From the NCBI GenBank assembly GCA_045545295.1, contig JAZQAO010000036.1, positions 139,029 through 203,028 of the forward strand: a DNA stretch of 64,000 bases, read 5' to 3'. Source of the DNA: Clostridia bacterium (GTDB lineage Bacteria; Bacillota; Clostridia; UMGS1883). Numbering within the stretch: the first letter of the stretch is position 1; the number at the start of each line of letters is the position of its first letter. The notes under the pieces were generated by a model. It was not told where the DNA came from and did not search any database. It saw only the letters and a list, made by a program, of their open reading frames with translations. A program made the translations under genes and the position numbers. Below, piece by piece: positions 1-64,000 of this stretch.

Positions 1-1
1 C

Positions 2-3000
2 AAGGGCGACCCGAACCTCAGAGTAATGGAAGACGGAAAAAACAACAAAGCTCTTTATGTTCCGGGTGATAACACGATAAACACACTAACATTTCCTCTT
101 GACGGACTTGAAGAGTTGTTTGTAATGAGCTTCAAACTTAAGTTTGAAGGCGGAAAAATCCCTCTGAGATTTACGTTTAATGACAAGGGAAACCAGGAAT
201 TTACTCCGTTTACGATAGATTCGAAAGGAAACATAGTTTTACATAACGGAAAGCTTGTCGGCGGAGTGAATGTGGGAAGATATACCGAAATCACCGTTAA
301 GTTCAACGCTCTCATAAAGCGTTACGATGTGATTGTTAACGGTCGTCTTGCGGCAAGCAACCACCTTTATACAGCAGATATTTCGGTTCCGACAACGCTT
401 ATTGTCAAAAGCTCTTTAGGTGAAGCGGATTCTGCACTTTATGTTGATGAGCTTGCTGTATATAACGGAACTGATGTCAGAAAGAATATCAAGTGGGGCT
501 CATACAACAGCGATATTCTTGAGTTTGCACCTGTTGATATGAAAAATCGTAAGCCTATGATTTTTGTTAACAACGATTTTAACACAAGAGGCAAGGCGTT
601 CAGCGGCATTAGTCCCTATAATAAGTCAAATGTCATTGAGTATATGCAGTATACTGAGGACAACGGATGTCTTCTTATGGACAAAACCTTAGCTGCAACA
701 GACCCCTTTATTGATATCGGGATTAAGGGTGCCGAAGCAATGCTCAACTTTGTACTTGAGGTTGATATTACAAGTGACGAGCTTGGTTCTACTCTGTACT
801 TATTTAATGTGAGAAGTGATACCACAGGCTGGGGACAGACATTCACAGTTTCGCCTGAAGGTGAAATCAAAAACCATCTCGGAACATCACTTGCAAAAAT
901 CGCAGAGGGTGAGTTTGTGCAGCTCGCAGCTGCATATAAGCTTGCACAGCAGACTTATGATGTATATGTAAATAAGAAAAAGGTACTTGAAAATGTACCG
1001 GTAGCAGCAAAGAATTTTGGCGTTCTTACAGATATCAGAATTCAGCAGATGCCCAATCAGGGTAACGGCAGATTTATTCTTGATAATCTGAGAGTTTACG
1101 AAGCAACCGAGCCGTATACCCTCACAGGGGAGGGAGAGGATCTGTATTCGGTTCTTCCTGACGACACAGACGATATCGCTAAATTAAGCGGTACGGTGGC
1201 ATTCCACGAGAATGCAAAATACCTTGTAGCAAAGAACCGCAAGACGGATATGCAGGCATACTCCTATCATGAGGGGAACTGTCTTATGGTTCCGGAAGAT
1301 GTATTCAGGATCGGTATGGGTCTTGGTGTTAAATATGATGAAAAAAGCGGCAGCATCTCTCTCGGCGCAGATATAAAAATGACGCTTGGTAAAACCGAGG
1401 CAACAGCACAGGGTAAGACTATTGAGCTTGATGCTGCGCCTGCCATAAAGAATGGCAAGGTATATCTTCCGGTAAAGTCAATAGTGGAAAAAGCACTTAG
1501 TAAACAGTATCTTCATCATAAAACAGGGCTTGTTGTTATTTCAAACACTCCCTTTAAGTACAGTGATGATGAAAGTGTGCTTAAAGCGCTTTCAACTTAT
1601 GTATTCTTCCCGCGTCTTTCTACTGATGAGATAATGGGACTTTATGAAAAGTCAGAATACAAAAACGTTCATCCCAGAATTATGGCAACGGCAGAGGATT
1701 TTGAAAGAATCAAAGAAATGTACAAAACCGATGCACGTGTTAAAGAATGGGTGGATAACGTTCTGGAAACTGCTGATAAGGCTCTTCCCACAACTCCCAA
1801 CGAAAGATGGTTTGATGCCGGAAACAAGCAGACACTTACCTACGTTCATATCGTGCTTGAAAGACTCACGTCGCTTTCATTTGCATGGAAGATAACAGGG
1901 GATACAAAGTATGCGGAGCGCGCATGGGTTGAAATGAAATCCGTTGCAGAGCTTCCTGACTGGAATCCGCAGCATTTCCTTGATGTAGGTGAAATGACCT
2001 ATGCTATGAGTATTGCTTACGACTGGTGCTACGATTTCCTTACAGAGGAACAACGTAAAATCACAGCCGATGCAATTCTCTATAACGGACTTGAAGCAGG
2101 CCGTGAACAGTATCAGGGCAGACCAATCGGTACAAACTACGTATTCCAGGCAATGAACTGGAACTCGGTATGTAACGGCGGTCTCATAGTTGGTGCTTGT
2201 GCAATATTTGACGAACACCCCGTTCAGGCTCGCTACACCATAAAAAACGGTCTTCGCAGTTTTGAGTATATGATACCTGAATTTGCTCCCTCCGGTGCAT
2301 GGGTAGAAGGTGTCGGTTACTGGGAATATACGGTCAAGTTTATGGGCTATATGATAGAGACTATGCAGAAAATACTTGGAACAGACTTTGATATGGCGCG
2401 TTACACCGGTATTGACAAAACAGCCGACTTTATATTAGGTATAAAAGGTAATGTGGGATATAACAACTTCCACGATGCAGGAGAAGGAAATGGTCTCAGC
2501 GTACAGCTTTTGTGGCTTGCAAGACACTTTAAGAGTTCTAAGATTGCCGATGCATATTTCTCAGTACTGGATATGCAGAATCTTAATGGCGGAATGTATG
2601 ACTGTTTGTGGTATGATCCAAGCCTTCTCGGTGACGGAAATGACAAATATCCTCTTGATGTAACAACCCCCGTGACGGAAACAGGTTCTATGCGTGAAAA
2701 CTGGGATGACCAGAACGGAATGTGGATTTCCTACAGTGGCGGTGCAAATCTAGTTAACCACTATCACCTTGACGAAGGTTCCTTTGTCCTTGATATGCTT
2801 GGCGAAAGATGGGCGCTCGATATGGGCGGTGGCGGATTCACCTATACTTACAGCGGCTCACGTAATGATATTTTCAGAGTGCGTCCCGAAAGTCATAACA
2901 CACTTGTAATTAACCCGGACGAATCTGCAGGACAGGAATTGACGGCATATTGCCCCATAATCCGTGCGGAAAGCAAGCCCAGGGGTGCAATTCAGGTCAT

Positions 3001-4126
3001 TGACCTTACAAGTGCATATTCTTCCGATGCTGATAAAGTACACCGTGGCTTTATGCTCAAGGATGACAGACGTACTGCAGTAATCCGTGACGAAATCGAG
3101 CTTCTTGAAAAGTCCGATGTTTACTGGTTTATGCACACGGAAGCAGAAGTAGAGCTTGTTTCATCCGATACTGCTATTCTTACAAAGAACGGCAAGAGGA
3201 TGCAGCTTAAGTTTATTGCAGAAAATGCAGAAGCAGCATTTACCGATACAAAGGTTGAGCCGTTCCCCACTTCACCTCAGATTGAGGGGCAGCCGGATAA
3301 CTCTCCTTATCAGCGAGTTGGAATCAAGCTTACAGGAGAAGGAGAAATCGCAGTATCTGTAAGAATAACGCCTGCTGAAGAATATTCAGCAGAAATTCCC
3401 TTCGAGTGCAGTGAAATTTCCGCTTGGACAATTCCTGACGGAGATATAACACCTCTTCCGGTGCATAAGGGAATATACGTTGACGGTCAGCTGATAAAGG
3501 GCTATAAGTCAAACGAAAACACTTATATACTGAAGTCTATCGACAAAAAAGCAAAAATTCCGGTTGTTACGATAGATGGCGGTGCATACGCAGTAGAAAA
3601 GATTTCAGAAGCGAAATCCTACGGCGAGAGCACAGTTTACAAACTTCTTGGAAATGGCGGAAAGTACACAACCGTCAAAGTGAATTTTGTTTATCAGGAG
3701 CTTGTACCCCTTCCTGATATAGAGGGAAGAATAAGACATATTCCTCTTGAACTTTATGCAAGCGCAAATCCTGAGAAGCATAATCCCGACAAGCACGTAA
3801 ACGATGATAATTTTGAAACCAAGTGGGCGGCAAGCGGTGTGCAAACACTGACCTTTGAATTCCACGAACCGAAAGTGATTGAAGCAATTGCGCTTAATAC
3901 TTCCCGTGCTGAAACGAGAAGCTACAAGTTCACAATCGAGGTTTCGGAAGACGGTGTAAATTATACCGAAATTTTCAAGGGCTCAACAAGAGTTGGCAAC
4001 AAAGGCTATGAAGTTATGGAAATTCCCTCTGTTACAACCAAGTACATACGCTACAAGGGTGACGGAAACAACGAAAACTCATGGAACACTATTAACGAGC
4101 TTGCCATCTTAGGCCCTGTACGCTGA
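2..4126 (+). CDS. Multidomain heparinase II/III-like polysaccharide lyase (5' end probably outside the window): LamG-like modules + Cu-amine-oxidase-N1-like stalk + heparinase II/III-like core + C-terminal F5/8 type C (discoidin) domain
   Basis: ORF track 26..4126. The frame has no stop back to nt 2, and Met26 has no signal peptide although the paralog at 12192 does. Motifs VHPRIMATAEDF, WNPQHFLDVGEM, NHYHLDEGSFVLDMLGERWALDMG and VRPESHNTLVINP are typical of the heparinase II/III family. KVYLPVKSIVEKAL resembles a Cu_amine_oxidN1 stalk. The tail DDNFETKWAA...INELAILG is discoidin-like. Confidence 0.75.
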   Translation, partial: KGDPNLRVMEDGKNNKALYVPGDNTINTLTFPLDGLEELFVMSFKLKFEGGKIPLRFTFNDKGNQEFTPFTIDSKGNIVLHNGKLVGGVNVGRYTEITVKFNALIKRYDVIVNGRLAASNHLYTADISVPTTLIVKSSLGEADSALYVDELAVYNGTDVRKNIKWGSYNSDILEFAPVDMKNRKPMIFVNNDFNTRGKAFSGISPYNKSNVIEYMQYTEDNGCLLMDKTLAATDPFIDIGIKGAEAMLNFVLEVDITSDELGSTLYLFNVRSDTTGWGQTFTVSPEGEIKNHLGTSLAKIAEGEFVQLAAAYKLAQQTYDVYVNKKKVLENVPVAAKNFGVLTDIRIQQMPNQGNGRFILDNLRVYEATEPYTLTGEGEDLYSVLPDDTDDIAKLSGTVAFHENAKYLVAKNRKTDMQAYSYHEGNCLMVPEDVFRIGMGLGVKYDEKSGSISLGADIKMTLGKTEATAQGKTIELDAAPAIKNGKVYLPVKSIVEKALSKQYLHHKTGLVVISNTPFKYSDDESVLKALSTYVFFPRLSTDEIMGLYEKSEYKNVHPRIMATAEDFERIKEMYKTDARVKEWVDNVLETADKALPTTPNERWFDAGNKQTLTYVHIVLERLTSLSFAWKITGDTKYAERAWVEMKSVAELPDWNPQHFLDVGEMTYAMSIAYDWCYDFLTEEQRKITADAILYNGLEAGREQYQGRPIGTNYVFQAMNWNSVCNGGLIVGACAIFDEHPVQARYTIKNGLRSFEYMIPEFAPSGAWVEGVGYWEYTVKFMGYMIETMQKILGTDFDMARYTGIDKTADFILGIKGNVGYNNFHDAGEGNGLSVQLLWLARHFKSSKIADAYFSVLDMQNLNGGMYDCLWYDPSLLGDGNDKYPLDVTTPVTETGSMRENWDDQNGMWISYSGGANLVNHYHLDEGSFVLDMLGERWALDMGGGGFTYTYSGSRNDIFRVRPESHNTLVINPDESAGQELTAYCPIIRAESKPRGAIQVIDLTSAYSSDADKVHRGFMLKDDRRTAVIRDEIELLEKSDVYWFMHTEAEVELVSSDTAILTKNGKRMQLKFIAENAEAAFTDTKVEPFPTSPQIEGQPDNSPYQRVGIKLTGEGEIAVSVRITPAEEYSAEIPFECSEISAWTIPDGDITPLPVHKGIYVDGQLIKGYKSNENTYILKSIDKKAKIPVVTIDGGAYAVEKISEAKSYGESTVYKLLGNGGKYTTVKVNFVYQELVPLPDIEGRIRHIPLELYASANPEKHNPDKHVNDDNFETKWAASGVQTLTFEFHEPKVIEAIALNTSRAETRSYKFTIEVSEDGVNYTEIFKGSTRVGNKGYEVMEIPSVTTKYIRYKGDGNNENSWNTINELAILGPVR

Positions 4127-4140
4127 ACGGAGGTAGAAAA

Positions 4141-5997
4141 ATGAAAAAGATAATTACATATTTACTGGTGCTTGTAATGTTGCTGGCATCATCCGCCTCT
4201 GTTTTGGCACAAACAACAATTTCAATTGTTAATCCTACAGGAGCAAGTGAAATATACGAGGGTGAAAGCCTGAATATCAAGGCAACTCTTTCGGAGAATT
4301 CTGCATACAAGGTTGCGTTTTACCTTAACGGAGATTGGGTAAGCACAGTTTATGCATCAGATACTCCTGAATGCGAAATTACAAACATTTGTGCAGGAAG
4401 TAACACAGTACGTGCCGATGCGCTCAGCGCATCGGGCACGGTGCTTGCAACAGATACCGTTACATTCAGCGTAAACGCAAATGAAGCACCTGTTGTCTCG
4501 GTAGCGGGACTTGACAGCGAAATTGATTTGTCTTTATCGGATACTGTATCTGCTTCTGTTACTGACAGTGAAGATAACTTCACCGAAGCGAAGGTTTTTC
4601 TTAACGGAATCGAGCTTGGAACTTATACGGAAACCAGCTTTGATATCGACATTTCGTCGGCAGCATCGGGAGAAAACGCTCTCGTAATAGAGGCGGTAGA
4701 TGCTTACGGCAAAAAAGGAATTTTTGAAAAGATTTTCACTGCTAATCAAGAGATTGCACAGACTCTTGTGGAGAATAATTTTGATGACTACACAAGCGGA
4801 ACCCCTGCGAAATTTACAAATTTTGTAACAAACAAGGGTGCAAGCTACAGTGCCGTAACCACAGAGGATGAAAGCTACGGAACAAGCCTTTGTCTTACAG
4901 CAAATACGATTGAGAATTCTCCTGACGTAGATGCTCATATCTATCTTGGTACAGATTCAGGCAAGCAGAAGTTTGTTGTAAAAACATCATATTATTTCCC
5001 CGGAAATGCCGACGGAAATTATGATGCAACTGCAACACTTTACTTCCGTGCGGGAAACGGCTCGTCAAGAGAACTTGTGGATTTTGACAAGAACGGAAAG
5101 CTTAAATGCTACGGTGAAGCAGGTATAAAGTCAACAACATACGACCTTAATACATGGTACGATATGGAGCTTTATATCGACACCCGAACAGGTATGTACG
5201 ATGTAATTCTCAACGGTACACCGGTTATTGAAGGATATACCAACGTACATATAAGAGACCTTGGAATTTCGGCATTCCGTTTCGGTATTTGTACAAGAAC
5301 AGGGCATAGCGGTGCACATCCGGCATCTGATGTAGGTGCAAAGGTGTATATGGATAACATATCTGTTGTTTCTATACTTGATGTGCCGAAAATTGAGAAA
5401 GTATATTCCGAAGGAAATACCGATACTGTTTCCGGTGGAGTGGGTGAAATTAAGGCAAAGCTTTCTGCGGTAATTGACGGAAGTGATATTTTGGAAAATG
5501 TTACTCTTATGAGTGAGTTTGGTGAAGTTAATATCACTGATGCAGTTTACGATTCTCAGAATTTAACCGTTAATTTTACAACAAATGCCGAAATTCAGCC
5601 CGGTGCAGATTACACACTTATTATTAAGGAAGGAACTAAAATGACAAGCACCCTTAAAACAGTGTGTGATATCCGCTGCGGATTTACTGCTGAAAATGGC
5701 GATTACAGCGTACCCGACGGAAAATTTGAATTTTCAGACGGGGAGATTACATTTAAAGGCTCGGTTGATAATAAGACATCACTGCCCCTTGAGGCAATTG
5801 CAGTTATGTATGTATGGCAGGAAAACAAGATTGTTTCGGCTTATACTACAGCAATAGTTGCGACAGAAGACAGAGCTACAGAATTTACTGTTACAGGAAA
5901 GCCCCTTGTAAAAGGCGAGAGAGCGAGCGTATATGTTTTTGATGCAGATACCCTTGAAATACCTGTAACAGTAAAAAACTATTCCTACAGTAATTAA
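4141..5997 (+). CDS. Secreted non-catalytic protein: signal peptide, Ig-like repeats and one LamG-like module
   Basis: RBS GGAGG precedes the ATG. N-terminus MKKIITYLLVLVMLLASSASVLAQ is a signal peptide. A beta-sandwich module ends in KVYMDNISVV. No catalytic motif was recognised. Confidence 0.6.
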   Translation: MKKIITYLLVLVMLLASSASVLAQTTISIVNPTGASEIYEGESLNIKATLSENSAYKVAFYLNGDWVSTVYASDTPECEITNICAGSNTVRADALSASGTVLATDTVTFSVNANEAPVVSVAGLDSEIDLSLSDTVSASVTDSEDNFTEAKVFLNGIELGTYTETSFDIDISSAASGENALVIEAVDAYGKKGIFEKIFTANQEIAQTLVENNFDDYTSGTPAKFTNFVTNKGASYSAVTTEDESYGTSLCLTANTIENSPDVDAHIYLGTDSGKQKFVVKTSYYFPGNADGNYDATATLYFRAGNGSSRELVDFDKNGKLKCYGEAGIKSTTYDLNTWYDMELYIDTRTGMYDVILNGTPVIEGYTNVHIRDLGISAFRFGICTRTGHSGAHPASDVGAKVYMDNISVVSILDVPKIEKVYSEGNTDTVSGGVGEIKAKLSAVIDGSDILENVTLMSEFGEVNITDAVYDSQNLTVNFTTNAEIQPGADYTLIIKEGTKMTSTLKTVCDIRCGFTAENGDYSVPDGKFEFSDGEITFKGSVDNKTSLPLEAIAVMYVWQENKIVSAYTTAIVATEDRATEFTVTGKPLVKGERASVYVFDADTLEIPVTVKNYSYSN

Positions 5998-6040
5998 ATT
6001 AATTTAATAAATAATTTTTAATTAAGAAAGGATGAAAAAA

Positions 6041-8119
6041 ATGGCAAAGACTAAAAAACTTTTATGTCTGGCAGTGGCAGTAGCGCTTGTTTCTTCGCTC
6101 TTCTGCTTGCCGGCAAGTGCTACCGCTAACTGGTCACATATCTTTGATATGTCAGCAATGATGGGTGCAGGTAGTTACGGCAGACACGGTTCAACAACTA
6201 CTACAGATTATAATGTAGCAGGAGTATATGGAAAGAGTACTGATGGTGTGTTGAAGCTCAACGCAACTGCAGAAACTGCGGACTACTATCTTGGATTGTC
6301 AGGAAGTAAAACGCTATATGCTTTTACTGCAAACTCCAAGACAGTAATTTCGTATGATGTAGCATTCGATTCATTGGATGCTACCGGAAACAATCACGTT
6401 TCCCTTATGCAGTTTGCCAATGCAACCGGTGGACAGATTGCTCAACTTAATTTAGTACAGATTACAAAGGGCGGTCAGGTAAATCCTTTGGACAAAGGTT
6501 ACATAGCGACTTCTGTAAAACCGGGTTGCTGGAATAACATTACTGCAGTTATTGACCTTGGCTCTGATTCAAAAACATATACTTGTACTATTTATCTCAA
6601 CGGGGTATCCGTACAAAGCACTACAGGAACACTTTCAACTGAAACTGCTTATGTAAGAGCATTGAGAATTTGTGACCGTACAGTTGGAGGCACAGTATAT
6701 ATCGACAATCTGAAGTTTGCTTCATATCCCGCTGCAGATACAGTTAACCTTAATTTCGTATCTCAAGCAGCAACTACTGATGCAGCTAAAGTCGCTGTGA
6801 ATACTGCAAACAATACTGTTGCTATTACCGATGCAGATTTGAAAGTTGCAGAATTTAAGAATATTACAACAGGCTTTGTTGTTCTTGGTGAAGATGGTGC
6901 GGTAGCAGCAGATGATGCTTCTATTTTAGATTCTGAAATTTATGCAGTATATGTAAATGATGTTAACTCATACTATGCACCCTACACAATTTCTGTAATT
7001 CCTCCTGTAATTACAGGTAGCACAACTGTATATCAGGAAATTATCAACAATGATACAAAAGAAATCAGAGTTGTTGATATGCCGAAACTTACAGTTGGCA
7101 CATTCAAGGATAATGTAACAAATACAGGTACACTGTCTATAACTAAAAACGGTGAGGCTGCTGCTGACAGTGATTTACTTAAGGATTGCACAGTTAACCT
7201 TACACTTGGCAGTTACTATGACTATACTTACACAGTTGTTACCGAGCGCAGCTATCTTCTTAAGAAAGAAACCTTTGACGGAACATTTACAACAAGAACA
7301 AGCGGTAACGGAACTGTTTATTCAGGAAATGGTTTCGTTTGGGCAGGAAATACAAACGGAATCAGCGGAGTAACATTTGGTGAACTGACAGGTCTCGGCG
7401 GCAAAGATGCAGACGATTCAAGTTTTGGCATTACTGTTAACGGAGCAAGTGCAGATCAAGAAATCTTTACTTATATTTCAAATCCGTATATAAACAGCAG
7501 CAAGGTAATCAACACCACTCATACTCTTGAAACAAAGATTTATCTGGATGATGTTGATGCGGCAGATTTCAGCGCAATTGATTTCTGTATTAACGGAAGA
7601 AACCTTCTTAAAATTTCCCCTGACGGAAGCATCAAGCACACAGACGGTACAGTTGCTACCGGTGTGAAGTGGACGGCAGGTGAATGGATTCCCGTTGCAG
7701 TAACATATCACAAGGCTACAAATATAATTGATGTTTATGTAGGCGGCAAAAAGATAGCTTGCACATGGAATCCTGCTCCTAACGGTTCAGATATTCGTTT
7801 CCGTCCGTGGGTAAAGAAGGATGCAGTTTTTACATTTGCAATGGACGATGTTAAAATCTACACAGACAGTCTTGCAAAAGTAAGATATGACGTTGACTCT
7901 GCAAACCGTACAGTTGTTGCAGATGCAACAGAAAACCTTGCAACTCTTCCCATTATTGCAGAGTATGACAGTACAGGAAAACTTCTTGGTGTAACTCTCG
8001 GAAAGAGTGAAAAAACAATTTCAAGAAATTACGCAGCAGATAGCAAGGTAAAGGTTATCCTTATTAACAGTCTTGCAGAGCTTGAAGCTATAACAGACGT
8101 ATACGAAGCAGTTAGATAA
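6041..8119 (+). CDS. Secreted LamG-repeat protein, paralog of the N-terminal two thirds of 8629..12171
   Basis: The ATG at 6041 is better spaced from RBS AGAAAGGA than the ATG at 6032. Signal peptide MAKTKKLLCLAVAVALVSSLFCLPASA. Modules end in TVYIDNLKFASY and FAMDDVKIYTD. Long colinear similarity to the next gene, e.g. ETFDGTFTTRTSGNGTVYSGN versus ETFDGTYSQRTSGNGKIYVGN. Confidence 0.65.
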   Translation: MAKTKKLLCLAVAVALVSSLFCLPASATANWSHIFDMSAMMGAGSYGRHGSTTTTDYNVAGVYGKSTDGVLKLNATAETADYYLGLSGSKTLYAFTANSKTVISYDVAFDSLDATGNNHVSLMQFANATGGQIAQLNLVQITKGGQVNPLDKGYIATSVKPGCWNNITAVIDLGSDSKTYTCTIYLNGVSVQSTTGTLSTETAYVRALRICDRTVGGTVYIDNLKFASYPAADTVNLNFVSQAATTDAAKVAVNTANNTVAITDADLKVAEFKNITTGFVVLGEDGAVAADDASILDSEIYAVYVNDVNSYYAPYTISVIPPVITGSTTVYQEIINNDTKEIRVVDMPKLTVGTFKDNVTNTGTLSITKNGEAAADSDLLKDCTVNLTLGSYYDYTYTVVTERSYLLKKETFDGTFTTRTSGNGTVYSGNGFVWAGNTNGISGVTFGELTGLGGKDADDSSFGITVNGASADQEIFTYISNPYINSSKVINTTHTLETKIYLDDVDAADFSAIDFCINGRNLLKISPDGSIKHTDGTVATGVKWTAGEWIPVAVTYHKATNIIDVYVGGKKIACTWNPAPNGSDIRFRPWVKKDAVFTFAMDDVKIYTDSLAKVRYDVDSANRTVVADATENLATLPIIAEYDSTGKLLGVTLGKSEKTISRNYAADSKVKVILINSLAELEAITDVYEAVR

Positions 8120-8128
8120 TTGGTAACA

Positions 8129-8172
8129 GGGGATGTAAAAAAAGTCCAGACTGCAAAAAGGCGATAATGATA
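8129..8172 (+). repeat. A-motif, copy 1 (stop-codon-proximal conserved ~40-mer)
   Basis: GGGGATGTAAAAAAAGTCCAGACTGCAAAAAGGCGATAATGATAC aligns by eye with 51890-51930 and 63259-63300. Confidence 0.5.
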
Positions 8173-8260
8173 CAAAATATAGATGGTTTGTAAATTATAA
8201 AATTATCCTATTTTGTTGAAAAATCTCATTTATTTCGATTTTTCTTCGTTTTTGTGCCTT

Positions 8261-8590
8261 TTTGCTACAAACAAACTTCGCCTCTCGGTCGTCGCAACTA
8301 ACGCTTTAGTCGTATTTGCTTTGCAAATATCGACGCAGTCGCTTGGTTGCTCCTCTCCCATTCAGAGCACGCTTACGCTACCACTCTGAACGGGGCCCGT
8401 TATGTAGGGTCTCCCAAAAAGTCCGAAGACTTTTTGGGAAAGAGACAAAACAAGATTGCAACCATAGTTTTCCTGCGGAAAACGTAATTGCAAACCTTGT
8501 TTTGGCGAGCCTTCGGGTAACCTGACAATGCCTGCACACAGGCATTGTCAGCTCAGTTTGTTCGTTCTGAAGCATTTTTTTCCTATCCCC
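8261..8590 (+). repeat. B-family intergenic repeat, long form (B1, 330 bp) filled with perfect hairpins
   Basis: Termini TTTGCTACAAACAAACTTCGCCTCTCGG ... CCTTCGGGTAACC ... CAGTTTGTTCGTTCTGAAGCATTTTTTTCCTATCCCC match the short copies. The interior contains at least 6 hairpins read directly (see findings). Confidence 0.7.
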
Positions 8591-8628
8591 TAAAAAGTAG
8601 GTGTAATTTTAAGGAAAGGAAGAATGAT

Positions 8629-11600
8629 ATGACAAAAATGAAAAAGCTTTTATGTCTGGCACTTGTGATTACGCTTCTTTCCTCGCTTATTTGTATATCG
8701 GCAAGTGCCGAGGTTACAGAAGCCGCAAAGGTTACCTTTGCAGGCGGTGCTTATGATTCAACAGCATCTATAGGTAATGCCGACCCGTCTTTTTTGGGTG
8801 GTGTTTACGGAAAGGCTGAGGACGATTACAGTGCAGCATTTTTAAATGCGGAAGGAGATAAATTCTTCTCCGTAGGTACAGGAGCAGACGGTCTTACAGT
8901 GGAAGAGGGCGGTAAGCTTAAGATTTCTTACGACCTTGCTTCTAACGATTTTCACTCTGCTTCAAAAGAGGGCGGCACAAGAGCAACTCATGGCCGTTAT
9001 GTAAGTATGAAGATTAACGATGGTGGTCGTTTCGTTATACTCGGACCTAACGGTTATACTCTTGATGACGGTACTACAAATCAGAGAGGAACATACAGCA
9101 AGCTTAATGACTATGCATGGAATAATATAACAGCAATTTTTGAGTTTAACGAAGACAACTCTGCGGCTGATTATAAGCTCTATGTAAACGGCAAGCAGGT
9201 TCATCGCAATGAAGCTTATGCAGTACGTCTCCCGAAGAAGGTAAATGATTTTCGTGTAGGTGGTGTGTTAATCAGCACTGATGAAGTTTACTACGATAAC
9301 TTTGTTGTAGAAGCATACGGAGCAGAAGATGAAGCTCCGGCAATTAACTTCACAACAGATGCAGCAGCACTTGAGGGTAACGAAGCTCTTGTAGATGCTA
9401 CTGAAAAAGTGATTAACATTTCAGATGTTGAAATGACAGTAGCAGATTTCAGAGCGGCTACAGAAAACTTTATGGTTCTTAACGAAACAGGTGCAGTAGC
9501 GGATGATAGCGACTATATCGCATATTCGACAGTTTATGCAGTTTGCAAGGACGGTGTAAACACATATTACGACAAGTATGAATTTTCAATTGAACCTCCT
9601 GTAATTGAGGCGACAACTAACGAATTCAAGGAAATTGTTAACAGTGATACAAAGGAAATCAGACTTGTTGACAGAATGGATTTAACTGTTGGCGAATTCC
9701 TTGCAAACACAGAAGGTGCTACAGTAACTCTTCTTGACGGAAACGAAGCTTCCGATGATACACTTCTTAAAAACTGTAGGGTAAGTGCGGTTCTCGGATC
9801 AATCTACGACATTGAATATACTCTTGTTACTGCACGCAGTTATGCTCTTGAAAATGAAACCTTTGACGGAACATACTCGCAGAGAACAAGCGGTAACGGA
9901 AAAATCTATGTGGGCAATGACATTCAATGGAACGGACAGACAAACGGAAAAGCCGGCGTTAAATTTGACGAAGCGATAGGTCTTGGCGGTAAAGACGACA
10001 CAGACAAGAGTCTGGCGCTCTCTGTAGAAAACGCAGGAAGTGCCGGTGACGTGTTTATGTACCTTAACAATCCTTACTCTTTGTCAAAAACAGAGCTTTC
10101 ATCTACATTTACTATGGAAGGAAAGCTTTTCATAGACGGTGTGGATGATACAGACATAAGTTCAATTGACGTTGTTGTAAACGGTAGAGTTGCCATTAAA
10201 CTTCTGCCTGACGGCAAGATAATGACAACTGACGGTACCGTTCTTGCTCCTGTAACATGGGAAAACGGAAAGTGGCTTCCTTTTGCAATAACACAGCATA
10301 AGGCTACCAACAGAATAAACGTTTTTGTTGGTGGTATTGACGCAAAATGCAGCTGGACTGCCGGACCTTTCCAGGCAGATATCCGTCTGCGTCCCATGTT
10401 GAAGGAAGGTGCATCTTTCACCTTTGCAGTTGACGATGTTAAGATGTACACAGACAGCATCGAAAAGGTTAAATATGATATTACCGAAGATGCAGTTACA
10501 ATGACGTCAACCTTTAACCTCAGCGGAGCTCCGATTCTTGCAGTATACGATGAAGACGGAAAGCTTAACGAAGTTAAAATCGGAAAAGATGCAAACACAG
10601 TAACAATAAACTATGAAGAAGGACAGAGTGTGAAGGCTTTCCTTTGGGGTAAAGACTCTAAGCTTGGTCCTTGGACAGAAAAAGTAACAGTCGTTGACCG
10701 GGGAAACCTGGTCAACGCACTTACTGCGTCTCTTTCAAAGGCTTTTACTGATAATATGGTTCTTCAGTGCGATATGCCTGTTACAGTATGGGGAACATCG
10801 GCTGATGCAAACGGTTCAACACTTGCTGTAACACTCGGCAATGAAACAAAAACAGCCTATGTAAACGACGGAGAGTGGGAAGTAGAATTCTCTGAAAGAG
10901 AAGCAAGTGCTGACGGTGTAAAACTGACAGTAGCTACAGCAAGCGGAACAGAAACAGTTAATAACATCGCTTTTGGTGATGTGTACTTTGTCGGCGGACA
11001 AAGTAACGCATATCTTCCTATGAATACAGTTGATACATATGCAGCGGATAAAGCAAGCTTTACAAAAAGTGACGAAATCCGCATTTTTCATCAGGTAGGT
11101 AACTATGCTTCAACCGTGCAGGAAAATCCCGTAGAGGGCAGTAAGTGGGAATATGCTACAGAAAGCACAATCGGAAAAATGTCCGCAATAGGTATGTACT
11201 TTGCAAAGACTCTTAAAGAAAACGGTGTAGATAAGCCTATCGGTCTTATTTCAGTAGCACGTAGCGGATCTTCTCTTCACTGGAATATTCCCTCAAGCAT
11301 TACCGCCAAGTATCAGATTGGCTATATGACAGATAAAACAAATCAGGCATACAACGCTCTTATGGCACCGGTGGAAAAATTCAGCGCAAAGGGTATGCTC
11401 TGGTATCAGGGTGAAAATGACTCTATAAAGGGTTCAACAGACATTATTTCTCAGTCAACAGAAATTTACAAAGATATGTTCAGCGATTTCCACTCATATC
11501 TTAAGCAAACAACTAAAAACAACGATTTCAAGATGTTTACGGTTCAGCTTTCAAGCCATCCTTCCGAACAAATGCTTGCCGGAAATCCTACAACAGGCTG

Positions 11601-12171
11601 GCAGCTTCCGTGGTTCCGTTCATATCAGTATGATATATCAAAGAATGTTGATGATGTTTATCTCATTCCCTCACAGGATTGCGGATATAGAAAAGATGAT
11701 GACGATGCGGCTCATCCCGACTATAAAAAACCCATTGGCGAGCGTCTTGCAAAGGCAGCTCTTTATGCAATTTACGGTACTGAAACAGAAAACAATGCTC
11801 TTTCTCCCATGCCCGACAGCATAAGCTATGATGGTAACACAGTTACAATTAAGTTCAAAAATGTTGCAGAGGGACTTAAGCTTGTAACAGGAGATGAGCT
11901 TAAAGGCTTTGAAATCATAGATGAAAACGGTAATGCAGTAGATGCCGTGACAATTATATCAGGAAAAGATACTGTAGTAATAACTAGCGATGCAGTAACA
12001 GAAGCCAAAGGTGTACGTTACGCATTTTACCGTGCAGCGGCAAATACCATTGCAAACCTTACCGATTCCAACGGATTGCCGTGTCCCACATTCACCCACG
12101 ATAAGGGTGCAGATAACGGCAGCAAATCACAGAAAATTGCGCCGCTTTCAGATGGTGTAATGTTAGATTAA
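8629..12171 (+). CDS. Secreted LamG-repeat protein fused to a C-terminal SASA/DUF303-type carbohydrate O-acetylesterase
   Basis: The track ORF starts at 8545, but those 28 codons lie in an intergenic repeat. The ATG at 8629 follows AAGGAAAGGAAG and gives signal peptide MTKMKKLLCLALVITLLSSLICISASA. The C-terminal region has DNMVLQCDMPVTVWG and VYFVGGQSNA (GQSN motif) plus WYQGEND, as in sialate O-acetylesterase-like enzymes. Confidence 0.7.
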   Translation: MTKMKKLLCLALVITLLSSLICISASAEVTEAAKVTFAGGAYDSTASIGNADPSFLGGVYGKAEDDYSAAFLNAEGDKFFSVGTGADGLTVEEGGKLKISYDLASNDFHSASKEGGTRATHGRYVSMKINDGGRFVILGPNGYTLDDGTTNQRGTYSKLNDYAWNNITAIFEFNEDNSAADYKLYVNGKQVHRNEAYAVRLPKKVNDFRVGGVLISTDEVYYDNFVVEAYGAEDEAPAINFTTDAAALEGNEALVDATEKVINISDVEMTVADFRAATENFMVLNETGAVADDSDYIAYSTVYAVCKDGVNTYYDKYEFSIEPPVIEATTNEFKEIVNSDTKEIRLVDRMDLTVGEFLANTEGATVTLLDGNEASDDTLLKNCRVSAVLGSIYDIEYTLVTARSYALENETFDGTYSQRTSGNGKIYVGNDIQWNGQTNGKAGVKFDEAIGLGGKDDTDKSLALSVENAGSAGDVFMYLNNPYSLSKTELSSTFTMEGKLFIDGVDDTDISSIDVVVNGRVAIKLLPDGKIMTTDGTVLAPVTWENGKWLPFAITQHKATNRINVFVGGIDAKCSWTAGPFQADIRLRPMLKEGASFTFAVDDVKMYTDSIEKVKYDITEDAVTMTSTFNLSGAPILAVYDEDGKLNEVKIGKDANTVTINYEEGQSVKAFLWGKDSKLGPWTEKVTVVDRGNLVNALTASLSKAFTDNMVLQCDMPVTVWGTSADANGSTLAVTLGNETKTAYVNDGEWEVEFSEREASADGVKLTVATASGTETVNNIAFGDVYFVGGQSNAYLPMNTVDTYAADKASFTKSDEIRIFHQVGNYASTVQENPVEGSKWEYATESTIGKMSAIGMYFAKTLKENGVDKPIGLISVARSGSSLHWNIPSSITAKYQIGYMTDKTNQAYNALMAPVEKFSAKGMLWYQGENDSIKGSTDIISQSTEIYKDMFSDFHSYLKQTTKNNDFKMFTVQLSSHPSEQMLAGNPTTGWQLPWFRSYQYDISKNVDDVYLIPSQDCGYRKDDDDAAHPDYKKPIGERLAKAALYAIYGTETENNALSPMPDSISYDGNTVTIKFKNVAEGLKLVTGDELKGFEIIDENGNAVDAVTIISGKDTVVITSDAVTEAKGVRYAFYRAAANTIANLTDSNGLPCPTFTHDKGADNGSKSQKIAPLSDGVMLD

Positions 12172-12191
12172 ACTTTTTACAGGAGGCAGTT

Positions 12192-15100
12192 ATGACAAAG
12201 AGAATTACAGCCTGTTTTATCAGTATAATAATGATAATCACATCATTGGTTATTTCTGCCTCTGATAAGCTTGTGCTGACGGAAAATCACGGAAGAATTA
12301 TACTCAGCACAGGCTTTGACAACAGTGATCTGACTTTTAACAGCAGTGTATTGTATATTGATTCAAAAGGGGAGTCTGTTTCTCTCAGAAAAAACGGATA
12401 TATAAATATCTGTAAAAACACAAAGGGAACGGACCCCTATTTTGACGTGGATTTATCGACTGTCAGCCCGGAGGGGATTGTTTTCAGTGCAGATTTTAAA
12501 ACAGGTGACAGCGCTATAGTTGCAGACCTTTTTAAAATGCGCTATTCGGACAATTCGATGGTCAGTCTTCTGTCTCTGGGTGAAGACAATATTGTGCGTT
12601 GTATGGGTAAAACCATCACTACTCTCAGTGCAGTAAAAATGACAAATATAGCGGTGTTTATTAAAAATAACGGATATTATGAAGTGTATGCGGATGATGA
12701 ACTTAAAACAAGCGGAAGCACCGGGAAAACTCTTTCGTGGCAGTTTATTCGCTGTCAGATTTTACCCGACAACCTTACAGGTTCACTGGGGATTGACAAT
12801 CTTAAAATATACAGTGCCGCAACTTTTGGCGAAGAAGCGGAAATCTATATTATAAACAATGATTTTAACGATGAAAAAACCTATAAAGACGGTTTTGTGC
12901 GCATTATCGCAGGAAGCGGAAACAGTATTTTATGTGAGGGTGAGTCCTCACTTGAAATAATCACGGAGGATAATACCAAAGACCCCTATATGGATGTATT
13001 TATACCGGATAATGACACGTTTTCTTCTCTTGTTTTTTCAGCTGATTTTACAGTGGAAAAGCTAGGGGCAAAAACAAACATTTTCCAGCTAAGAAATGAC
13101 AAAAAACAGTATCTGTCGGATGTTTTCATTACAGAGGCAGGAAACATTTATCAGCATTCAAATAAAATTGCAGAGGTTTCAGAAGGTGAGAAAGTAAACA
13201 TTGCACTTATCTACAATGTTACAGAATCATCCTATGATGTATATATAAACGAAGAAAAGAAAGTCTCAGGTGCAAAAAGCTCCTACAGCGGTGTAGTAGA
13301 AAGAATGAGAATACAGGTTCTGCCCAATTACGGAACGGGAACACTGTCAATAGACAATCTTAAAGTCTACGAAGGTGAAGAAATTTGTGACGTGGCAGAT
13401 ACGGGTAGTATTTCGGGATGGTCTGTACTTCCTGATGCCCGTACGGATAAAGTCCGCCTGGGTGAAGCAGTTGCCTATCATACTGCGGCAGACTATGCTT
13501 TTTATAACGGCGAAAAGCATCTTTTACCGGCGCGTCCTTATGTAAAAAACAAAGAAATATATATACCGGGCGAAATTGTTTTCCCCATCACAGGTGCAGT
13601 CGGAGAGGATATGCTTTTGAGCGAGCTGTGTGAAAAACACGGCAAGGAGTTTTTCTGTGACGATACAGGTCTTATCGTGATAACAGACGGGGAATTTCCC
13701 TATAAGGACAATAGAGCGGTGACAGACAGCCTTTCTACATATTTATTCTCGCATCGACCGGACAAGGCGGAGATAGAGAATTTATTTACGCAGTCGGGAA
13801 ATAATTCTGTTCATCCCAGAATAATGGCAACGCAGGAGGACTTTGATTATTTTAAACAGCAGAGAAATACTGACACATATATGTCAGACTGGATAGAAAA
13901 TATAATATATAGGGCAGATAATATGCTTTTAACTCTGCCCTGTGAGTACAAGCTTCAGGAATACAGACTTAATGCTGTTGTGAGTGTTGTACTTGAACGC
14001 ATTACTACACTCGGCTTTGCTTACCGTGTAACGGAGGATGTGGCTTACGCGCAGCGCGCTCTTAAAGAAATGGAAAAGGTAATGACCTATCCTGACTGGA
14101 ATTCCCAGCATTTCCTTGATACGGCGGAGCTTACTTTTGCTATGGCAATCGGCTATGACTGGTGCTATGAATATCTTGAAAAAGAAAGAAAAACGGATGA
14201 GGTAGTAAAGGCTATTGTTACGATGGGACTAAATGAAGGTGACAAGCAATACAGAGGGTACGTAAACGGAACAAGCTTTATTTTTCAGGATATGAACTGG
14301 AACAGTGTATGTAATGCCGGCATGACAGCAGGAGCTTTGGCAATTATGGAAAAAGAGCCTGAATTTTGTGCTGGAATAGTTAAAAATGCTATCCGCTCAA
14401 TTGAATATATGTTTCCTGCATTTTCGCCTGACGGAGGATGGCAGGAAGGAACGGGATACTGGGAATACGCATTCAGCTATCTTGTAAAAATTGCAGAATG
14501 TCTAAAGAGTGTTCTTGGTACGGATTTTGATATTCCTATGTTTACAGGCATAGAAAACTCCGTTATGTACAGAATTGCCATGCAGGGAAGCACCTACAGC
14601 AATAATTATCACGACAGCAACGAAACAAAAGATGTAAATGCAGAAATCCTGTGGGCAGGAAAATATTTTGACAGAACTGATTTCTCTGCATATTACCTTA
14701 GCAGAATCAAGAACACAGTTCAGAATGACGAATTGTGGAGATGTATTTATTATGACAGAAAAACATCTGTTAATCAGCCGTACAGCTTCCCCCGTGATAT
14801 GATGTTCAAAAACCTTGAAGCTGTATCTATGCGAAGCTCGTACACGGATGAAAATGCTACCTTCCTGAGCTTCCACGCAGGTGACAACAGTGTAAACCAC
14901 AGACAGTTCGATGCAGGCACTTTTGTTCTTGATATGATTGGCGAAAGGTGGGCAAGTGATTTGGGTACAGAGCCTCTTTCGTATCTCGGTGTGGCTTCAA
15001 AAAATCTTTACAGAGTGCGCCCCGAGGGACATAATACCCTGGTAATAAATCCTTCGGAGCAAATCGGACAGGAGTCAAAAACAGATTGCCCCGTTACAAA

Positions 15101-16508
15101 GCTTGTAAGTGAAGATAACGGAGCTTACGCAGTGACAGATTTAACAAGCGCTTATGTAAATCAGGCAGACAGTGTTGTCCGCGGGTTTATGCTTACAGAT
15201 GGCAGACGGACTGCTGTAATCCGTGATGAAATTGTTGTTAAAGAAAGCTCGCAAATATACTGGTTTATGCATACAGGGGCAGATATTTCTATTGTGGATA
15301 ATAACACAGCGATTCTTACCATAGGGAATAAATCAGTTCAGATGAAGGTTGTGGTAGAGGATGCAGATGCAGAGCTTTATTCTACTGATGCAACTTCCTT
15401 TGATACTACACAGAGTGAAAGCGGACAGGCAGACAATTCTGCTTACAGGAAAGTGGCGATTAAGCTTACAGGAAGCGGAGCTATGAGTATTTCTGTGCGT
15501 ATTACCCCACTTGATGAACCTTTTGCCCAGACAGAGTTTATACCAAAGGAAATTTCCTCTTGGAGTATAGATGAAGATTCATTTTCTCCTGAAGATTACT
15601 CAAGACAATATATAATTCACAGCGAGCTTTTCGACAATGAAATAAACTCCCCAACCAGCATATATACCCTATGGCAGCTGCGTAACGGAGACGGATCTGT
15701 GGGTGGAATGATACAGAGTAAAAAGAACTCAATCACCAGAGAAACTGCAATCGGTTCAAAAGGTGATGACGACGGCTGTATTGTTGTAAAAACTGAAAAT
15801 CTCACTACGCAGACAGGTATAGACCCCTTTGTACAGATAGAGTGTAATGATGCCACAAAAGGTAACGTAACCTTTGAATTTCAGGTTTACGCAGATGGTG
15901 AACAGACTGTTTACGTTCAGCTTATAGACAGTAACAGTGCCACAAAGCTTCTTATGGAAATGAAGCCTGACGGCATGGCATATATTTCAGGCATAAAAGC
16001 AGCACCTGCAGAGCGGGGTAAATGGCACGATGTTGCAATCACATTGCGTGGCAATAAGAAAACAGCAGATATTTATATTGATGGAAAGCTTGTAAAAACG
16101 GGAATCAGCGCAAGCACAGATGTTAAAAGAATAAAAATTATTTCTCTGTATCAGGCACCTGATGCCGGAGAAGCAAGAAATGGATTAACCGCCATTGACA
16201 ATGTAAGAGTGTATATGGGAGAAAAGGAAAATTATTACTATGCACTTTTTGCAAATGGCGAAAAAACAGAGGATGTAACAGTGGCTGATGAAATTTATGT
16301 CAATATTTCTGACGAAGCCGGACTAAAAGGGTATTTTGCGAGTGCATCCACTGACGGCAGTACCGAAGGCATAAATGTAATAAACCCCGGTGAAGATATG
16401 AGATTCAAACTTCAGCCGGGTAAAAAGGGAAAACTTCTTATATGGGATAAATATTCCCTATACCCTGAAAAGATGAGCATAACAACAGGAGGAAACAGCA
16501 ATGAGTAA
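12192..16508 (+). CDS. Secreted multidomain heparinase II/III-like polysaccharide lyase (LamG x2, stalk, lyase core, C-terminal LamG)
   Basis: RBS AGGAGG. Signal/anchor MTKRITACFISIIMIITSLVISAS. Modules end in LGIDNLKIYSA, LSIDNLKVYEG and TAIDNVRVYMG. Lyase motifs VHPRIMATQEDF, WNSQHFLDTAEL, NHRQFDAGTFVLDMIGERWASDLG and VRPEGHNTLVINP parallel those of ORF 26..4126. Confidence 0.75.
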   Translation: MTKRITACFISIIMIITSLVISASDKLVLTENHGRIILSTGFDNSDLTFNSSVLYIDSKGESVSLRKNGYINICKNTKGTDPYFDVDLSTVSPEGIVFSADFKTGDSAIVADLFKMRYSDNSMVSLLSLGEDNIVRCMGKTITTLSAVKMTNIAVFIKNNGYYEVYADDELKTSGSTGKTLSWQFIRCQILPDNLTGSLGIDNLKIYSAATFGEEAEIYIINNDFNDEKTYKDGFVRIIAGSGNSILCEGESSLEIITEDNTKDPYMDVFIPDNDTFSSLVFSADFTVEKLGAKTNIFQLRNDKKQYLSDVFITEAGNIYQHSNKIAEVSEGEKVNIALIYNVTESSYDVYINEEKKVSGAKSSYSGVVERMRIQVLPNYGTGTLSIDNLKVYEGEEICDVADTGSISGWSVLPDARTDKVRLGEAVAYHTAADYAFYNGEKHLLPARPYVKNKEIYIPGEIVFPITGAVGEDMLLSELCEKHGKEFFCDDTGLIVITDGEFPYKDNRAVTDSLSTYLFSHRPDKAEIENLFTQSGNNSVHPRIMATQEDFDYFKQQRNTDTYMSDWIENIIYRADNMLLTLPCEYKLQEYRLNAVVSVVLERITTLGFAYRVTEDVAYAQRALKEMEKVMTYPDWNSQHFLDTAELTFAMAIGYDWCYEYLEKERKTDEVVKAIVTMGLNEGDKQYRGYVNGTSFIFQDMNWNSVCNAGMTAGALAIMEKEPEFCAGIVKNAIRSIEYMFPAFSPDGGWQEGTGYWEYAFSYLVKIAECLKSVLGTDFDIPMFTGIENSVMYRIAMQGSTYSNNYHDSNETKDVNAEILWAGKYFDRTDFSAYYLSRIKNTVQNDELWRCIYYDRKTSVNQPYSFPRDMMFKNLEAVSMRSSYTDENATFLSFHAGDNSVNHRQFDAGTFVLDMIGERWASDLGTEPLSYLGVASKNLYRVRPEGHNTLVINPSEQIGQESKTDCPVTKLVSEDNGAYAVTDLTSAYVNQADSVVRGFMLTDGRRTAVIRDEIVVKESSQIYWFMHTGADISIVDNNTAILTIGNKSVQMKVVVEDADAELYSTDATSFDTTQSESGQADNSAYRKVAIKLTGSGAMSISVRITPLDEPFAQTEFIPKEISSWSIDEDSFSPEDYSRQYIIHSELFDNEINSPTSIYTLWQLRNGDGSVGGMIQSKKNSITRETAIGSKGDDDGCIVVKTENLTTQTGIDPFVQIECNDATKGNVTFEFQVYADGEQTVYVQLIDSNSATKLLMEMKPDGMAYISGIKAAPAERGKWHDVAITLRGNKKTADIYIDGKLVKTGISASTDVKRIKIISLYQAPDAGEARNGLTAIDNVRVYMGEKENYYYALFANGEKTEDVTVADEIYVNISDEAGLKGYFASASTDGSTEGINVINPGEDMRFKLQPGKKGKLLIWDKYSLYPEKMSITTGGNSNE

Positions 16509-17628
16509 CATTAAAGAAATGGTATCTTTCATACTTGAAAAAACCAAAAAAAATATGGAGAAATTTGGCGAGAATACCCCTGTGGCAGTAATAGACGGCA
16601 GGAATTTCAGATATGCGTCAATAGACGACTGGCGTCTCGGCTTCTGGGGCGGAATTCTAAACTATTGCTATGTGTTAAGCGGGGATGAAAAGTTCCTCGG
16701 ATATGCAGATATTCAGGAGAAAAAGCTTAAGGATAAGCTCTATAATCACCCTCAGACCCTTGACCACGATATCGGTTTTTTGTATGAGCCCACAGCTCTT
16801 ACAAAGTATTATCTTAAGGGGGACGAGGAAAGTCTTCGTATTGCAATTGATGCGAGCGACGTTCTTATCAGTCGCTATAATCCGAAGGGTAAGTACATAA
16901 AAGCATGGAACGAATGGCCAACTGAGCCTGTCTTTTCAAAGGAGCATGACAGACGAATTATAATAGACTGTATGTTTAATCTCCCACTTTTGTTCGAAAT
17001 AAGCAAGATTACAGGTGACAAAAAGTATTACGAGGTTGCGTATAACCATGCGGAAACCTGCAGAAAAACAATAGTACGCAAGGATGGAACAACCTATCAT
17101 ACATTCCTTTTCGACAGGGAAACAGGTGCTCCCGACAAGGGAGAAACCTGGCAGGGATATGAGGATGAGTCCTGCTGGTCACGTGGTCAGGCATGGGCAG
17201 TAGGTGGATTTACTATGGCATACCGCTACACAAAAGATGAAAACTTTTTAAAGACGGCAATCCTTACGGCAGATAAGTTCATCGAGCTTCTTGATGATGA
17301 TTTTATGCCTGCGTGGGATTTTGATTTCCGTAATCAGGGAGCTGTTCCCGACGCATCCGCATCAGCAATTACTGCATGTGGTCTTCTGGAGCTCTGCGAA
17401 TATGTTGACAAAGAAAAGGGAGACTTTTACAGGGAAACAGCAAGGAAACTTATTGATACTCTCTGGGAAAAATGCGCATCAAAGGATGATGCCTCCTATG
17501 AGGCGCTGATTAAGCGCTGTACGGGATTTCACAGAGTAAATTCAGAGGTTGATACGGGAATTATTTACGGAGACTATTATTTTGTAAAAGCGGTTACCCG
17601 TCTTTACGGAAAAGAGTGGATTATATAA
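16501..17628 (+). CDS. Unsaturated glucuronyl hydrolase, GH88 family
   Basis: 375 aa with no signal peptide. Motifs IIDCMFNLPLLF and CWSRGQAWAVGG are typical of GH88. It overlaps the upstream stop by 8 nt and has RBS AGGAGG. Confidence 0.75.
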   Translation: MSNIKEMVSFILEKTKKNMEKFGENTPVAVIDGRNFRYASIDDWRLGFWGGILNYCYVLSGDEKFLGYADIQEKKLKDKLYNHPQTLDHDIGFLYEPTALTKYYLKGDEESLRIAIDASDVLISRYNPKGKYIKAWNEWPTEPVFSKEHDRRIIIDCMFNLPLLFEISKITGDKKYYEVAYNHAETCRKTIVRKDGTTYHTFLFDRETGAPDKGETWQGYEDESCWSRGQAWAVGGFTMAYRYTKDENFLKTAILTADKFIELLDDDFMPAWDFDFRNQGAVPDASASAITACGLLELCEYVDKEKGDFYRETARKLIDTLWEKCASKDDASYEALIKRCTGFHRVNSEVDTGIIYGDYYFVKAVTRLYGKEWII

Positions 17629-18401
17629 TGAGCTTTGAAGTGATAGATTTTCATACTCATCCTTTTTTGGAAAAAAACGAAAGAATAGGTGCATATGTGT
17701 CTTCGGTGGATTTATGTACACAGGATTTTTTTGAAGATATGGAAAAATCCGGAGTGACACTTGCATTAGGAAGTGTTATCGGTCCGAAGGTCAACTGCTT
17801 TGAGGATTTGCACCGGCTTAATCTTCATGCACTTAAGCTTCGGGATGAATATAGCGGGAAATATATCCCCGGCATTCACGTGCATCCCGGTTATGTGAAA
17901 GAATCCTTGCAGGAAGTAGAATTTGCAATAAAAAATAACGTAAAAATGATAGGTGAGCTTGTTCCTTATCACCACGGGTGGGAGGATTATTCACAGAAAG
18001 AATTTCTTGAAATTCTCGACTTTGTAAATACGGCAGGTATGCTTGTAAATCTTCACATAAGCGAAGCTGAAGAGCTGTGTCAGATAGAAAAAGCTGTGAA
18101 AATGTATAAAAATATCACGTTTGTATTGGCTCATCCCGGATATGGGGACAGGTTACAAAAGCACCTTGAAATGCTCGGTAAATATGAGAACGTATATATG
18201 GATTTGTCAGGGTCAGGCATAGAACTCTACGGTGCATTAAAGAAGATAACCGACACTGTCGGCTATGACCGTCTTCTTTTCGGAACTGATTACCCTGTAA
18301 CGGCATTCGGCACATATATATCTGCAGTATTAAGTGAAAGAATTTCGGACATTGCAAAGGAACATATACTGGGCCTTAACGCAAAACGGATACTTGGTTA
18401 A
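17616..18401 (+). CDS. Amidohydrolase-2 (TIM-barrel metal-dependent hydrolase) family protein
   Basis: VIDFHTHPF N-terminal metal motif, HP..GY and a C-terminal LLFGTDYP motif. The start could be 17616 or the in-frame ATG at 17628, which overlaps the GH88 stop. Confidence 0.55.
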   Translation: MDYIMSFEVIDFHTHPFLEKNERIGAYVSSVDLCTQDFFEDMEKSGVTLALGSVIGPKVNCFEDLHRLNLHALKLRDEYSGKYIPGIHVHPGYVKESLQEVEFAIKNNVKMIGELVPYHHGWEDYSQKEFLEILDFVNTAGMLVNLHISEAEELCQIEKAVKMYKNITFVLAHPGYGDRLQKHLEMLGKYENVYMDLSGSGIELYGALKKITDTVGYDRLLFGTDYPVTAFGTYISAVLSERISDIAKEHILGLNAKRILG

Positions 18402-18416
18402 AAGGAGATTACAAGA

Positions 18417-20852
18417 ATGGAAATCGGATCATTTCTTAAAGGAAAATTGAATAAAAAAACTACATACTCATATTATCACCGCGGTTCAAAAGAACCCTAT
18501 CTCCCGGATAACTTAAAAGAAGAGGCAGAAAAATCTTTCTACAGTGCCGATAACGGAAACCTGTTTTATGAGACGGAGGTTTCGTGGAACGGTTCCCTTC
18601 TCCTCTTTGACGGAATAGATATTTCCTTCAGACTCGGAAGCGAATGCTTTATAGATCATATTGAGCTGGAGCAAGGGAAAAACTCCCATATTAAAAGTGT
18701 GGAAGTTCTGACAAACATTTCGGGAAAACTAAAAAAGATAGGACTGTATAATGGGGAAACCGGAGAATATATTTCAAAAAAGAGCATTGTCATTCCTGTA
18801 GGATTTTATGCAGATAATGTAGTTTTGCGTCTTAACGGTGCGTGCATGGATATAGCCGTAAAAAAGCTTGATATATGGGGTGCATGGGATATAAAAAACA
18901 GTGTATGGCCATTGCCGGAGAGTATCAGCTTTTCAGGGAAATTCCCTCTTTCTGTATTGAAAACTGTAAAAGCAGTTACTGAACAGGAAAAGTTTGCTGC
19001 AGAGTATCTCAGAGAAAAGTTTTTTGAAAAAACAAACATTAATCTTGGAATTGTGTCAGAAAATGCAGACATTTCCCTTGAAATAAAAGGCGACGGAGAA
19101 AAAGATTCTTACTCTCTTATTTCAAAAAGCGGGAAGTGTGATTTGTCTGCAGTAAATAAGAGAAGTCTTCTTTATGCGGCAGATGCACTTTTGCAGCTTG
19201 TTGACGGACAATTTTTGAAGGAAGCGGAAATTTCCCACGAAGATTTTTGTCAGATGCGCGGTGTTCATTTCGGACTTCCGAATAAAAATCAGATTGATTT
19301 TTTAAAGAATATGGTTAAATACGTCTTTGTTCCCGGTCATTACAATATGGCATTTATTGAGGTTGGAGCAGGGTTAAAATATGATAAATTTCCGGAAATA
19401 AACAGAGCATGGACATTATGGAATGAAAAGTACGAAAACGGAGAGGGACCGGAGCCTGTTCATTATAAATTTGTGAGTAAGTATCCCTGGGAAAAAAGCG
19501 AAGTAAGAGAGCTTTGTGAATTTTTTAAAGCTTATGGAATAGAGGTTGTTCCTGAGGTGCAGAGCCTTGGTCATACTCAGTATATAACTTACGCTCATCC
19601 CGAAATGGTGGAAAAGACTCGAGATTATACAGAAAAAAATGACACTGACCTTAATGTTGCCGATGCAATTCCGACAGGGGACTATCACTGCATGTGCCCA
19701 AACCATCCTGAATACTACAATGTTATTTTCGGGGTGCTTGACGAGGTTATAGAAGCATTCCGTCCTGAAAGGTTCGTACATATGGGCCATGACGAGGCTG
19801 TAAATATAGGGAAATGCTCAAGATGCACGGGAAAAGAACGCGGAGATATTTTCGCAAAAGAGGTTAACACTTTAAATCAGTATGTTAAGGGTAAAAATCT
19901 CCGTATGATGATATGGTCAGATATGCTGCAGGACGAGTATTATGCCGCTCCTAAAGCAATAGATAAACTTGACAAAGATATTATTATGCTGGATTTTGTG
20001 TGGTACTTTCATACGGAAGATGATATTGAAGATCGATTGCTGTCACGGGGATTTAACGTTATGATGGGCAATATGTATTCAAGTCATTACACACGATTCG
20101 AAAAAAGAATCCGCAAAGAGGGTATGGTCGGAGCGGAGGTTTCGACCTGGTCTGAATGCAGTGAGCTTTCTTATGCATCAGCCGGCAAAATGTATGAGCT
20201 TGTTATGAGTGCAGCTTCTCTTTCGTCTTGTTCATATAATTCCTCTTTTGCCCTCACTTACAACGAAATTATAAAACCGATTCTTAAAGAGTTAAGGGAA
20301 AAAATCGGAGGTCTTAAATGCGACGGTGAAATAAAGAAGATTGAAACAGGCGGCAGTGAAAGAAACATTCCTTCTGACATACGGGGTATTGTACCATATA
20401 ATAGTGCGGTTGTTTTATCCGAAGATGAAAGTATAAATGAAATAATTGTTGATGATTGCGCGAAGGCTATAAAAGTCACTCACGCAACACTGTTTGACGG
20501 GAAAAGAAAATCAGCAGTAAGAAAAGACCTTTATAAAACTGCAGTTTACGAAATAGTTTATGAAGACGGCTCATCTTACGAAGAAAATATATATTACGGA
20601 GGCGGTATCTACAGCTATCACAGCGCATACGGAACTCCGATAAAGCTTGCCATGTACCGCCATGTAGGTTATGGCGGTACTTATATGGCAACACCTGAAT
20701 GCGGAAAGACCCATTCAGGAGAAGATTATACATTATACAGCTACTCGTTTAAAAATCCTGAACCTTCAAAGAAAATAATGCTTCTCAGATTAAAATATTG
20801 CGGGGAAGCGCAGACAGATTCAGTTATATTCAATATAGAGCTTATGGCTTAA
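18417..20852 (+). CDS. GH20-related glycosidase (putative beta-N-acetylhexosaminidase-like), 811 aa
   Basis: MRGVHFGLP, IEVVPEVQSLGHTQ and FVHMGHDEAV resemble the GH20 R-x-x-D, PE.D.PGH and H-x-G-x-D-E blocks. No signal peptide. RBS AAGGAG. Confidence 0.5.
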   Translation: MEIGSFLKGKLNKKTTYSYYHRGSKEPYLPDNLKEEAEKSFYSADNGNLFYETEVSWNGSLLLFDGIDISFRLGSECFIDHIELEQGKNSHIKSVEVLTNISGKLKKIGLYNGETGEYISKKSIVIPVGFYADNVVLRLNGACMDIAVKKLDIWGAWDIKNSVWPLPESISFSGKFPLSVLKTVKAVTEQEKFAAEYLREKFFEKTNINLGIVSENADISLEIKGDGEKDSYSLISKSGKCDLSAVNKRSLLYAADALLQLVDGQFLKEAEISHEDFCQMRGVHFGLPNKNQIDFLKNMVKYVFVPGHYNMAFIEVGAGLKYDKFPEINRAWTLWNEKYENGEGPEPVHYKFVSKYPWEKSEVRELCEFFKAYGIEVVPEVQSLGHTQYITYAHPEMVEKTRDYTEKNDTDLNVADAIPTGDYHCMCPNHPEYYNVIFGVLDEVIEAFRPERFVHMGHDEAVNIGKCSRCTGKERGDIFAKEVNTLNQYVKGKNLRMMIWSDMLQDEYYAAPKAIDKLDKDIIMLDFVWYFHTEDDIEDRLLSRGFNVMMGNMYSSHYTRFEKRIRKEGMVGAEVSTWSECSELSYASAGKMYELVMSAASLSSCSYNSSFALTYNEIIKPILKELREKIGGLKCDGEIKKIETGGSERNIPSDIRGIVPYNSAVVLSEDESINEIIVDDCAKAIKVTHATLFDGKRKSAVRKDLYKTAVYEIVYEDGSSYEENIYYGGGIYSYHSAYGTPIKLAMYRHVGYGGTYMATPECGKTHSGEDYTLYSYSFKNPEPSKKIMLLRLKYCGEAQTDSVIFNIELMA

Positions 20853-20865
20853 AAGAGGTAGAAAA

Positions 20866-21750
20866 ATGGTTTATATAATTTTAATTGCAGCAACACTTAT
20901 GTGTTCGGGAAAAGCTCTTGTAACAAAAATAATCGGAAATGCCGCAAAAACGCCCCACGATGTGCTTTTGCTTAACAGTGCATTGTTTCTGGTGGGCGCA
21001 GCAGCCGCGGGAATTACGGGAGCCGGAAATCTGGAAATAATGACAGAAGTGTCGGGAGTTTCACTTTTATTGGCAGCAGTTCTTTCGTTCTTTCTGCTGT
21101 TCACGATTATAATGCAGATTTATGCAATGAATAACGGCCCCGTTTCTCTGGGAACGTTGATATACTCTTTGGGATTTCTCGTTCCCATATTTTACAGTGC
21201 TGCATTTCTTGGTGAAGATATGTCTGTGGCTCAGTGCTTTGGAGTATTACTTATAATAGTATCTCTTGTGATGATTGTTCCACCTGAAAAAGGGCAAAAA
21301 TTTTCGTTTATGTGGATAACGTTTGCTTTTCTTGCCATGCTTGGCTCGGGAACAAGTGCGGTTGTACAGAAAATCCACCAGAATACTGCTTTTAAGGATG
21401 AATTGAGCGCATTTGTCTTATATTCGTTTTTATTTGCGTCCGCTCTTGCGCTGATAGCATCGGTAATTGCAAAAAAAGCCTTCCGCGGAGAAAGATATGC
21501 GCTGTTTGACCGAAAGGGTGTGATATGGCTTATATTGATAAGCGGTATGATAGTAGGCTTTATGAATGTAGCAAATACAAATCTTGCAGGGAAGCTTCCT
21601 GCAATAATACAATTTCCTGTGTATAACATCGGCTCCATGATAATTACTGCAATTCTTGGGAAAATAGTTTTCAAGGATAATTTGTCAAAAAGAAAGCTTC
21701 TGGGATTTGTACTTGGACTTGTAGCGGTAACAATAATAGGATTAACATAA
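20866..21750 (+). CDS. DMT/EamA-like 10-TM permease
   Basis: 294 aa, hydrophobic throughout with about 10 predicted helices. It has a similar layout to ORF 45946..46794. Confidence 0.55.
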   Translation: MVYIILIAATLMCSGKALVTKIIGNAAKTPHDVLLLNSALFLVGAAAAGITGAGNLEIMTEVSGVSLLLAAVLSFFLLFTIIMQIYAMNNGPVSLGTLIYSLGFLVPIFYSAAFLGEDMSVAQCFGVLLIIVSLVMIVPPEKGQKFSFMWITFAFLAMLGSGTSAVVQKIHQNTAFKDELSAFVLYSFLFASALALIASVIAKKAFRGERYALFDRKGVIWLILISGMIVGFMNVANTNLAGKLPAIIQFPVYNIGSMIITAILGKIVFKDNLSKRKLLGFVLGLVAVTIIGLT

Positions 21751-21764
21751 GGGAGGTTTTTTAT

Positions 21765-24185
21765 ATGATAAGTAATAATAAAACAGTTTTAAAAATAAAA
21801 GCAGGAAAAGTATCTGACGGTTTTTCTGCAGAAATCATTTCTGAAAAAGAAATAAGCGAAATAAATTGGAATATTACTGATAACGATACTGTAGTTATGA
21901 AGGGTGAGTCAGAAAGCACAACTGTAAGTGCAATTTTAGATGCTAAACCTTGGTCTGTAGAAAGCCCTGTGCTTTATACATTTAATGCTATCATTACATA
22001 TAAAAACGGAGAAAAGGAAGAACTGAGTGATAGATTTGGTTTCCGTTGGTTTGAAACTGATGAAAAGTACATCTACCTTAACGGCTATCCCTTTTATATG
22101 CGTGCATATATCCGCGGTGCCGCAGCTCACGAGCATCAGAATAACTGCAATCTTTCCGAATACGAATTTTATAAAAAGAATATCCGTATGGCAAAAAGCT
22201 ACGGCTTTAACACAATCCGTTTTCACTCTGTTATTCCTCCGGAGGAATGCTTTTGTGCGGCAGACGAAGAGGGTATTCTTATTCATATAGAAATGCGTAA
22301 GGAAAATGACGACTATAACAATCTTCAGGAAATGCTTTACGGTAAAAATGACTTTATAACAGACGATGCACTTCTTGAAATTATACATAATCTTTATAAT
22401 CATCCATCGTTTATGGTTTACTGTGTAGGTAACGAAATCCGCGAACCGGGCAAGAAACCGAGAATCAAGGAAATCCGTGACTTTATAAAAAAACACGACC
22501 CTGCACGTCTTTTCATAGACACCTGTGCACACGGTGAATATGACCGTGACGGTGTTGATTTTGACGTTCAGCATATGGGTTATTTCTTCCCTTACGGAAG
22601 ATATGCCGATATGTTCAGTAATACCGATAACCTTCTTTGCTTCGGTACAGTCAATAACCGTGAAATGGTGAAAGAAACTGAAAATGCAAAAATCCGCAGA
22701 GGAATAGAGTTTAAAAGACCTCTTATAGCTCACGAAGTATGTCACTATACCTCGTGGAGAGATTACTATGCCCTTAAAGAAAAGTTTGAAAAGTATGGTG
22801 TTCCTGCACCCTGGTGGGTTGAGGAAGAAATAAAGATGATTGAAGCAAAGGGTTATAAGGATAACTTCAAGGAAACCTTGCAGATAACAAAGGACTATCA
22901 GTTCCGTTGTTGGAAAACTGCACTTGAGGGAATAAGAGCAAGCCATCTTTTGTCAGGTTTCCACATGCTTCAGTTTGCAGATACAGATAAGTACGAAAAC
23001 TCAAACGGTGTTGTAGATTGCTTTGATGATCCTCACGGAATCAGTCAGGAGGAATTTCGTAAATTCAATGCAGACACCGTAGTTCTTGCAAGACTTCCAA
23101 AACAGGTGTATACAGCAGGGGAAGAGGTTAAAATCCCCGTTCTTCTTTCACAATATATGATAAATCCACCAAAAAGCGGAGAATTCAGCTACATTCTTGA
23201 GGGAGAGACGCTGTATAGCGAAGGAACACTTGCCGATACAGATACGGGAAATTCAGGCATACACGAAGTATGCTCACTTGAAATCAAACTTCCCGAAGTG
23301 ACAAAGGCAGAAAAACTTACTCTCTCTTGCAAAATAGATTTTGAAGACGGTAGTAAGTGCCTTAACAGCTGGGAAATGTGGGTGTTTCCCGAAATGGAAA
23401 ATACCGTGTCCGCAACCGTTAAAATGGACGGAGATTACATAACAGCAGAAGATGACGATAATCTTATTATCACAGACCGACTTAACGAAGAATTTTTCGG
23501 GGACCTTGAATGTGGCAAAACTGTAATGCTTATCTACAGAACAAGCTGGACAAGGCATCTTCTTGACAAAACTCAGAGAGCACCTGAGTATGCTTTCCGA
23601 GCAGTGTGGGACCGTTACAAGGGCGTAATATGGGACAGAGGCACAATTAACGGCGGTAAGGATGATAAAGAAATACTTAATAAATACGGCTTTTGTACCG
23701 ACGGTCAGCTTAATTTCCAGTATTATGACCTGATAAACGACAGTGACAAAATAAATCTTGACGACTTCCCCGTTGCGGCAAAGTCGATCGTAAGCTGCCT
23801 TGATAAGGCTAACCGTGACAGATTCGATGCTACAAAATTCAGACTTCCTGAATTGATGTACGACAGAACAATGCGTCACTTCAGTTATGTGTTTGAATTA
23901 AAGATAGGTAAAGGAAAGCTCCTTGTTTGCGGATTCAATTTTACAAATATGGAAAACCCGGCAGTAAAAGCAATGCTTAATACTCTTGTAAACTACTGTA
24001 AATCGGATGACTTCAATCCCGAAGCAGAAATTACTGCGGGAGATTTAAAAGCATATCTTAAAAAAGTTGCTCAGAGCGGACCTAATAAAGAAGGTATGAT
24101 GACACAATACTGGCAGCTTGACGCAGAGCCTGTAGAGTCAATGGACTACTGGGAAGAGTCGGAAAGGTATTTAAGAGAGGATTAA
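21765..24185 (+). CDS. GH2-like glycoside hydrolase (clan GH-A), paralog of 25511..28291
   Basis: RFGFRWFE..IYLNGYPFYMRAYIRG, YGFNTIRFHS and CVGNEI (NE acid/base) are arranged as in GH2. The C-terminal block LLVCGFNFTNMENPAVKAML..DFNPEAEI parallels LLVCSLNLNETDPGAMWL..DFNPKDTI in the paralog. Confidence 0.6.
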   Translation: MISNNKTVLKIKAGKVSDGFSAEIISEKEISEINWNITDNDTVVMKGESESTTVSAILDAKPWSVESPVLYTFNAIITYKNGEKEELSDRFGFRWFETDEKYIYLNGYPFYMRAYIRGAAAHEHQNNCNLSEYEFYKKNIRMAKSYGFNTIRFHSVIPPEECFCAADEEGILIHIEMRKENDDYNNLQEMLYGKNDFITDDALLEIIHNLYNHPSFMVYCVGNEIREPGKKPRIKEIRDFIKKHDPARLFIDTCAHGEYDRDGVDFDVQHMGYFFPYGRYADMFSNTDNLLCFGTVNNREMVKETENAKIRRGIEFKRPLIAHEVCHYTSWRDYYALKEKFEKYGVPAPWWVEEEIKMIEAKGYKDNFKETLQITKDYQFRCWKTALEGIRASHLLSGFHMLQFADTDKYENSNGVVDCFDDPHGISQEEFRKFNADTVVLARLPKQVYTAGEEVKIPVLLSQYMINPPKSGEFSYILEGETLYSEGTLADTDTGNSGIHEVCSLEIKLPEVTKAEKLTLSCKIDFEDGSKCLNSWEMWVFPEMENTVSATVKMDGDYITAEDDDNLIITDRLNEEFFGDLECGKTVMLIYRTSWTRHLLDKTQRAPEYAFRAVWDRYKGVIWDRGTINGGKDDKEILNKYGFCTDGQLNFQYYDLINDSDKINLDDFPVAAKSIVSCLDKANRDRFDATKFRLPELMYDRTMRHFSYVFELKIGKGKLLVCGFNFTNMENPAVKAMLNTLVNYCKSDDFNPEAEITAGDLKAYLKKVAQSGPNKEGMMTQYWQLDAEPVESMDYWEESERYLRED

Positions 24186-24200
24186 ATTTTGGAGGAAAAT

Positions 24201-24713
24201 ATGGCGACAGTTTCGTACATAGCATCAATGATTGCGACGGTTCTCGGACTTATAGAGCCGTTCGGCAAAAAAATGAAAACAATTTTAACACTTAATTTTC
24301 TTGGAAACCTGCTTGTGGGTTTAAGCTACCTTATGGTAGGACAGAAAAGCGGTGCACTGATTTGCTTTACAGCATGTGTGCAGGTACTTATAAACTACAC
24401 CTTTGACGCACGTGGCAAAAAGCTTCCCTTATGGCTTATAATTGTGCACGCAGTGGTATTTCTGGCAGTAAATATACTGACCTTTGCAGCGTGGTTTGAT
24501 ATTTTTGCTCTTGTTGCGGCAATGCTTTTTGTATTGAGTGTTGCACAAAACAGTGCAAAGTATTACAGAGTGCTTTATGTGTCAAATTCCCTTGTATGGA
24601 TAGCGTATGATTTTCTTGCGAAAGCCTACGGAAACCTTGTTACACATATTGTGCTTTTTATAGCAACGGGAATTGCAATTATCATCAGAGATAAAAGAAA
24701 AAAGGCGGAATAA
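24201..24713 (+). CDS. Small polytopic membrane protein, YgjV-like
   Basis: The ATG at 24201 sits 6 nt after GGAGGA; the track start at 24189 is a TTG inside the RBS. About 5-6 hydrophobic helices and a basic tail RDKRKKAE. Confidence 0.4.
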   Translation: MATVSYIASMIATVLGLIEPFGKKMKTILTLNFLGNLLVGLSYLMVGQKSGALICFTACVQVLINYTFDARGKKLPLWLIIVHAVVFLAVNILTFAAWFDIFALVAAMLFVLSVAQNSAKYYRVLYVSNSLVWIAYDFLAKAYGNLVTHIVLFIATGIAIIIRDKRKKAE

Positions 24714-24716
24714 ATT

Positions 24717-25469
24717 ATGAAACAGGAAGAAATTTTTATTAAATCAACACTTGACGGCACAATGCAGCCATCACTCTTATACCGCAGTAAAAATGCGGGA
24801 AGACCGCTTCTTGTAGGTCTTCATACATGGAGCTATGACAGATTTAATCAGGTGTATAGTATGGTGGAATCGGCTGAAAAATATGACTTTAATCTGATTC
24901 TGCCGGAATTCCGTGGGCCTAACCTTACGGAAAATCCTATCCGTACAGAGGCTTGCGGTTCACTTCTTGCAAAGCAGGATATTAAGGATGCAGTAGATTA
25001 CTGCGTAAAAGAGCTGGATATAGACAGAGACAATATCTTTCTTCTCGGTGCAAGCGGTGGCGGACATATGGCACTTCTTATGGCAGGCTTCTGCCCGGAG
25101 TATTTCAAAGCTATAGGTGCGTTTGTAGGAATAACAGACCTTGAAAAATGGGCAGATGAAAACGACGAATATACAGAGCACATCCTTGCCTGCTGCAGTA
25201 ATGACAAGGAAGAAATGAAAAAACGCTCTCCCATGAGCTATGTGGAAACAATCGCAAAAGCAAACCTTAAGATTTTCCACGGAAAATACGATAACTCTGT
25301 GCCGTTTACTCACAGTATGAAACTTTATAATGAAATAATTTCAAACTATCCCGAGGCAAGAGTGTATCTTGAAATATTTGACGGCGGTCATACTATGGAT
25401 ATGGAAGATGCAATGAGGTGGATTTTGTCCCAGTATAAAAAAGTTGAGAAAAAGACAGTAACGGGTTAA
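24717..25469 (+). CDS. Alpha/beta hydrolase (S9 peptidase or carbohydrate esterase-like)
   Basis: GASGGGHMAL (GxSxG nucleophile elbow), later FHGKYDNSVP and FDGGH, compatible with a Ser-Asp-His triad. Confidence 0.55.
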   Translation: MKQEEIFIKSTLDGTMQPSLLYRSKNAGRPLLVGLHTWSYDRFNQVYSMVESAEKYDFNLILPEFRGPNLTENPIRTEACGSLLAKQDIKDAVDYCVKELDIDRDNIFLLGASGGGHMALLMAGFCPEYFKAIGAFVGITDLEKWADENDEYTEHILACCSNDKEEMKKRSPMSYVETIAKANLKIFHGKYDNSVPFTHSMKLYNEIISNYPEARVYLEIFDGGHTMDMEDAMRWILSQYKKVEKKTVTG

Positions 25470-25510
25470 AGTTAATTAGCGAAAAACATCCAACTGAAAG
25501 GAAATCACAT

Positions 25511-28291
25511 ATGTATAAATCATTTTCATTAAACGGAGCATGGGAAATGCATTATCAGGAAGAAAGATATACTGATAAAGTAAATCCCTTTAAAGGAATA
25601 TATGTGGAAGAAGATGCCGCAGGCACAGAGCCTGAGGCTATAAGTATTGACATAATTGAAAACGCAGTGCCTGCCTATTGGGAGGATATGACAGAGTCTT
25701 TCAGGCTTACCTCCTTTTTCGGTAAGCTCAGAATAAATCCGGAATACGGTCTGCAGAGCTATCCAATTGCAGGAAATGCCCCCGATATGGCACTTCCCAA
25801 TATTATGGGAACATTCTTCTACCGCAGAAGCTTTGAATGGGTTAATGTGGAAAATGATACAGTAATTCATTTTGACGGTGTGCAGAATACTGCTTATGTG
25901 TGGATAAATGACATATTTCTCGGCTATCATGAGGGGTATAGCACTCCCTTTGATATAGAAATCCCAAAAGGTATTCTTAAAGACGGAAATAACGAAATAG
26001 TTATATCTGTTTCAAACCATAGACTTAAAGGATATATGGATGAGCCTGTGTCGGGTCTTACAAGCCGTGCGGCAAATGAATATACAGGCGGAATAACAGG
26101 CGATGTTGAATTAAGAGTGTATAACTGCCCCTTAAGGGATGCCGCTGTTTTAATCTCTGATGATTGCACTACTGCCTGTGTCACTGTTGAAATGACGGAA
26201 AAAACAACTTTCACATGGAAAGTTTGTGACAATGAAAAAATAGTAAAAGAGGGAACAGGAGACGGTGACTTTTCTTTTTGTACTGACGGCATGGAGTGTT
26301 GGTCACCTGAAAATCCAAAGCTTTATGAATTGAAAATAATTTGCGGAGAAAGCGAGCTTATACAAGAATTCGGCATCCGCAAACTTACTGCAGACGGTGT
26401 AAAGTTTAAGCTTAATAATACCCCGTACTATCTTCGCGGAATATGCGAGCATTGCTATTTCCCCGAAACAATTCATCCCAATCACGACTATAATTACTAC
26501 AAAAGCATAATAAAGACGATAAAAAAGCTTGGCTTCAACTTTATCCGTTTTCATACATATATTCCCGAGGAAGAATATATGAAAGCCGCCGATGAGCTTG
26601 GAATTCTTCTTCACGTGGAATGTCCCAACAATACTACTGTTTCCGAGTGGGAGAAAATCGTAAAATTCTGCAGAAAGCACACTTCTGTAGTTATTTACTG
26701 CTGCGGTAACGAGCTTTTAATTGATGAGCCTTTTATAGAATACCTAAACGAATGTGCAGACGAAGTACATAATAACACAGACGCATTATTTTCACCTATG
26801 AATGCACTTCGCGGACTTGAATATTTCTGGGTTGAAAAGGAGCAGGAAAAGTATACAAAGGAGACGCCATTCAAGCACCATCCAAAACGTTTTGAAAAAC
26901 TTTCAAAATTCAGTGATATGTATTCTACTTATACAAACGGAAACCACAGCTATTTTTCACTTAACTGCGATGCAAAGAAAATGGATGAGTGGAGCGTTGT
27001 CTATAACAAACCCCGTGTAAGCCACGAAATATGTATAGACGGAACATATACAGACCTTAGCCTTAAAGACAGATATAAAGGTACAAGAGTAGGAAAAACA
27101 GATATGTTCACCTCACTTGAACGTCATCTTGAAAGTAAAGGACTGCTTGCTAAAGCACCGTTATATTTTAAAAACTCTTCACAGTGGCAGAGAAGAGTAA
27201 GAAAGTACTGCTTTGAACAGGTGCGACAAAGTGACCTTATTTCAGGCTATGACTTCCTCGGTCCTATTGATACACACTGGCATACATTTGGCTATGATGT
27301 AGGTATGATGAATGAGTTTTATGAATTAAAACCGGGAGAAACTGAAAGAAATGTGCTGATGTATAATTCCCCTACAGTTCTTCTTTCAAGCCTTGGTAAG
27401 AAGAGAAACTTTAAATCAGGTGAAAAACTAAATTGTAAAATTTCAGTTTCTCACTACGGAAAAGGAAATATCAAGGACGCAGTTCTTGAAGTAAAACTCC
27501 TTATAGGCGGAGAGGTAGCCGAAAGACAATCTGCAGAAGTTAAAGAAATAGAAAACGGCAAAGTGGTTGAAATATTTGACTTCAGTTGTACTTTACCAAA
27601 AGCAGATAAACCAAAAAAAGCAACACTTTATGTGTCACTTAACGGTGAGGGTATATTTGCAGAAAACCAGTGGGAGCTTTACATATTCCCCGAAAAGGAA
27701 TACACAGAGGAAAACATTACAGTTCTCAAAGATACAGAGCTTGATGAACTTACAAAGCTTCTTGAAAACGGCAAGGATGTGCTTTTACTTACATCAAAGC
27801 CATTTAAGGGAATTCCCACAAGTTACCGAATAGCACTTGCGGGAAGAACATCGGGAAATCTTGCAACAGTTGTAAGTGACCATCCTTTATTAAAAGATAT
27901 ACCCCATGAAGGCTTCTGCGGATGGCAGTTCGGTGATATGCTTGAAGGGGGAGAAGCAGTATGCTTTGAGGCAGATGTTCCCTTCAATCCCATTGTAGAA
28001 GTTGTTTCAACACATAAATATGCAATAAAGCAGGCAGCACTGTTTGAATTCAAGGCACTTAACGGAAGACTGCTTGTATGCTCATTAAACTTAAATGAAA
28101 CTGATCCCGGAGCAATGTGGCTTAAAGCGAGACTTACGGAATATATGAGAAGTGAAGATTTTAACCCTAAAGACACAATTGACGAAAAAGGACTTATTGC
28201 ACTCTCAAACAGTAAGGTTGTAAAAACTGCAGGCAATACAAACCTTGCCTTTAATCCTAACGACAAGACCGCTATGAGAAAGAAAAGATAA
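25511..28291 (+). CDS. GH2-like glycoside hydrolase, 926 aa
   Basis: FFYRRSFEW, HFDGVQNTAYVWINDIFLGYHEGYSTPFDIEI (GH2 sugar-binding domain pattern), FNFIRFHTYIP and CCGNEL. Confidence 0.65.
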   Translation: MYKSFSLNGAWEMHYQEERYTDKVNPFKGIYVEEDAAGTEPEAISIDIIENAVPAYWEDMTESFRLTSFFGKLRINPEYGLQSYPIAGNAPDMALPNIMGTFFYRRSFEWVNVENDTVIHFDGVQNTAYVWINDIFLGYHEGYSTPFDIEIPKGILKDGNNEIVISVSNHRLKGYMDEPVSGLTSRAANEYTGGITGDVELRVYNCPLRDAAVLISDDCTTACVTVEMTEKTTFTWKVCDNEKIVKEGTGDGDFSFCTDGMECWSPENPKLYELKIICGESELIQEFGIRKLTADGVKFKLNNTPYYLRGICEHCYFPETIHPNHDYNYYKSIIKTIKKLGFNFIRFHTYIPEEEYMKAADELGILLHVECPNNTTVSEWEKIVKFCRKHTSVVIYCCGNELLIDEPFIEYLNECADEVHNNTDALFSPMNALRGLEYFWVEKEQEKYTKETPFKHHPKRFEKLSKFSDMYSTYTNGNHSYFSLNCDAKKMDEWSVVYNKPRVSHEICIDGTYTDLSLKDRYKGTRVGKTDMFTSLERHLESKGLLAKAPLYFKNSSQWQRRVRKYCFEQVRQSDLISGYDFLGPIDTHWHTFGYDVGMMNEFYELKPGETERNVLMYNSPTVLLSSLGKKRNFKSGEKLNCKISVSHYGKGNIKDAVLEVKLLIGGEVAERQSAEVKEIENGKVVEIFDFSCTLPKADKPKKATLYVSLNGEGIFAENQWELYIFPEKEYTEENITVLKDTELDELTKLLENGKDVLLLTSKPFKGIPTSYRIALAGRTSGNLATVVSDHPLLKDIPHEGFCGWQFGDMLEGGEAVCFEADVPFNPIVEVVSTHKYAIKQAALFEFKALNGRLLVCSLNLNETDPGAMWLKARLTEYMRSEDFNPKDTIDEKGLIALSNSKVVKTAGNTNLAFNPNDKTAMRKKR

Positions 28292-28309
28292 AAGAAAAGG
28301 AGAAGTATT

Positions 28310-29770
28310 ATGTCTTTTAAAAATCCCATTTATTTGAAAAAAACCTTTTGCAATCCAATGTCTTTGCCCCAATGCCCAAAGGGAGAGGACGAAGGATGGG
28401 ATGCGATGGAGTACACGGGAGAAAAAGAGCAGGATTATCGCTCGATTTCAGACCCCAGTGTGTTATATTACGACAACAAGTGGTACTTGTACCCAAGCTA
28501 CGGAATGAGCTTTGTTTCGGAAGATTTCGTTACATGGAAGCATGTTCGTTCAACACCATATAATATGAAATACTCGCCCTCTGTAATACCTCACAGAGGA
28601 AAGTTTCTTATGACATCCCATTCAAACGGACTTTATATCGGTGAAACCCCTACAGGACCTTTTGAGTATCTCGGTGATTTTATTATGCCTGATGGCACAG
28701 AGGTGAAGCCTCTTGATTCGGCTCTTTTCAGGGACGACGACGGGCGCATTTATGTGTATTATTTTGATATGACAGAATCTGACGAAAAAGGGTTTTTTAC
28801 CTCTATGTCTATGGGGGTAGAACTTGACGGAGATAATCCTCTCCGTTTTGTGTCGGAGCCTTGTATAATTAATAAATTTGACGAAAATAACTGGTGGGAG
28901 CATAACGGTGCTGACAATCAGGACAGCAAATTCGGTTGGATTGAGGGGCAGTGGATGCTCAAGCATAACGGCAGATACTATATGATTTATTCTGCGCCCG
29001 GCACACAATTCAGGTCTTACTGCATGGCGGCATATTACTCTGACGAAGGACCTCTCAGCGGGTTTATATGTCAAAAAAATAATCCTGTAACAGAGCACCG
29101 TCACGGACTTGTAAGTGGTGCGGGACACGGCAGTATAGCACACGGCCCCGATAATTCACTATGGGCATTTTATACTGTGACGAACGGTGCTGTGCATCCT
29201 TTTGAAAGACGTATAGGGATGGATAGAGTGTATGTTAATTCTGACGGGGAGCTTTATTCAAAAGTAACAGATACTCCTCAGTTTGGCTTTGGTTATGAGG
29301 AAAATCCACATAATACCGACACAGGACTTAAACCCCTTACTTTTATGCACCGTCACCACGTAAAGTCGTCAAGTGCAGAAGAAGGCAGAGGTACTATATA
29401 TGCTTTTGACGAGAGCACACTTACCTGGTGGCAGCCCCTTGCAGAGGATAAGGAGCCTACACTTTATGTAGATATGGGGACAGAGTACATCTGCGAGGCA
29501 TCAAGAATTATGTGGCGCGATGTTAATATGAATTATGAAAAAGGAATTCTTCCCGGTCCGTATAAATATGTTATTGAAGGAAGATTAAGAGCGGGAGAGG
29601 GTGAATGGACAACTCTCCTTGATATGACAGATAACAGTGAAGACTATAATATTGATTACAGAAGCTTTCAGCCCGTTATATGCAGAGAGCTTAGATTAAG
29701 AATAACAGGCTGGCAAGAAGGGATAACACCGGGTGTTGTCAGCTTCACAGTGTTTGGAATACGAGCATAA
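28310..29770 (+). CDS. GH43-like beta-propeller glycosidase with C-terminal F5/8 type C domain
   Basis: ISDPSVLYYDNKWYLYPS, WIEGQWMLKHNGRYYMIYSA and GHGSIAHGPD are GH43-like. The tail WWQP..LYVDMGTEYICEASRIMW...RELRLRITGW is discoidin-like. Confidence 0.6.
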   Translation: MSFKNPIYLKKTFCNPMSLPQCPKGEDEGWDAMEYTGEKEQDYRSISDPSVLYYDNKWYLYPSYGMSFVSEDFVTWKHVRSTPYNMKYSPSVIPHRGKFLMTSHSNGLYIGETPTGPFEYLGDFIMPDGTEVKPLDSALFRDDDGRIYVYYFDMTESDEKGFFTSMSMGVELDGDNPLRFVSEPCIINKFDENNWWEHNGADNQDSKFGWIEGQWMLKHNGRYYMIYSAPGTQFRSYCMAAYYSDEGPLSGFICQKNNPVTEHRHGLVSGAGHGSIAHGPDNSLWAFYTVTNGAVHPFERRIGMDRVYVNSDGELYSKVTDTPQFGFGYEENPHNTDTGLKPLTFMHRHHVKSSSAEEGRGTIYAFDESTLTWWQPLAEDKEPTLYVDMGTEYICEASRIMWRDVNMNYEKGILPGPYKYVIEGRLRAGEGEWTTLLDMTDNSEDYNIDYRSFQPVICRELRLRITGWQEGITPGVVSFTVFGIRA

Positions 29771-29793
29771 AAATATACTAAAGGAGAATATCT

Positions 29794-32700
29794 ATGCTTT
29801 ACAAAAAGAATAATACACAAAAACTTGATAAAAAGCTTTTTAAAAATCCTACTTCAGAATATCGCGGAGCACCCTTCTGGGCATGGAACTGCGAACTTGA
29901 AGAAGACGAGCTTTTGAGGCAAATCGAATATCTTAAAGAAATGGGTATGGGCGGTTTTCATATGCATACACGAAGTGGGATGGAGACAACCTACCTCAGC
30001 GATGAATTTATGAAGCTTGTAAAAAGTTGTGTGAAAAAAGCAAAAAAAGAAGACATGCTCGCATGGCTCTACGATGAAGACCGTTGGCCTTCAGGTGCTG
30101 CAGGCGGTTATGTTACTAAAGACCCAAAATACAGACAGCGCAATCTTCTTTTTACTGTAAATAAACGTGATGATGATCTGGAAAAAGATGATGCTATAGA
30201 AAAAGGTGCTCCCTATTTTATCGGGGCATATGATATTCACCTTGATAAAAATGGCTTCATGACATCATACAAGATGCTAAAAGAAGGGGAAGAAGCAACC
30301 GGAATATGCCGATATGCCTATGTTCTGGCTGAAGAACCCTCCGGATGGTTCAACGGAGAAGCTTATCTTGATACACTCAACCCTGAAGCGGTTAATAAAT
30401 TTATAGAAATAACTCACGAAACTTATAAAAAGGAAGTCGGGGAAGAGTTTGGCAAAACAATCCCCGCAATGTTTACGGACGAACCCCATTTTGCAAAGAA
30501 AGAAACACTCAGCTTTGCTGAAAGTGATGCGGATGTCTGTCTTCCATGGACTCCCGATTTTGACAAAACGTATTTTGATTCTTACGGCATCAGCTTAACA
30601 GAGCATCTTCCGGAGTTGTTCTGGGATTTAGCAGACGGCAAAGTGTCAAAGGTAAGATATTACTATCACGACCACGTGTGTGAAAGATTTACTACGGCAT
30701 ACAGTGACCAGTACGGCAAGTGGTGTCGCGACAACGGCATTTATATGACGGGACATATGTGGGAGGAAAATACTCTCCGCCGTCAGACTGCCGCAATTGG
30801 TGAGGCCATGCGTGCTTACCGCAACTACGGACTTCCCGGAATTGATATGCTCTGTAATTTCAGGGAGTATGACACTGTAAAGCAAGCACAGTCTGCAACA
30901 CGACAGTTTGGTTATGAGGGTGTCCTTTCGGAGCTTTACGGTGTAACAAACTGGGATTTTGATTTCCGCGGACATAAATTTCAAGGAGACTGGCAGGCGG
31001 CAATGGGTGTAACGGCACGTGTGCATCATCTTTCATGGGTTTCTATGAAAGGTGCTGCAAAGCGTGATTATCCCGCATCTATAAATTATCAGTCTCCGTG
31101 GTATAAGGAATACTCTTACATAGAAGACCACTTTGCGCGTCTGGGCACTGTCCTTACAAGAGGTAAATCAAAGGTAAACGTTGGTGTAATCCACCCTGTG
31201 GAAAGCTATTGGATTAACTGGGGTCCTTCGGAAAACACTGCCGACGTGAGAAATCAGCTTGATAAAAACTTTGCAGACGTAATAGAATGGCTTCTTTTCG
31301 GAACAATTGATTTTGACTTTATTTCAGAATCGTGCCTTCCTGATTTGTGTACTGATGTTTCTGACAGAGTTACAGTGGGACAAATGAGCTACAGTGCAAT
31401 TGTTGTCCCCGAATGTATAACACTCAGAAAAACAACAGTTGATATGATTGATAAGTTTATCCAAAAAGGCGGCAAGGTAATTTTCATGGGTGCGTGCCCA
31501 AAATATATTGACGTTGAAGAAAACAGTGATATTGAAAGAATATATAACAGTGCTATCAGAATTCCTTTCAGTAAAAATCCGCTTCTTGATGCACTTTGTG
31601 AGGAAAGAGATATTGAAATCCGCGACGAGTTTGGCGAAATGACAGATCAGTTCTTCTATCAGATGAGAGAGGACAACGACTGCAGCTGGCTCTTTGTAGC
31701 AAATGCACGTCCCGAAACAATGAATATTTTTCTTTCATATAACGGTGCAGAACGTGCTGTCAATACAGTTATCAAAATCAAGGGTGAGCTCGACCTTGAG
31801 CTTTACGACACTTTGACAGGGGATATAAAAGAAATTCCTTATATTCACAAAAATGGTTTTACGGAAATTGATTATGCGTTTTATGCAAATGACAGCCTGC
31901 TTCTCAGATTGACGAAAGCTGCAGGAGAGCCTGCTGTAGCTTACCAGCAGCCTGTGGATGTCTTTGGATGTATTGACTGTAAGCATAAGGTGGAATATAC
32001 CCGTGAAGAAGAAAATGTATGCGTTCTTGACCTTGCAGAATATGCCCTTGATGACGGAGAGCTGCAGCCTACAGAAGAAATCTTCAGAATTGACCGCGAC
32101 CTCAGACAGGACCTTGGCTGGTCCCTTGCTGACGGGCAGGATGTACAGCCCTGGGTTATTGAAAAGGAGAAAATTACGCATTTTGTTACACTTAAATTCA
32201 CCTTTAACAGTGAAGAGGAAATAGAGGGTACATATTTTTGTGCGGAGGAGGTTTCATCCCTTAATCTTAACGCAGAAGAAATAAAACTTGAAGATTGCGG
32301 ATATTTTGTAGATAAGTCAATCAGAAAATATTCTATGCCCAAAATTAGGAAAGGTGAAAATATTCTTATTGCACGTGTACCTTTTGGTAAACGCATAAGC
32401 CTTGAAACCTGTTACCTTATCGGAGATTTTGATGCTTCTGTTGCAGGCTGCGAAATAACCCTTAAAAAACCGTCAGACAAAATAGCCTTCGGCAGTATTA
32501 CAAATCAGGGAATGCCTTTTTATGGCGGCAATCTTACATATCGTATGGAAGTGGAAATTACTGAAGATTGTGATGTTTTAATTAATTCTGCGAAATACAT
32601 AGGCGCACTTCAGAAAGTGTATTTTGACGGGGAAGAAAAAGGTAATATAGCATTTGAGCCATATACTCTTATGCTTGAAAATGTAAAGAAGGGTAAACAT

Positions 32701-32886
32701 ATTCTGGAAATGAAGTTCTTCGGTAACAGAAACAATACCTTCGGAGCACTCCATAACTGCGGTAGAAGCACATGGTACGGCCCTAATTATTGGTATTCCA
32801 CCGAAGACTCCTGGTGTTATGAATATAATTTGAAAAATACAGGTATACTTAAGAGCCCCGTTTTGAAAATGCTAAAAAGGAGATAA
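29794..32886 (+). CDS. Large glycoside hydrolase, GH106-like (possible alpha-L-rhamnosidase); family assignment tentative
   Basis: N-terminus YRGAPFWAWNCELEEDELLRQIEYLKEMGMGGFHMHTRSG resembles the FWxWN...GxGG start of GH106 and related enzymes. 1030 aa with no signal peptide. Confidence 0.4.
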   Translation: MLYKKNNTQKLDKKLFKNPTSEYRGAPFWAWNCELEEDELLRQIEYLKEMGMGGFHMHTRSGMETTYLSDEFMKLVKSCVKKAKKEDMLAWLYDEDRWPSGAAGGYVTKDPKYRQRNLLFTVNKRDDDLEKDDAIEKGAPYFIGAYDIHLDKNGFMTSYKMLKEGEEATGICRYAYVLAEEPSGWFNGEAYLDTLNPEAVNKFIEITHETYKKEVGEEFGKTIPAMFTDEPHFAKKETLSFAESDADVCLPWTPDFDKTYFDSYGISLTEHLPELFWDLADGKVSKVRYYYHDHVCERFTTAYSDQYGKWCRDNGIYMTGHMWEENTLRRQTAAIGEAMRAYRNYGLPGIDMLCNFREYDTVKQAQSATRQFGYEGVLSELYGVTNWDFDFRGHKFQGDWQAAMGVTARVHHLSWVSMKGAAKRDYPASINYQSPWYKEYSYIEDHFARLGTVLTRGKSKVNVGVIHPVESYWINWGPSENTADVRNQLDKNFADVIEWLLFGTIDFDFISESCLPDLCTDVSDRVTVGQMSYSAIVVPECITLRKTTVDMIDKFIQKGGKVIFMGACPKYIDVEENSDIERIYNSAIRIPFSKNPLLDALCEERDIEIRDEFGEMTDQFFYQMREDNDCSWLFVANARPETMNIFLSYNGAERAVNTVIKIKGELDLELYDTLTGDIKEIPYIHKNGFTEIDYAFYANDSLLLRLTKAAGEPAVAYQQPVDVFGCIDCKHKVEYTREEENVCVLDLAEYALDDGELQPTEEIFRIDRDLRQDLGWSLADGQDVQPWVIEKEKITHFVTLKFTFNSEEEIEGTYFCAEEVSSLNLNAEEIKLEDCGYFVDKSIRKYSMPKIRKGENILIARVPFGKRISLETCYLIGDFDASVAGCEITLKKPSDKIAFGSITNQGMPFYGGNLTYRMEVEITEDCDVLINSAKYIGALQKVYFDGEEKGNIAFEPYTLMLENVKKGKHILEMKFFGNRNNTFGALHNCGRSTWYGPNYWYSTEDSWCYEYNLKNTGILKSPVLKMLKRR

Positions 32887-32892
32887 ACATAG

Positions 32893-35355
32893 ATGCTATA
32901 TGATAGAACACAGGAAAAATGCGTTTACGGACATTTTAATACTGACGAGAAAGCTTCTTATACACTGACGGACAGACAGGCGCTTAAATCACCGTGGTAC
33001 TACGTCTACAGTAACAGGAAAATTCTGCTGTATGTTGACCAGAACGGTCCGGTAAAAGTACAGTATCAGCCCCCTAACGGAATTCTCGTGATAAAACGCG
33101 AAATGGGCGAAAATCAGAGTAAATGGCAGGTATGGGTACAGTCTGACGACCTAAATGACGGCATTGCGGTCAGTAATTTTGGTGCTCCTGACCTTCGCTA
33201 CGGCAAAAAGACAAATATGGAGGCAAAGTGGACTCCTGAAAAAGCGATTTATACAGTAGAGCACAACAATGCCGATATTATTACCGAGATTTTTGTGCCC
33301 TCAGACAAAGCAACCGTCTGTATGAAAACCACAGTTGTAAATAAAAGTGAAAAGAAAATGAATTTCAATGTACTGCCGTCGATATTTCCTTATGTAAATG
33401 TTCCGCAGATGGTGGCGTGGGACTTACCTGAATGGTATCTTTCTACAACTGTTAAACGTACCGGTGAAATGCTTACTTTCCGCGGTCAGATGAAAGACCC
33501 CGAAATGAAACCGGATGGCGACCGCAGTGTCACATTTAATGTTGATTATGACGAAAATGCACAGATAGAGCTTGATATGGCAGAATTTTGCGGATCGGGA
33601 AATTTCTTCTCTCCTGACAAGGTTACAGGAGGTGAAGAACTCTCGCTTAAAATGAGCGAGGCTGACGGAACTGGTTTCGGAGGATATCAGGCGGTGTATG
33701 CGTCAAAATACAGCTTTACTCTTGAAGCAGGTGAGAAAAAAACTCTGACTCAGGTTTTAACTATTCAGGAGGATTATCACTATAACGATGAGGAAAATCT
33801 GTTTGACAAGGCATATTTTGACGAAAAGCTCTATCAGAAAAGAGTAAAATCCACCAGGGACTTTTATGAAGAATTATTCAGTAAACGTACCGTTAAAACA
33901 CAAAATAAGTTATATGACAATTTTATAAATTACTTCACTCCCCTTGAAATGTTCTGGGTAGGCTCCCTCGACCGTGGATGGCCGTCGTCAATGCGCGGAA
34001 TCCGTGATGCAAGTCAGGATTTTATGGGACTTTTACACCTTGACCCGGCATGGACGCGGGAGATAATACTCGATATGTTCCTTCATCAGCAAAAAGACGG
34101 CTGGATGCCAAGGCAGATAAGCACAGTTTCAAGGACTGCACCTCACGATATGCGATACTACTGTGACGGTGGTGCATTCCTGCTTGAATTAATTCACGAA
34201 TATATGACCTTCACCCGTGATACTTCCATTCTGGAAGAAAAAGTTATGTGGCTTGACAGTGATGAAGAATCAACTGTTCTTGAGCATATAGTCCGCTGTA
34301 CAGAGTTTTATCTTGAAGACAAAAACATCGGAGAACATGGTCTTTGCAAGGTGTGGTACGGAGACTGGTGGGACCCTATGGATAAAATCGGTATGGAAGG
34401 ACGGGGTGAGTCCGTCACTGTAACTGCGCAGATGGTACTTAACCTTAAAAACCTTTCTGATATGTATAATTGGTTGTACGAAAACGGAAAGGTTGATAAA
34501 GTTTATCTGGAACTTTCTGAAAAATATCTTGAAATCCGCAAGACAATGATAGATAATATGCAAAAGCATGCCTATAACTCTGCAGGATTTTTTAACGGAT
34601 ATTTTAACGATAACGGTAAATGGCTTCTCAGTGAAAAAGACCCTGACGGCGAAAAAAGAGTGTATCTTGTGTCAAATGCCTGGGCACTAATTGCGGATTG
34701 TGCAACGGAAGAAATGAAAAAAAGTGTACTGGACAATATCGAAAATGAATGTCTTGGTGTAACAGGATATAACACTAACAGCAAGGGATTCCCTGTGTAC
34801 ATTAATAAAGCAGGCAGAAAAGGTAACGGTTCAAGTCCCGGTGCAAGCTCGTACAACCATGCCCAGAGCTTTTTTGTGCGTGCCTGCTGTGAGTGTGGTG
34901 ACGCAGAAAGAGCATATAACGCGACAAGATATATTCTTCCGATAGAGGAAGAATATCATCCTGTGGAAAAAACTTATGCTCCGCCCTATGCTATAGCAAA
35001 CTGTTACAGTACAAGCGCCAGATTTCCTCACAGGGTAGGTTTTCAGTTCCTTTCGGGAACGGTATCGTATGTGCTCCGAACCGTGTATAATTTCTTTTTT
35101 GGTATTACATTCTGCTATGATGGTCTGCTTCTTAAACCGTGTCTTTCCAAAGAATTCGGTGACTGCGAAGTAAAGTTTACATACCTTGGAAACAGTTTCA
35201 CGGTATATTACAAAAAAACAGACAGCGCTGACAAAAAAGTTATGCTTAACGGTAGTGTATGGAGAACAGAAATTAATGAAAACAGCGGAAAGCAGACAGC
35301 CTTTTTCCCGGATACGGATATCAAGAAAGAAAACACAATAATAGTTGAATATTAA
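32893..35355 (+). CDS. (alpha/alpha)6-barrel glycoside hydrolase or phosphorylase related to GH94 (GT36-like)
   Basis: DGWMPRQIS, WYGDWWDPMDKIGMEGRGESV (compare the DWND...G.GESV block of cellobiose phosphorylases) and SYNHAQSFFVRA. Confidence 0.45.
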   Translation: MLYDRTQEKCVYGHFNTDEKASYTLTDRQALKSPWYYVYSNRKILLYVDQNGPVKVQYQPPNGILVIKREMGENQSKWQVWVQSDDLNDGIAVSNFGAPDLRYGKKTNMEAKWTPEKAIYTVEHNNADIITEIFVPSDKATVCMKTTVVNKSEKKMNFNVLPSIFPYVNVPQMVAWDLPEWYLSTTVKRTGEMLTFRGQMKDPEMKPDGDRSVTFNVDYDENAQIELDMAEFCGSGNFFSPDKVTGGEELSLKMSEADGTGFGGYQAVYASKYSFTLEAGEKKTLTQVLTIQEDYHYNDEENLFDKAYFDEKLYQKRVKSTRDFYEELFSKRTVKTQNKLYDNFINYFTPLEMFWVGSLDRGWPSSMRGIRDASQDFMGLLHLDPAWTREIILDMFLHQQKDGWMPRQISTVSRTAPHDMRYYCDGGAFLLELIHEYMTFTRDTSILEEKVMWLDSDEESTVLEHIVRCTEFYLEDKNIGEHGLCKVWYGDWWDPMDKIGMEGRGESVTVTAQMVLNLKNLSDMYNWLYENGKVDKVYLELSEKYLEIRKTMIDNMQKHAYNSAGFFNGYFNDNGKWLLSEKDPDGEKRVYLVSNAWALIADCATEEMKKSVLDNIENECLGVTGYNTNSKGFPVYINKAGRKGNGSSPGASSYNHAQSFFVRACCECGDAERAYNATRYILPIEEEYHPVEKTYAPPYAIANCYSTSARFPHRVGFQFLSGTVSYVLRTVYNFFFGITFCYDGLLLKPCLSKEFGDCEVKFTYLGNSFTVYYKKTDSADKKVMLNGSVWRTEINENSGKQTAFFPDTDIKKENTIIVEY

Positions 35356-35374
35356 AAGGATATAGGTGACCATA

Positions 35375-37579
35375 ATGTATAAACTTAACTACAACAAAAT
35401 CCCTGCAGAGTGGATTAACGGTCTCCCATTAGGAAATGGAAGACTTGCGGTAATGTACTGGGGTGACGGAAATAGAGACATCCTCTCACTTAACCACGAG
35501 CGTCTCTGGAGTGCAAAATATAAAGGTAAAGAGCCTGAAGTAGTTTATGACAAGCTTCCTATGTTAAGAGATTTTCTTAAGAAAAGAGACTACTTCCGTG
35601 CTACAGTTTTGGCAAATGTTTTCTTTGGTGGCATAGGTGGGGACAGCGGGATTTATCCGGGTAGAATTGATAGCTTCATTCCAGCGGGTAATCTTGTGTT
35701 TGAGCACAGTAAAGAGTTTTCTGACTGTAAAAGTGAGCTTGACATAATAAGCGGAATTGCTGATATTAAACGTGAAAAAAATACGCAAATTAAAATGTTT
35801 TGCGACAGTAATGACGGAAACGTTATGGCTTTGTGGCAAAGCGACAGCGGTATAAGCGGAAAAATGTATTTTGAAAGAACAGCTGACCCTGACGGAAAGT
35901 ATTCTGTAAGCTATACAGGTGGTGCTATAGAATTTATCTGTAGTTTCAGCTGGAATTCAAGCTATGCCGTAAAAGTAAAAATTTGTACTGACGGTATTGT
36001 AAATGCGCAGGACGAAGGAATATATATAGAAAATGCAAAAAAAATTGTTGCAGCTACTAATGTAGTCCTTACAGAAACTGATGAAAGAGATTTCAATCTT
36101 GATTTTGACAATGTTTATAAGGCTCACTCAAAGACCTTCAGCGAATATATGTCAAGAATGAGCTTTTCAATAGAGTCAGAGGATAAAAATATCCCTACAG
36201 ATGAACGCATCAAAAAGATAAGAGCCGGGGAGAGAGATAATAAACTTCAGGAACTTTATTTCCACTACGGAAGGTATCTTATGGCATCATCCTGTATTTG
36301 CGGTACACTTCCTCCAAATCTTCAGGGTAAATGGAACGCAGAAATTAAGCCGCCGTGGCAAAGTGATTATCACCTTGATATCAATCTTCAGATGAACGAA
36401 TGGATGATAGAAGGCGCAAACTTCTCTGAATTTGCACTTCCTCTTGCAGATTTCCTTGTTTCAATGATTCCGGGCGGAAGAAAAGCGGCTAAAAACGTAT
36501 ACGGATGCCGTGGTATATGGCTTTTCCACGGAGCAGACATTTGGGGCGAGCCGACACCGGAATCCTTTGGATATGCTGTATGGGTAGGTTCTGCAGCTTG
36601 GATTGCACAGCCACTCTGGCAGCATTATGTGTATACAGGTGATAAAGATTATCTTAAAAATAAGGCATATAAATTCTTCAAAGAGGTTGCCCTTTTCTAC
36701 GAGGACTTCCTTGAAGAGGATGAAGACGGGGTTATGCAGTTAATGCCCAGCCAGTCCCCTGAAAACAGATTCAAGGGTGCGGGTGCAGTGGTTACTGTTG
36801 GTATATGTACATCAAGCGCTATTGACGTTCAGCTTGCTTATGATGCATTTGGATATGCGATTAATTCTGCACGGATTCTAGGTATTGATGAGGAAGAAGC
36901 TGAGAAGTGGGAAGAACTCAGAAGCAAGCTCCCGCCTTTCAGAATAGGCAGTGACGGAAGACTTATGGAGTGGAACGAGGAATTTGAGGAAGAACAGCCT
37001 GGGCACAAGCATCTTTCTCACCTTTACGGACTTTATCCTTCAGATATTTTCACTCCGGAAGCACGAAAGGCCGAGTATGAAGCTGCAATAAAATCATTTG
37101 AATTCAGAATGGCTAATGAAAGCGGATATACCGGTTGGAGCAGAGCCTGGATTTCGAATATTTATGCAAGAATCGGAAACAAAGAAGGTTTCTATAATCA
37201 GGTGGAAGGTCTTTTAAAGGATTTTGCAACAGAAAGCCTGCTTGATATTCACCCTGACCCCGTAAGACCGGGGGTAGGTCCTGATATATTCCAGATAGAC
37301 GGAAACTTTGGTATGGTGTCGGCTGTAATCGAAGCTCTTTGCGGATATTTTGACGGCAAGGTGCATTTCCTGCGTGCGCTTCCGGACCAGTGGAAAAACG
37401 GACATATCAGCGGTGTAAAGCTTCCCGGCGGACATACAGTTTCCATTGAGTGGAAAAATAGCCTTGTTACAAAACTTACAGTTGCTATGGGATTCAGTGA
37501 AAGTCTGACAGCTGTTATAAACGGAAACGAGACTGTAATAACAGGTAAAATCGGTGAAATTATTGAAATTAATATATAA
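35375..37579 (+). CDS. GH95 alpha-L-fucosidase
   Basis: PAEWINGLPLGNGRLAVMYWG, LQGKWNAEIKPPWQSDYHLDINLQMNEW and FQIDGNFG are hallmark GH95 blocks. The ATG at 35375 is preferred over the GTG at 35366. Confidence 0.8.
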   Translation: MYKLNYNKIPAEWINGLPLGNGRLAVMYWGDGNRDILSLNHERLWSAKYKGKEPEVVYDKLPMLRDFLKKRDYFRATVLANVFFGGIGGDSGIYPGRIDSFIPAGNLVFEHSKEFSDCKSELDIISGIADIKREKNTQIKMFCDSNDGNVMALWQSDSGISGKMYFERTADPDGKYSVSYTGGAIEFICSFSWNSSYAVKVKICTDGIVNAQDEGIYIENAKKIVAATNVVLTETDERDFNLDFDNVYKAHSKTFSEYMSRMSFSIESEDKNIPTDERIKKIRAGERDNKLQELYFHYGRYLMASSCICGTLPPNLQGKWNAEIKPPWQSDYHLDINLQMNEWMIEGANFSEFALPLADFLVSMIPGGRKAAKNVYGCRGIWLFHGADIWGEPTPESFGYAVWVGSAAWIAQPLWQHYVYTGDKDYLKNKAYKFFKEVALFYEDFLEEDEDGVMQLMPSQSPENRFKGAGAVVTVGICTSSAIDVQLAYDAFGYAINSARILGIDEEEAEKWEELRSKLPPFRIGSDGRLMEWNEEFEEEQPGHKHLSHLYGLYPSDIFTPEARKAEYEAAIKSFEFRMANESGYTGWSRAWISNIYARIGNKEGFYNQVEGLLKDFATESLLDIHPDPVRPGVGPDIFQIDGNFGMVSAVIEALCGYFDGKVHFLRALPDQWKNGHISGVKLPGGHTVSIEWKNSLVTKLTVAMGFSESLTAVINGNETVITGKIGEIIEINI

Positions 37580-38824
37580 GAGGTGTAATGTTATACGTTA
37601 TAACGAAGCAAAAGAAATCTATGCCCGTCTGGGTGTAAATGCAGAAAAAGCAATTGAGGTAGTTAAGAATTTCCCTATTTCCATGCACTGCTGGCAGGGA
37701 GATGACGTAATCGGCTTTGACAGCATCGGTTCTCTTACAGGTGGTATCCAGACAACCGGTAACTATCCCGGTCGTGCTACTACGCCCGAAGAATTAATGG
37801 CGGATATTGACAAGACAATGAGCCTTATTCCCGGTAAAAAGAAAATTAATGTTCATGCCTGCTATGCAGTATTTAACGGAAATAAAGCAGACAGAGATGC
37901 CCTTAAGCCTGAACACTTCAAGGCTTGGGTAGACTTTGCAAAGGAGAGAGGAATGGGACTTGACTTTAACCCCACATTCTTCTCACATGCAATGATAAAG
38001 GATAACCTTACTCTTTTTCCCCTGATGAAGAAGTGAGAAAGTTCTGGGTAGAACACGGCAAAAGATGTGTTGAAATATCACAGTACTTTGCAGAAGAAAC
38101 AGGTATTCCCTGTGTAATGAATATATGGATTCCCGACGGCTACAAGGATATTCCTGCAGACAGACTCGGACCGAGAGAAAGATTCAAGAAATCACTTGAC
38201 GAAATCCTTTCAATTCCTTACGACAAGGAAAAAGTGTATGTATGCCTTGAATCAAAGGTGTTCGGTATTGGCATGGAATCCTACACAGTAGGAAGTGCAG
38301 AATTCTGCCTTAACTATGTAAATCAGAAGGGTATCACACCCCTTATGGATAACGGTCATTATCATCCCACAGAAGTGGTATCCGATAAGATTGCAGCAAT
38401 GCTTCCCTTCCACGAAAAGATTGCTCTTCACGTAACACGTGGCGTAAGATGGGACAGTGACCACGTAGTTCTGTTTGATGACGAAACAAAGGAAATTGCC
38501 AAGGAAATCGTACACCACGATGCCCTTGACCGAGTGTTCATTGCAACAGACTACTTTGATGCATCAATAAACAGAATTTCAGCTTGGGTAACAGGTATGA
38601 GAAGTGTGCAGAAAGCACTGCTTAATGCGCTCCTTCAGCCTGTTGATACTCTTAAATCACTTCAGAATGAGGGAAGACTTACAGAGCTTATAGTGCTTCA
38701 GGAAGAACTCAAGACAGCACCCTTTGGTGATGTATGGGAAGAATATCTTAATCACGAAAATGTAAGCGCAAACTACATAGATGAAGTATTAAAGTATGAG
38801 AAAGAAGTTCTTTCTAGACGATAA
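37554..38824 (+). pseudogene. rhaA: L-rhamnose isomerase split into two frames (apparent 1-nt loss in a T5C4 tract at 38014-38022)
   Basis: ORFs 37554..38036 and 38033..38824 together are colinear with RhaA: PISMHCWQGDDV, GGIQTTGNYPG, NPTFFSH | FWVEHGKRC, MNIWIPDGYKD, HYHPTEVVSDKI, RWDSDHVV. Adding one base in the tract gives TLFSPDEEVRKFW. The N-terminal start is also ambiguous: the ATG at 37588 after AAGAGG is in a different frame. Confidence 0.8.
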
Positions 38825-38859
38825 TTTGGGTACAGATTTATATGAATAGAGGCATTAGT

Positions 38860-38993
38860 ATGAAAATGACTTTCCGTTGGTACGGAAGCGACGATTCAAT
38901 AACCCTTGACTACATAAGACAGATTCCCTTTATGACAGAGCCTTAGGTGCAATGTATATGGCAGGTATATGGGAAACATTGGACAAAATGTAA
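38860..38993 (+). pseudogene. uxuA: Mannonate dehydratase remnant: N-terminal ~24 codons joined to the C-terminal ~16 codons, with ~1 kb of interior missing
   Basis: RBS AGAGG is followed by MKMTFRWYGSDDSITLDYIRQIP (the UxuA N-terminus), then a stop. An offset frame reads LGAMYMAGIWETLDKM*, which resembles a UxuA C-terminus. Confidence 0.7.
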
Positions 38994-39049
38994 TTTTTTC
39001 CAATGTTTCCCGAATGCGGAATTAAGAATACGGAATGAGGAATTATATA

Positions 39050-39895
39050 ATGAATTTACCATTTAATATAGACTTAACAGGCAAGGTGTGTGTTGTAACA
39101 GGTGCAGGCGGTGTGCTTTGTTCTCTTTTTGCAAAGGCACTTGCATCTACCGGTGCAAAGGTAGCACTTTTAGACCTTAATATTGATGCCGCAAACGCTT
39201 TCGCAAAGGAAATCTGTGACGAGGGCGGCATAGCAAAGGGATATATTTGTAATGTGCTTGAAACTGAAAGCATACAGAAAGCACACGAAGAAATCGTAAA
39301 GGATTTCGGTACCTGTGACATTCTCATCAACGGTGCAGGTGGTAACAACCCCAAGGCAACTACTGATGACGAATACTTTACTCCCGAAGATATAGGCAAC
39401 GTAAAGACATTCTTCGACCTTGACAAGTCAGGTGTTGAGTTTGTGTTTAACCTTAACTTTCTGGGAACACTTTTGCCCACACAGGTTTTTGCAAAGGATA
39501 TGCTCGATAAGGAAGATGCAAGCATCATCAACATTTCAAGTATGAATGCGTACACACCTCTTACAAAAATTCCTGCATACAGCGGTGCAAAGGCTGCAAT
39601 TTCAAACTTTACACAGTGGCTTGCAGTACACTTTTCAAAGACAAATATCCGCTGCAACGCAATAGCACCGGGATTCTTTGTAACAAAGCAGAATGAAAAG
39701 CTTCTCTTTAACGAAGACGGAACTCCCACAGCAAGAACAGGCAAAATCCTTGCTGCAACACCTATGGACCGCTTCGGAAAAGCAGAGGAACTTATAGGAA
39801 CACTTCTTTTCCTTGTACATAAAGAGGCTTCGAGCTTTGTTAACGGTGTTGTAATCCCCGTAGACGGTGGATTCAGTGCATATAGCGGTGTATAA
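39050..39895 (+). CDS. uxuB: SDR-family oxidoreductase, D-mannonate oxidoreductase-like (YjmF/UxuB type)
   Basis: TGAGGVLC (Rossmann TGxxGxxG), NGAGGNNP and YSGAKAA (catalytic YxxxK). It sits directly after the uxuA remnant, as in uxuA-uxuB pairs. The ATG at 39050 follows GAGGA. Confidence 0.6.
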   Translation: MNLPFNIDLTGKVCVVTGAGGVLCSLFAKALASTGAKVALLDLNIDAANAFAKEICDEGGIAKGYICNVLETESIQKAHEEIVKDFGTCDILINGAGGNNPKATTDDEYFTPEDIGNVKTFFDLDKSGVEFVFNLNFLGTLLPTQVFAKDMLDKEDASIINISSMNAYTPLTKIPAYSGAKAAISNFTQWLAVHFSKTNIRCNAIAPGFFVTKQNEKLLFNEDGTPTARTGKILAATPMDRFGKAEELIGTLLFLVHKEASSFVNGVVIPVDGGFSAYSGV

Positions 39896-40167
39896 AAAGT
39901 GAACTTTACGTTGAAGTAGCATTTGTTGGATACTAAATGATAATATCAGCAACTAGCTTTGAAAAAAGCTTTTGCACAACAACTTCGGCCATCCTCTTCA
40001 TAATTAAAACTTGCCATGAGTTTTTTCATAGTGCCGGAGTTGTTGTTATAAATAAGGTATAAACTTTGCTATGAGTTTATATAAATAGTGGGGTGTTACG
40101 GACTTTGAACTGCCCCCATTTGTACAGACAGCACAAAAAAGAGTGCCTATGGTAGAAATATTAAATT

Positions 40168-41022
40168 TTAAGCAACATACTGACTTCGTTTTTCAAGCGA
40201 AGTCAGTTTTGTTTTTAGTTGTATTCTTTCATGATTGTAAAAATGTATGTATTCATCTATGAGCAAACGAGCTTCCTCATAGCTCTCAAGTTTAGTACGG
40301 TAAATACACTCTGTTTTAAGAATAGAAAAGAAATTTTCAGCTAATGCATTGTCATACGGATTTCCTTTCCTTGACATTGATGGCGTAATGTTGTATGATT
40401 TAGTTAGCTTGAAATACTGATGAGATGTGTATTGAAAGCCTTGGTCACTGTGGAGCTGCAACTCTGCAGTGACTTTTTCTTTTCTCTTTGCTTCTCTAAT
40501 TGTTAAAAGAACAAGATTCATATTCTGCTCTGTTCCGGTTCTGTAAGCAACGATACTGTTATCGTATAAATCTCTGATAACTGACAAGTACAATGTTCCT
40601 TGTTTAGTTTTGATATAGGAAATATCTGTAACCCATTTTTGATTTGGTCGTTCAGCGTTGAAATCCCTGTTTAACAAATTTGGATAACGATGCAGATGTT
40701 CGCCATAATTACGATATTTCTTTCTTCTGACAACAGATAAAAGATTGTATTTCTGCATTACACGAAGTATTGTTTTGGGATTGTGGTGTACGCCTTGTCT
40801 TTCAAGCCATATATGTACTCTACGATATCCGTAAGTTTTGCCGCAGTTTTCCTGACATTCTTTTATCTTTTCAGCAAGTGCCAAATCCTTTGCAGGTATA
40901 TTCATTCTTTTTACATAGTCATAATATCCGCTTCTTGATACATTGAAAAATCTGCACATTTCACTTATTGAATATTTATCCCTGTGACGATAGATAACCA
41001 AATATTTTACACTTGTTCTCAC
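40168..41022 (-). CDS. IS3-family transposase OrfB (DDE/rve integrase core)
   Basis: WVTDISYIKT (D), LHSDQGFQYTS (D) and NALAENFFSILKTE (E), with the spacing typical of rve-domain IS3 transposases. Confidence 0.85.
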   Translation of the reverse strand: MRTSVKYLVIYRHRDKYSISEMCRFFNVSRSGYYDYVKRMNIPAKDLALAEKIKECQENCGKTYGYRRVHIWLERQGVHHNPKTILRVMQKYNLLSVVRRKKYRNYGEHLHRYPNLLNRDFNAERPNQKWVTDISYIKTKQGTLYLSVIRDLYDNSIVAYRTGTEQNMNLVLLTIREAKRKEKVTAELQLHSDQGFQYTSHQYFKLTKSYNITPSMSRKGNPYDNALAENFFSILKTECIYRTKLESYEEARLLIDEYIHFYNHERIQLKTKLTSLEKRSQYVA

Positions 41023-41282
41023 TTCCTTTCGATGAGCGAGAGAAAATCCCGCATTAGTTCATTTTCCATTTCTAATGTCTTTATCCTTGCATCTTTGCGA
41101 GTGAGAATATATTTCAATGCATCAATTTTATCTTGCTTTTTATTATATCGGGTAATGAAGTTTTCATATTGTTTTTTACTGAATCCAAATTTCTCGCAGA
41201 TTTGTCTACTCGTATAGCCATTATTCTTTAATTCAATAATTTCTTTTTCATATTCTTGTATATGACGATAACTTCTTGGCAT
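41019..41282 (-). CDS. IS3-family transposase OrfA (HTH)
   Basis: 87 aa: NNGYTSRQICEKFGFSKKQYENFITRY helix-turn-helix plus a leucine-zipper-like tail. RBS AGGAGG. The stop TGA overlaps the GTG of orfB (AGTGA). Confidence 0.8.
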   Translation of the reverse strand: MPRSYRHIQEYEKEIIELKNNGYTSRQICEKFGFSKKQYENFITRYNKKQDKIDALKYILTRKDARIKTLEMENELMRDFLSLIERK

Positions 41283-41406
41283 AAAAATACCTCCTATGGT
41301 TTTTCCTATTATACCATAGGAGGCTCTTTTTTTCTATTGTCCGTTTTTACTGGTTCTGTTCAGAAAAGTGTTAGAAAGCACTCTTTTTCAGAAAAATTCA
41401 AGGCAT

Positions 41407-41441
41407 AAGAAAAACCGCTTAACCTTATTGGTTAAGCGGTT
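41407..41441 (-). terminator. Rho-independent terminator downstream of tRNA-Arg
   Basis: Perfect 12-bp stem AACCGCTTAACC/GGTTAAGCGGTT (41413-41424 / 41430-41441) with a 5-nt loop, followed on the minus strand by TTTCTT. Confidence 0.75.
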
Positions 41442-41446
41442 CTTTA

Positions 41447-41523
41447 TGGCGTGCTTGGAGGGATTCGAACCCCCGACCCTTTGGTTCGTAGCCAAATACT
41501 CTATCCAACTGAGCTACAAGCAC
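41447..41523 (-). tRNA. tRNA-Arg (anticodon ACG), CCA encoded
   Basis: Manual cloverleaf on the minus strand: GTGCTTG-TA-GCTC-AGTTGGATA-GAGT-A-TTTGG-CTACGAA-CCAAA-GGGTC-GGGGG-TTCGAAT-CCCTC-CAAGCAC-G-CCA. Confidence 0.85.
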
Positions 41524-41660
41524 GTATTAAATTATATAAATGTTCGAATCCTAGGGATTCTACCCGTTTGCGGTGCCCGAAGACTCGCTGCTGACGCAAC
41601 TCGCTTTTCGACCGCTGCACAGCTCTGCACCCTCGCTTCATCTGCCACCGGCAGCGCTCA

Positions 41661-41721
41661 GGTTCGATTCCCCCGACCCTTTGTGCTAGCCAAATACTCT
41701 AGGGAGCTGAGCTACAAGCAC
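41661..41721 (-). pseudogene. Degenerate tRNA-Arg-like duplicate, 198 bp upstream of the intact gene
   Basis: It shares GTGCTTGTAGCTCAG, AGAGTATTTGGCTA and GGGTCGGGGG with the intact tRNA. The D-loop is altered, the anticodon loop is 2 nt short, the T-loop reads AATCGAA, and the 3' acceptor strand is missing. Confidence 0.6.
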
Positions 41722-41739
41722 ATTTCAAACGTAAATTAT

Positions 41740-41768
41740 ATAATAACATACAAAGCATAAAAAAGCAA
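41740..41768 (-). promoter_or_regulatory. Candidate sigma-A promoter upstream of the tRNA-like copy and tRNA-Arg
   Basis: Minus strand: TTGCTT (41768-41763), 17 nt, TATTAT (41745-41740), about 19 nt upstream of the tRNA-like 5' end. Confidence 0.4.
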
Positions 41769-41821
41769 GTGTTTTTTTAGAAAAATTTAAAAAAATATGT
41801 GCTGGTTAAATAAAATGTTTT

Positions 41822-41920
41822 GGGGAGTGGAAAAGAGGTCAGAACGGACGAATTGAACCCCGAAGGGGCTTGCCGAAGCTGTATGAGATACAGCGAGAGT
41901 TGAAATTCGTTCGTAGCAAA
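41822..41920 (-). repeat. B-family intergenic hairpin repeat, short form (copy B3)
   Basis: Its reverse complement aligns with 8261-8590 and 63389-63489. The termini CTTTTGCTACGAACGAATTTCAAC...TTCAATTCGTCCGTTCTGAC..TTTTCCACTCCCC enclose the small hairpins CTGTATCTCATACAG and CCCCTTCGGGG. Confidence 0.6.
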
Positions 41921-41924
41921 AGGA

Positions 41925-41962
41925 TTGAAAATAAAGAAAGACCGTATAAAATACGGCCTTTC
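41925..41962 (-). terminator. Rho-independent terminator after the NagB-like gene
   Basis: Minus strand GAAAGGCCGTA-loop-TACGGTCTTTC (11-bp stem, one mismatch), followed by TTTATTTTC. Confidence 0.6.
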
Positions 41963-42049
41963 AACAATAATAAATTGTTTAATGGTTTCAGAATTATTAA
42001 TTCTGTTTGTTTTCTTTTTGCGTTCTGGACTTTTTTACACCCACAAAAA

Positions 42050-43021
42050 TTAATATCCAACCTTTTCCCAGCATTCGAAGGGAGCAGCGAGTTCTTCGCT
42101 GATGTAAACCTGAGTCTTCTTTGTCTGAAGCATTGAAGAGGGAAGATAAGGTGTGATAGGACCGTGTGTGCAAAGACGGCTTGTCATTCTCTGCCATGAA
42201 GAGAATGTACCGCAGGTTGCAAGTGCGTGAACTTCGATTCTTTCCTTAGCACGCATTACATCGAGAGGTCCGATAGTTGCAGCACAGGGAGGAACATTAG
42301 CGATATCACCTGACTGACCGAATGTACCGTTAAGTGAGTTCTGCATAATTGTCATGGGATGAAGCTTAACAATCTGTGCAGGCTGGTTGAGCCATTCTTC
42401 GATGTCACCGCTTCCGATGAATTCAGGAATAGGATCAACAAATGCCATATGACCTGCCCATCCGGGAGATGTTGATGCGATATCAGCACCTGTACCTTCT
42501 GTGATATCATCAATAATCTTGGAGTAATCCTTGATGTTTGCATTTGTGGGGAAGTGAACGTTTTCCATAGGCATACGGAGCTTTTCATCGATCTGACCGT
42601 AAAGGTACTTAATCATAGAATGAGCAAAGCCTGCTTCGTATGTGATAGGAGCGATGTTTCCGTTTTCGTCAGCCCATTCGTCCTCTGCTACAAGGTGAAC
42701 CTTGCTACAGTCAACACCGAAGTAGTTAATAAGCTGTGCAAGAGGGATATATGTATCAGGCTCGGGATTGCCGAGGATCATAGTAAAGCTCTTACCTGCT
42801 TCTGAAGCAGCTCTGAGACGCTCAAAAAGTGTTGCGATGAGAACAGGATGGGGGTTCATCATAACCTTTACGTTGAACTCCGGATGCCACCAGTCTTCTC
42901 TCTTCTCAAGGTCCTTGCCGCTAAGGCTACGAACGTATTCACAAACCTTCTTGTCCTTGAAGGGGACAAACTCATGAGGCTGGAAATCAAATTTTGTTGC
43001 GGGATCTGTAATAAAACTCAT
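42050..43021 (-). CDS. Glucosamine-6-phosphate deaminase / 6-phosphogluconolactonase superfamily protein (NagB-like, extended)
   Basis: The ATG at 43021 follows AAGGAGAAG; the track start at 43066 adds 15 poorly supported codons. TMILGNPEPDTYIPLAQLIN, VHLVAEDEW and GADIASTSPGWAGHMAFVDP resemble the sugar-phosphate isomerase/deaminase fold. Confidence 0.5.
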   Translation of the reverse strand: MSFITDPATKFDFQPHEFVPFKDKKVCEYVRSLSGKDLEKREDWWHPEFNVKVMMNPHPVLIATLFERLRAASEAGKSFTMILGNPEPDTYIPLAQLINYFGVDCSKVHLVAEDEWADENGNIAPITYEAGFAHSMIKYLYGQIDEKLRMPMENVHFPTNANIKDYSKIIDDITEGTGADIASTSPGWAGHMAFVDPIPEFIGSGDIEEWLNQPAQIVKLHPMTIMQNSLNGTFGQSGDIANVPPCAATIGPLDVMRAKERIEVHALATCGTFSSWQRMTSRLCTHGPITPYLPSSMLQTKKTQVYISEELAAPFECWEKVGY

Positions 43022-43066
43022 TTTTTTCTTCTCCTTTATTTTATAATTAATTAAATTTTTTACCAT

Positions 43067-43250
43067 ATAGAAAATTGAGTATTCTATCGCGAGGCGCTTC
43101 GTCCTTTTTTTAATTTATGGGAAATTGCGTTTTTTATCGCGAGCAATATTTGTGGGTTTTAAGTTAAGTTTGGACGCGACGTGGGTGAAGCGGCACGCTT
43201 CTTTTTTATTCAGTCGGGACGCGAAATGGGTGAAGCGGCACGCTTCTTCA
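43067..43250 (+). repeat. D-family repeat units (2-3 degenerate copies)
   Basis: GACGCGACGTGGGTGAAGCGGCACGCTTCTTTTTT (43173-43207) and GACGCGAAATGGGTGAAGCGGCACGCTTCTTC (43218-43249) match the core of the 63.6-kb tandem array. The upstream GAAAATTGAG...TATCGCGAGGCGCTTCGTCCTTTTTTT is a diverged unit. Confidence 0.65.
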
Positions 43251-44384
43251 ACTTAACTGTTCACCGCCAAGGATAACGTGCTTAACATCAAACTGATGGT
43301 CGACAAATATAAGGTCGGCACGTCTGCCTTTTGCGATTAAGCCTCTATCAGTAAGTGAAAGAAGCTTTGAGGGGTTAGTGGATGCATACTTGAACACATC
43401 GCACACTGAACCGCCTGTGTGTACCATCATATTGTGGCACGCTACATCAAGGGTGAGCTTGCTTCCTGCGATGTCACCGCCCCAGTCGAAGTTGATGTCG
43501 TGCGCTTCTTCAAGACCGGGAATCGGAGGACCGTCTGCAACGAACGCATCGGCAATCAGGATGATTTTATCCTGTCCCTTGATTTTCTTTATAAGTCTGA
43601 TGTTATAGGGGTGAACGTGTACACCCATTGAATCGCAGATGATTTCCGCGTAAATATCCTGGTTGTAGTTAACTGTTTCATCAACACATACGCCACGCAC
43701 CTCGGGATAATTTTCAAGAGTACCTGTTGCATTTGTGTGGTGAGTACCAAGCTTAAGACCGTAGGGCATAAGTGCCTCAATCTGTGCGGGAGTAGCCTCT
43801 GAATGAGCTACAGAGAACACAATTTCGGGAATTTCACGTTTTACATACTTAACGAAATCTTCAATTCCCTCTCTTTCGGGGGCTACGCACCAAACCTTTG
43901 CAAAGCCTTTTGCAGCCTCAACAATTTCAGCGTAGTCCTTTTCAACAATGGCATCTTTCCATACGTTCTTTTCCTTATCACAACCAAAGTCGGGGTTAAG
44001 GTAAGGTCCCTCCATATAAACGCCCATAAGGTTACGGCATTCACCGTTTGCGATTGCTTCGCGGTATTTCCTGAAAGTTTCAAGATGCTCTTCCTTATTC
44101 ATACTGTAGAAAAGTGCGGGAAGAACAGAAGTAACACCGTGCTTAAGAAGTGTTCTTGAACACTTAACGGGGTCTTCGTGGAAATATGTTTCACCGTCAG
44201 CGTGAGTGTGGATATCAATAAGACCGGGACCAACATAAAGCCCCTCTGCATCAATAACCTCACAACCGTCAGGAATAGGTAATTTTTTGCCGAAATCAAC
44301 TATTTTTCCGTCCTCCATAAGGATTACGGCATCGGGAATATAGTGGTCAGCCATAACAAGAATTGCATTTTTTACAGCAAGCAT
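43248..44384 (-). CDS. N-acetylglucosamine-6-phosphate deacetylase-like amidohydrolase (NagA family)
   Basis: PGLIDIHTHADG, YMEGPYLNPDFG, VAHSEATPAQ, GTHHTNA, AEIICDSMGVHVHP and LIADAF are colinear with the conserved NagA blocks. Confidence 0.6.
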   Translation of the reverse strand: MLAVKNAILVMADHYIPDAVILMEDGKIVDFGKKLPIPDGCEVIDAEGLYVGPGLIDIHTHADGETYFHEDPVKCSRTLLKHGVTSVLPALFYSMNKEEHLETFRKYREAIANGECRNLMGVYMEGPYLNPDFGCDKEKNVWKDAIVEKDYAEIVEAAKGFAKVWCVAPEREGIEDFVKYVKREIPEIVFSVAHSEATPAQIEALMPYGLKLGTHHTNATGTLENYPEVRGVCVDETVNYNQDIYAEIICDSMGVHVHPYNIRLIKKIKGQDKIILIADAFVADGPPIPGLEEAHDINFDWGGDIAGSKLTLDVACHNMMVHTGGSVCDVFKYASTNPSKLLSLTDRGLIAKGRRADLIFVDHQFDVKHVILGGEQLS

Positions 44385-44388
44385 AGTC

Positions 44389-45732
44389 TTATTTCAAGCT
44401 TGTAAGAAGCTCTTTTCCTTCCTTAATGATAAATTCGGCAACGCCTGCCTTGAAGCGTGAGCTTCTTGCCTCATAACCGCCCTCATCATAAGAGTCCTGC
44501 ATGGGGAAGTAACCCTCACTACCGTTTGAAAGACAACAGGGAAGAACCATACCGAAGCCTTCTGTAGCCTTAAGACCTACACCGATACCTGTGAAAGGCT
44601 CACCGGGGATACCGATGATTGCAACGGGACCAATCTTAAGTGCTGAAAGACGCATATCAAATGCATCGGGACCGTTTTCAAGTCTTACCATTCTGCCTGC
44701 TTCTGCAACAACAGTTGTAAGCATCATACCTTCATAGGGAAGCTCACTGTCCTTACCTGCGTTGTGGAGGTCGTTAATTCTGTGAGCCTCGGGCATATCC
44801 TTGGGGTCAGGTCTGTTTGAGGGAACGTTAATAACAATCTGCTTTGATACAAGGCTGTCAACGTCAACATACTCAACCTTGTCATAAGCCTGAAGTACAC
44901 CGCCTGTAACAACTCTTGCAATATATTTTGCGTGAGCGTAACCTCTTGATACGTCGTCAAAGTCCATAAACATATCGTTGAGGTAGCCGCCTGTGGGATG
45001 AACGTTGACGTGGTTTACATCGCCCTGTGCACCGTTGAAGAAGATACACTTTGTGTTGTCAAGAATCTTTTCAACAGTACCGCGGAGAAGTCCGGGCCAG
45101 TCTGCAGAAATCTTACAACCGCCAACAACGTCGGGATGGTTTGCAAAGTTTACGTATACGATAGACTCTGCACCCTCACGGTCAAAACGCATTACGTTAA
45201 CGCTTTCATCAGTGTCACCAATAGGACGAACAATATCGGGGTTGTTAACACCGGGGTTAGTTTTGATGCTGCCGTCACGCATTACATAGCGACGAACAAA
45301 TGCAACATTGGGTGCAGTACCCTTACCGTAGCCCATCTTTGCATCCTTGAGGTCCTCGAGTGCGAACTGTGCGGCATCTACAATCTTACGGCCGACAAAA
45401 GAAGTATATTCCTTTACAAGCTCATTTTCAGTCACTCTTTCAAGTGCGGGAGCAGTGTGGGTATGTGTAGCTGAAATAATGATGTTTTCCGCAGGAACAC
45501 CCGTTGCATCACTGATTGCTTTTATGTAGTCGTTACAAAGATTCTGCTCAATACCGCAGTGGTCAACTGTGATAAGAAGTGTCTTTGTATCCCCTGACAC
45601 AAGTGCAAGAGCGTTAATCTCAAGCTCGTCAAGAACTCCATCGGCAAAACGGGGCTTGAAATAGCCGCGAATCGGAATGCCCATAGGAGGGGTTATATTT
45701 ACTCTGCCAAAACCGGCTTTTAGATTGTTCAT
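44389..45732 (-). CDS. Neutral/alkaline ceramidase-like N-terminal-domain protein (paralog 1 of 3)
   Basis: GFGRVNITPPMGIPIRGY, DELEINALAL, ISATHTHTAP (THTH metal motif) and FANHPDV. RBS GGAGG. No signal peptide. Confidence 0.55.
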   Translation of the reverse strand: MNNLKAGFGRVNITPPMGIPIRGYFKPRFADGVLDELEINALALVSGDTKTLLITVDHCGIEQNLCNDYIKAISDATGVPAENIIISATHTHTAPALERVTENELVKEYTSFVGRKIVDAAQFALEDLKDAKMGYGKGTAPNVAFVRRYVMRDGSIKTNPGVNNPDIVRPIGDTDESVNVMRFDREGAESIVYVNFANHPDVVGGCKISADWPGLLRGTVEKILDNTKCIFFNGAQGDVNHVNVHPTGGYLNDMFMDFDDVSRGYAHAKYIARVVTGGVLQAYDKVEYVDVDSLVSKQIVINVPSNRPDPKDMPEAHRINDLHNAGKDSELPYEGMMLTTVVAEAGRMVRLENGPDAFDMRLSALKIGPVAIIGIPGEPFTGIGVGLKATEGFGMVLPCCLSNGSEGYFPMQDSYDEGGYEARSSRFKAGVAEFIIKEGKELLTSLK

Positions 45733-45789
45733 TTAAAAAACCTCCAATGTTTTTGTCCGAAAGTACGGACAGTATATTATTACTACTAA

Positions 45790-45818
45790 ATAATATCATT
45801 AAAAAACGGCTCTGTCAA
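45790..45818 (-). promoter_or_regulatory. Candidate sigma-A promoter for the operon 45732->42050
   Basis: Minus strand TTGACA (45818-45813), 17 nt, TATTAT (45795-45790). Confidence 0.55.
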
Positions 45819-45895
45819 CACGAAAAACAGCGAAAACTTCTTTTAAGACTGAAAAATTTTAATTTCGAATAGGTTTCGGTAATGAATAAAACTGA

Positions 45896-45940
45896 AACAA
45901 AATAATAAGAGGATGTAAAAATTGGTTTTTTTACATCCTC
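45896..45940 (-). terminator. Rho-independent terminator after the DMT permease gene
   Basis: Perfect 13-bp stem GAGGATGTAAAAA/TTTTTACATCCTC (45909-45921 / 45928-45940), followed on the minus strand by TTATTATTTTGTTT. Confidence 0.75.
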
Positions 45941-45945
45941 CGGTA

Positions 45946-46794
45946 CTAAATGCTAAGAAAAATTATTGCCAGTATTCCCATAATAAATCCGCATAATTGG
46001 TTTTTTGAAATTTTTTCCTTATAAACAAGAAGTGATATTAAAAACGTTACGATTATTCCTCCCGCGGAAATAAGGGGAAACATTATCGATGCAGACATAC
46101 TTTCCGAAAGAATCATAACAAAAAGATTGACGATGCCTGCCATAATCCCGGATATACCTGCAGGAATCCATATATGTCGCATTACCGGTTTCAGAGATGT
46201 TCTTTCTTTTAACAGCGAAACGGTAAAAAGAAAAACAGTTACAACAGCAAGCGCGATTATCATAAATTCATTTTTATACTCTCCGTTAAATTTCACCTGC
46301 TGCATTTTCTGAAATACGGAGCACATCCCATTACCTAAAAAGGCAAGAAAAACATAAAGAACCCAGCGGGGTGTGGAAGTATAAGCTTCATTTTTTTTGT
46401 TAATTAAAAACAGTGAAACAGCAAGTATAACTATTCCGACAGGAAGAAAAACAGAGACAGATTCCTTTAAAAAAATAATCCCGTAAAACGTCGGTAACAT
46501 AAGAGAATAAGAAGTTACAAGTGACGTTAGCGAAAGTGAACCGCATTCTATGGCAAGAGTTAAAAAAAGTGTTGCAACAAGAAAAGATCCTGCAAATAAT
46601 ACTGAATAAATCAGCATTCCGGGAACCCACCGGAACGTTTTTGTTGTTATTATAAAAAACAGCATAGCAAAAAAAGTTGTCAGCGCGGACAACAAATAAA
46701 CACCGGTATTTCCGGCTTTTTGAGTGTAATATTTTTTTGATATATTTTGTGCTGCGACACCTGTTATGATAGAAATCAGAAGTAAAGTATTCAT
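45946..46794 (-). CDS. DMT/EamA-like 10-TM permease
   Basis: 282 aa, hydrophobic throughout. RBS AAAGGAAA. Same architecture as 20866..21750. Confidence 0.55.
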   Translation of the reverse strand: MNTLLLISIITGVAAQNISKKYYTQKAGNTGVYLLSALTTFFAMLFFIITTKTFRWVPGMLIYSVLFAGSFLVATLFLTLAIECGSLSLTSLVTSYSLMLPTFYGIIFLKESVSVFLPVGIVILAVSLFLINKKNEAYTSTPRWVLYVFLAFLGNGMCSVFQKMQQVKFNGEYKNEFMIIALAVVTVFLFTVSLLKERTSLKPVMRHIWIPAGISGIMAGIVNLFVMILSESMSASIMFPLISAGGIIVTFLISLLVYKEKISKNQLCGFIMGILAIIFLSI

Positions 46795-46812
46795 TTAGTT
46801 TTCCTTTCTTTG

Positions 46813-46841
46813 TTGCATTTTCTTCCCTCTAGTGATAAAAT
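46813..46841 (+). promoter_or_regulatory. Candidate promoter of the PocR-AraC regulator gene
   Basis: TTGCAT (46813-18), 17 nt, TAAAAT (46836-41), then RBS GGAGGGA and the GTG at 46863. Confidence 0.45.
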
Positions 46842-46862
46842 GACATAAAAGGAGGGAGAAAA

Positions 46863-47657
46863 GTGTACATAAAATATAATATAGAAAAGCTTGGAAGTAT
46901 TCTTAATGATTTATCTGTTCTGACAGGAATAAGCATTGCTTTCCTTGATTGTGAACTGAATCGTCTGTGCGGAAGTGTAAAGGAAAACGATTTTTGCGAA
47001 AAAATGCAGAAAAATGAAGAATTCCTGAAAAAATGTATATGTTCCGATAATGACATAATTGAAAAATGCAACAAAACAAAATGTTTTGAAAATCACATTT
47101 GCTATGCCGGATTGTACGATGCGTCTCTACCTGTAGTTGTAAACGGGGTTACAGTCGGTTTCATAATTATGGGCAGAGTGCGTACTGACTTATCTCCCAA
47201 AGAATGCTTCTTTACTGACAGCGAAGAATTGAGGAAACTTTACTGTGAGCTTCCGTATTTTTCCGATAGTCAGCTTCAGAGCCTTAAAACCCTGCTGCCA
47301 AGCATACTGTTTGCAGATGCAATAAATTTTGAACTTGATGAAATTTCAGAAAAAATGGCAGAATACATCGAAAGCAATCTGACGGAGGATTTGAGCATTA
47401 GCAATCTTTGTAAAAAGTTTTTTGTATCAAAAAATTTTCTGTACAAATGCTTTAAGGAGCGCTACTCAACAACGGTGAATGAATACATAACGTCAGTACG
47501 TCTTAAAGAAGCGAAAAAGCTTCTTTTGAAAACTAAAGACCCAATATTTCTCATATGCGAAAAAGCAGGAATTCCGAATTACACATATTTTTGCAAACTT
47601 TTTAAAAGAAGAGTAGGGATGAGTCCCGTTGAATTCAGGAGAAATCACTCAAAGTAA
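46863..47657 (+). CDS. AraC-family transcriptional regulator with an N-terminal PocR-like sensory domain
   Basis: The N-terminus LSVLTGISIAFLD...C..FC....C.SD is PocR-like. The C-terminus has two HTH units (LSISNLCKKFFVSKNFLYKCFK; ICEKAGIPNYTYFCKLFKRRVGMSPVEFR). Confidence 0.7.
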   Translation: MYIKYNIEKLGSILNDLSVLTGISIAFLDCELNRLCGSVKENDFCEKMQKNEEFLKKCICSDNDIIEKCNKTKCFENHICYAGLYDASLPVVVNGVTVGFIIMGRVRTDLSPKECFFTDSEELRKLYCELPYFSDSQLQSLKTLLPSILFADAINFELDEISEKMAEYIESNLTEDLSISNLCKKFFVSKNFLYKCFKERYSTTVNEYITSVRLKEAKKLLLKTKDPIFLICEKAGIPNYTYFCKLFKRRVGMSPVEFRRNHSK

Positions 47658-48577
47658 GATTTAAGAAATTCTGCCAAAGTACCGTCGTACTCAGCTTCGC
47701 ACATATAATAAAATCCAAGCTGATTTCCGCTAGCATAGTTGATATACACTTTACCGTTGTAGTCGCACATATCAATGTCGGAATTATTGATTATAAAACC
47801 GGTGGTTGTTATTTTTTCAATAAGTTCATCGTCAAGGTCAGCCGCTCTGGGAGAAATAAGACGGTCATTATTATCGGGCATCAGAATAGGATTGTAGTAG
47901 CCTACATACCAGTCTTCAAAATCTTTTGTACGGTAAATATAGTTTGTATAGTGCTGACACGGCAGCTCTGTTACAGAAATAACATAATACCACCCTTCGC
48001 TGTATTTCATCCAGGGACCGCCCATATAACGTTCCTTTGAAAATCCTTTGTCATAGTCCATAAATGTCCACTCTTTAAGGTTCGGAGAAGTAGCGAAAAA
48101 CAAGGTAAAGGGGAATTTTCCCACGTGTTCCTCGGGGTGGCTTGCCTCCATAAGAAGTACATAGCCGTCAGGACCTTTTGTAAGAGATGTGTTGTAATAC
48201 ACCCATCCCGGATTTGTAAATAGCGGTCTGTTTGACCATTTTATGAGGTCTGTGCTTTCATAGATGCGGATAGTGCCTCTGTTTTTCATATCTACCCCAA
48301 GAACGTAAGCGGTGCCGTCTTCAATGTAAGCAGAATGAAAATAGCTGTCCTCTGCAAGAGTAGATATTATTTTACCGCTTTCAACATCTCGGATTACTGC
48401 ATATCTCAAAATTGTCGGATCAGTCCCGTTAAGCGGGTCAAAAAGCTCCATACGCATAAGCTTGCCATTCCAGACAAAGGGTGTCATTTCTCCGTTCGGA
48501 CTACAAGCACCAAGCTTTTTGATTTCCGGAAATCGATTTTTCATTATGGTGTTTTTATCATAATTGAATTCAGCCAT
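47645..48577 (-). CDS. Hypothetical protein, possibly a five-bladed beta-propeller glycosidase-like fold
   Basis: The ATG at 48577 is 8 nt after AAGGAG. Repeated W/Y-rich beta-strand blocks (IRIYESTDLIKWSN, LFFATSPNLKEWTF, GWYYVISV). No family motif was recognised with certainty. The 3' end overlaps the convergent AraC gene by 13 nt. Confidence 0.3.
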   Translation of the reverse strand: MAEFNYDKNTIMKNRFPEIKKLGACSPNGEMTPFVWNGKLMRMELFDPLNGTDPTILRYAVIRDVESGKIISTLAEDSYFHSAYIEDGTAYVLGVDMKNRGTIRIYESTDLIKWSNRPLFTNPGWVYYNTSLTKGPDGYVLLMEASHPEEHVGKFPFTLFFATSPNLKEWTFMDYDKGFSKERYMGGPWMKYSEGWYYVISVTELPCQHYTNYIYRTKDFEDWYVGYYNPILMPDNNDRLISPRAADLDDELIEKITTTGFIINNSDIDMCDYNGKVYINYASGNQLGFYYMCEAEYDGTLAEFLKSYFE

Positions 48578-48589
48578 TCTATCCACTCC

Positions 48590-50137
48590 TTAAAATTTTA
48601 TTATTGCAAAACCTGCTGCCGGAATGACGGCAGTGTAAGTATTGTTGTTTTCTTTTTCAGGATTAATGCTACCGCACTCCTCTTTGATAACCTCAATGTT
48701 ACAAGCTTCTTTGAATGTAATTTTTACTGCTTTATTTGCCCGGGGATTAATTGTATCACCTTTTTCAAGACTTCGTTCGTTACCTTCGTTGTTGAAAATC
48801 GAAAGATAGCGATTACCGTTTTTGTCTGTCGATACAAGCCAACACAGTTCATCAACATAGCATGGCATAACTTCTTTTATAAGTTTGTTCAGGCTTTTTT
48901 CAAGTTCATATAAATCCGTGCTTTCCAGAATTCTGAAGCTTTCTCCTTTGGCTTTAAAAAAAGACGATTGAACCGTTGCATCTATGAGGTATTCGTACCT
49001 TGACAGAACTTCTTTGGGTGCATCTTCGTATATAATGTCAAAAACATCCGGGAATCTTGAGTTTGTGATAACGTGTCCCTCATTACCGACACTTTCAGTT
49101 TGTGAATAGATGAGTTTAAGAACGTCTTCTATGTGTCCATAGTGCTTTTTGCGGCTGTTATCAAGTATGCAGCGCATATATTCGTTTCGGTGATTGCCGA
49201 TTTTCCAGGGTGTGAACATATCCGGAATTTCAACACACGAATAATCTTTTGGCAGAACTATAGCGAAAGGAATGACGGCCTTCATATCTTTGAATTTAAG
49301 AGAATCGTTTATGAAATTCTTTTTGACAATGCCGTAATCGGAAAGGTCGAAGGTGTTCATATCGGAATAGCTGCAGTTAAGTCCCCACTCCTCGGAAAAA
49401 TAGTCAGCTCCCGACATAAGAGCATAGTAGTAGATTCTGTTTTGCAGCAGTCTGGAGCTTCCACCGTTTTTGCCGTATGAAGTAAAATCGTCGGGATGCG
49501 AGTCCTGAGTAAGATACCACTCGTTTGACGGATCCTGATTAAAGCAGGGCATCGTATAGATGTATTTGCCGTTTTCGCGGATTTCACGCCAGCATTCATA
49601 GTATACACCCCAGGTTTTATTGCTTGCTTTTGCAATGCCTCTTGCAAGTGAAACCTCAATCCGCATAAGGGTTATCTGACAGCCGACTTCAGGCATAAAA
49701 GAATTCATCCCAAGCTCGTCCTGAATTTTTGTCATAAGATAATAACTGTCACATGGAAGAATATGCTTTTCTGTTTCAGCCATTCTGCGAAGGTATAAAT
49801 CTTTTATTTCGGCAAAATATTCATCGGGAGTTAGGGCATAATGCATTTTAGAATACATTTGCGGAGTATCCTGTGAAAAAGCAGAAAGAACAGTGCCATC
49901 AGGCATTTTTGCAAATTTCCGCAAGGTTCTGTTGTAAAGAGTTTTTTCATCATACGGGCCGCAATCGCCATTCATAACTCGCAGAATTGTTTGCCAATCA
50001 GAATTTCGGCGGTTTGAAGCACTTTCGTGAAGTTGAAATCCCAGAAAGTTGTCGCCCAAAACAGTGCAGTATTCCTTTATAAGTGATTTGTCGAAGTCGT
50101 ACTTATGATAGGTTATTCCGCCTGCAATACGATCCAC
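48590..50137 (-). CDS. Hypothetical protein (unassigned); true 5' end unresolved and probably upstream (up to ~50354)
   Basis: The track ORF starts at a GTG with no RBS. The same frame stays open for 65 more protein-like codons (to 50332) without ATG, GTG or TTG. Confidence 0.4.
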   Translation of the reverse strand: MDRIAGGITYHKYDFDKSLIKEYCTVLGDNFLGFQLHESASNRRNSDWQTILRVMNGDCGPYDEKTLYNRTLRKFAKMPDGTVLSAFSQDTPQMYSKMHYALTPDEYFAEIKDLYLRRMAETEKHILPCDSYYLMTKIQDELGMNSFMPEVGCQITLMRIEVSLARGIAKASNKTWGVYYECWREIRENGKYIYTMPCFNQDPSNEWYLTQDSHPDDFTSYGKNGGSSRLLQNRIYYYALMSGADYFSEEWGLNCSYSDMNTFDLSDYGIVKKNFINDSLKFKDMKAVIPFAIVLPKDYSCVEIPDMFTPWKIGNHRNEYMRCILDNSRKKHYGHIEDVLKLIYSQTESVGNEGHVITNSRFPDVFDIIYEDAPKEVLSRYEYLIDATVQSSFFKAKGESFRILESTDLYELEKSLNKLIKEVMPCYVDELCWLVSTDKNGNRYLSIFNNEGNERSLEKGDTINPRANKAVKITFKEACNIEVIKEECGSINPEKENNNTYTAVIPAAGFAIIKF

Positions 50138-50360
50138 ATAAAAGGGAAAATTTTCGCTCTTTATAAGATTATACAGCTTACTGTTCTTTGAGGCATATTT
50201 ATTAAACTTTCTTTCTTCCGGTACAGCAAAGCAATGCTGAATTTTAAACCCGCTTTCACTGTTGATAAGCCCGTTTTTCTCAAGTCCTTTAATACAGTCT
50301 TCGTTATATACATGAAAAAATTTGATAAAAAATCACTTCCTGAACGGTATTCATAAAAGT

Positions 50361-50389
50361 AATATACTATGATGCTTTGCGAAGTGCAA
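50361..50389 (-). promoter_or_regulatory. Candidate promoter for the minus-strand genes 50.3->47.6 kb
   Basis: Minus strand TTGCAC (50389-50384), 17 nt, TATATT (50366-50361). Confidence 0.45.
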
Positions 50390-50415
50390 TATATTATTTT
50401 CACAAAATATTGCAC
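50384..50415. promoter_or_regulatory. Perfect 9-bp inverted repeat GTGCAATAT-N14-ATATTGCAC (candidate operator)
   Basis: Read directly at 50384-50392 and 50407-50415. The left arm overlaps the predicted -35 of the minus-strand promoter. Confidence 0.45.
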
Positions 50416-50473
50416 TATTTTCCCTTAAGGTAAAAAAGTGCATAAAAACGAAAATGTTTCGGTGTTGAAAATA

Positions 50474-50502
50474 TTGAAATGAATAGAAAAATGCAGTATA
50501 AT
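50474..50502 (+). promoter_or_regulatory. Candidate sigma-A promoter of the FucI-like gene
   Basis: TTGAAA (50474-79), 17 nt, TATAAT (50497-502). Confidence 0.6.
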
Positions 50503-50533
50503 AAATTTATATTATTCTGAAAGGATGATTTTT

Positions 50534-51886
50534 ATGGCAAAAACAGCATTTGTGGGATTTGGTGAAGTCAATACTCCCATAGATATTATCATTAAAAAGT
50601 GCAGCGATGCAGCGGCAGCACTTGAGAAAGAGGGACTTGACCTTATAAAGGTGTTCCCCGTAACAGACGATTACGAGGAAAAGGATGTAAACAAGGCGAT
50701 AGAAGCACTTAAGGGACAGGATTTCGACAGCCTTGTAGTTTGTATTGCAGGCTGGATTCCTACACACGCAGTTGTTAAGGTTACAGAGCATTTTCGTGAA
50801 AAGCCTATGGTTCTCTGGGGACTTTGCGGATGGATAGAGAATGACGGCAGAATTGTTACAACAGCAGACCAGGCAGGGACAACTGCAATCAGAAAGACAT
50901 TCTATGACCTCGGATATACATTCCGCTACATATACGATATTATCGGATTACCCTCAAACACAAAGAAAGTAGCTTCATTCTGTAAAGCGGCAGAGGCAGC
51001 TAAAAAGCTTCGTCACGCAAAGGCAGGTATGGCAGGCTACCGTGATATGAACCTTTACGGCACACAGGCTGACGGCCCCTCTCTTAAGAGAGTTGTGGGA
51101 AGCGAAATTGAAACATTTGAAATGCTTGAAATGGAACAGAGATATCAGCGCATTACTGATGCCGAGAAGCAGGAAGTAATTGACAAAGCTATCTCAAAGT
51201 GGCATTTTCTTAAGGAAGCAAAACCGGAAGGCCTTCAGAAAGCTGCAGGCTACTACCTTGCGGTTAAGGCAATCTGCGACGAAAGAGGTTATGATGCAAT
51301 TTCTCTTAAGGACGTTGACGGTATGAAAAAGCTTCTCGGATTCCCGCCTGCACCTATTTTTATGCTTCTTTCTGATGAGGCAAAGCTTTGTACAATCCCT
51401 GAAAATGACTGTCTTGGTAACATTACGCAGCTTATGGTTAAATACCTCACAGGTCAGTGTGCGGCATACCTTGAATTCTATGAATTCTTTACAGACAGTG
51501 TACTTGCAGGTGTTCCCGACTATGTTCCCGCTGAAATCGTAGACGGTGATGTTACAGTTATGCCTGCGGCATTCGGGGAACTTTCAGAGGGTATTCTTAA
51601 CGTAAGCAAGGTTAAGACGGGCGAGCTTACAATGTGTCGCCTTACATGCATTGACGGAGAATATTATATGCACCTTGTAAAGGGTAACGGTGTAACTCCT
51701 CCCAAGTGGGAAGAAGCAGGCTGGACACAGCCTGCACCTCAGCTTCCCGGTCTTAAGATTGAACTCGATGACGTTCCCGCATTCGCAGAAAATGTAATGT
51801 GTCAGCACTATATTATTTCTTATGGCGATAATACAGAGCTTATTGAAAATCTCTGTTATATACTCGGAATTGAAGTTATAAAATAA
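50534..51886 (+). CDS. L-fucose isomerase-like sugar isomerase family protein
   Basis: The ATG at 50534 is 9 nt after GAAAGGA. The N-terminus AFVGFGEVNTP, the ~450 aa size and AYLEFYEF / MCQHYIISYGD resemble FucI/AraA-like isomerases (COG2407 type). Confidence 0.5.
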   Translation: MAKTAFVGFGEVNTPIDIIIKKCSDAAAALEKEGLDLIKVFPVTDDYEEKDVNKAIEALKGQDFDSLVVCIAGWIPTHAVVKVTEHFREKPMVLWGLCGWIENDGRIVTTADQAGTTAIRKTFYDLGYTFRYIYDIIGLPSNTKKVASFCKAAEAAKKLRHAKAGMAGYRDMNLYGTQADGPSLKRVVGSEIETFEMLEMEQRYQRITDAEKQEVIDKAISKWHFLKEAKPEGLQKAAGYYLAVKAICDERGYDAISLKDVDGMKKLLGFPPAPIFMLLSDEAKLCTIPENDCLGNITQLMVKYLTGQCAAYLEFYEFFTDSVLAGVPDYVPAEIVDGDVTVMPAAFGELSEGILNVSKVKTGELTMCRLTCIDGEYYMHLVKGNGVTPPKWEEAGWTQPAPQLPGLKIELDDVPAFAENVMCQHYIISYGDNTELIENLCYILGIEVIK

Positions 51887-51889
51887 TGC

Positions 51890-51930
51890 GGGATGTTAAA
51901 AATGCCCAGAGCACAAAAGGACGATTTGTT
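51890..51930 (+). repeat. A-motif, copy 2
   Basis: GGGATGTTAAAAATGCCCAGAGCACAAAAGGACGATTTGTT, starting 4 nt after the stop of 50534..51886. Confidence 0.5.
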
Positions 51931-51990
51931 AAATGCGGAATTCGGAGTGCGAAGTTCGAAGTGAAGGAAATTTTTGCTGAAGCAAAAATA
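51931..51990 (+). repeat. C-family repeat, partial copy (C4)
   Basis: AAATGCGGAATTCGGAGTGCGAAGTTCGAAGTGAAGGAAATTTTTGCTGAAGCAAAAATA is the reverse complement of the right half of the C copies at 55.2, 57.0 and 59.2 kb. Confidence 0.6.
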
Positions 51991-52016
51991 TTTGTTTAAT
52001 AGAAAGGAAAATTAAA

Positions 52017-53507
52017 ATGAGTTTATTAATCGGTTGGGCGGAAGAAAGCCTTGTACCTTCAAAAAAGGTTGACCTTGCAGGTCAGTTCTTTGAAAGAATT
52101 TCAGAATATGTTGAATCTGAAATCAGCGTAACTGCTATGGCTGTTGAATCAAACGGCGACCAGATGATTATTGCATCGGTGGATATTGTAAGTATGCCCC
52201 TTAACCTTATTAATATCGCCCGTGAAAAGTTCAGTAAAATCTGTCCCGGTGTTGACCCCCGTAAGCTTATTGTAGGTGCAACACATACACATACGTCATT
52301 ACGTGTTTCAGACCCCGGTGCAGGCACTGCAGGTTTTTCAAGTGCGGTATCGGTGCTTAAAGAATTTTTGCCCGAGGGTAAAGATTATAAAAAGCTTGTT
52401 GAACGAGATGACACAGTTCTCACAATTGAAGAGGGTAATGAGCTTGTAACAGATAAAATTGCCCTTGCCGCAAAAAATGCGTGGGAGAACCGCAAAGAAG
52501 CACTTTATACAAACGAATTCGGAAGAGCGGCAGTCGGTATGTGCCGCAGAGTAAGTTTCCTTGACGGTAGCGCTGAAATGTGGGGCGATACAAGAAGAGG
52601 CGATTTTGTAGCACTTGAGGGTGGAAACGACTCCGGTATTGAGCTTATATATACATTTGATAAGAATAAGAAGCTTACAGGCGTTGTTGCAAATATTGCC
52701 TGCCCTGCACAGATTCTTGAACAGAGAAGCTTTATTTCCGCAGACTACTGGGGAAGAGCAAAGGCAATTATTCGTGAAAAGCTTGGAAGCGATGTGTTTC
52801 TTCTCGGTCTTTGTGGTGCGGGCGGTGACCAGTGTCCCCGTGATCTTGTAAGATGGGTTGATCCCGAAACACCCATTGACGATCCAAATGTGAAACGTCC
52901 CAATCCCGTTAATCGCAAGGCGGATCCTTCGATGTATGACGTCAGTGGATGTAACAAAGCAGGAAAGAGAATTGCCAACGAAATTATTTCTGTGTTTGAA
53001 GAAATCACAGAACTTAAAGGAGAAGCAGTTCTTGAGCATAGAGTAATCGACCTTGACCTTCCGCTTCGAAAGGCGACAAAAGGAGATTACGATAAAGCTG
53101 TAAGAGAGATTGAATACTACATAGAAAAGAATAAGGATAAAGAAAAGTTCGACTTTGAGGATAATGCAAAGATGCACATTTACTCGGGCACTATTGCACG
53201 TTACCGCCGTCAGCAGATGCAGGAAATTTATCCTATTGAAACACATATTGTACGTTTTGGTGACATAGCATTTTCAACAAATCCCTTTGAACTTTTCCTT
53301 GACTTTGGTAACTACATAAAGGCAAGAAGCAATGCAAGTCAGACCTTTATCATTCAGCTTTGCTGTGGCAGTGGCGGATACCTTCCCACCGAAAAGGCAG
53401 AAAAGGGCAGTCACTACAGTGCATATATTTCAAGCGGTAATGTAGGACACGAGGGCGGCGACCTTTTTGCAAGAAAGACAGTAAAAGAAATTAACGATAT
53501 GTTTTAA
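52017..53507 (+). CDS. Neutral/alkaline ceramidase-like protein (paralog 2 of 3)
   Basis: IGWAEESLVP, ISVTAMAVES, VGATHTHTS and FSTNPFELFLDFG. Colinear with 53576..55105 (IGWSRKDVS, MNATHTHCGP, FATNQFELYMDY). Confidence 0.55.
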   Translation: MSLLIGWAEESLVPSKKVDLAGQFFERISEYVESEISVTAMAVESNGDQMIIASVDIVSMPLNLINIAREKFSKICPGVDPRKLIVGATHTHTSLRVSDPGAGTAGFSSAVSVLKEFLPEGKDYKKLVERDDTVLTIEEGNELVTDKIALAAKNAWENRKEALYTNEFGRAAVGMCRRVSFLDGSAEMWGDTRRGDFVALEGGNDSGIELIYTFDKNKKLTGVVANIACPAQILEQRSFISADYWGRAKAIIREKLGSDVFLLGLCGAGGDQCPRDLVRWVDPETPIDDPNVKRPNPVNRKADPSMYDVSGCNKAGKRIANEIISVFEEITELKGEAVLEHRVIDLDLPLRKATKGDYDKAVREIEYYIEKNKDKEKFDFEDNAKMHIYSGTIARYRRQQMQEIYPIETHIVRFGDIAFSTNPFELFLDFGNYIKARSNASQTFIIQLCCGSGGYLPTEKAEKGSHYSAYISSGNVGHEGGDLFARKTVKEINDMF

Positions 53508-53524
53508 AACGGAATGTTAAAAAC

Positions 53525-53564
53525 AAAAAAACTGCGATGTGGATTTCCACATCGCAGTTTTTTT
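53525..53564. terminator. Bidirectional Rho-independent terminator between convergent genes
   Basis: AAAAAAACTGCGATGTGG-ATTT-CCACATCGCAGTTTTTTT: an 18-bp perfect palindrome arm with an A-tract on one side and a T-tract on the other. Confidence 0.85.
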
Positions 53565-53575
53565 GTTTTTAAATA

Positions 53576-55105
53576 TTATTCATATAATTTGTTTAATTCT
53601 TCAAGCGTCGCCTCAACTAATTCCTGACCACCTTCGGGTGAAACAAGGTTGCAGTACATAGATGCACTGTAGCCGTTACCTGCTGCGGCACGCTCTGTTG
53701 CAAGGTAGCTGCCTGCTGCTCTTCCTTCAGGCTGACCGCAAAGCTGAACTATAAAGGTCTGCTCAAAGGGTGAACGTCCCTGAATTCTGTGCTGATAGTC
53801 CATATAAAGCTCAAACTGGTTTGTTGCAAAGGCAATGTTGCCAAGTTTTATAACGTGCATTTCCATAGGAAGCTTCGGGTTTTTTTTCTGCTCTTCGTAG
53901 CGTTTCATAGCTCTGGCGTATCTTCCGCCGGAGGACATAATAACGCTGTTCTGATACATTCTTTCAAGAGGTTCTCCGTCCGTTACGAAAGGCTTTTTAA
54001 CAACGTTCTTTTCGTTTTCTTCTACACAGAACTGATATTCTTCGTCTGTAATAAGCCTTTTTGAAAGCTCAACTGTTTTAATGGTGTGTGCCACGGGAAG
54101 GTCGTTAAACTTTTCTTTCTGTGTCCAACCATAAACCTCGTCAAAGGCATCAGCAATTCTTTCACCTATATCAAGGCGGCGGTATCGTTCATAAGTTTCG
54201 CTTACGATTTCAGGCATTTTGTAGTCTGCGTATTTAAGGCGGAAGCGTCTTTCCTCTGCCTTTGAATAGTGAAGAATTCTCGGTGAAAGGTCACCTGCAG
54301 CGGCACACTGTGAAAGGATATAGATGTCACCATACCGCTTTGAAATCTGTTCACGGACATCTGCCCAGAAATCTGCTGTAAGGCAGTTATCCATTTCGGA
54401 ATTCTGCGAGGGACAGGGCACATTTATAATTGCACCTGTAAGCTTTTCATCCTTATCAAAAGTGAAGAGGAAGTTTGCAAAGGGGTCTGTACCTGCCTCA
54501 TAATGGCTGAACATTCTATCTTTTGTACTGCCGTACATCTGTGCGTGACCGCCTACAAACTGTGCAGAGTTAAAGTGTGCGTTTTCGGGACGCTTTGAAA
54601 GGTCATCAAAATACACAACTCGTCTTGAATGTGCAACAGTTGCAAAACCGTAACCGTAGGAAACGTAGCCTTCTTTTCTTTCTGTGAAGGACTCTACGAT
54701 TCCTTCTGCGGTAGTTTCGATAAACCACTTTCTGTATTCGCCGTTTGATTTTATTTCAACACCCTCGTGAGGAACTTCTGAAATGGGCTTTCCTGCCCAT
54801 ACCTTGTCTTCTTCAAAAAGGCAGGGTCCGCAGTGGGTGTGGGTAGCATTCATTATAATTTTAGTTGTATCAATTTCGGGATTAAGCTCGCTTACTCTTG
54901 CACGTACAAGGTCGAGGATACCTGCATTGATGCTTACTGTATCAACCTGTACAAAAATAACATAGTCACCGTTGTTTTCAAGTGTAAGAATATTTACAAG
55001 GATAGGGTCAAGAACACCCTGTGAAACTCTTAACTTGAACTGACCTGTGATTGGGAGAGGTTCATTCGTGGAAACATCTTTTCTTGACCAACCAATTTTT
55101 AACAT
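53576..55105 (-). CDS. Neutral/alkaline ceramidase-like protein (paralog 3 of 3)
   Basis: The ATG at 55105 is 9 nt after AAGGAG; the track start is the TTG at 55114. See the motifs listed for 52017..53507. Confidence 0.55.
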   Translation of the reverse strand: MLKIGWSRKDVSTNEPLPITGQFKLRVSQGVLDPILVNILTLENNGDYVIFVQVDTVSINAGILDLVRARVSELNPEIDTTKIIMNATHTHCGPCLFEEDKVWAGKPISEVPHEGVEIKSNGEYRKWFIETTAEGIVESFTERKEGYVSYGYGFATVAHSRRVVYFDDLSKRPENAHFNSAQFVGGHAQMYGSTKDRMFSHYEAGTDPFANFLFTFDKDEKLTGAIINVPCPSQNSEMDNCLTADFWADVREQISKRYGDIYILSQCAAAGDLSPRILHYSKAEERRFRLKYADYKMPEIVSETYERYRRLDIGERIADAFDEVYGWTQKEKFNDLPVAHTIKTVELSKRLITDEEYQFCVEENEKNVVKKPFVTDGEPLERMYQNSVIMSSGGRYARAMKRYEEQKKNPKLPMEMHVIKLGNIAFATNQFELYMDYQHRIQGRSPFEQTFIVQLCGQPEGRAAGSYLATERAAAGNGYSASMYCNLVSPEGGQELVEATLEELNKLYE

Positions 55106-55153
55106 AATAGACAACTCCTTATATTTTAGTTTTAAATTTAATGTGTTTGTAAA

Positions 55154-55290
55154 GTTCGAAATGTAAAATTCGAAATGATGGTCGGTTTTCCCTTGTGTGA
55201 AAACCTTTTATCCTTATAACTGGAAACAAGGATTTTTGACTTGTCAAAAATCTTCATTCACTTCGAACTTCGCATTTCGCACTTCGAACT
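55154..55290 (-). repeat. C-family intercistronic hairpin repeat (C1)
   Basis: GTTCGAAATGTAAAATTCGAAATGATGG...GGTTTTC-N8-GAAAACC...GATTTTTGAC-TT-GTCAAAAATC...CACTTCGAACTTCGCATTTCGCACTTCGAACT. The termini are imperfect inverted repeats. Confidence 0.7.
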
Positions 55291-55317
55291 AAATTGATTT
55301 TTAATTTTTCAATCTGT

Positions 55318-56919
55318 TTAATCAATCTCGCCGCCTGCGGCTATTATGGAAAGTTCCCTTCTTGTAAGAACTCTGCCGTATTTATCGTCCTCAATTATAT
55401 CGGGTTTAACGATAAATTTACCTTTCTGCAGGTGACAAAGCTCAATAATTTTATTGAAATACTCAAGAACTTTTGCATTTCTCTTGAAATCGTTTCTGTA
55501 AAGCTCACCGTCGATAACTGCACGAAGGTAAATCATCTGCCACTTTTTAAGATTGCGGATTTCTTCGGGAAGTGATGCATCAACTTCAACAATTGCCTTT
55601 TCAATTTCGGGAATACCTTCGGGATTGTCGATGGGATAACGGTGTCCCGGCTCAAATCCGCGGTGGAGAGTTTTTTCCATAGCAAAGATTGCATCGTGTG
55701 CTTTCTGAAGAAGCTCGCCCTCAAGTCCGAATTCGTAAGAAAGATATTCTTTTATAGTATCGGATGCACTCTGTCCGTCGCGGTATAAGCGAAGCATAAC
55801 CACCTTGTTGATTTCTTCGTAGAAACCTTCAGAATAGGGCCAACCGCCTGCAAGCTTGTCACCGTCACGGTCCCAAAGCTCCTGCAAAAGTGCGGGGATG
55901 GGGTTAGAACCGTAACCGCCCCAGGGAAGAATATCGCACATACTGATTTCGGGAAAACCGAGGATAGGTCTTCTCATACCCTTTTCAAAGGCGTAACGCT
56001 GATACTGGGGTTCTGCAACAAGGTACTTACATTCGCTGAGTCTGCCTTCGTCCATAACTTTATTCATCATCTCAAACTCAACATCGGTTTCGGTAAACGT
56101 ACCGAACTGCCAGAGTGAAAGAACAAGGTCTGTATTGGGCATATATTCCTTAACCATGGGGATAATTGCTTCAACGGTCTTTATATAGCCGTTACCGCCC
56201 CAGGGAGCACACTTACTGCAACTGCAACCGCCCTCGTCATAAGGTGTGATTGAAAGGTAGTCAAGCTGAAGGTCCTTGAAGGTTTCAAACCAGCTTCTGC
56301 GGTATTCAAGGATTTTTTCAAGTCCGCCCGGTTTGTTGGGGCAGATTTCTACATGGTAGTGTCCCTGAAGTACATTTACATATCCGTCGTGGCCCGGTGT
56401 CCAGTCAGCACGAAGCTGTTCGGGACTTGTTCTGAACGCTTCGTTTGAAATAGTGGTCATCATAATTTTAAGACCAATGGATTTGGCGTAACGCAGGATT
56501 TTCTTAAGACGCTCTGCATATTCCTTGCCGTCCTCCATACTGTCAAAATAGTACATATCAAACCACATGCGAAGCATATTTGTACCCCAGAGGGCAATAT
56601 CGTCAATATGGCGGTATATTTCTTCAAGGGGGGCACATTCGTAGTAGTTGTGATTATGGGATGCAAAATACATTGCACAAATTTCTTTTTTTGACTTGAA
56701 TGTACCGTTTTCGATTTTCGGATTTCGTATAAATCTTCCAAGGGTGTTGAGAAGCTCGGAATAAGAGCCTGCACTGATTGCACCGTCCTCAATTTTTCCT
56801 TCAAGTTCGGAAAGAGAATCGTCGATTAAAAGGGTAATGTCGTATTTTCCTTTAAGTCTGTCTTCTGCAATTCTTGCAATGTTAGAAAGGGTTTTGTCCG
56901 CTTTGTTATAAGTAATCAT
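55318..56919 (-). CDS. Hypothetical TIM-barrel glycosidase-like protein with a CxCxxC motif
   Basis: MMTTISNEAF (possible NE acid/base) and YDEGGCSCSKCAPWGG (a Cys cluster reminiscent of the Zn site described in GH42 enzymes). RBS AAAGGAG. No signal peptide. Confidence 0.35.
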   Translation of the reverse strand: MITYNKADKTLSNIARIAEDRLKGKYDITLLIDDSLSELEGKIEDGAISAGSYSELLNTLGRFIRNPKIENGTFKSKKEICAMYFASHNHNYYECAPLEEIYRHIDDIALWGTNMLRMWFDMYYFDSMEDGKEYAERLKKILRYAKSIGLKIMMTTISNEAFRTSPEQLRADWTPGHDGYVNVLQGHYHVEICPNKPGGLEKILEYRRSWFETFKDLQLDYLSITPYDEGGCSCSKCAPWGGNGYIKTVEAIIPMVKEYMPNTDLVLSLWQFGTFTETDVEFEMMNKVMDEGRLSECKYLVAEPQYQRYAFEKGMRRPILGFPEISMCDILPWGGYGSNPIPALLQELWDRDGDKLAGGWPYSEGFYEEINKVVMLRLYRDGQSASDTIKEYLSYEFGLEGELLQKAHDAIFAMEKTLHRGFEPGHRYPIDNPEGIPEIEKAIVEVDASLPEEIRNLKKWQMIYLRAVIDGELYRNDFKRNAKVLEYFNKIIELCHLQKGKFIVKPDIIEDDKYGRVLTRRELSIIAAGGEID

Positions 56920-56938
56920 AAAAAATCTCCTTTAATAA

Positions 56939-57137
56939 GTTCGAAATGTAAATATATCCCTCCACCAAGCTACGCTTGGTCCCCCTCCCTTTAGGCAAGG
57001 GAGGCTGCAAAATTCGAAATGATGGTAGTTTTTCTCTCACAAGAAAAACTTTTATTTATGTGAAATTTTCAAATAAGGATTTTTGCTGAAGCAAAAATTT
57101 ACCTTCACTTCGAACTTCGCATTTCGCACTTCGAATT
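56939..57137 (-). repeat. C-family repeat (C2) carrying a 56-bp nested insertion at 56953-57008
   Basis: Same termini as C1. The segment TATATCCCTCCACCAAGCTACGCTTGGTCCCCCTCCCTTTAGGCAAGGGAGGCTGC interrupts GTAAA|AATTCGAAATG. Confidence 0.7.
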
Positions 57138-57145
57138 AATGATTA

Positions 57146-59104
57146 TTAATTCTTTAAAATAAGATAATACATTGAACGAGATTCACTGCCGAGAGAAATA
57201 GTAAGTTTACCATTCTCATACTTTGTGGGAACCATACCGATATAGAATCCTTCGGGACTGATACCCCATACTTCATAAGTGGAGATGGGTGTTTCAATTT
57301 CGATTTCCGCCTTGATTGATTCTATCAGAACGGGGGCTTCTCCGTATTCTATCATCTGGTCACCAACGAATTTTGCACCAGTATTTTGTGCTCTGCCCAC
57401 GGTGGTGAGAAGAATATTTGAAGATTCTGTTATTTTTTCGTCTGTAAGGGAACTCATTGCAATAACTGCAAAATCTGTTTCTGCCGTTACCTTAACGCCT
57501 GAAAGGTCGATTGTGCCGTTCTTTGCAAGGAAGCCGTAAGCACATTTTGTGCCGTCTGTGTCAATGTAGCCGTAATTCTTTTCACGGCTGATGAAAAGCT
57601 CACCTGTATCTGAAAGAATATTTCCGTCAACCTTAACGGGCTTATCCTCTGCGAATTTGTCAAAGCTGTATTCAGAATATACTCCGTGACGCTCGATAGC
57701 ATTAGCAAGGTCGGCATCGTTAAATTTTGTTTTTGAAATGTGGCTGTATGTCTTAAATTCGTTAGCCTTTTTAACATCTCCACGTCTTGTCATAATAGCT
57801 GCGTGATAGAAAAGACCAAACTTTGCGGGGTCATTCCAAGTGCTGAAAATACCCTGACGGTAGGGAGTTCCACCAATCTTTTCGGAATAGATTTCTCTGC
57901 CGAGAATGTCCATTCTTTCAAGGCGTGCACTGTATGAATATGTGTGGATTGCATAGCCGTTCCACCCTTGTAAAAGTCCCAATGCCGCAGTGTAAAGAAC
58001 ACCGTCTGCACGATATTCGTTAGGCCAGGGAACGTCCCACTCGGAAATATATGTAGGCTTGTTTTCTGCACTCATATAAGCGCCTGTGAGAAGATATGTT
58101 TCATTTGCTTGAGTTACGGACTTGTTTTCGCAACACTTCCTGAATTCTTCCCAGCAACCCCATGTGTAGTAGTAGGGATGTGTGTCGATGTAATCTGCAC
58201 AAAGCTGTGTCTTTACGTTTGCAGGCACGATAGAGTGGTTTGTTCCGTTGAGAGGAATTTTAATTCCGATTTCACGCATATAGGAAAACATTTCCTCGTA
58301 ATACTTTTCCTGAATATATATTTTGAAATCAACGATAGTTTCGTTTTCGCTATCGTTTTTAAAGTCAAAATCGGCTGATGTCTTGTCGTAGCCGTTTTCC
58401 TTGAGCCACTTATCGAAAAGGGCAAGGATTTTTGTGTTGTAAGGCTCGGGGAAAGGGAACTTGAAATGGAATGAGAAGAGGTCACTTTCATTACAAACCT
58501 CTGCAAGAACGAATATGGGGTCGTCGCAGTAACGAAGATCTGTGTAGGGGTTTTCGTGTGTCCATAAATCCTTACAGAGTTTTTTCTGCAGGTCAATCAG
58601 TGTCTCGTCAAAATAGTTGACAGGCTTTGCAGAATCGCCCAGAGCTTTTGCATTTTCAACGCCCTCTTCCGCACGGAAACGTCTGTATGTGAGCATATCC
58701 ATATAGCAATAGATACCCTCTTTTTTAAGACAGTAAATAAGGTAGTCAAGTCTGTCCATGCTTTCGGGGTCAAGAGTGGCTCCTGTCATTTTCTTACCTT
58801 TTGTAAAAGCAAAGATGTTTGGAGTGTGCCACTCGGCGTCAAGCTGGTGGAATCTTACAAGGTTAAGACCGATTTTACTGAGTCTTTTTGCAAGGATTTC
58901 TGCATAGTCGTGTTCAGGAAAGCATCCCCAGCCATTGAAGTTTGTTCCCCAGAACTTCACCTTTGTGCCGTCCTCGAAAACGAAATCTCTGCCGTCAACC
59001 TTAAGAAAACCGTGCTTACCTGCAGGCTTTTCATCCTCAAACATAAAAGATATGTCAATGGGTACATCATCGTGATAAAACGGATATGGAATAAATTCGG
59101 TCAT
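57146..59104 (-). CDS. Clan GH-A (GH5-like) glycoside hydrolase, tandem paralog A
   Basis: KFWGTNFNGWG, LNLVRFHQLD, EVCNESD (NE acid/base) and YISEWDVPW (candidate nucleophile E). No signal peptide. RBS AAAGGAG. Confidence 0.5.
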   Translation of the reverse strand: MTEFIPYPFYHDDVPIDISFMFEDEKPAGKHGFLKVDGRDFVFEDGTKVKFWGTNFNGWGCFPEHDYAEILAKRLSKIGLNLVRFHQLDAEWHTPNIFAFTKGKKMTGATLDPESMDRLDYLIYCLKKEGIYCYMDMLTYRRFRAEEGVENAKALGDSAKPVNYFDETLIDLQKKLCKDLWTHENPYTDLRYCDDPIFVLAEVCNESDLFSFHFKFPFPEPYNTKILALFDKWLKENGYDKTSADFDFKNDSENETIVDFKIYIQEKYYEEMFSYMREIGIKIPLNGTNHSIVPANVKTQLCADYIDTHPYYYTWGCWEEFRKCCENKSVTQANETYLLTGAYMSAENKPTYISEWDVPWPNEYRADGVLYTAALGLLQGWNGYAIHTYSYSARLERMDILGREIYSEKIGGTPYRQGIFSTWNDPAKFGLFYHAAIMTRRGDVKKANEFKTYSHISKTKFNDADLANAIERHGVYSEYSFDKFAEDKPVKVDGNILSDTGELFISREKNYGYIDTDGTKCAYGFLAKNGTIDLSGVKVTAETDFAVIAMSSLTDEKITESSNILLTTVGRAQNTGAKFVGDQMIEYGEAPVLIESIKAEIEIETPISTYEVWGISPEGFYIGMVPTKYENGKLTISLGSESRSMYYLILKN

Positions 59105-59123
59105 AAAATTTCTCCTTTAATAA

Positions 59124-59203
59124 GTTCGAAATGTAAAATTCGAAATGATGGTGGGTTTTCTCCGAAAAGAAAACCTTTAATTCCGCATTCCGCATTTCGC
59201 ATT
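59124..59203 (-). repeat. C-family repeat, short variant (C3)
   Basis: GTTCGAAATGTAAAATTCGAAATGATGGTGGGTTTTCTCCGAAAAGAAAACC...TTCCGCATTCCGCATTTCGCATT. It abuts the stop codon of 59202..61154. Confidence 0.65.
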
Positions 59204-61154
59204 AGTTTTTAACTATCAAGTAATACATTGACCTTGACTCTGTTCCGAGAGAAATAGTAAGTTTACCATCCTCATACTTTGTGGGAACCATACCGATGTA
59301 GAAACCTTCGGGACTGATACCCCATACTTCATAAGTGGAGATGGGTGTTTCGATTTCAATTTCTGCCTTGATTGCTTCAATAAGAACGGGTGCTTTGCCG
59401 TAGTCCATCATCTGGTCGCCGACGAACTTGGCGTCAGTATTTTGTGCTCTGCCCACAGTGGTGAGAAGAATATTTGAAGATTCGGTGATTTTTTCATCTG
59501 TAAGTGAACTCATTGCAATAACTGCAAAGTCTGTTTCTGCTGTCACCTTAACGCCTGAAAGGTCAATAGTACCATTCTTCGCAAGGAAGCCGTAAGCACA
59601 TTTCGTGCCGTCTGTGTCAATGTAGCCGTAATTCTTTTCACGGCTGATGAAAAGCTCACCCGTATCGGAAAGGATATTGCCGTCAACCTGCTGAGGCTTT
59701 TCATCTGCAAACTTGTCAAAGCTGTATTCTGAATATATACCGTGCTTTTCTATTATCTCTGAAATATCGGGCTTGTTAAACACGGTTTTTGAAAGATGGC
59801 TGATAGTTTTGAATTCGTTTGCCTGCTTTACGTCGCCACGTCTTGTCATAATTGCCGCATGGTAGAAAAGACCGAACTTTGCAGGGTCGTTCCAGGTGCT
59901 GAAAATACCCTGGCGGTAAGGTGTGCCGCCGATTTTTTCGGAATATATTTCTTTACCGAGCATATCCATTCTGTCAAGACGGGCAGTGTATGAATATGTG
60001 TGGATTGCATAGCCTGACCAGCCGTGAAGAAGACCTATTGCAGCAGAGTAAAGAACACTGTCTGCACGGTATTCGTTAGGCCATGGAACATCCCACTCGG
60101 AAATATATACGGGTTTGTTTTCTACACTCATACAAGCAATCTTATCAAGGTATGATTCGTTTGACTGTGTTATGGATTTATTCATACAGCATTTGCGGTA
60201 TTCTCCCCAGCTCCAGTCATAGTAATATGTATGACCGTCAGTGTAATCTGTTCCAAGCTGTGTTTTTACGTTTGCAGGAAACATCGCCCAATTTGTTCCG
60301 GTGATAGGGATTTTTATTCCGATTTCACGCATGTAGGAAATCATATCTTTGTAATGGGTTTCGTGAAGATACATCTTGAATGCAAGAAGTGTTTCATCCT
60401 CTTTACTTGTAAGGTCAATATCGGCGGATGTTTTATCGTAACCGTTGTCTTTGAGCCACTTGTCAAAAAGATTAAGCATTCTTGTCTGATACGGCTCGGG
60501 GAAGGGCATTGCCCAGTAGTGCGAGAAGCAGTCGCTTTCATTGCAAACCTCTGCAAGCACAAAAACCGGATCATCGCAGTAACGTAGTCCCGTATAGGGG
60601 TTTTCGTGTGTCCATAAGTCCTTACAGAACTTTTTCTGAAGCTCAATAAGCTTTTCGTCAAAATAATCAAGGGGCCTTGCCGCATCAACAAGAGCTGCCG
60701 CATTTTCCACACCTTCCTCTGCACGGAATCTGCGGTATGTGAACATATCCATATAGCAGTAGATACCCTCTTTTTTAAGGCAATAAATAAGGTAATCAAG
60801 CCTGTCAATACTCTCGGGGTCAATCTGTCCGCCTGGCATTCTCTTACCTTTTGTAAAAGCAAAAATATTGGGAGTGTTCCACTCGGAATCAAGCTGATGA
60901 AATCTTACAAGGTTAAGACCGATTTTGGAAAGCCTTTTTGCAAGCTTCTCGGCATAGTCGTGCTCGGGAAAGCATCCCCAGCCGTTAAAGTTCGTTCCCC
61001 AGAATTTTACCTTTGTGCCGTCCTCAAAAACAAAATCTCTGCCGTCTGTCTTAAGAAAACCGTGCTTTCCTGCAGGTTTCTCATCCTCAAACATAAATGA
61101 AATATCAATCGGGACATCATCGTGAAAAAACGGATATGGAATAAATTCGGTCAT
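59202..61154 (-). CDS. Clan GH-A (GH5-like) glycoside hydrolase, tandem paralog B
   Basis: The ATG at 61154 follows AAAGGAG; the track start at 61199 adds 15 codons inside the promoter region. Colinear with paralog A along its whole length. Confidence 0.5.
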   Translation of the reverse strand: MTEFIPYPFFHDDVPIDISFMFEDEKPAGKHGFLKTDGRDFVFEDGTKVKFWGTNFNGWGCFPEHDYAEKLAKRLSKIGLNLVRFHQLDSEWNTPNIFAFTKGKRMPGGQIDPESIDRLDYLIYCLKKEGIYCYMDMFTYRRFRAEEGVENAAALVDAARPLDYFDEKLIELQKKFCKDLWTHENPYTGLRYCDDPVFVLAEVCNESDCFSHYWAMPFPEPYQTRMLNLFDKWLKDNGYDKTSADIDLTSKEDETLLAFKMYLHETHYKDMISYMREIGIKIPITGTNWAMFPANVKTQLGTDYTDGHTYYYDWSWGEYRKCCMNKSITQSNESYLDKIACMSVENKPVYISEWDVPWPNEYRADSVLYSAAIGLLHGWSGYAIHTYSYTARLDRMDMLGKEIYSEKIGGTPYRQGIFSTWNDPAKFGLFYHAAIMTRRGDVKQANEFKTISHLSKTVFNKPDISEIIEKHGIYSEYSFDKFADEKPQQVDGNILSDTGELFISREKNYGYIDTDGTKCAYGFLAKNGTIDLSGVKVTAETDFAVIAMSSLTDEKITESSNILLTTVGRAQNTDAKFVGDQMMDYGKAPVLIEAIKAEIEIETPISTYEVWGISPEGFYIGMVPTKYEDGKLTISLGTESRSMYYLIVKN

Positions 61155-61183
61155 TGCAAAAATCTCCTTTTTGAAATTTATAC

Positions 61184-61212
61184 TTGCATTATACCACATC
61201 TTCGTCTATAAT
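61184..61212 (+). promoter_or_regulatory. Candidate sigma-A promoter of the AraC gene 61269..62054
   Basis: TTGCAT (61184-89), 17 nt, TATAAT (61207-12). Confidence 0.6.
61188..61198 (-). promoter_or_regulatory. Candidate extended -10 promoter (TGgTATAAT) for the GH operon 61154->55318
   Basis: Minus strand TGTGGTATAAT. The TATAAT (61193-61188) overlaps the -35 of the divergent promoter. The leader to the ATG at 61154 is about 27 nt and contains an RBS. Confidence 0.5.
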
Positions 61213-61268
61213 CTAGTTAAAACAATGCAAAAAACCAATGAAAAACAGCACTTTTTTGGAGGGAAGCT

Positions 61269-62054
61269 ATGAAAGCTACGTTTGAAAACAATGATGTATT
61301 GCTTTGTGCGGAGAGTGGGAGAAGTATGCCGGGTTACCCGATGCAGTTTCATACTCACGCAGAAATTATATATATTATATCGGGAACTGTGACTATAACG
61401 GTTGACGGGATAAAACGCACGCTGAAAGCAGGACAGATGAGTATTTGCTTCCCCTATTCTATGCACGAATATGAAGAAAGTCCCGATTCAAAAATATTAC
61501 TTGTGCTTTTTTCAGCAAGTGCGACAGGTGTTTTTGAGCAGGATTTACTTACGAAAAAACCCGTTGTTCCTTATATTGAGGACGGGACGGTGCTTTACGC
61601 TACTCTTTGTAAAATTGTTGATTTTAAGAAAAAAGGCAAGGAGTACGAAAAAATTGCAATGGCATATCTTTGTGCCGCGGTGGGGGAAATACTGTCACAT
61701 CTTTCCCTTTATGATATTGAAAGCACCGACACGGGCACAATTCAGAAAATTCTGATATACTGTACCGAAAATTTCCGTGACAGCGATATGTGCCTTGACA
61801 AGGTGGCGAAAAATCTTTTTATCAGCAAAAGCTATATCTCCAAAATTTTTGCAAAAAAGCTTAAATGTAATTTCCGTGAATATATAAACTCTCTGCGTGT
61901 TAATGAAGCAAAATCACAGCTTGAGGGAACAGATTTCAAGATAATTGACATTATGGAAAACTGCGGATTTAAAAATCAGAGCAGCTTTAACCGTGTGTTT
62001 TTTGAAGAGTGCAAAGTAACGCCGCGGGAATACAGAAAAGAGAAGAAAAAGTAA
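61269..62054 (+). CDS. AraC-family transcriptional regulator (cupin-like N-terminal domain + two HTH units)
   Basis: HTHAEIIYIISGTVTITVDG is cupin-like. C-terminal VAKNLFISKSYISKIFAKKL and IMENCGFKNQSSFNRVFFEECKVTPREYR. RBS GGAGGGA. Confidence 0.75.
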   Translation: MKATFENNDVLLCAESGRSMPGYPMQFHTHAEIIYIISGTVTITVDGIKRTLKAGQMSICFPYSMHEYEESPDSKILLVLFSASATGVFEQDLLTKKPVVPYIEDGTVLYATLCKIVDFKKKGKEYEKIAMAYLCAAVGEILSHLSLYDIESTDTGTIQKILIYCTENFRDSDMCLDKVAKNLFISKSYISKIFAKKLKCNFREYINSLRVNEAKSQLEGTDFKIIDIMENCGFKNQSSFNRVFFEECKVTPREYRKEKKK

Positions 62055-62059
62055 ATAAT

Positions 62060-62092
62060 AGTACACTTTGGGGACAGTCCCCAAAGTGTACT
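62060..62092 (+). terminator. Strong hairpin after the AraC gene (possible terminator, no clear U-tract)
   Basis: GTACACTTTGGGG-ACAGT-CCCCAAAGTGTAC: a perfect 13-bp stem at 62061-62073 / 62079-62091. Confidence 0.45.
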
Positions 62093-62183
62093 AAAAACAT
62101 AAAATTATTCTGTCATTTGCGGTATGGGCGTTTTTAACATCCCATCCAGATTGGATTTTGTCCAAAAGGTTAGAATCTGTCTC

Positions 62184-62213
62184 TTGACCTTTGTTTTAAG
62201 GGGGTTGTATAAT
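62184..62213 (+). promoter_or_regulatory. Candidate sigma-A promoter of 62246..63268
   Basis: TTGACC (62184-89), 18 nt, TATAAT (62208-13). Confidence 0.6.
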
Positions 62214-62245
62214 TAAAGTAACAAAAAACAAAGGAGATGTTTGTT

Positions 62246-63268
62246 ATGGAAAAAAAGTGGGGACTTTTAGTTCATCTTGGTCGTAATATGTGGGGCGACC
62301 TTAGGGCACAGACAGAGGTTCATTTCGATATGGATGTATGGAATGACTTTGTTGACCATTGTGAGGCTAACGGACTTAATATGATTATTATGGACGTTGG
62401 TGAGGCTGTCGAGTGGGAAAGCCATCCCGAGCTTTCAATCAAGGGTGCATGGAGTAAAGAGCTTGTTAAGAGCGAGGTTTTAAGACTTCGTGAAAAGGGT
62501 ATCGAGCTTATTCCCAAGCTCAACTTCTCTAAGACACACGATGCGTGGCTTGGTGTTTATTCAAGAATGGCTTCAACACCCGAATATTACAAGGTGACAA
62601 AAGAATTAATCGAGGAAGTTTACGAAATGTTCCTTCATCCCTCAATCATACATATCGGTATGGACGAGGAAAACTGGAAGCATGCTACAGAAGGTGACAG
62701 ATCAGTTATTATGTTCCGTTCAAGTGCTCTTCAGGTTAATGATACAAACTATTTTATTGAATGTGTAGAAAACCTCGGTGCAAAATGTCATATGTGGCAT
62801 GATCCTTACTGTAACGTAAAGGAAGAAGATGCGGAAAAAATCAAAAAATCCGTTATTCCCGAGGTTTGGATGTACTATTCATACCTTAAAGAAAACTGGA
62901 CACTTATTTCCGAGCAGGACGATGAAGTAAAGGATTTCTACGCAACAGAATTTGTTCGCCGTTACGGTTACACAATCGAATATGTTGAGGAATCACCCTC
63001 TGTATTAAACGCAATCAAGCTTCTTGAAAAATTCTTCGAGGAAAAGAGACATTTCTTCCTTGCAACAAGTAACCTTTACATAAAGAACTGCGAAAAGGAT
63101 GCTATAGAATTTGTAAGAAGAAATAACCCTGACCTTTCACTTCTTGACGGTATGATTGGTGCACCCTGGGGCAGAATGTGGCCCGACAGAAAAGAGCTTT
63201 TGTGGGAAGCGGTTGAGCTTGTGGGTAAGGCAAGAAAACAAGCAGAAGAAATAATTGTGGGATGTTAA
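62246..63268 (+). CDS. Small GH20-like TIM-barrel protein (340 aa)
   Basis: The ATG at 62246 is 9 nt after AAAGGAG. WGLLVHLGRNMW, ELIPKLNFSKTHDAW and IHIGMDEENW (an H-x-G-x-D-E-like block) echo the motifs of 18417..20852. Confidence 0.4.
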   Translation: MEKKWGLLVHLGRNMWGDLRAQTEVHFDMDVWNDFVDHCEANGLNMIIMDVGEAVEWESHPELSIKGAWSKELVKSEVLRLREKGIELIPKLNFSKTHDAWLGVYSRMASTPEYYKVTKELIEEVYEMFLHPSIIHIGMDEENWKHATEGDRSVIMFRSSALQVNDTNYFIECVENLGAKCHMWHDPYCNVKEEDAEKIKKSVIPEVWMYYSYLKENWTLISEQDDEVKDFYATEFVRRYGYTIEYVEESPSVLNAIKLLEKFFEEKRHFFLATSNLYIKNCEKDAIEFVRRNNPDLSLLDGMIGAPWGRMWPDRKELLWEAVELVGKARKQAEEIIVGC

Positions 63269-63300
63269 AAAGCTCCAGAACGCAAAACGAATATCGTTTT
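63259..63300 (+). repeat. A-motif, copy 3
   Basis: GGGATGTTAAAAAGCTCCAGAACGCAAAACGAATATCGTTTT. It overlaps the last three codons and the stop of 62246..63268. Confidence 0.5.
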
Positions 63301-63388
63301 AATAAAATGCTTTTATTGAATAATAAAAACAAAGTACCGTTAAATGTTTTCGGTAGAAATTTGCGATGCAAATTTCGAAATAATTCGT

Positions 63389-63489
63389 TTTGCTACGAAC
63401 AAACTTCACCTCTCGGCGTATCCACACATACGCCTTCGGGTAACCCCTATGGGTTCAGTTTGTCCGTTCTGAAACTTTTTTCCTATCCC
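63389..63489 (+). repeat. B-family repeat, short form (B2)
   Basis: TTTGCTACGAACAAACTTCACCTCTCGGCGTATCCACACATACGCCTTCGGGTAACCCCTATGGGTTCAGTTTGTCCGTTCTGAAACTTTTTTCCTATCCC. Confidence 0.7.
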
Positions 63490-63510
63490 TTTGCGGGATA
63501 TTAAAATGCC

Positions 63511-63540
63511 CTTTGCTACGAACATTTTTTCCTATTTTCC
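63511..63540 (+). repeat. B-family repeat, collapsed copy (termini only)
   Basis: CTTTGCTACGAACA|TTTTTTCCTATTTTCC: the left and right ends of the B element are joined with no interior. Confidence 0.5.
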
Positions 63541-63576
63541 ATGCAGAATGCATAGTGCAAAATGGTTTTATAAAAA

Positions 63577-63975
63577 GCAACGTAAACTGAGGTTTTACGT
63601 TGCTTTTTTTCCTTATAGGAATTTGCGTAATTTTATTCGCGTGAAGCTATGTTCGACATTTGCAGGTGCGCGACATGGGTGAAGCGGCACGCTTCTTTTT
63701 TCTGCAAAGGAAATTGAGCAAAGTAATACGCGTGAAATTATGTTCACACTTTGCACGTGCGCGACGTGGGTGAAGCGGCACGCTTCTTTTTTTCTGTAAA
63801 GGAAATTGAGCAAAGTAATACGCGTGAAATTATGTTCACACTTTGCAGGTGCGCGACATGGGTGAAGCGGCACGCTTCTTTTTTACTGCAAAGGAAATTG
63901 AGCAAAGTAACACGCGTGAAATTATGTTCACACTTTACACGTGCGCGACGTGGGTGAAGCGGCACGCTTCTTTTT
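63577..63975 (+). repeat. Tandem array of ~4.3 units of 91-92 bp (D family), each with a GC hairpin plus T-run
   Basis: The core GCGCGAC(A/G)TGGGTGAAGCGGCACGCTTC starts at 63668, 63759, 63851 and 63943. Unit 0 (63577-63667) has a different hairpin, AAGCAACGTAAA...TTTACGTTGCTT. The array ends near 63975. Confidence 0.85.
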
Positions 63976-64000
63976 ATTTGGGGTGACAAAGATTATTGGC

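Follow-up and report, generated by a model that had tools for sequence, protein, structure and literature searches.

Three genes for divergent relatives of neutral ceramidase lie among genes for sugar enzymes in the genome of an uncultured Clostridia bacterium from the gut, which raises the question of whether their products act on lipids or on carbohydrates. We addressed it in a 64,000-nucleotide stretch of contig JAZQAO010000036.1 (hereafter the window), in which the locus occupies positions 42050-63268. The initial annotation had described about 14 proteins here, all without signal peptides and together forming a cytoplasmic enzyme set. All genes were confirmed at their positions, the open reading frames number 15, and none of them shows an N-terminal signal peptide; the description as cytoplasmic enzymes fails for the product of 45946-46794, which is an EamA membrane transporter.

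Gene content of the locus

The first unit of the locus lies on the reverse strand and comprises the genes for Cer1 (447 amino acids, 44389..45732), a NagA-like amidohydrolase (378 amino acids, 43248..44384) and, as the last gene, a NagB-like protein (338 amino acids, 42050..43066). A promoter-like site with 11 of 12 matches is located at the Cer1 gene (45818-45790), and a terminator-like hairpin lies by the NagB-like gene (41962-41936). The NagA-like assignment is solid at the level of the family: the protein matches Amidohydro_1 at 9e-19 and, at full length, TIGR00221 nagA with 178 bits, which is below the equivalog cut-off of 225.65, and it has an HxH motif at residues 59-61. The NagB-like assignment is weak, with an NCBIfam match to glucosamine-6-P deaminase at 3.4e-5 (model positions 43-238 of 260), no match in Pfam and, in the PDB, a match to NagB 6nbg at an E-value of only 0.095.

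Beyond a further terminator-like hairpin (45941-45908) follow the genes for the EamA/DMT-family transporter (282 amino acids, reverse strand, 45946..46794; PF00892, 9e-11), a PocR-sensor AraC-family regulator (264 amino acids, forward strand, 46863..47657; PocR 9e-22, HTH_18 3e-18) and, both on the reverse strand, proteins of 313 (47645..48586) and 515 (48590..50137) amino acids. The 313-residue protein is possibly beta-propeller glycosidase-like, its sole match being to Glyco_hydro_32N (2e-4; 21.3 bits, below the gathering score, spanning 30 residues); the 515-residue protein matched nothing in Pfam, NCBIfam or other searches and has no family assignment.

On the forward strand, the isomerase-Cer2 unit begins with a SftI/FucI-like aldose-ketose isomerase (453 amino acids, 50525..51886), whose gene has a promoter-like site with 11 of 12 matches (50474-50502), and continues with Cer2 (496 amino acids, 52017..53507). 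The isomerase is most similar to the NCBIfam sulfoquinovose isomerase SftI (3.8e-12; model positions 48-440 of 443) and matches Fucose_iso_C weakly (26 bits, below the gathering score). The Cer2 gene converges with that of Cer3 (reverse strand, 53576..55114), and between them is a bidirectional terminator-like hairpin with a 20-bp stem between A and T runs (53523..53566). Cer3 has 512 amino acids by its open reading frame and 509 from the ATG of the public record; the 509-residue protein P0273 is 100% identical.

Also on the reverse strand are the genes for a 533-residue protein with a CSCSKC (CxCxxC) motif (55318..56919) and for the tandem paralogs GHA1 (652 amino acids, 57146..59104) and GHA2 (665 amino acids by open reading frame, 59202..61199), which are 83% identical. 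The CxCxxC protein appears weakly GH5/clan GH-A-like (PF00150, 0.0012, residues 104-154 only). GHA1 resembles GH5-related glycosidases of clan GH-A: by itself the sequence has no Pfam match, PF00150 is matched by 9 of 35 relatives, and the GHA family profile A4 matches GH5 mannanases at 2.7e-10 around an NE acid/base motif (N205/E206) and a putative nucleophile (E355). Divergent from GHA2 is a cupin-AraC regulator (261 amino acids, forward strand, 61269..62054; HTH_18 1e-19, AraC_binding 6e-7), so that two AraC regulators adjoin the locus, which, as the initial annotation proposed, they may control. The last gene encodes a small GH20-like protein (343 amino acids, forward strand, 62237..63268) with no match in Pfam and a weak PDB match (1.4e-6, about 70 residues) to the GH20 catalytic-domain proteins 9fyl/9fym, which originate in a study of GH20 lacto-N-biosidases and N-acetyllactosaminidases (PMC11776370).

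Profile searches recovered the NagA-like protein, the two tandem clan GH-A proteins and the two AraC regulators, one with a PocR sensor, that the initial annotation had named; its NagB-like, FucI-like, CxCxxC and small GH20-like proteins also found matches in profile or PDB searches, although weak ones.

Homology of the Cer proteins to neutral ceramidase

The THTH motifs from which the relationship had been proposed are present as quoted (ISATHTHTAP in Cer1, VGATHTHTS in Cer2 and MNATHTHCGP in Cer3). Sequence comparison shows that the three proteins are mutually homologous paralogs, with 30% identity between Cer2 and Cer3 (E 4e-67) and 21% between Cer1 and Cer2 (E 4e-13). Unlike neutral ceramidase, all three score under the Pfam ceramidase threshold (PF04734: Cer1 29.2 bits against a gathering score of 32.1, Cer3 16.4 bits at 0.004, Cer2 no Pfam match) and consist of the catalytic domain only, without the ceramidase C-terminal domain. 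Cer1 matches human neutral ceramidase (4wgk) at 0.0016, and a profile from the three Cer families matches it at 1e-7, over a span that takes in THTH as well as the Glu/Tyr/Tyr motifs. When an AlphaFold2 model of Cer2 (pLDDT 81, pTM 0.86) was compared with the PDB by Foldseek, it matched neutral ceramidases only (2zws, E 7.8e-21, TMq 0.66), the next match having an E-value of 0.03. Sequence and model together establish a genuine, if distant, relationship.

Across 41 sequences of the three Cer families H90, H92, R177, R178, D243, D271, E425, Y455 and Y467 are invariant, and these residues are also kept in two more subfamilies, CerX and CerY. The two Tyr residues lie 12 positions apart, exactly as they do in human neutral ceramidase. 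The second zinc-binding His of ceramidases is retained in Cer1 (FANHPD), whereas Cer2 (IACPAQ) and Cer3 (VPCPSQ) have an invariant Cys at this position. By analogy with the fold, the metal, probably zinc, would have four ligands, namely His90, Glu425, Tyr455 and either a His (Cer1) or Cys229 (Cer2 and Cer3); a metal-activated water would attack the amide carbonyl, assisted by His92, Arg177/178 and Tyr467. The proposal of three divergent ceramidase-like paralogs is thus borne out by an intact catalytic constellation and a fold match to neutral ceramidases, and family searches placed Cer1-3 in no other characterised family.

The families are large and annotated as hypothetical only: Cer1 has more than 5344 matches, all named hypothetical, Cer2 more than 3358 (the top 120 all at least 71% identical) and Cer3 more than 1749, Lentisphaerae included. 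A literature search found no paper on any of the three. The family occurs in several copies per genome, one MAG having three loci with four copies and another four loci, which is a tendency of catabolic enzyme families.

Conservation of gene neighbourhoods

The full 21-kb order occurs in near relatives only. It is intact in L005 and L006 (Cer2 90-95% identical), each with one GHA copy where the window has two, and the 313- and 515-residue proteins are conserved in these two loci alone. L007 and L059 are rearranged: their proteins are 93-100% identical, and they lack the genes from EamA through the 515-residue protein as well as Cer3 and GHA. An IS3 element flanks the locus. Reading the 21 kb as one unit was therefore an overstatement; the locus is a mosaic of modules, which themselves recur across families and even phyla.

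The NagB(-like)-NagA-like-Cer1 module recurs widely, with a NagA-like gene adjoining or near Cer1 relatives in seven loci and a NagB-like gene in three. One locus (L085) has a canonical PF01182 NagB in place of the NagB-like gene, plus a NagA-like gene; in L093 and L103 the genes flanking Cer1 encode a NagC-like ROK regulator (2e-44) and a carbohydrate ABC binding protein, and the operon there contains transporter, Cer1 and NagA without a glycosidase. GH88 flanks Cer1 in L087.

For Cer2 we considered 36 loci whose flanks extend at least 5 kb to either side. Of these, 28 have the isomerase and 18 an FGGY kinase no more than 5 kb away. Among Cer2 loci generally, fructose-6-P aldolase (FSA) is present in only 12, and many hold isomerase, kinase and Cer2 alone. 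One recurrent operon reads SIS-YjbQ-TIM-FGGY-isomerase-FSA-Cer2-MFS, and a variant DeoR-aminotransferase III-GFO/MocA-isomerase-FGGY-Cer2-MATE. Also near Cer2 relatives are M20 peptidases (6 + 6 loci), CapA-like proteins (5 loci) and aminotransferases of class I (6 loci) and class III (8 loci). The MFS neighbours look like anion transporters (PgtP/UhpC type; conjugated-bile-salt/lactate type) and not like neutral-sugar ones. Further Cer neighbours include GH39, GH28, an enolase-superfamily dehydratase and one protein that resembles a KDPG aldolase on inspection by eye; SASA-type esterases adjoin some Cer loci and are present in the first locus of the window.

The AraC-GH5-like glycosidase-Cer3 module is likewise widespread. 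GHA enzymes adjoin Cer3 relatives in L088, L089, L130 and L131, with cupin-AraC homologs of 42-45% identity beside them in L089 and L131. In L130 and L088 the order is isomerase-FGGY-CerX-CerY-Cer3-GHA-GH28, then aminotransferase III; L130 has a homolog of the CxCxxC protein (32% identical) before the aminotransferase, and L088 a GH123_cat gene. A distant Eubacteriales operon also brings together isomerase, kinase, three Cer paralogs, a GH5-like enzyme and the CxCxxC protein. The link of Cer genes to amino-sugar and sugar genes is kept elsewhere as well, some Cer1 relatives beside NagA-like genes also having NagB, a NagC-like regulator or a sugar ABC transporter.

Candidate reactions and substrates

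Because Cer copies recur beside amino-sugar and sugar genes in many gut genomes, the amide bonds that Cer1-3 cut are probably those of sugars and not of lipids. From fold and gene context we favour, tentatively and with chances slightly below even, the reading that they are soluble cytoplasmic zinc amidohydrolases of amide-bearing carbohydrates, probably N-acyl amino sugars. The neutral-ceramidase catalytic domain would have been recruited to carbohydrate catabolism, and the substrate would be not ceramide but most likely an amino sugar with an N-acetyl or other N-acyl group, free or as part of an oligosaccharide. In ceramide the group that is cut is a 2-acylamino-1,3-diol, and N-acyl-2-amino sugars share this local motif. 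Each paralog would supply a separate partner module: Cer1 the NagA-like and NagB-like proteins, which would deacetylate and deaminate along a GlcNAc-type route; Cer2 an SftI/FucI-like aldose-ketose isomerase, to which relatives commonly add the FGGY kinase and a smaller set either FSA, TIM and SIS or an aminotransferase and a GFO/MocA oxidoreductase; and Cer3 the GH5-like, presumably retaining glycosidases and the CxCxxC protein. Cer3 substrates might be deacylated first and then cleaved, a logic resembling the archaeal pair of chitobiose deacetylase and exo-glucosaminidase. With its two AraC regulators and EamA transporter, the locus may be the cytoplasmic back end of the upstream secreted lyase/esterase locus. 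As to the substrates named in the initial annotation, N-acylated amino-sugar oligosaccharides would fit this reading; glycolipid head groups find little support, given cytoplasmic enzymes, transporters of the sugar or anion type and the absence of lipid genes.

Some observations sit uneasily with N-acyl amino sugars as substrates. NagA already provides a deacetylase in the Cer1 module, and therefore Cer1 must act differently; the content of L093 and L103 agrees equally well with cutting of a sugar-aglycone amide and with de-N-acylation; the M20, aminotransferase and CapA-like neighbours of Cer2 hint at an amino-acid moiety; and the MFS neighbours are anion-type. All of these, and the uronic-acid enzymes GH28 and GH88 beside Cer relatives, speak for a plausible though rather doubtful alternative, in which the Cer proteins would free a sugar from its amide link to an amino acid, peptide or amine; the retention of NagA beside Cer1 is what a Cer1 that does not deacetylate would lead one to expect. 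Uronic-acid amides of bacterial polysaccharides, GlcNAc-Asn, muropeptide-type lactyl amides or other glyco-amino-acid conjugates could be substrates, the freed sugar entering the isomerase-kinase or NagA-NagB route and the amino acid going to aminotransferases or M20. Yet most loci lack neighbours of these kinds, isomerase, FGGY kinase and GH5-like enzyme as the core partners suggest no amino-acid moiety, aminotransferase III with GFO/MocA fits removal of the sugar amine after deacylation equally well, and the window locus lacks peptide and amino-acid transporters.

There is a smaller chance that the fold now serves non-amide chemistry on sugars: it could act as an O-acyl esterase, lactonase/lactamase or phosphatase, or provide the isomerase-kinase pathway with a metal-dependent aldolase or epimerase. 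The loci of isomerase, kinase and Cer2 resemble isomerase-kinase-aldolase trios such as FucIKA, all the more with FSA so infrequent, and the SASA-type esterases and the Cys ligand also point this way. Against it, the hydrolytic constellation of ceramidases is invariant in full, including the second His, the Arg and both Tyr residues, we know of no other chemistry for any enzyme of this fold, and an aldolase would make no sense beside glycosidases and NagA/NagB. That the proteins are genuine ceramidases in a glycosphingolipid-degrading locus is unlikely, its chance being slim. GH5 includes endoglycoceramidases, and the GH5-like enzymes would then be of endoglycoceramidase or glucocerebrosidase type, with the GH20-like protein and GH123 trimming the glycan before Cer splits ceramide; the conserved catalytic residues and the absence of structural relatives other than neutral ceramidases agree with this. 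But signal peptides and membrane anchors are missing for a substrate that is a membrane lipid, as is the C-terminal domain, Pfam scores are sub-threshold, Cer2 and Cer3 have Cys as their second metal ligand, the genes are multi-copy, the partners that are conserved comprise soluble sugar enzymes and transporters for sugars or anions, and about 130 loci showed no gene for lipids or long-chain bases. Incidental co-location of multi-copy family members with unrelated sugar genes, to which the narrow spread of the 21-kb order, the gene losses in L007/L059 and the rearrangement suggested by the IS3 element might point, is hardly credible: the neighbourhood counts largely refute it, the modules each recurring and L130 and L088 independently uniting isomerase, three Cer paralogs and GHA in a co-directional operon, in L130 with the CxCxxC protein homolog. 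As probable amidases of amide-bearing carbohydrates, Cer1-3 make a good lead for enzyme discovery.

Genes of the locus and the fold of the Cer proteins

Fifteen ORFs, arranged in about six transcription units, make up the locus at 42050-63268 of the window, and the motifs and gene list that the initial annotation had read from the sequence proved correct. Cer1 (44389-45732, -), one of three ceramidase-fold paralogs, is followed by NagA-like and NagB-like genes on the same strand; an 11/12 promoter-like site precedes this unit, and a hairpin separates it from the gene for an EamA transporter (-), an integral membrane protein. A PocR-AraC regulator (+) stands alone, and the genes for a 515-aa and a 313-aa protein form a further unit (-). 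The gene for an SftI/FucI-like isomerase precedes Cer2 (52017-53507, +), again with an 11/12 promoter-like site upstream. Since promoter-like matches are just as numerous as expected by chance, only these best-placed sites are quoted. Convergent with the Cer2 unit is a minus-strand unit consisting of GHA2 (59202-61199) and GHA1 (57146-59104), which encode tandem GH5-like proteins of 665 and 652 aa, the gene for a 533-aa CxCxxC protein and Cer3 (53576-55114); a bidirectional hairpin with a 20-bp stem (53523-53566) lies between the two. The last unit comprises a cupin-AraC regulator and a 343-aa GH20-like protein (+). None of the 15 ORFs has an N-terminal signal peptide, as had been noted for the locus at the outset.

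A 302-aa ORF antisense within Cer2 (52338-53246, -) is low-complexity, rich in Cys, Phe and Ile, and almost certainly spurious. Just downstream of the GH20-like gene, a tandem repeat (63638-63975; 92-nt units, 3.7 copies, 93% matches) runs towards the end of the window. It matched no Rfam family and is not CRISPR-like, since it lacks spacers.

The three Cer proteins had been described as ceramidase-like; BLAST, Pfam, a family profile and AlphaFold2/Foldseek bear this out, but the relationship is remote. Pairwise BLAST gave 30% identity between Cer2 and Cer3 (E 4e-67) and 21% between Cer1 and Cer2 (E 4e-13), and by these alignments the three are paralogs of one another. The neutral ceramidase family PF04734 scored below its gathering score of 32.1 bits with Cer1 (29.2 bits) and Cer3 (16.4 bits) and did not match Cer2, and NCBIfam NF041649 gave 16.7 bits against a curated cut-off of 1200. 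Searches of PDB sequences with single proteins returned marginal ceramidase matches when Cer1 or Cer3 was the query; Cer2 gave none.

The relationship became clear with a profile built from 41 sequences of the Cer1, Cer2 and Cer3 families, in which H90, H92, R177, R178, D243, D271, E425, Y455 and Y467 (Cer2 numbering) are invariant. This profile matched human neutral ceramidase (4wgk) at 1e-7, placing the THTH motif on THTHSGP and the conserved E...Y...Y on the ceramidase Glu/Tyr/Tyr block, with the same spacing of 12 residues between the tyrosines. The AlphaFold2 model of Cer2 (pLDDT 81, pTM 0.86) retrieved just the neutral ceramidases of Pseudomonas aeruginosa (2zws and 2zxc) and human (4wgk) from the PDB in a Foldseek search (E 8e-21 to 1e-18, TMq 0.62-0.66), the following match having an E value of 0.03; identity in these structural alignments is 12-14%. 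By homology to the modelled Cer2, we infer that Cer1 and Cer3 also have the ceramidase catalytic-domain fold.

The Cer proteins resemble neutral ceramidase in their catalytic-domain fold, the T-H-x-H motif and the Arg, Glu and two Tyr residues, and the columns of H90, H92, R177/178, E425, Y455 and Y467 are putative metal or catalytic positions that are invariant in the Cer families. At the column aligned with His204, which is the second zinc ligand in the Pseudomonas enzyme PaCD, the Cer1 family alone keeps a His (FANHPD). Cer2, Cer3 and two further subfamilies, CerX and CerY, have a Cys (IACPAQ, VPCPSQ, VPCTAQ), which is invariant in the sampled Cer2-family sequences, present in the window's Cer3 and, with a single exception, shared by the other Cer3, CerX and CerY sequences that were compared; one Lentisphaerae Cer3-like paralog has an Ala at this column. 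The Cer proteins also differ from neutral ceramidase in size (447-512 aa, compared with 630-690 aa for solved ceramidase chains), and their models and alignments stop at the end of the catalytic domain. Neither a second Pfam domain nor a C-terminal immunoglobulin-like domain was found in Cer1-3, and no N-terminal hydrophobic signal or membrane anchor was seen. Together with their sugar-catabolic rather than lipid gene context and their multiple copies per genome, these features set them apart, and by score threshold, domain architecture and localisation they fall outside the ceramidase family.

The families are large, with more than 5344 database matches for Cer1, more than 3358 for Cer2 (the best 120 all at least 71% identical) and more than 1749 for Cer3, Lentisphaerae among them. 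Nearly all members are named 'hypothetical protein' in the source databases, except for one UniRef entry, a Cer3 relative that bears the ceramidase family name. All 80 Cer2 relatives among the GTDB species genomes come from MAGs of uncultured gut Clostridia. Oscillospiraceae, Acutalibacteraceae, Faecousia and 'Faecalimonas' are among them, the sources sampled include goat, roe deer and buffalo, and some of the MAGs supply more than one Cer2-type locus. A literature search found no paper on short ceramidase-like proteins; metal-dependent bile salt hydrolases are the subject of a 2026 preprint (PMC13081902), which does not mention neutral ceramidase.

Gene neighbourhoods and the rest of the window

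The co-location stressed in the initial annotation is conserved in part: separate modules are conserved, and the full 21-kb order occurs only in very close relatives (L005 and L006). In two other loci (L007 and L059), genes for NagB-like, NagA-like and Cer1 proteins directly abut those for the isomerase and Cer2, all five proteins being 93-100% identical to the window's. Compared with window 45946-50137, these loci are without the EamA, PocR-AraC, 313-aa and 515-aa genes, and they are also without the Cer3/GHA arm. The window locus is therefore a mosaic of modules, each conserved. L005 itself departs from the window in having a single GHA copy and some 1.4 kb of additional sequence separating Cer2 from Cer3, and the differences between these loci point to recent modular gain and loss.

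Around Cer2, we counted neighbours in the 36 loci that extend at least 5 kb to either side of it. Of these, 28 have the isomerase gene and 18 an FGGY xylulokinase-like kinase gene no more than 5 kb away. One recurrent operon has the order (DeoR)-SIS (KpsF-like)-YjbQ-TIM (archaeal type)-FGGY-isomerase-fructose-6-P aldolase-Cer2-MFS, and a second the order DeoR-class III aminotransferase-GFO/MocA oxidoreductase-isomerase-FGGY-Cer2-MATE. FSA/TalC-type enzymes accompany the isomerase in 12 Cer2-type loci. Elsewhere the neighbours are GH39 and M20 genes, CapA-like genes or GH28, and another context combines an enolase-superfamily dehydratase, an FAD oxidoreductase and a KDPG-aldolase-like protein (assigned by eye).

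The genes for the KpsF-like single SIS domain, YjbQ (UPF0047) and archaeal-type TIM recur as a set beside Cer2 relatives (L013, L015, L018, L023, L027, L031, L035, L037, L066, L069, L070, L076 and L084). Most of these loci also have the FGGY kinase and SftI-like isomerase and many the fructose-6-P aldolase; the set matched no described pathway. In five loci (L008, L010, L058, L060 and L081) the MFS transporter beside the Cer2 relative has a conjugated-bile-salt MFS transporter as its best NCBIfam match (117 bits, under the cut-off) and also matches lactate/oxalate-type carriers, which hints at an anionic, possibly amide-containing substrate.

Cer1 keeps different company. Among the clustered metagenome and contig loci, a NagA-like gene is beside or near Cer1 in seven and a NagB-like gene in three. 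One locus (L085) contains AraC, canonical NagB, a NagA-like gene and Cer1, two (L093 and L103) have a NagC-like ROK regulator (2e-44) and a carbohydrate ABC transporter with Cer1, and in L087 Cer1 is flanked by GH88. For Cer3, an AraC-GHA-Cer3 arrangement is found in L089 and L131. In L088 and L130, from Clostridiaceae and Eubacteriales MAGs, the genes form one co-directional operon in the order LacI-isomerase (50% identity)-FGGY-CerX-CerY-Cer3 (55%)-GHA (52%)-GH28, with an aminotransferase III gene at the end, preceded in L130 by a gene for a homolog (32% identity) of the 533-aa protein. Because Cer paralogs, isomerase and GH5-like enzyme are thus assembled in a distant lineage too, with the CxCxxC protein in L130, the data argue strongly that the three Cer-fold paralogs, the isomerase and the GH5-like enzyme are functionally coupled.

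Upstream of the studied locus, window 26-39895 is occupied by a glycan-degrading locus. Four of its proteins have signal peptides (4141, 6032, 8545 and 12192), including one of two heparinase II/III-like/DUF4962 proteins and a SASA esterase; those predicted to be cytoplasmic are GH88, Amidohydro_2, GH20, EamA, two GH2, an S9 esterase, GH43, a GH106-like protein, GH94, GH95, RhaA and an SDR. Its gene content suggests that it targets an acidic polysaccharide with rhamnose, fucose and HexNAc, and the studied locus may process amino-sugar fragments that it makes.

The L-rhamnose isomerase gene rhaA (37554-38824, +) is split by a frameshift, ORF 37554-38036 covering RhaA positions 6-146 and ORF 38033-38824, in another frame, positions 153-417; it is either a pseudogene or an assembly error. 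Between the two glycan loci lie an IS3-family element (orfB 40168-41022 and orfA 41019-41282, both -) and a tRNA-Arg(ACG) gene (41447-41523, -), beyond which Rfam found nothing in the window. The stretch 40168-41523 suggests a rearrangement or insertion hotspot.

Partner enzymes and described pathways

The NagA-like protein is an amidohydrolase-superfamily member with an HxH motif whose residues 2-374 align to positions 5-379/380 of TIGR00221, at 178.2 bits against a cut-off of 225.65. The 338-aa NagB-like protein had no match to PF01182 in Pfam, 23.5 bits against a cut-off of 326 in NCBIfam and a non-significant E value of 0.095 in the PDB; the sole positional support for its identity is the canonical NagB in the same slot of L085. 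The Cer1 unit resembles the GlcNAc-6-P pathway in its full-length NagA-like match and the NagB-like gene downstream of Cer1, and Cer1 relatives do so in their canonical NagB and NagC-like regulator. It departs from that pathway in a NagA-like protein below the equivalog cut-off, a barely detectable NagB-like protein, the lack of a kinase or PTS gene in the window locus and the presence of Cer1, which has no textbook counterpart.

By sequence, the nearest family of the isomerase is the sulfoquinovose isomerase SftI, with a full-length alignment (E 4e-12) that scores far below the cut-off (45.7 bits against 700). Fucose_iso_C gave 26 bits against 29.3 and AraA_central 18 bits, and the PDB returned just AraI (E 0.1). 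SftI and the transaldolase SftT act on a C6-modified hexose, sulfoquinovose (PMC7491151), and the Cer2 loci share with that pathway an SftI-like isomerase and, where an FSA/TalC enzyme is present, the pairing of isomerase and transaldolase. In contrast to the sulfoquinovose pathway, however, they contain no sulfoquinovosidase, sulfolactaldehyde enzyme or sulfonate exporter and have an FGGY kinase and the putative Cer amidase instead.

As single sequences, GHA1 did not match PF00150 and GHA2 reached 19 bits, below the gathering score; 9 of 35 GHA relatives match PF00150. The GHA family profile matched GH5 mannanases (2.7e-10) in an alignment that spans the NE acid/base motif of beta-4 and is weak at the nucleophile, and N205, E206 and E355 are nearly invariant in the family. 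On the basis of this alignment and these residues, GHA1 and GHA2 are probably retaining beta-glycosidases of clan GH-A. Unlike GH5 enzymes, the window's proteins fall below all Pfam thresholds, are cytoplasmic and about 650 aa long and have an extra C-terminal beta-rich region; an AlphaFold2 model was unusable (pLDDT 35). Pfam does not capture the GHA family as a family of its own; it may represent either a separate, new GH family or a GH5 subfamily that is still unclassified. The family is very large, with 5165 representative clusters (E < 1e-3), of which many are multidomain proteins of 800-1400 aa.

The 343-aa protein is weakly GH20-like, matching PDB 9fyl/9fym at 1.4e-6 over only about 70 residues, and a Pfam search found no GH20 or other match. 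The 313-aa protein shows a mere hint of a GH32-type propeller, and Pfam, NCBIfam and relaxed Pfam scans gave no assignment for the 515-aa protein; relaxed Pfam scans likewise added nothing for the 313-, 338-, 343- and 533-aa proteins.

A further parallel is the archaeal chitin route, which uses a diacetylchitobiose deacetylase (Dac), the clan GH-A exo-beta-D-glucosaminidase GlmA and the SIS-type GlcN-6-P deaminase GlmD. Its logic of deacetylating, cleaving with a clan GH-A glycosidase and then deaminating or isomerising resembles, by analogy, the pairing of Cer3 with the GH5-like enzyme, of Cer2 with SIS and kinase genes and of Cer1 with NagA and NagB. The likeness is one of logic only: Dac has an LmbE-type fold unrelated to ceramidase, the SftI/FucI-like isomerase and FGGY kinase have no counterpart there, and nothing in the locus points to chitobiose as substrate.

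Proposed function and its alternatives

The initial annotation had suggested for the trio a pathway for N-acylated amino-sugar oligosaccharides or glycolipid head groups; the observation behind it is confirmed, and the interpretation is supported in part. The Cer proteins are probably enzymes of the ceramidase kind that work on sugars. More specifically, we consider it nearly an even chance that Cer1-3 are cytoplasmic amide hydrolases acting on carbohydrates, most simply by removing N-acyl groups from amino sugars. Given that the Cer proteins keep the hydrolytic residues of neutral ceramidase, apart from the second His ligand in all but the Cer1 family, a metal-activated water would attack an amide. 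In this reading the amide would sit on a carbohydrate, since the proteins are cytoplasmic and belong to a multi-copy family, and their partners are related to sugars throughout (NagA/NagB/NagC-like proteins, isomerase, kinase, aldolase, GH5-like, GH39, GH28 and GH88 enzymes and sugar or anion transporters). A switch of substrate is plausible, since the 2-acylamino-1,3-diol of ceramide is chemically close to an N-acyl-2-amino sugar. Cer2 would then de-N-acylate an amino sugar at the monosaccharide level, Cer3 would do so at the oligosaccharide level with its glycosidase, and Cer1 would feed the NagA/NagB route. In the variant with aminotransferase III and GFO/MocA oxidoreductase, the unmasked amine would be removed by transamination and reduction before isomerisation and phosphorylation.

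The main alternative is that the Cer proteins cleave a uronamide or a bond that joins a sugar to an amino acid or peptide. Neighbouring M20, aminotransferase and CapA genes speak for it, as do the anion-type MFS transporters, the GH28 and GH88 genes and the retention of NagA beside Cer1, and we judge it unlikely but deserving of weight. Chemistry other than amide hydrolysis by the Cer fold appears improbable. Cer2 as the missing aldolase of the isomerase-kinase trio ranks low because the hydrolytic residues are conserved and FSA co-occurs in some of the operons. The combination of a GH5-like enzyme with ceramidase-fold proteins could also be read as endoglycoceramidase plus true ceramidase in a glycosphingolipid locus; however, the enzymes are cytoplasmic and lack the C-terminal domain, and their partners are sugar enzymes with no lipid genes present, and we rate this reading as very improbable. 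Chance co-location of the Cer genes with sugar genes is the least credible explanation, given as barely conceivable.

A broader proposal is that the short cytoplasmic Cer1, Cer2, Cer3, CerX and CerY proteins form a superfamily, so far undescribed, of carbohydrate-active de-N-acylases or sugar amidases, in effect a new carbohydrate-esterase-type family, mostly with a His/Cys/Glu/Tyr metal site. We regard this as possible, though on balance doubtful. If it is true, the conserved Cer2-isomerase-FGGY operon would give gut Clostridia of herbivores and humans a new route for catabolising a sugar that bears an amide, with variants that include FSA, TIM and SIS or an aminotransferase and oxidoreductase.

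To our knowledge, the neutral-ceramidase fold has so far been known only for the hydrolysis of lipid amides. Here, large uncharacterised ceramidase-fold families, with 1,700 to more than 5,300 matches each and, among the best matches, at least 70% identity across gut Clostridia families, lie within sugar-catabolic operons. Should they hydrolyse sugar amides, they would define a new carbohydrate-active enzyme family, give an annotation to thousands of 'hypothetical proteins' and offer new deacylases for glycan engineering, and they would explain part of the use of amino-sugar-rich host, microbial and dietary glycans by uncultured Oscillospiraceae and Acutalibacteraceae.

What the first reader, a model, noticed from the sequence alone, without database searches (positions are those of the whole stretch)
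55154..59203. C-family TTCGAA-rich hairpin repeats occupy every intercistronic gap of a minus-strand glycosidase operon
Copies at 55154-55290, 56939-57137 and 59124-59203 fill the gaps between 59202..61154, 57146..59104, 55318..56919 and 53576..55105. Each ends a few nt from the next gene's RBS: ...CATTTCGAACTTATTAAAGGAGA in two cases, with a longer spacer before AAGGAG at C1. A fourth, partial copy (51931-51990) lies after a + gene in the opposite genomic orientation, so it has the same orientation relative to transcription.

Each copy has imperfect terminal inverted repeats (AGTTCGAAATG... / ...CACTTCGAACT) and internal perfect hairpins (GATTTTTGAC/GTCAAAAATC; GGTTTTC/GAAAACC). The arrangement is analogous to REP/BIME or BOX elements, which modulate mRNA stability or polarity, but the sequence family is unfamiliar to me.
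Basis: seen in the sequence. Interest (0 to 1): 0.6.

Follow-up and report, generated by a model that had tools for sequence, protein, structure and literature searches.

The report
Gene-less heptad-armed palindromes between operon genes

Summary
The window holds three intercistronic copies (55152-55290, 56939-57137, 59122-59203) and one half copy (51932-51989).

They belong to a family of about 86 loci (135 half-units) in this 2.0-Mb uncultured ruminant-gut Clostridia genome. The unit is 60 nt: four or five heptads (A-R-T-K-C-G-A), then ATGAWGG, then a 9-bp AT-rich hairpin. Units usually sit as inverted pairs and fold into a 30-35-bp stem.

- **Position and orientation:** copies lie between a stop codon and the next ribosome-binding site. 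Thirty of 37 assignable copies share one orientation relative to transcription.
- **Not operon-specific or essential:** other strains and sister species have 9-30-nt gaps at all three sites.
- **No database match:** Rfam has no match, and the genome's RAYT-like transposase is not flanked by this family.
- **Link to a gene-bearing form:** one copy elsewhere in the genome (contig C36:87638-88133) carries a PF05635 gene between the same arms and hairpins. Of 24 homologues of that gene from several phyla, 23 are flanked by inverted 7-nt-periodic arrays.

Best reading: these are gene-less miniatures of an intervening-sequence-type selfish cassette. RNase III processing or mRNA stabilisation is inferred and was not tested. 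How the element moves is unknown.

The parts
55152..55290 (-). C1: full two-hairpin element between ORFs 55318..56919 and 53576..55105. Its 5' half is 55231-55290 (minus strand: heptad arm AGTTCGA AGTGCGA AATGCGA AGTTCGA AGTGAATG plus hairpin GATTTTTGAC/GTCAAAAATC). Its 3' half is 55152-55205 (hairpin GGTTTTC/GAAAACC plus arm).
   Evidence: genome contig C36:194180-194318. Sense fold -47.3 kcal/mol, z -6.5. Absent in L007, L011 and in strains of run X1.
56939..57137 (-). C2: full two-hairpin element between ORFs 57146..59104 and 55318..56919. Its 5' half is 57078-57137 and its 3' half is 57006-57047. The distal arm heptads at 56939-56950 are split off by a nested insert.
   Evidence: Sense fold -75.2 kcal/mol, z -8.1. 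Absent in L007 (junction AAAAACTGA|TAAAGGAGATTTTTTATG) and in a strain of X1.
56951..57005 (.). Nested GC-rich insert of about 55 nt inside the 3' arm of C2 (GCAGCCTCCCTTGCCTAAAGGGAGGGGGACCAAGCGTAGCTTGGTGGAGGGATATAT on the minus strand). It is not part of the family.
   Evidence: It forms its own two hairpins in the fold. Metagenome word depth is very high over this bin.
59122..59203 (-). C3: short form with two arms sharing one hairpin (GGTTTTCT/AGAAAACC), between ORFs 59202..61154 and 57146..59104. Its first triplet, TAA, is the stop codon of the upstream gene.
   Evidence: Sense fold -23.2 kcal/mol, z -3.4. Absent in strains of X3 and X11 (junction AAC TGA TAAAGGAG). A 7-nt indel (+AAATTCG) occurs at 59135 in X1.
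51932..51989 (+). C4: solo half-unit (arm AATGCGG AATTCGG AGTGCGA AGTTCGA AGTGAAGG plus hairpin AATTTTTGC/GCAAAAATA) between the plus-strand ORFs 50525..51886 and 52017..53507. It reads in the sense orientation.
   Evidence: (I1, I2, I5). Conserved at the same site in L011.
53576..61154 (-). Host operon of four large ORFs (59202..61154, 57146..59104, 55318..56919, 53576..55105). The first two are tandem paralogues. A bidirectional terminator lies at 53517-53572, and a divergent AraC-type regulator at 61269..62054.
   Evidence: (D1, D3, D5). The fold of the 533-aa product is GH20/GH89/GH84-like. No sense-strand terminator-like site falls inside the elements.

Best explanation
The four copies are gene-less miniature members of a lineage-restricted family of heptad-armed palindromic insertions.

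**Unit.** The basic unit is 60 nt: four or five heptads (A-R-T-K-C-G-A), then ATGAWGG, then a 9-bp AT-rich hairpin. Two units in inverted orientation, arms outward, make the usual element. It is about 136 nt with two hairpins, or 82-99 nt with one shared hairpin.

**Full form.** One copy in the same genome (contig C36:87638-88133) has the same arms and hairpins around a 121-aa PF05635 gene. PF05635 is the four-helix-bundle family named 23S rRNA intervening-sequence protein and is Avd-like. This is the anatomy of ORF-bearing rRNA intervening sequences. The window copies are what remains when the gene is missing.

**What is shown.**
- The elements are insertions at the TA-rich junction between a stop codon and the next ribosome-binding site.
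- They are gained and lost between strains and species.
- They change length by whole heptads.
- They sit mostly in one orientation relative to transcription.

**What is inferred.** Because they are co-transcribed with the operon, the RNA folds into a 30-35-bp imperfect stem capped by one or two hairpins. This is the kind of stem that RNase III cuts in intervening sequences. I therefore expect cleavage between cistrons, or at least stem-loop-protected mRNA ends, and hence a modest change in relative cistron stability.

**What is unknown.** The enzyme or process that copies the element to new sites is unknown. I regard any effect on the operon as a by-product of a selfish element, not as its purpose.
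For: **Family and anatomy.** There are 135 half-units at 86 loci, and the consensus is AATTCGAAATGCGAAGTTCGAAATTCGAAATGAAGGAAGATTTTCGC-TGAA-GCGAAAATC. The hairpin is kept through paired changes: columns 45-54 read CG 32 / TA 23, and columns 46-53 read GC 34 / TA 20. That is 55-56 of 58 canonical pairs, against 29-43 in shuffles.

**Location.** Of the 86 loci, 62 lie in codirectional gaps, 12 in convergent gaps and 5 in divergent gaps. In 12 of the 62 codirectional cases the element abuts or supplies the upstream stop codon.

**Insertion polymorphism.**
- C1 and C2 are absent in L007, and C1 is absent in L011.
- C1, C2 and C3 are each absent in strains in metagenome runs X1, X3 and X11.
- The element at C42:28384 is absent in X2 and X4.
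- Heptad indels occur: +7 nt and -21 nt.

**Orientation.** The TGCG-rich arm is 5' on the sense strand in 30 of 37 cases (p = 2e-4). All six cases where gene strand and GC skew disagree follow transcription.

**Gene-bearing copy.**
- The ORF matches PF05635 at E = 8.8e-28.
- Its two halves score 62.5 bits (the best of all 135) and 58.0 bits against the family profile.
- It is the only PF05635 gene in the genome.
- The same cassette sits at the same aspS junction in three other species.
- The four nearest species without it have an ordinary short stop-to-ATG gap there (about 20-40 nt).

**Generality.** Of 24 loci with homologues of this protein, 23 have lag 7 as the best periodicity in both flanks, against 0 of 120 controls. 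Twenty-one of 24 have at least 75% inverted complementarity, against 2 of 120 controls. The loci come from Clostridia, Bacteroidia, Flavobacteriia and Peribacteria.

**RNA side.**
- The sense folds have z-scores of -3.4 to -8.1.
- The sense strand is more stable than the antisense strand in 23 cases against 14 (Wilcoxon p = 0.04).
- An RNase III gene is present.
- There is no sense-strand terminator-like site in the elements.
Against: - No RNA data show processing or any stability effect.
- No target-site duplication could be resolved. The junctions are consistent with TA or TAA, or with none, and filled and empty alleles usually differ in neighbouring bases too.
- The PF05635 protein has no known catalytic or mobilising activity. 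Its link to the miniatures is by shared arms and hairpins only.
- Several genomes rich in miniatures show no matching cassette in their (incomplete) assemblies: G001, G015 and JAZPYX.
- In-register pairing shows no G-U excess on the sense strand, 70 against 64. The thermodynamic basis of the orientation bias is therefore weak.
- Many sites are shared with relatives whose flanks are 75-95% identical, so much of the family is old and not recently mobile.
- No 23S rRNA is in the assembly, so presence in rRNA could not be checked.
Confidence: 0.62

Rival explanations
1. REP/BIME-type elements: extragenic palindromes mobilised by a RAYT (IS200/IS605-like Y1 transposase) acting on single-stranded hairpins.
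For: The elements are high-copy, extragenic and palindromic, often in inverted pairs, with no clear target duplication and apparently precise absence in other strains. The genome has a Y1_Tnp gene of RAYT-like length (290 aa) at C24:134536-135405.
Against: That gene is flanked by GGGGACTGTCCCC-type palindromes, not by this family, and the nearest family member is about 4 kb away. There is no conserved GTAG-type tetranucleotide at the hairpin foot. The arms are heptad arrays, unlike REPs. The only gene found enclosed by the family's arms is PF05635. Orientation follows transcription rather than the GC-skew proxy for replication direction: 6 of 6 discordant cases.
Confidence: 0.08
2. Classical MITE: an internally deleted DDE-transposon derivative with terminal inverted repeats, moved in trans by a Tc1/IS630-like transposase that duplicates TA.
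For: The termini are inverted (TAARTKCGAA ... TTCGAAYTTA). The junctions are compatible with TA or TAA duplication. Presence/absence polymorphism is seen.
Against: Within 6 kb, no pair of outward-facing halves encloses a transposase gene. The duplication is not demonstrable. The arms are internally repetitive with unit-wise length changes, which is unusual for transposase-binding inverted repeats. The orientation bias relative to transcription is not expected for cut-and-paste insertion.
Confidence: 0.1
3. Dedicated cis-regulatory RNA modules (intercistronic stabilisers, processing sites or attenuators) maintained by selection for operon expression.
For: The elements sit between stop codon and ribosome-binding site. 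The orientation bias is 30 of 37. The sense RNA is more stable than the antisense RNA. The hairpin is preserved by paired changes. Elements cluster in some operons. Many sites are conserved across species.
Against: All three gaps of this operon exist without the element in other strains. Copies also lie in convergent and divergent gaps and carry nested foreign inserts. Arm length varies freely. The hairpin covariation is largely between three sub-families, so there are few independent events. No sense-strand terminator is present.
Confidence: 0.15

Closest known systems
ORF-bearing intervening sequences (IVS) of 23S rRNA genes (Coxiella burnetii, Leptospira; S23p / PF05635)
   Same: Terminal inverted repeats form a stem of about 30 bp with a PF05635 gene in the loop. 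This is the anatomy of the full copy at C36:87638-88133. They are regarded as selfish, sporadically distributed insertions, and the stem is an RNase III substrate (PMC4990558; PMC11270868).
   Different: The copies here lie between protein-coding genes, not in rRNA. The window copies have no gene. The arms are explicit heptad arrays. There are about 86 copies per genome. RNase III cutting was not tested, and the rRNA genes are missing from the assembly.
REP / BIME / REPIN elements of Enterobacteria and Pseudomonas
   Same: High-copy extragenic palindromes, often as inverted pairs in operon gaps. REPs there are known to protect upstream mRNA (my own knowledge of malE-malF).
   Different: There is no GTAG motif. 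No RAYT gene is flanked by the units. The unit is a heptad array plus a hairpin. The partner gene is PF05635.
BOX, RUP and SPRITE repeats of Streptococcus pneumoniae
   Same: Modular, small, non-coding repeats in Firmicutes intergenic regions that fold into long stem-loops.
   Different: No sequence relationship was seen, although no direct comparison was run. The module logic differs: boxA-B-C there, against arm-hairpin-(hairpin)-arm here. No heptad periodicity is described for those families, to my knowledge.
Intergenic heptamer direct repeats (for example TAACTGA arrays of Beggiatoaceae, cyanobacteria and Bacteroidetes; PMC4679880)
   Same: 7-nt-unit arrays placed just upstream of start codons, variable in copy number, of unexplained origin.
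   Different: Those are described as direct arrays, with a single inverted case noted among 170 sets. That paper's text does not contain the terms 'helix bundle' or 'intervening'. Here the arrays come as inverted pairs around hairpins.

Membership tests
REP/BIME (RAYT-associated) | Imperfect palindrome of 20-40 nt with a conserved 5' tetranucleotide (GTAG-like) at its foot | tested here: not met
   The column profile of 72 full half-units shows a heptad array plus ATGAWGG before the hairpin, and no GTAG.
REP/BIME (RAYT-associated) | A RAYT (Y1 transposase) gene flanked by the same repeats | tested here: not met
   The Y1_Tnp gene at C24:134536-135405 is flanked by GGGGACTGTCCCC palindromes, with no family member adjacent.
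REP/BIME (RAYT-associated) | High-copy, extragenic, often in inverted pairs | tested here: met
   There are 86 loci, 79 of them outside ORF calls, and 49 inverted pairs.
MITE (DDE-transposon derivative) | Terminal inverted repeats | tested here: met
   The termini are TAARTKCGAA ... TTCGAAYTTA, and the arms are complementary over about 35 nt.
MITE (DDE-transposon derivative) | Target-site duplication of fixed length | tested here: inconclusive
   Filled/empty comparisons fit TA or TAA, or none. Flanking bases also differ between alleles.
MITE (DDE-transposon derivative) | Autonomous partner with a transposase between the same ends | tested here: not met
   The only gene directly enclosed by outward-facing halves is PF05635. 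The assembly is only 79% complete.
IVS-type cassette (23S rRNA intervening sequence with PF05635 ORF) | Long terminal inverted repeats that form a stem | tested here: met
   The arms of the gene-bearing copy are.
IVS-type cassette (23S rRNA intervening sequence with PF05635 ORF) | PF05635 ORF in the loop | tested here: not met
   This is met only by the full copy outside the window (E = 8.8e-28). The four window copies are gene-less, so they are filed as derivatives, not members.
IVS-type cassette (23S rRNA intervening sequence with PF05635 ORF) | Inserted in a 23S rRNA helix | tested here: not met
   All copies lie in mRNA intergenic regions. The assembly has no LSU rRNA.
IVS-type cassette (23S rRNA intervening sequence with PF05635 ORF) | Excised from the transcript by RNase III | not testable with these tools
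   An RNase III gene is present.
Any Rfam family | Covariance-model match | tested here: not met
   Only a tRNA reaches gathering score in the window. At E <= 1 there are only spurious microRNA and sRNA (mostly miRNA-hairpin) hits, nearly all on the terminator at 53517-53572.

The most novel reading that the evidence does not exclude
PF05635 four-helix-bundle proteins would be the dedicated partners of inverted heptad arrays. The protein, known as a pentameric Avd-like ring, would read the 7-nt units and promote copying of its own cassette. It would also act in trans on gene-less miniatures, moving them into stop-codon/RBS junctions. This would be a class of mobile element with no canonical transposase. 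RNase III would remove the stem from the transcript, so the insert behaves as an unspliced 'intervening sequence' of operon mRNAs. The idea would link rRNA intervening sequences, scattered bacterial heptamer repeats and these operon-gap palindromes.
Probability: 0.2. Interest if true: 0.85.

Novelty: new variant of a known kind. Interest (0 to 1): 0.6.

Why it matters
- **For annotation.** The long 'structured' intergenic regions in these gut Clostridia operons are repeat insertions, not riboswitches or operon-specific regulators. Some stop codons, and even C-terminal residues (the aspS tail NANAE*), are supplied by the element.
- **For biology.** The shared arms and hairpins tie a gene-less operon-gap repeat family to the PF05635 '23S rRNA intervening-sequence protein' cassette. 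Inverted heptad arrays around that gene recur in several phyla.
- **If the tie is functional.** It would give a testable handle on three old loose ends: what the intervening-sequence protein does, how intervening sequences spread, and why heptamer repeats are over-represented next to bacterial start codons.
- **As a natural experiment.** Strains with and without the insert at the same junction allow a test of how a 30-bp intercistronic stem affects polycistronic mRNA.

Tried and rejected
- **Rfam.** Gathering and E-value scans gave nothing relevant.
- **Regex census.** A regular-expression search for half-units failed because it was too strict. It was replaced by iterated nhmmer. The whole-element profile became strand-symmetric, so half-unit profiles were used instead.
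- **RAYT hypothesis.** The Y1 transposase is present but is not associated with this family.
- **Transposase between outward-facing halves.** None was found.
- **Target-site duplication.** Orthologous loci, metagenome contigs and 93 elements in related MAGs gave no clean filled/empty pair with identical flanks.
- **G-U strand asymmetry as proof of RNA-level selection.** The in-register count is unbiased, 70 against 64. Only the arm-type asymmetry and a modest MFE difference remain.
- **Wider distribution.** A 20-nt degenerate pattern found the family only in ruminant-gut uncultured Clostridia MAGs. The 11 hits in other phyla are single occurrences without the family's repeat architecture, several inside coding sequence (for example FEIRNDG), and look like chance.
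- **RNA evidence.** Two metatranscriptome runs hold only scattered low-depth contigs of the operon.
- **23S rRNA check.** The assembly has no LSU rRNA.
- **Co-occurrence of miniatures and a matching cassette across the genus.** This is inconclusive because the MAGs are incomplete.
- **Terminator function.** No sense-strand terminator-like site falls in the elements. One antisense-strand site lies at 55184-55205.

Full report
**1. The observation**

On the minus (transcribed) strand, C1 begins TTAGTTCGAAGTGCGAAATGCGAAGTTCGAAGTGAATGAA. It continues with a perfect hairpin (GATTTTTGAC AA GTCAAAAATC), an A/T-rich spacer, a second hairpin (GGTTTTC ACACAAGG GAAAACC) and CGACCATCATTTCGAATTTTACATTTCGAACTTTA.

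C2 has the same plan plus a foreign GC-rich insert of about 55 nt in its 3' arm. C3 is a short form in which two arms share one hairpin. C4 (51932-51989) is a single arm plus hairpin between two plus-strand genes.

C2 and C3 both end ACATTTCGAACTTATTAAAGGAGA 6-7 nt before the next ATG. The repeat finder recovers all of this (families D7, D13, D18 and pairs I1, I2, I5). The ORF layout is as stated.

**2. What the unit is**

The window is contig C36:139029-203028 of a 2.02-Mb, 60-contig, 40.8% G+C assembly. Iterated nhmmer showed that the whole element is nearly strand-symmetric, so I modelled the half.

The half-unit profile finds 135 half-units at 86 loci. The consensus of 72 ungapped units is AATTCGA AATGCGA AGTTCGA AATTCGA AATGAAGG AA GATTTTCGC TGAA GCGAAAATC. 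Heptad positions 1, 3, 5 and 6 are almost invariant, giving A-R-T-K-C-G-A.

Forty-nine loci are inverted pairs with arms outward. These have either two hairpins (about 136 nt) or one shared hairpin (82-99 nt). The rest are solo halves or composites interrupted by other repeats.

The hairpin is preserved through paired changes:
- Columns 45-54 read CG 32 / TA 23.
- Columns 46-53 read GC 34 / TA 20.
- That is 55-56 of 58 canonical pairs, against 29-43 in shuffles.

Most of this covariation separates three sub-families (TTTTCGC, TTTTTGC, TTTTCTC), so the number of independent events is small.

**3. Where the elements sit**

Of the 86 loci, 62 are in codirectional gaps, 12 in convergent gaps, 5 in divergent gaps and 7 inside my crude ORF calls.

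The left end is almost always TAA-(A)T[GT]CGAA and the right end TTCGAA[CT]TTA. In 12 of the 62 codirectional cases the element abuts or supplies the upstream stop codon, as C3 does (AAC TAA TGCGAA). The 3' end commonly lies a few bases before a GGAG-type ribosome-binding site.

Elements cluster. Several operons have most of their gaps filled, for example C42 13.8-18.9 kb, C48 28.7-34.5 kb and C36 84-88 kb. The window operon is therefore not special.

**4. Orientation**

Almost every pair is asymmetric: one arm is rich in TGCG heptads and the other in TTCG heptads.
- In codirectional gaps the TGCG-rich arm is 5' on the sense strand in 30 of 37 assignable elements (binomial p = 2e-4).
- Agreement with local GC skew is only 24 of 38.
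- All six elements where gene strand and skew disagree follow transcription. Three of these six are the window copies, which are not independent of one another.
- Sense-strand RNA is predicted to be more stable than antisense in 23 cases against 14 (Wilcoxon p = 0.04).
- A position-by-position count shows no G-U excess on the sense strand, 70 against 64. The thermodynamic argument is therefore weak and I do not lean on it.
- There is no sense-strand terminator-like site in the elements. One such site lies on the antisense strand (55184-55205). Polarity in the wrong orientation is thus a possible, untested reason for the bias.

**5. The elements are insertions and are dispensable**

*Orthologous operons.*
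- L007 lacks C1 and C2. Its junction is AAAAACTGA|TAAAGGAGATTTTTTATG, with the same ribosome-binding site and start as the window.
- L011 lacks C1.
- L007's copy of C3 carries a different nested GC-rich palindrome.

*Metagenome contigs.*
- C1 is replaced by 12-30 nt (55105>55318, run X1).
- C2 is replaced by 9 nt (56921>57143, run X1).
- C3 is replaced by 2 nt (59119>59204, runs X3 and X11), giving AAC TGA TAAAGGAG.
- X11 also holds a form with only one of the two paralogous genes and no element.
- The element at C42:28384-28620 is likewise replaced by 20 nt in X2 and X4.

*Arm length changes by whole units:* +AAATTCG at 59135, and a 21-nt difference between G000 C17 and L089.

*Old insertions also exist.* Many sites are shared with relatives whose flanks are only 75-95% identical, so part of the family is old.

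*Target duplication is unresolved.* Junctions fit TA or TAA, or none, and filled and empty alleles usually differ in adjacent bases as well.

**6. Distribution**

The full element matches 9 of 19 genomes of the same genus and none of 12 from other genera of the order. A degenerate 20-nt pattern scan of 185,579 species genomes found the family only in uncultured Clostridia MAGs from sheep, goat, yak, roe deer and similar guts. Some of these are labelled Oscillospiraceae or Acutalibacteraceae. The 11 hits in other phyla are single occurrences without the family's repeat architecture, several inside coding sequence, and look like chance.

**7. The link to a gene-bearing form**

I checked this independently.
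- At C36:87638-88133 a complete arm plus hairpin is followed by a ribosome-binding site and a 121-aa ORF. A second hairpin plus arm then follows in inverted orientation.
- The ORF matches PF05635 (23S_rRNA_IVP) at E = 8.8e-28. It is the only PF05635 gene in the genome.
- Its two halves score 62.5 bits (the highest of all 135) and 58.0 bits against the family profile.
- No other gene is directly enclosed by outward-facing halves.
- The same cassette sits at the same junction in three other species (L111-L113). That junction lies between aspS and a conserved 437-aa gene.
- The four nearest species without the cassette have an ordinary short stop-to-ATG gap there (about 20-40 nt) (L138-L141).
- In cassette-bearing genomes the last codons and the stop of aspS (…DRNANAE*) are themselves heptad-derived.

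The gene-bearing form is therefore an insertion of the same kind, at the same kind of target, as the miniatures. The A/T-rich spacer between the two hairpins of the 136-nt form (…TCTTTGTTTAAATAAAAAG|G…) resembles the outer ends of the gene region of the full copy (…TCTTTAAAAAGG… and …TAATAAATAG|A…). This fits an internal deletion but does not prove one.

**8. Generality of heptad arms around this gene**

For 24 loci encoding homologues of the protein (51-97% identity), I measured periodicity and inverted complementarity in the 140 nt on each side. The loci come from Clostridia, Bacteroidia, Flavobacteriia and a Peribacteria MAG.
- Lag 7 is the best lag in both flanks in 23 of 24 loci, against 0 of 120 control window pairs.
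- Inverted complementarity of at least 75% over 24 nt occurs in 21 of 24 loci, against 2 of 120 controls.
- The heptad sequence differs between lineages (AATGCGA, AGTGCAA, AACGCAG, AATGTAA, AATTGAG, TAATGAA and others).
- Some loci are orthologous, so the independent count is nearer 18.

Other, more distant PF05635 genes in relatives have different flanking repeat patterns.

**9. Literature**

- Intervening sequences of 23S rRNA have terminal inverted repeats forming a stem of about 28 bp. RNase III cuts this stem in the middle, and some carry the S23p/PF05635 ORF in the loop (PMC4990558).
- The domain is called functionally uncharacterised (PMC11270868) and is homologous to Avd of diversity-generating retroelements (PMC10053308).
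- Intergenic heptamer arrays upstream of start codons have been described without any connection to this gene (PMC4679880).
- My searches found no paper linking the two. These are full-text word searches of open-access papers only.

**10. How it most likely works**

*Shown.* This is a high-copy, lineage-restricted, palindromic insertion family with unit-wise length variation, presence/absence polymorphism, a preferred position (stop codon to RBS) and a preferred orientation. Its ends are shared with one PF05635 cassette.

*Inferred.* The miniatures are internally deleted or gene-less derivatives of that cassette. When transcribed within the operon they form a 30-35-bp imperfect stem. The cell's RNase III gene is present, and its product probably cuts or at least binds this stem, leaving structured ends on the neighbouring cistrons. 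The net effect on expression is small enough to be tolerated.

*Unknown.* The copying mechanism is unknown. The genome has a RAYT-like Y1 transposase and one reverse transcriptase, but nothing ties either to the family.

**11. The operon itself**

The four proteins have no Pfam, NCBIfam or PDB sequence match. The 533-aa protein belongs to a family of more than 600 unnamed proteins. An AlphaFold model built on 33 homologues (pLDDT 91.9) resembles GH20, GH89 and GH84 hydrolases, with TM about 0.6 and about 10% identity. 'Glycosidase operon' is therefore plausible by fold for that gene only.

**12. Limits**

- Gene calls are my own longest-ORF calls.
- The assembly is 79% complete.
- Metagenome contigs are short and break at repeats.
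- The earlier notes of this scan were treated as leads. The ones I relied on were re-tested here.

Noticed in passing
window 55318-56919 (minus strand), also 53576-55105, 57146-59104 and 59202-61154: Four large operon proteins have no Pfam, NCBIfam or PDB sequence match. The 533-aa one heads a family of more than 600 'hypothetical' proteins, with paralogues in this genome. Its model (pLDDT 92) has a GH20/GH89/GH84-like fold, so it may be an undescribed glycoside-hydrolase family. It sits next to a divergent AraC regulator (61269..62054) and a sugar-isomerase-like gene (50525..51886).
   Followed up: partly
window 57146-59104 and 59202-61154: These are tandem paralogues, 73-87% identical in nucleotide sequence over the repeat blocks found. 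Copy number varies between strains and species: L008, L011 and a form in run X11 have a single gene.
   Followed up: partly
window 56951-57005; L007 about 2372-2440: Unrelated GC-rich palindromic inserts are nested inside family members: GGGAGGGGGACCAAGCGTAGCTTGGTGGAGGG in C2, and GTAGGGGACGGCC...GCCCCTAC in L007's C3. Similar 'GGGGACCGCTTGCGGTGGATGAGGTG' pieces occur elsewhere in the genome.
   Followed up: partly
window 63605-63980, 43157-43246: Tandem 91-92-nt repeats contain AAGAAGCGTGCCGCTTCACCCATGTCGCGC. This is a second repeat family of the genome, apparently the ~93-nt terminator-associated family reported by earlier notes of this scan.
   Followed up: no
window 51890-51917, 62116-62143, 63258-63286: A third short repeat (GGGATGTTAAAAATGCCCAGAGCACAAA) lies next to C4 and elsewhere. 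Genome-wide it often flanks the heptad elements and a 'TTCAGAACGGACAAACTGAAC...CGAGAGGTGAAGTTTGTTCGTAGCAAA' module.
   Followed up: no
window 53517-53572: A perfect 27-nt inverted repeat with T-runs on both sides lies between convergent genes. It is a bidirectional intrinsic terminator and the likely 3' end of the operon.
   Followed up: partly
G000 C36:88134-88180 (L023), outside the window: In the cassette-bearing genomes examined (G000, L137), the last codons and the stop codon of aspS (…DRNANAE* in G000, …DRSQNAE* in L137) are encoded by heptad-like sequence. Related species without the cassette end …ERVKE* or …DRHATEE*.
   Followed up: partly
G000 C24:134536-135405 and C19:45920-46459, outside the window: A RAYT-like Y1 transposase is flanked by GGGGACTGTCCCC palindromes, and there is a single reverse-transcriptase gene. 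Neither is linked to the heptad family.
   Followed up: partly

Follow-up and report, generated by a model that had tools for sequence, protein, structure and literature searches.

The window analysed here is a 64,000-nucleotide stretch (C36:139029-203028) of a Clostridia metagenome-assembled genome (MAG) of 2.02 Mb in 60 contigs, 79% complete and with 40.8% G+C. Near its end, Tandem Repeats Finder (TRF) detected the sole strong tandem array of the whole 64-kb window, at 63638-63975 (period 92, 3.7 copies, 93% matches, score 583). The array lies 3' of gene 62237-63268, and the next gene starts ~210 nt downstream of its last unit, past the window end (L098:3187). Both belong to a set of four tandem co-oriented genes of 310-343 aa (window 62237-63268 and L098:3187-4218, 4273-5280 and 5418-6350), for which Pfam gave nothing beyond a weak Glyco_hydro_20 match to the second. 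A separate intergenic repeat, which we call the 'B family' (63330-63571, C36:202358-202600), separates the array from gene 62237-63268 and recurs at ~55 other places in the genome, e.g., C20:47938-48119, C42:15987-16170 and C48:47063-47234. It starts with tttttgGTAGGAATTTGC-n-GCAAATTCC, continues as ...gttttgctacgaacaaac(t/g)tcacctctcggcgtatcc...ccttcggg...gtttgtccgttctgaa, resembles at its 5' start the 5' module of the family that makes up the array (TAGGAATTTGC), and has no Rfam match. In Logan contigs from other samples, the 'B family' is joined to the end of the second of the four tandem genes, which suggests rearrangements between strains at this place.

The 'B family' copy is closed by a terminator-like hairpin, AAAAAGCAACGTAAA-ctgaggt-TTTACGTTGCTTTTT, with a T7 tract (63572-63611, forward strand, by scan and sequence), directly behind which the first of four repeat units begins. 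Unit 0 (63612-63695, forward strand) reads CT-TATAGGAATTTGCG...GGGTGAAGCGGCACGCTTC, was assigned to the A subfamily by copy comparison, and from TATAGG (63614) to CGCTTC (63695) shows no difference from the family's most frequent sequence in this genome (17 identical copies); TTTTTTC stands on both its flanks (63605-63611 and 63696-63702). The units that follow on the same strand, assigned from their sequence and identities, are E variants: unit 1 (63703-63786) in state b (CACGTGCGCGACGTGGG), with a 5' module diverged to TG-CAAAGGAAATTGAGC, unit 2 (63795-63878) in state a (CAGGTGCGCGACATGGG), and unit 3 (63887-63970) again in state b, with T5 (63971-63975) behind it and unique sequence beyond. 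Identity is 96.7% between units 1 and 3, 95.7% between units 1 and 2, and 93.5% between units 2 and 3, and unit 0 is 78-83% identical to the other three. The preliminary description had read unit 0 as carrying the same 60-mer as the rest, and the comparison places it in another subfamily instead.

Each unit ends in the hairpin GAAGCG-GCA-CGCTTC (63681-63695, 63772-63786, 63864-63878 and 63956-63970, forward strand). A terminator scan called all four, in each case a GC-rich stem-loop with a T-run at once after it, so that the element hairpin and the T-tract behind it form an intrinsic-terminator-like site; the hairpin at 63572-63608, larger than those of the units, was a fifth call, and the region holds eight terminator-like sites against 1.1 in shuffles. 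The terminator-like hairpin with T5-7 in every unit, as first described, is thus right, as are all four starts given for the core GCGCGAC (63668, 63759, 63851 and 63943). The alternation of a and b units was also reported correctly as an order (a, b, a, b), but four units are too few to give it statistical meaning, alternation arising in two of the six possible orders and units 1 and 3 being just one base closer than units 1 and 2; TRF returned no period of 183-184, and the claimed ~183-bp higher-order structure is unsupported. Genome-wide, the two states are a pair of linked variants (G..A 40, C..G 7, mixed 6). The E-type 5' module CAAAGGAAATTGAGC of units 1-3 occurs only in this array across the genome and the fetched loci compared, and these units were therefore probably produced by local tandem duplication of one old copy. 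As the commonest A sequence with TTTTTTC on both sides, unit 0 looks like a recent arrival in the host T-tract.

A family dispersed through the genome and the genus

To follow the unit beyond the array, as the preliminary description had proposed, we searched the rest of the genome, where BLAST gave 76 places and a search of higher sensitivity 128 merged intergenic loci. Allowing up to three mismatches, the 2.0-Mb MAG contains 201 instances of the 19-nt core GGGTGAAGCGGCACGCTTC (reversed control, 1), and in 182 of the 201 cases the 5' module (T)ATAGGAAWTTGCG stands 81-86 nt upstream of it. The loci comprise 71 singles, 45 doublets, 8 triplets and 4 quadruplets; wherever a locus has more than one unit (57 loci), the units run head to tail on one strand, and about a dozen MAG contigs end in family units. 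The filled and empty orthologous sites and the flank statistics described below set the limits of the element proper, which we think likely to be NN-TATAGG...GAAGCGGCACGCTTC, i.e., NN-TATAGGAAWTTGCG to GGGTGAAGCGGCACGCTTC, a non-coding unit of ~84 nt. It has no terminal inverted repeats, since the 5' end CGTATAGGAAATTGCG and the reverse-complemented 3' end GAAGCGTGCCGCTTCA are without similarity.

Subfamilies share the two ends, which are the parts conserved family-wide, and differ inside. Type II includes the A, B and C subfamilies and the E variant of the window, and type I is subfamily D, the commonest type in related species; the interiors of the two types are wholly different. The six-pair, GC-rich hairpin at the very 3' end of the element is near-invariant, with 98% of cells paired in 33 diverse units, and the 19-nt core is likewise near-invariant across species. 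The variable interior of type I contains two co-varying direct repeats (e.g., GTCAG...GTCAG and GTAGG...GTAGG), a pattern that would suit protein binding better than RNA pairing. Several arrays mix subfamilies (D+A+C, A+D+C, D+B+B+B and D+D+B), as serial insertion predicts.

Copies in decay exist as well. A second family locus in the window (43060-43250, forward strand, from the sensitive search, C36:182203-182276) holds a D-type unit at full length beside a unit with an internal deletion and another truncated at its 5' end (ATTCAGTCGGGACGCGAAATGGGTGAAGCGGCACGCTTC). Such 5'-truncated copies are rare, the examples being window 43207-43245 (39 nt) and C4:83255. At C36:215188-215493 and at the end of contig C40, a piece of ~85 nt whose ends are inverted (AAGTCGGA...TCCGACTT) connects two truncated units that converge on each other; on one side it sits in the hairpin loop of the unit, and it may be another small mobile element aimed at family units. 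Runs of the heptamer ACTTCGA / TTCGAAAT, called by TRF at window 55148-55290 and 57107-57137 and seen in unit flanks in C42 and C51, recur in intergenic DNA near several units.

Across the genus, the core was found in 26 of 39 species with 1-188 copies each, this genome having the most, so that congeneric species range patchily from 0 to 188 copies; it was absent from all 16 genomes of other genera of the order, and a viral contig collection gave no family match. Those core-bearing records that are named are MAGs of uncultured Clostridia, Oscillospiraceae and Acutalibacteraceae recovered from the gut of goat and roe deer and from further gut or faecal material, and the window itself turned up in sequencing runs of gut, sheep, bovine-gut and faecal metagenomes. 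Identical copies at separate loci number 17 in one subfamily and 15 in another, and five units of three other species match these subfamily sequences at 100%, although the coding DNA of those species is ~80-88% identical to that of this genome. By this measure of sequence identity, the family appears to have been recently active.

Placement behind terminators and target duplication

Placement was scored on a simple longest-ORF gene map covering 91% of the genome. Convergent regions host 49 of the 113 classifiable loci (43%), compared with 166 of 1465 intergenic regions overall (11%), a roughly 4-fold enrichment, and ~30% of the convergent intergenic regions in the genome hold a copy. Units run in the direction of the upstream gene in 88 cases and against it in 32 (p = 3e-7); in co-directional regions the ratio is 36:18, i.e., a bias and not a rule, and targeting by replication strand was not separable from targeting by gene strand (14 vs 13 discordant loci). 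Among 110 arrays with a readable 5' flank, a T-run of at least 4 lies just upstream of the first unit in 102, in 70 of them exactly 5 nt before ATAGG, and 77 (70%) have an abutting hairpin (dG -7 or lower) with a T-run, a combination found at 2% of random positions. The first unit of an array thus typically lies directly 3' of a host terminator. In the window this terminator is 63572-63611, which is the landing pad of unit 0.

We fetched loci from relatives using the core as a pattern and searched simulated empty sites across the genus, which gave three clean pairs of filled and empty orthologous sites. The filled locus L039 reads hairpin, TTTTT(T)GT, unit, TTTTTGT, where the empty L052 has a single copy of the tract after the same hairpin; in the second pair, the filled C9:7565 of this genome shows TTTTT(T)AT duplicated likewise relative to the empty G052. 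The third sets L020, which carries a D unit, against the empty C13 of this genome, with flanks 99% identical and TTTTTAAT twice in the filled and once in the empty site; here a deletion between two 5' modules is an alternative reading, as the 'empty' site keeps a TATAGGAA stub. Further pairs are too diverged for a base-level reading, with presence versus absence still visible. Logan contigs, which are short and break at repeats, include a weak candidate for an empty allele of the present locus (joint 63586 to 64190 in window terms, with a side of 33 nt), and those of a second 20-kb region gave no strain-level empty site.

The duplication is also visible statistically. We compared the 8 nt outside NN-TATAGG...CGCTTC on each side, with shuffled partners as the control: in 258 units from this and other species, the flanks match at 6.19 of 8 positions versus 5.87 +/- 0.036 when shuffled. 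Moving the boundary 1 nt inward or 2 nt outward abolished the excess, and moving it 1 nt outward reduced it. Isolated single units have a perfect 8/8 repeat in 15 of 121 cases against 6.5 +/- 2.3 expected, a count reached by 1 of 500 shuffles, and none of the 121 has a repeat of at least 9 nt; most agree at 7 of 8 positions and not at 8, which leaves the length of the duplication and the 5' boundary uncertain. The duplications run 1-4 nt past the T-run, varying from site to site, and interrupted tracts are duplicated too (TTTGTTTT, TTTTTCGT, TTATTTA and TTTATTA), which marks the T-run behind the element hairpin as target and not as element cargo. Together, we regard insertion into a T-tract with a target duplication of 7-8 bp as probable.

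We propose that the array is probably a pile-up of a ~84-nt non-coding, non-autonomous mobile element without terminal inverted repeats. The element would integrate, in a single orientation, into the T-tract after the hairpin of an intrinsic terminator, and integration would duplicate 7-8 bp, comprising the T-tract and 1-3 further bases. The upstream copy of the tract would leave the host terminator intact, and the downstream copy, directly behind the GC-rich hairpin of the element, would complete a new terminator-like site, presumably able to end transcription in vivo. With two such sites in a row, the new one would serve as the next target; because the rebuilt site is itself a target, later copies would stack head to tail. 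In the window, unit 0, indistinguishable from the commonest A-subfamily sequence, would have entered the T-tract of terminator 63572-63611. Downstream of it lie units 1-3, which would be an older variant with a diverged 5' end, probably multiplied in place by tandem duplication. Of the three options offered in the preliminary description, selfish satellite DNA comes closest: selfish DNA fits, and satellite does not, as ~200 copies at 128 loci with target duplications at filled and empty sites make this a dispersed mobile family and not a local satellite.

Candidate enzymes and alternative readings

Movement of the element would presumably be enzymatic. In the 79%-complete MAG and its relatives, we found no transposase, recombinase or reverse transcriptase tied to the family; a mobilising gene could lie in the missing part of the MAG or on a collapsed repeat. 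There was likewise no ORF between unit ends in this incomplete MAG or in 84 loci from relatives, and no multi-copy ORF resembling a transposase or insertion sequence in the MAG sequence at hand. We rejected an autonomous parent element on these grounds, together with the absence of a viral-contig match, and a reverse transcriptase link because RVT_1 occurs in just 2 of the 11 repeat-bearing genomes checked and does not track the family. The rarity of 5'-truncated copies favours a mechanism needing both ends over a LINE-like one. An excised or circular element, if formed, would carry a junction of CGCTTC joined to NNTATAGG.

The MAG encodes a single Y1 transposase (C24:134539-135303, reverse strand), closest to REP-associated tyrosine transposases (RAYTs), with 68 bits against NF047646 where the curated cut-off is 80. 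The protein has a C-terminal helix-turn-helix region and homologues at L105-L116. We compared the gene's flanks in 13 copies from 11 genomes: 12 have TTTGGGGAC-type palindromes on both sides, the thirteenth is cut off at a contig end, and a family unit flanks none. At this genome's gene the palindrome takes the form ACTTTGGGGACWGTCCCCAAAGT; genome-wide there are 19 occurrences of GGGGACWGTCCCC (reversed control, 0), and this palindrome also forms the loop of several host terminators adjoining units. The gene and the TTTGGGGAC-type palindromes look like a small REP-RAYT system of their own, in which the palindrome is a likelier partner of the gene than the family unit is.

These observations bear on the possibility that the family is itself a REP/BIME-type system, its units spread through action of the single RAYT-like Y1 transposase on single-stranded hairpins. 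In favour, the copies are numerous, lie outside genes, favour gene 3' ends and form clusters; the 5' module, (T/G)ATAGG with a small hairpin after it, is reminiscent of the GTAG-plus-stem of REPs; and the one Y1 gene, with its 68 bits against NF047646, is present in 8 of 11 congeneric genomes with at least two units versus 3-4 of 14 without. However, three genomes with 18-20 units are without the gene, its NCBIfam score stays under the cut-off, and a different repeat, never the unit, brackets it. The units, moreover, are ~84 nt long, not simple palindromes, always head to tail and accompanied by target duplications of a kind that, to our knowledge, REPs and IS200/IS605-type elements do not make. 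We consider this reading unlikely, and the RAYT was provisionally rejected as the mobiliser for its weak co-occurrence and for the different family of repeats at its flanks.

A second possibility is selection at the RNA level, with copies arising by duplication and serving as sRNAs or read-through 3'-UTR modules in regulation or mRNA stabilisation. Every unit does end in a terminator-like hairpin and U-run, most are co-oriented with the upstream gene, the core is near-invariant across species, and at one long-range pair, 9 of 33 units carry a compensatory change from A-U to G-C; contigs of a run labelled 'RNA?' include units at low depth, a signal too weak to count, the kind of run being uncertain and possibly including DNA. 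Against this, the weak promoter hexamers noted earlier did not hold up (0 sigma-70-like promoters in 63200-64000, 1.4 expected), and single units lie directly behind another terminator. A four-helix model for type II units left 84% of cells paired, but neither pairing (45 of 500 shuffles) nor covariation (143 of 500) rose above the control, and we rejected that structure for want of a covariation excess; all that RNAalifold retained was the terminator hairpin plus a long-range helix of three pairs, one of them compensatory. No Rfam family came near its gathering score in 60000-64000 or 63270-64000. The iterated transcription units or sRNA cassettes first suggested are thus left without support, with no promoter detected, singles directly behind host terminators and no covariation above shuffles. 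The wholly different interiors of types I and II and the patchy 0 to 188 copies among congeneric species also speak against a selected RNA, and the target duplications and filled/empty pairs show that units were inserted and did not diverge in place. We judge an RNA-level element very unlikely.

A local satellite or protein-binding array, formed by tandem duplication here and offering ACGCGT/CACGTG sites to the nearby AraC-family regulator (61269-62054, ~1.5 kb upstream), is extremely improbable and as an explanation of the whole family already largely refuted: local duplication did happen, units 1-3 being 93.5-96.7% identical with a 5' half found only here, but 127 further loci, amid unrelated neighbours, share the architecture and 3' core, unit 0 exactly matches a sequence occurring 17 times, and the palindromes, present in some subfamilies, are absent from type I (D) and B, which weakens the protein-binding option raised at the outset.

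Relation to known elements and consequences for the host

Elements that make target duplications normally have inverted ends, and the family has none. It otherwise resembles bacterial MITEs such as Correia/NEMIS, RUP, ERIC and MITEAba12 (review PMC10969869) in being small, non-coding, non-autonomous, multi-copy, intergenic and patchy among relatives, with target-site duplications, and some MITEs carry terminators or affect neighbouring transcripts. The family differs from them in its lack of terminal inverted repeats, in that no related insertion sequence was found in the incomplete MAG, and in orientation-specific insertion aimed at terminator T-tracts. IS200/IS605-derived elements (PATE) insert 3' of a fixed 4-5-nt target without duplication, whereas the duplications of the family vary by site.

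Two further systems match in behaviour or outcome only. Class C group II introns are said to insert just after intrinsic terminators, a finding attributed to Robart et al. 2007. They share with the family a target made of a terminator stem-loop and T-run, the direction of transcription and a landing place where the element does little harm (on intrinsic-terminator insertion, see PMC12584367). The ~84-nt family, by contrast, has no ribozyme (no Rfam match) and no intron-encoded reverse transcriptase, and it duplicates its target, which reverse splicing does not. Eukaryotic SINEs are mobilised by LINE machinery through target-primed reverse transcription at TTTT/A sites. The family resembles them as a short, non-autonomous element without inverted repeats, with homopolymer-tract duplications at the 3' end and an orientation fixed relative to the tract, but it has no linked reverse transcriptase and no internal promoter, 182 of 201 copies are full length, and its duplication length looks fixed near 8 nt, not variable.

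Among bacterial repeats, the REP/BIME (REPIN) sequences of Enterobacteria and Pseudomonas with their RAYT (TnpA-REP) transposases (Nunvar et al. 2010, PMC2817692) are similar in that short repeats outside genes number in the hundreds and are enriched at gene 3' ends and in convergent regions, clusters are composite, a conserved short 5' motif adjoins a hairpin, and the genome has a RAYT-like gene. REPs, however, are 20-40-nt palindromes in clusters of alternating orientation, whereas the family unit is ~84 nt with two unlike conserved ends, clusters strictly head to tail, has 7-8 bp target duplications and coexists with a RAYT-like gene flanked by GGGGACWGTCCCC; to the GTAG-like 5' tetranucleotide of REPs it has just a TATAGG/GTAGG-like 5' motif as resemblance. 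Pneumococcal BOX/SPRITE repeats (Croucher et al. 2011, PMC3049150) are likewise modular intergenic Firmicutes repeats with conserved end modules and variable or repeated inner modules. We found no sequence relationship to them, BOX repeats an inner module within one element where the family stacks whole elements, and terminator T-tract targeting is not described for BOX.

On balance, we file the family among the known small non-autonomous intergenic repeats, as a variant of them. That it represents an undescribed kind of bacterial mobile element appears doubtful to us. Such an element would lack inverted repeats and coding, target terminator T-tracts in a fixed orientation with a ~8-bp duplication, and carry just a hairpin, by which it would make the duplicated tract both a new terminator and its own next target. 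The literature we searched contained no description of oriented T-tract insertion with a duplication that completes the element's own terminator. Were such an element at work, one possibility is an RNA route, in which a read-through transcript would end at its own terminator and its U-tail would pair with the A-run of a nicked terminator and prime copying, as in SINEs; another possibility is a DNA route through a strand-specific enzyme so far unrecognised as a transposase.

The repeats have practical consequences, as they break short-read assemblies of abundant uncultured ruminant-gut Clostridia and add many terminator-like signals to annotations. If serial insertion into terminator T-tracts holds, the family would be near-harmless selfish DNA that lands where transcription already ends and leaves the host terminator intact, with a second terminator built from the element hairpin and the duplicated T-tract. 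This would explain the head-to-tail arrays, the enrichment between convergent genes and the occupation of ~30% of convergent regions. Identification of an enzyme able to place such a repeat, whose two ends differ, into terminators in a single orientation would bring a new targeting mode to bacterial transposition.
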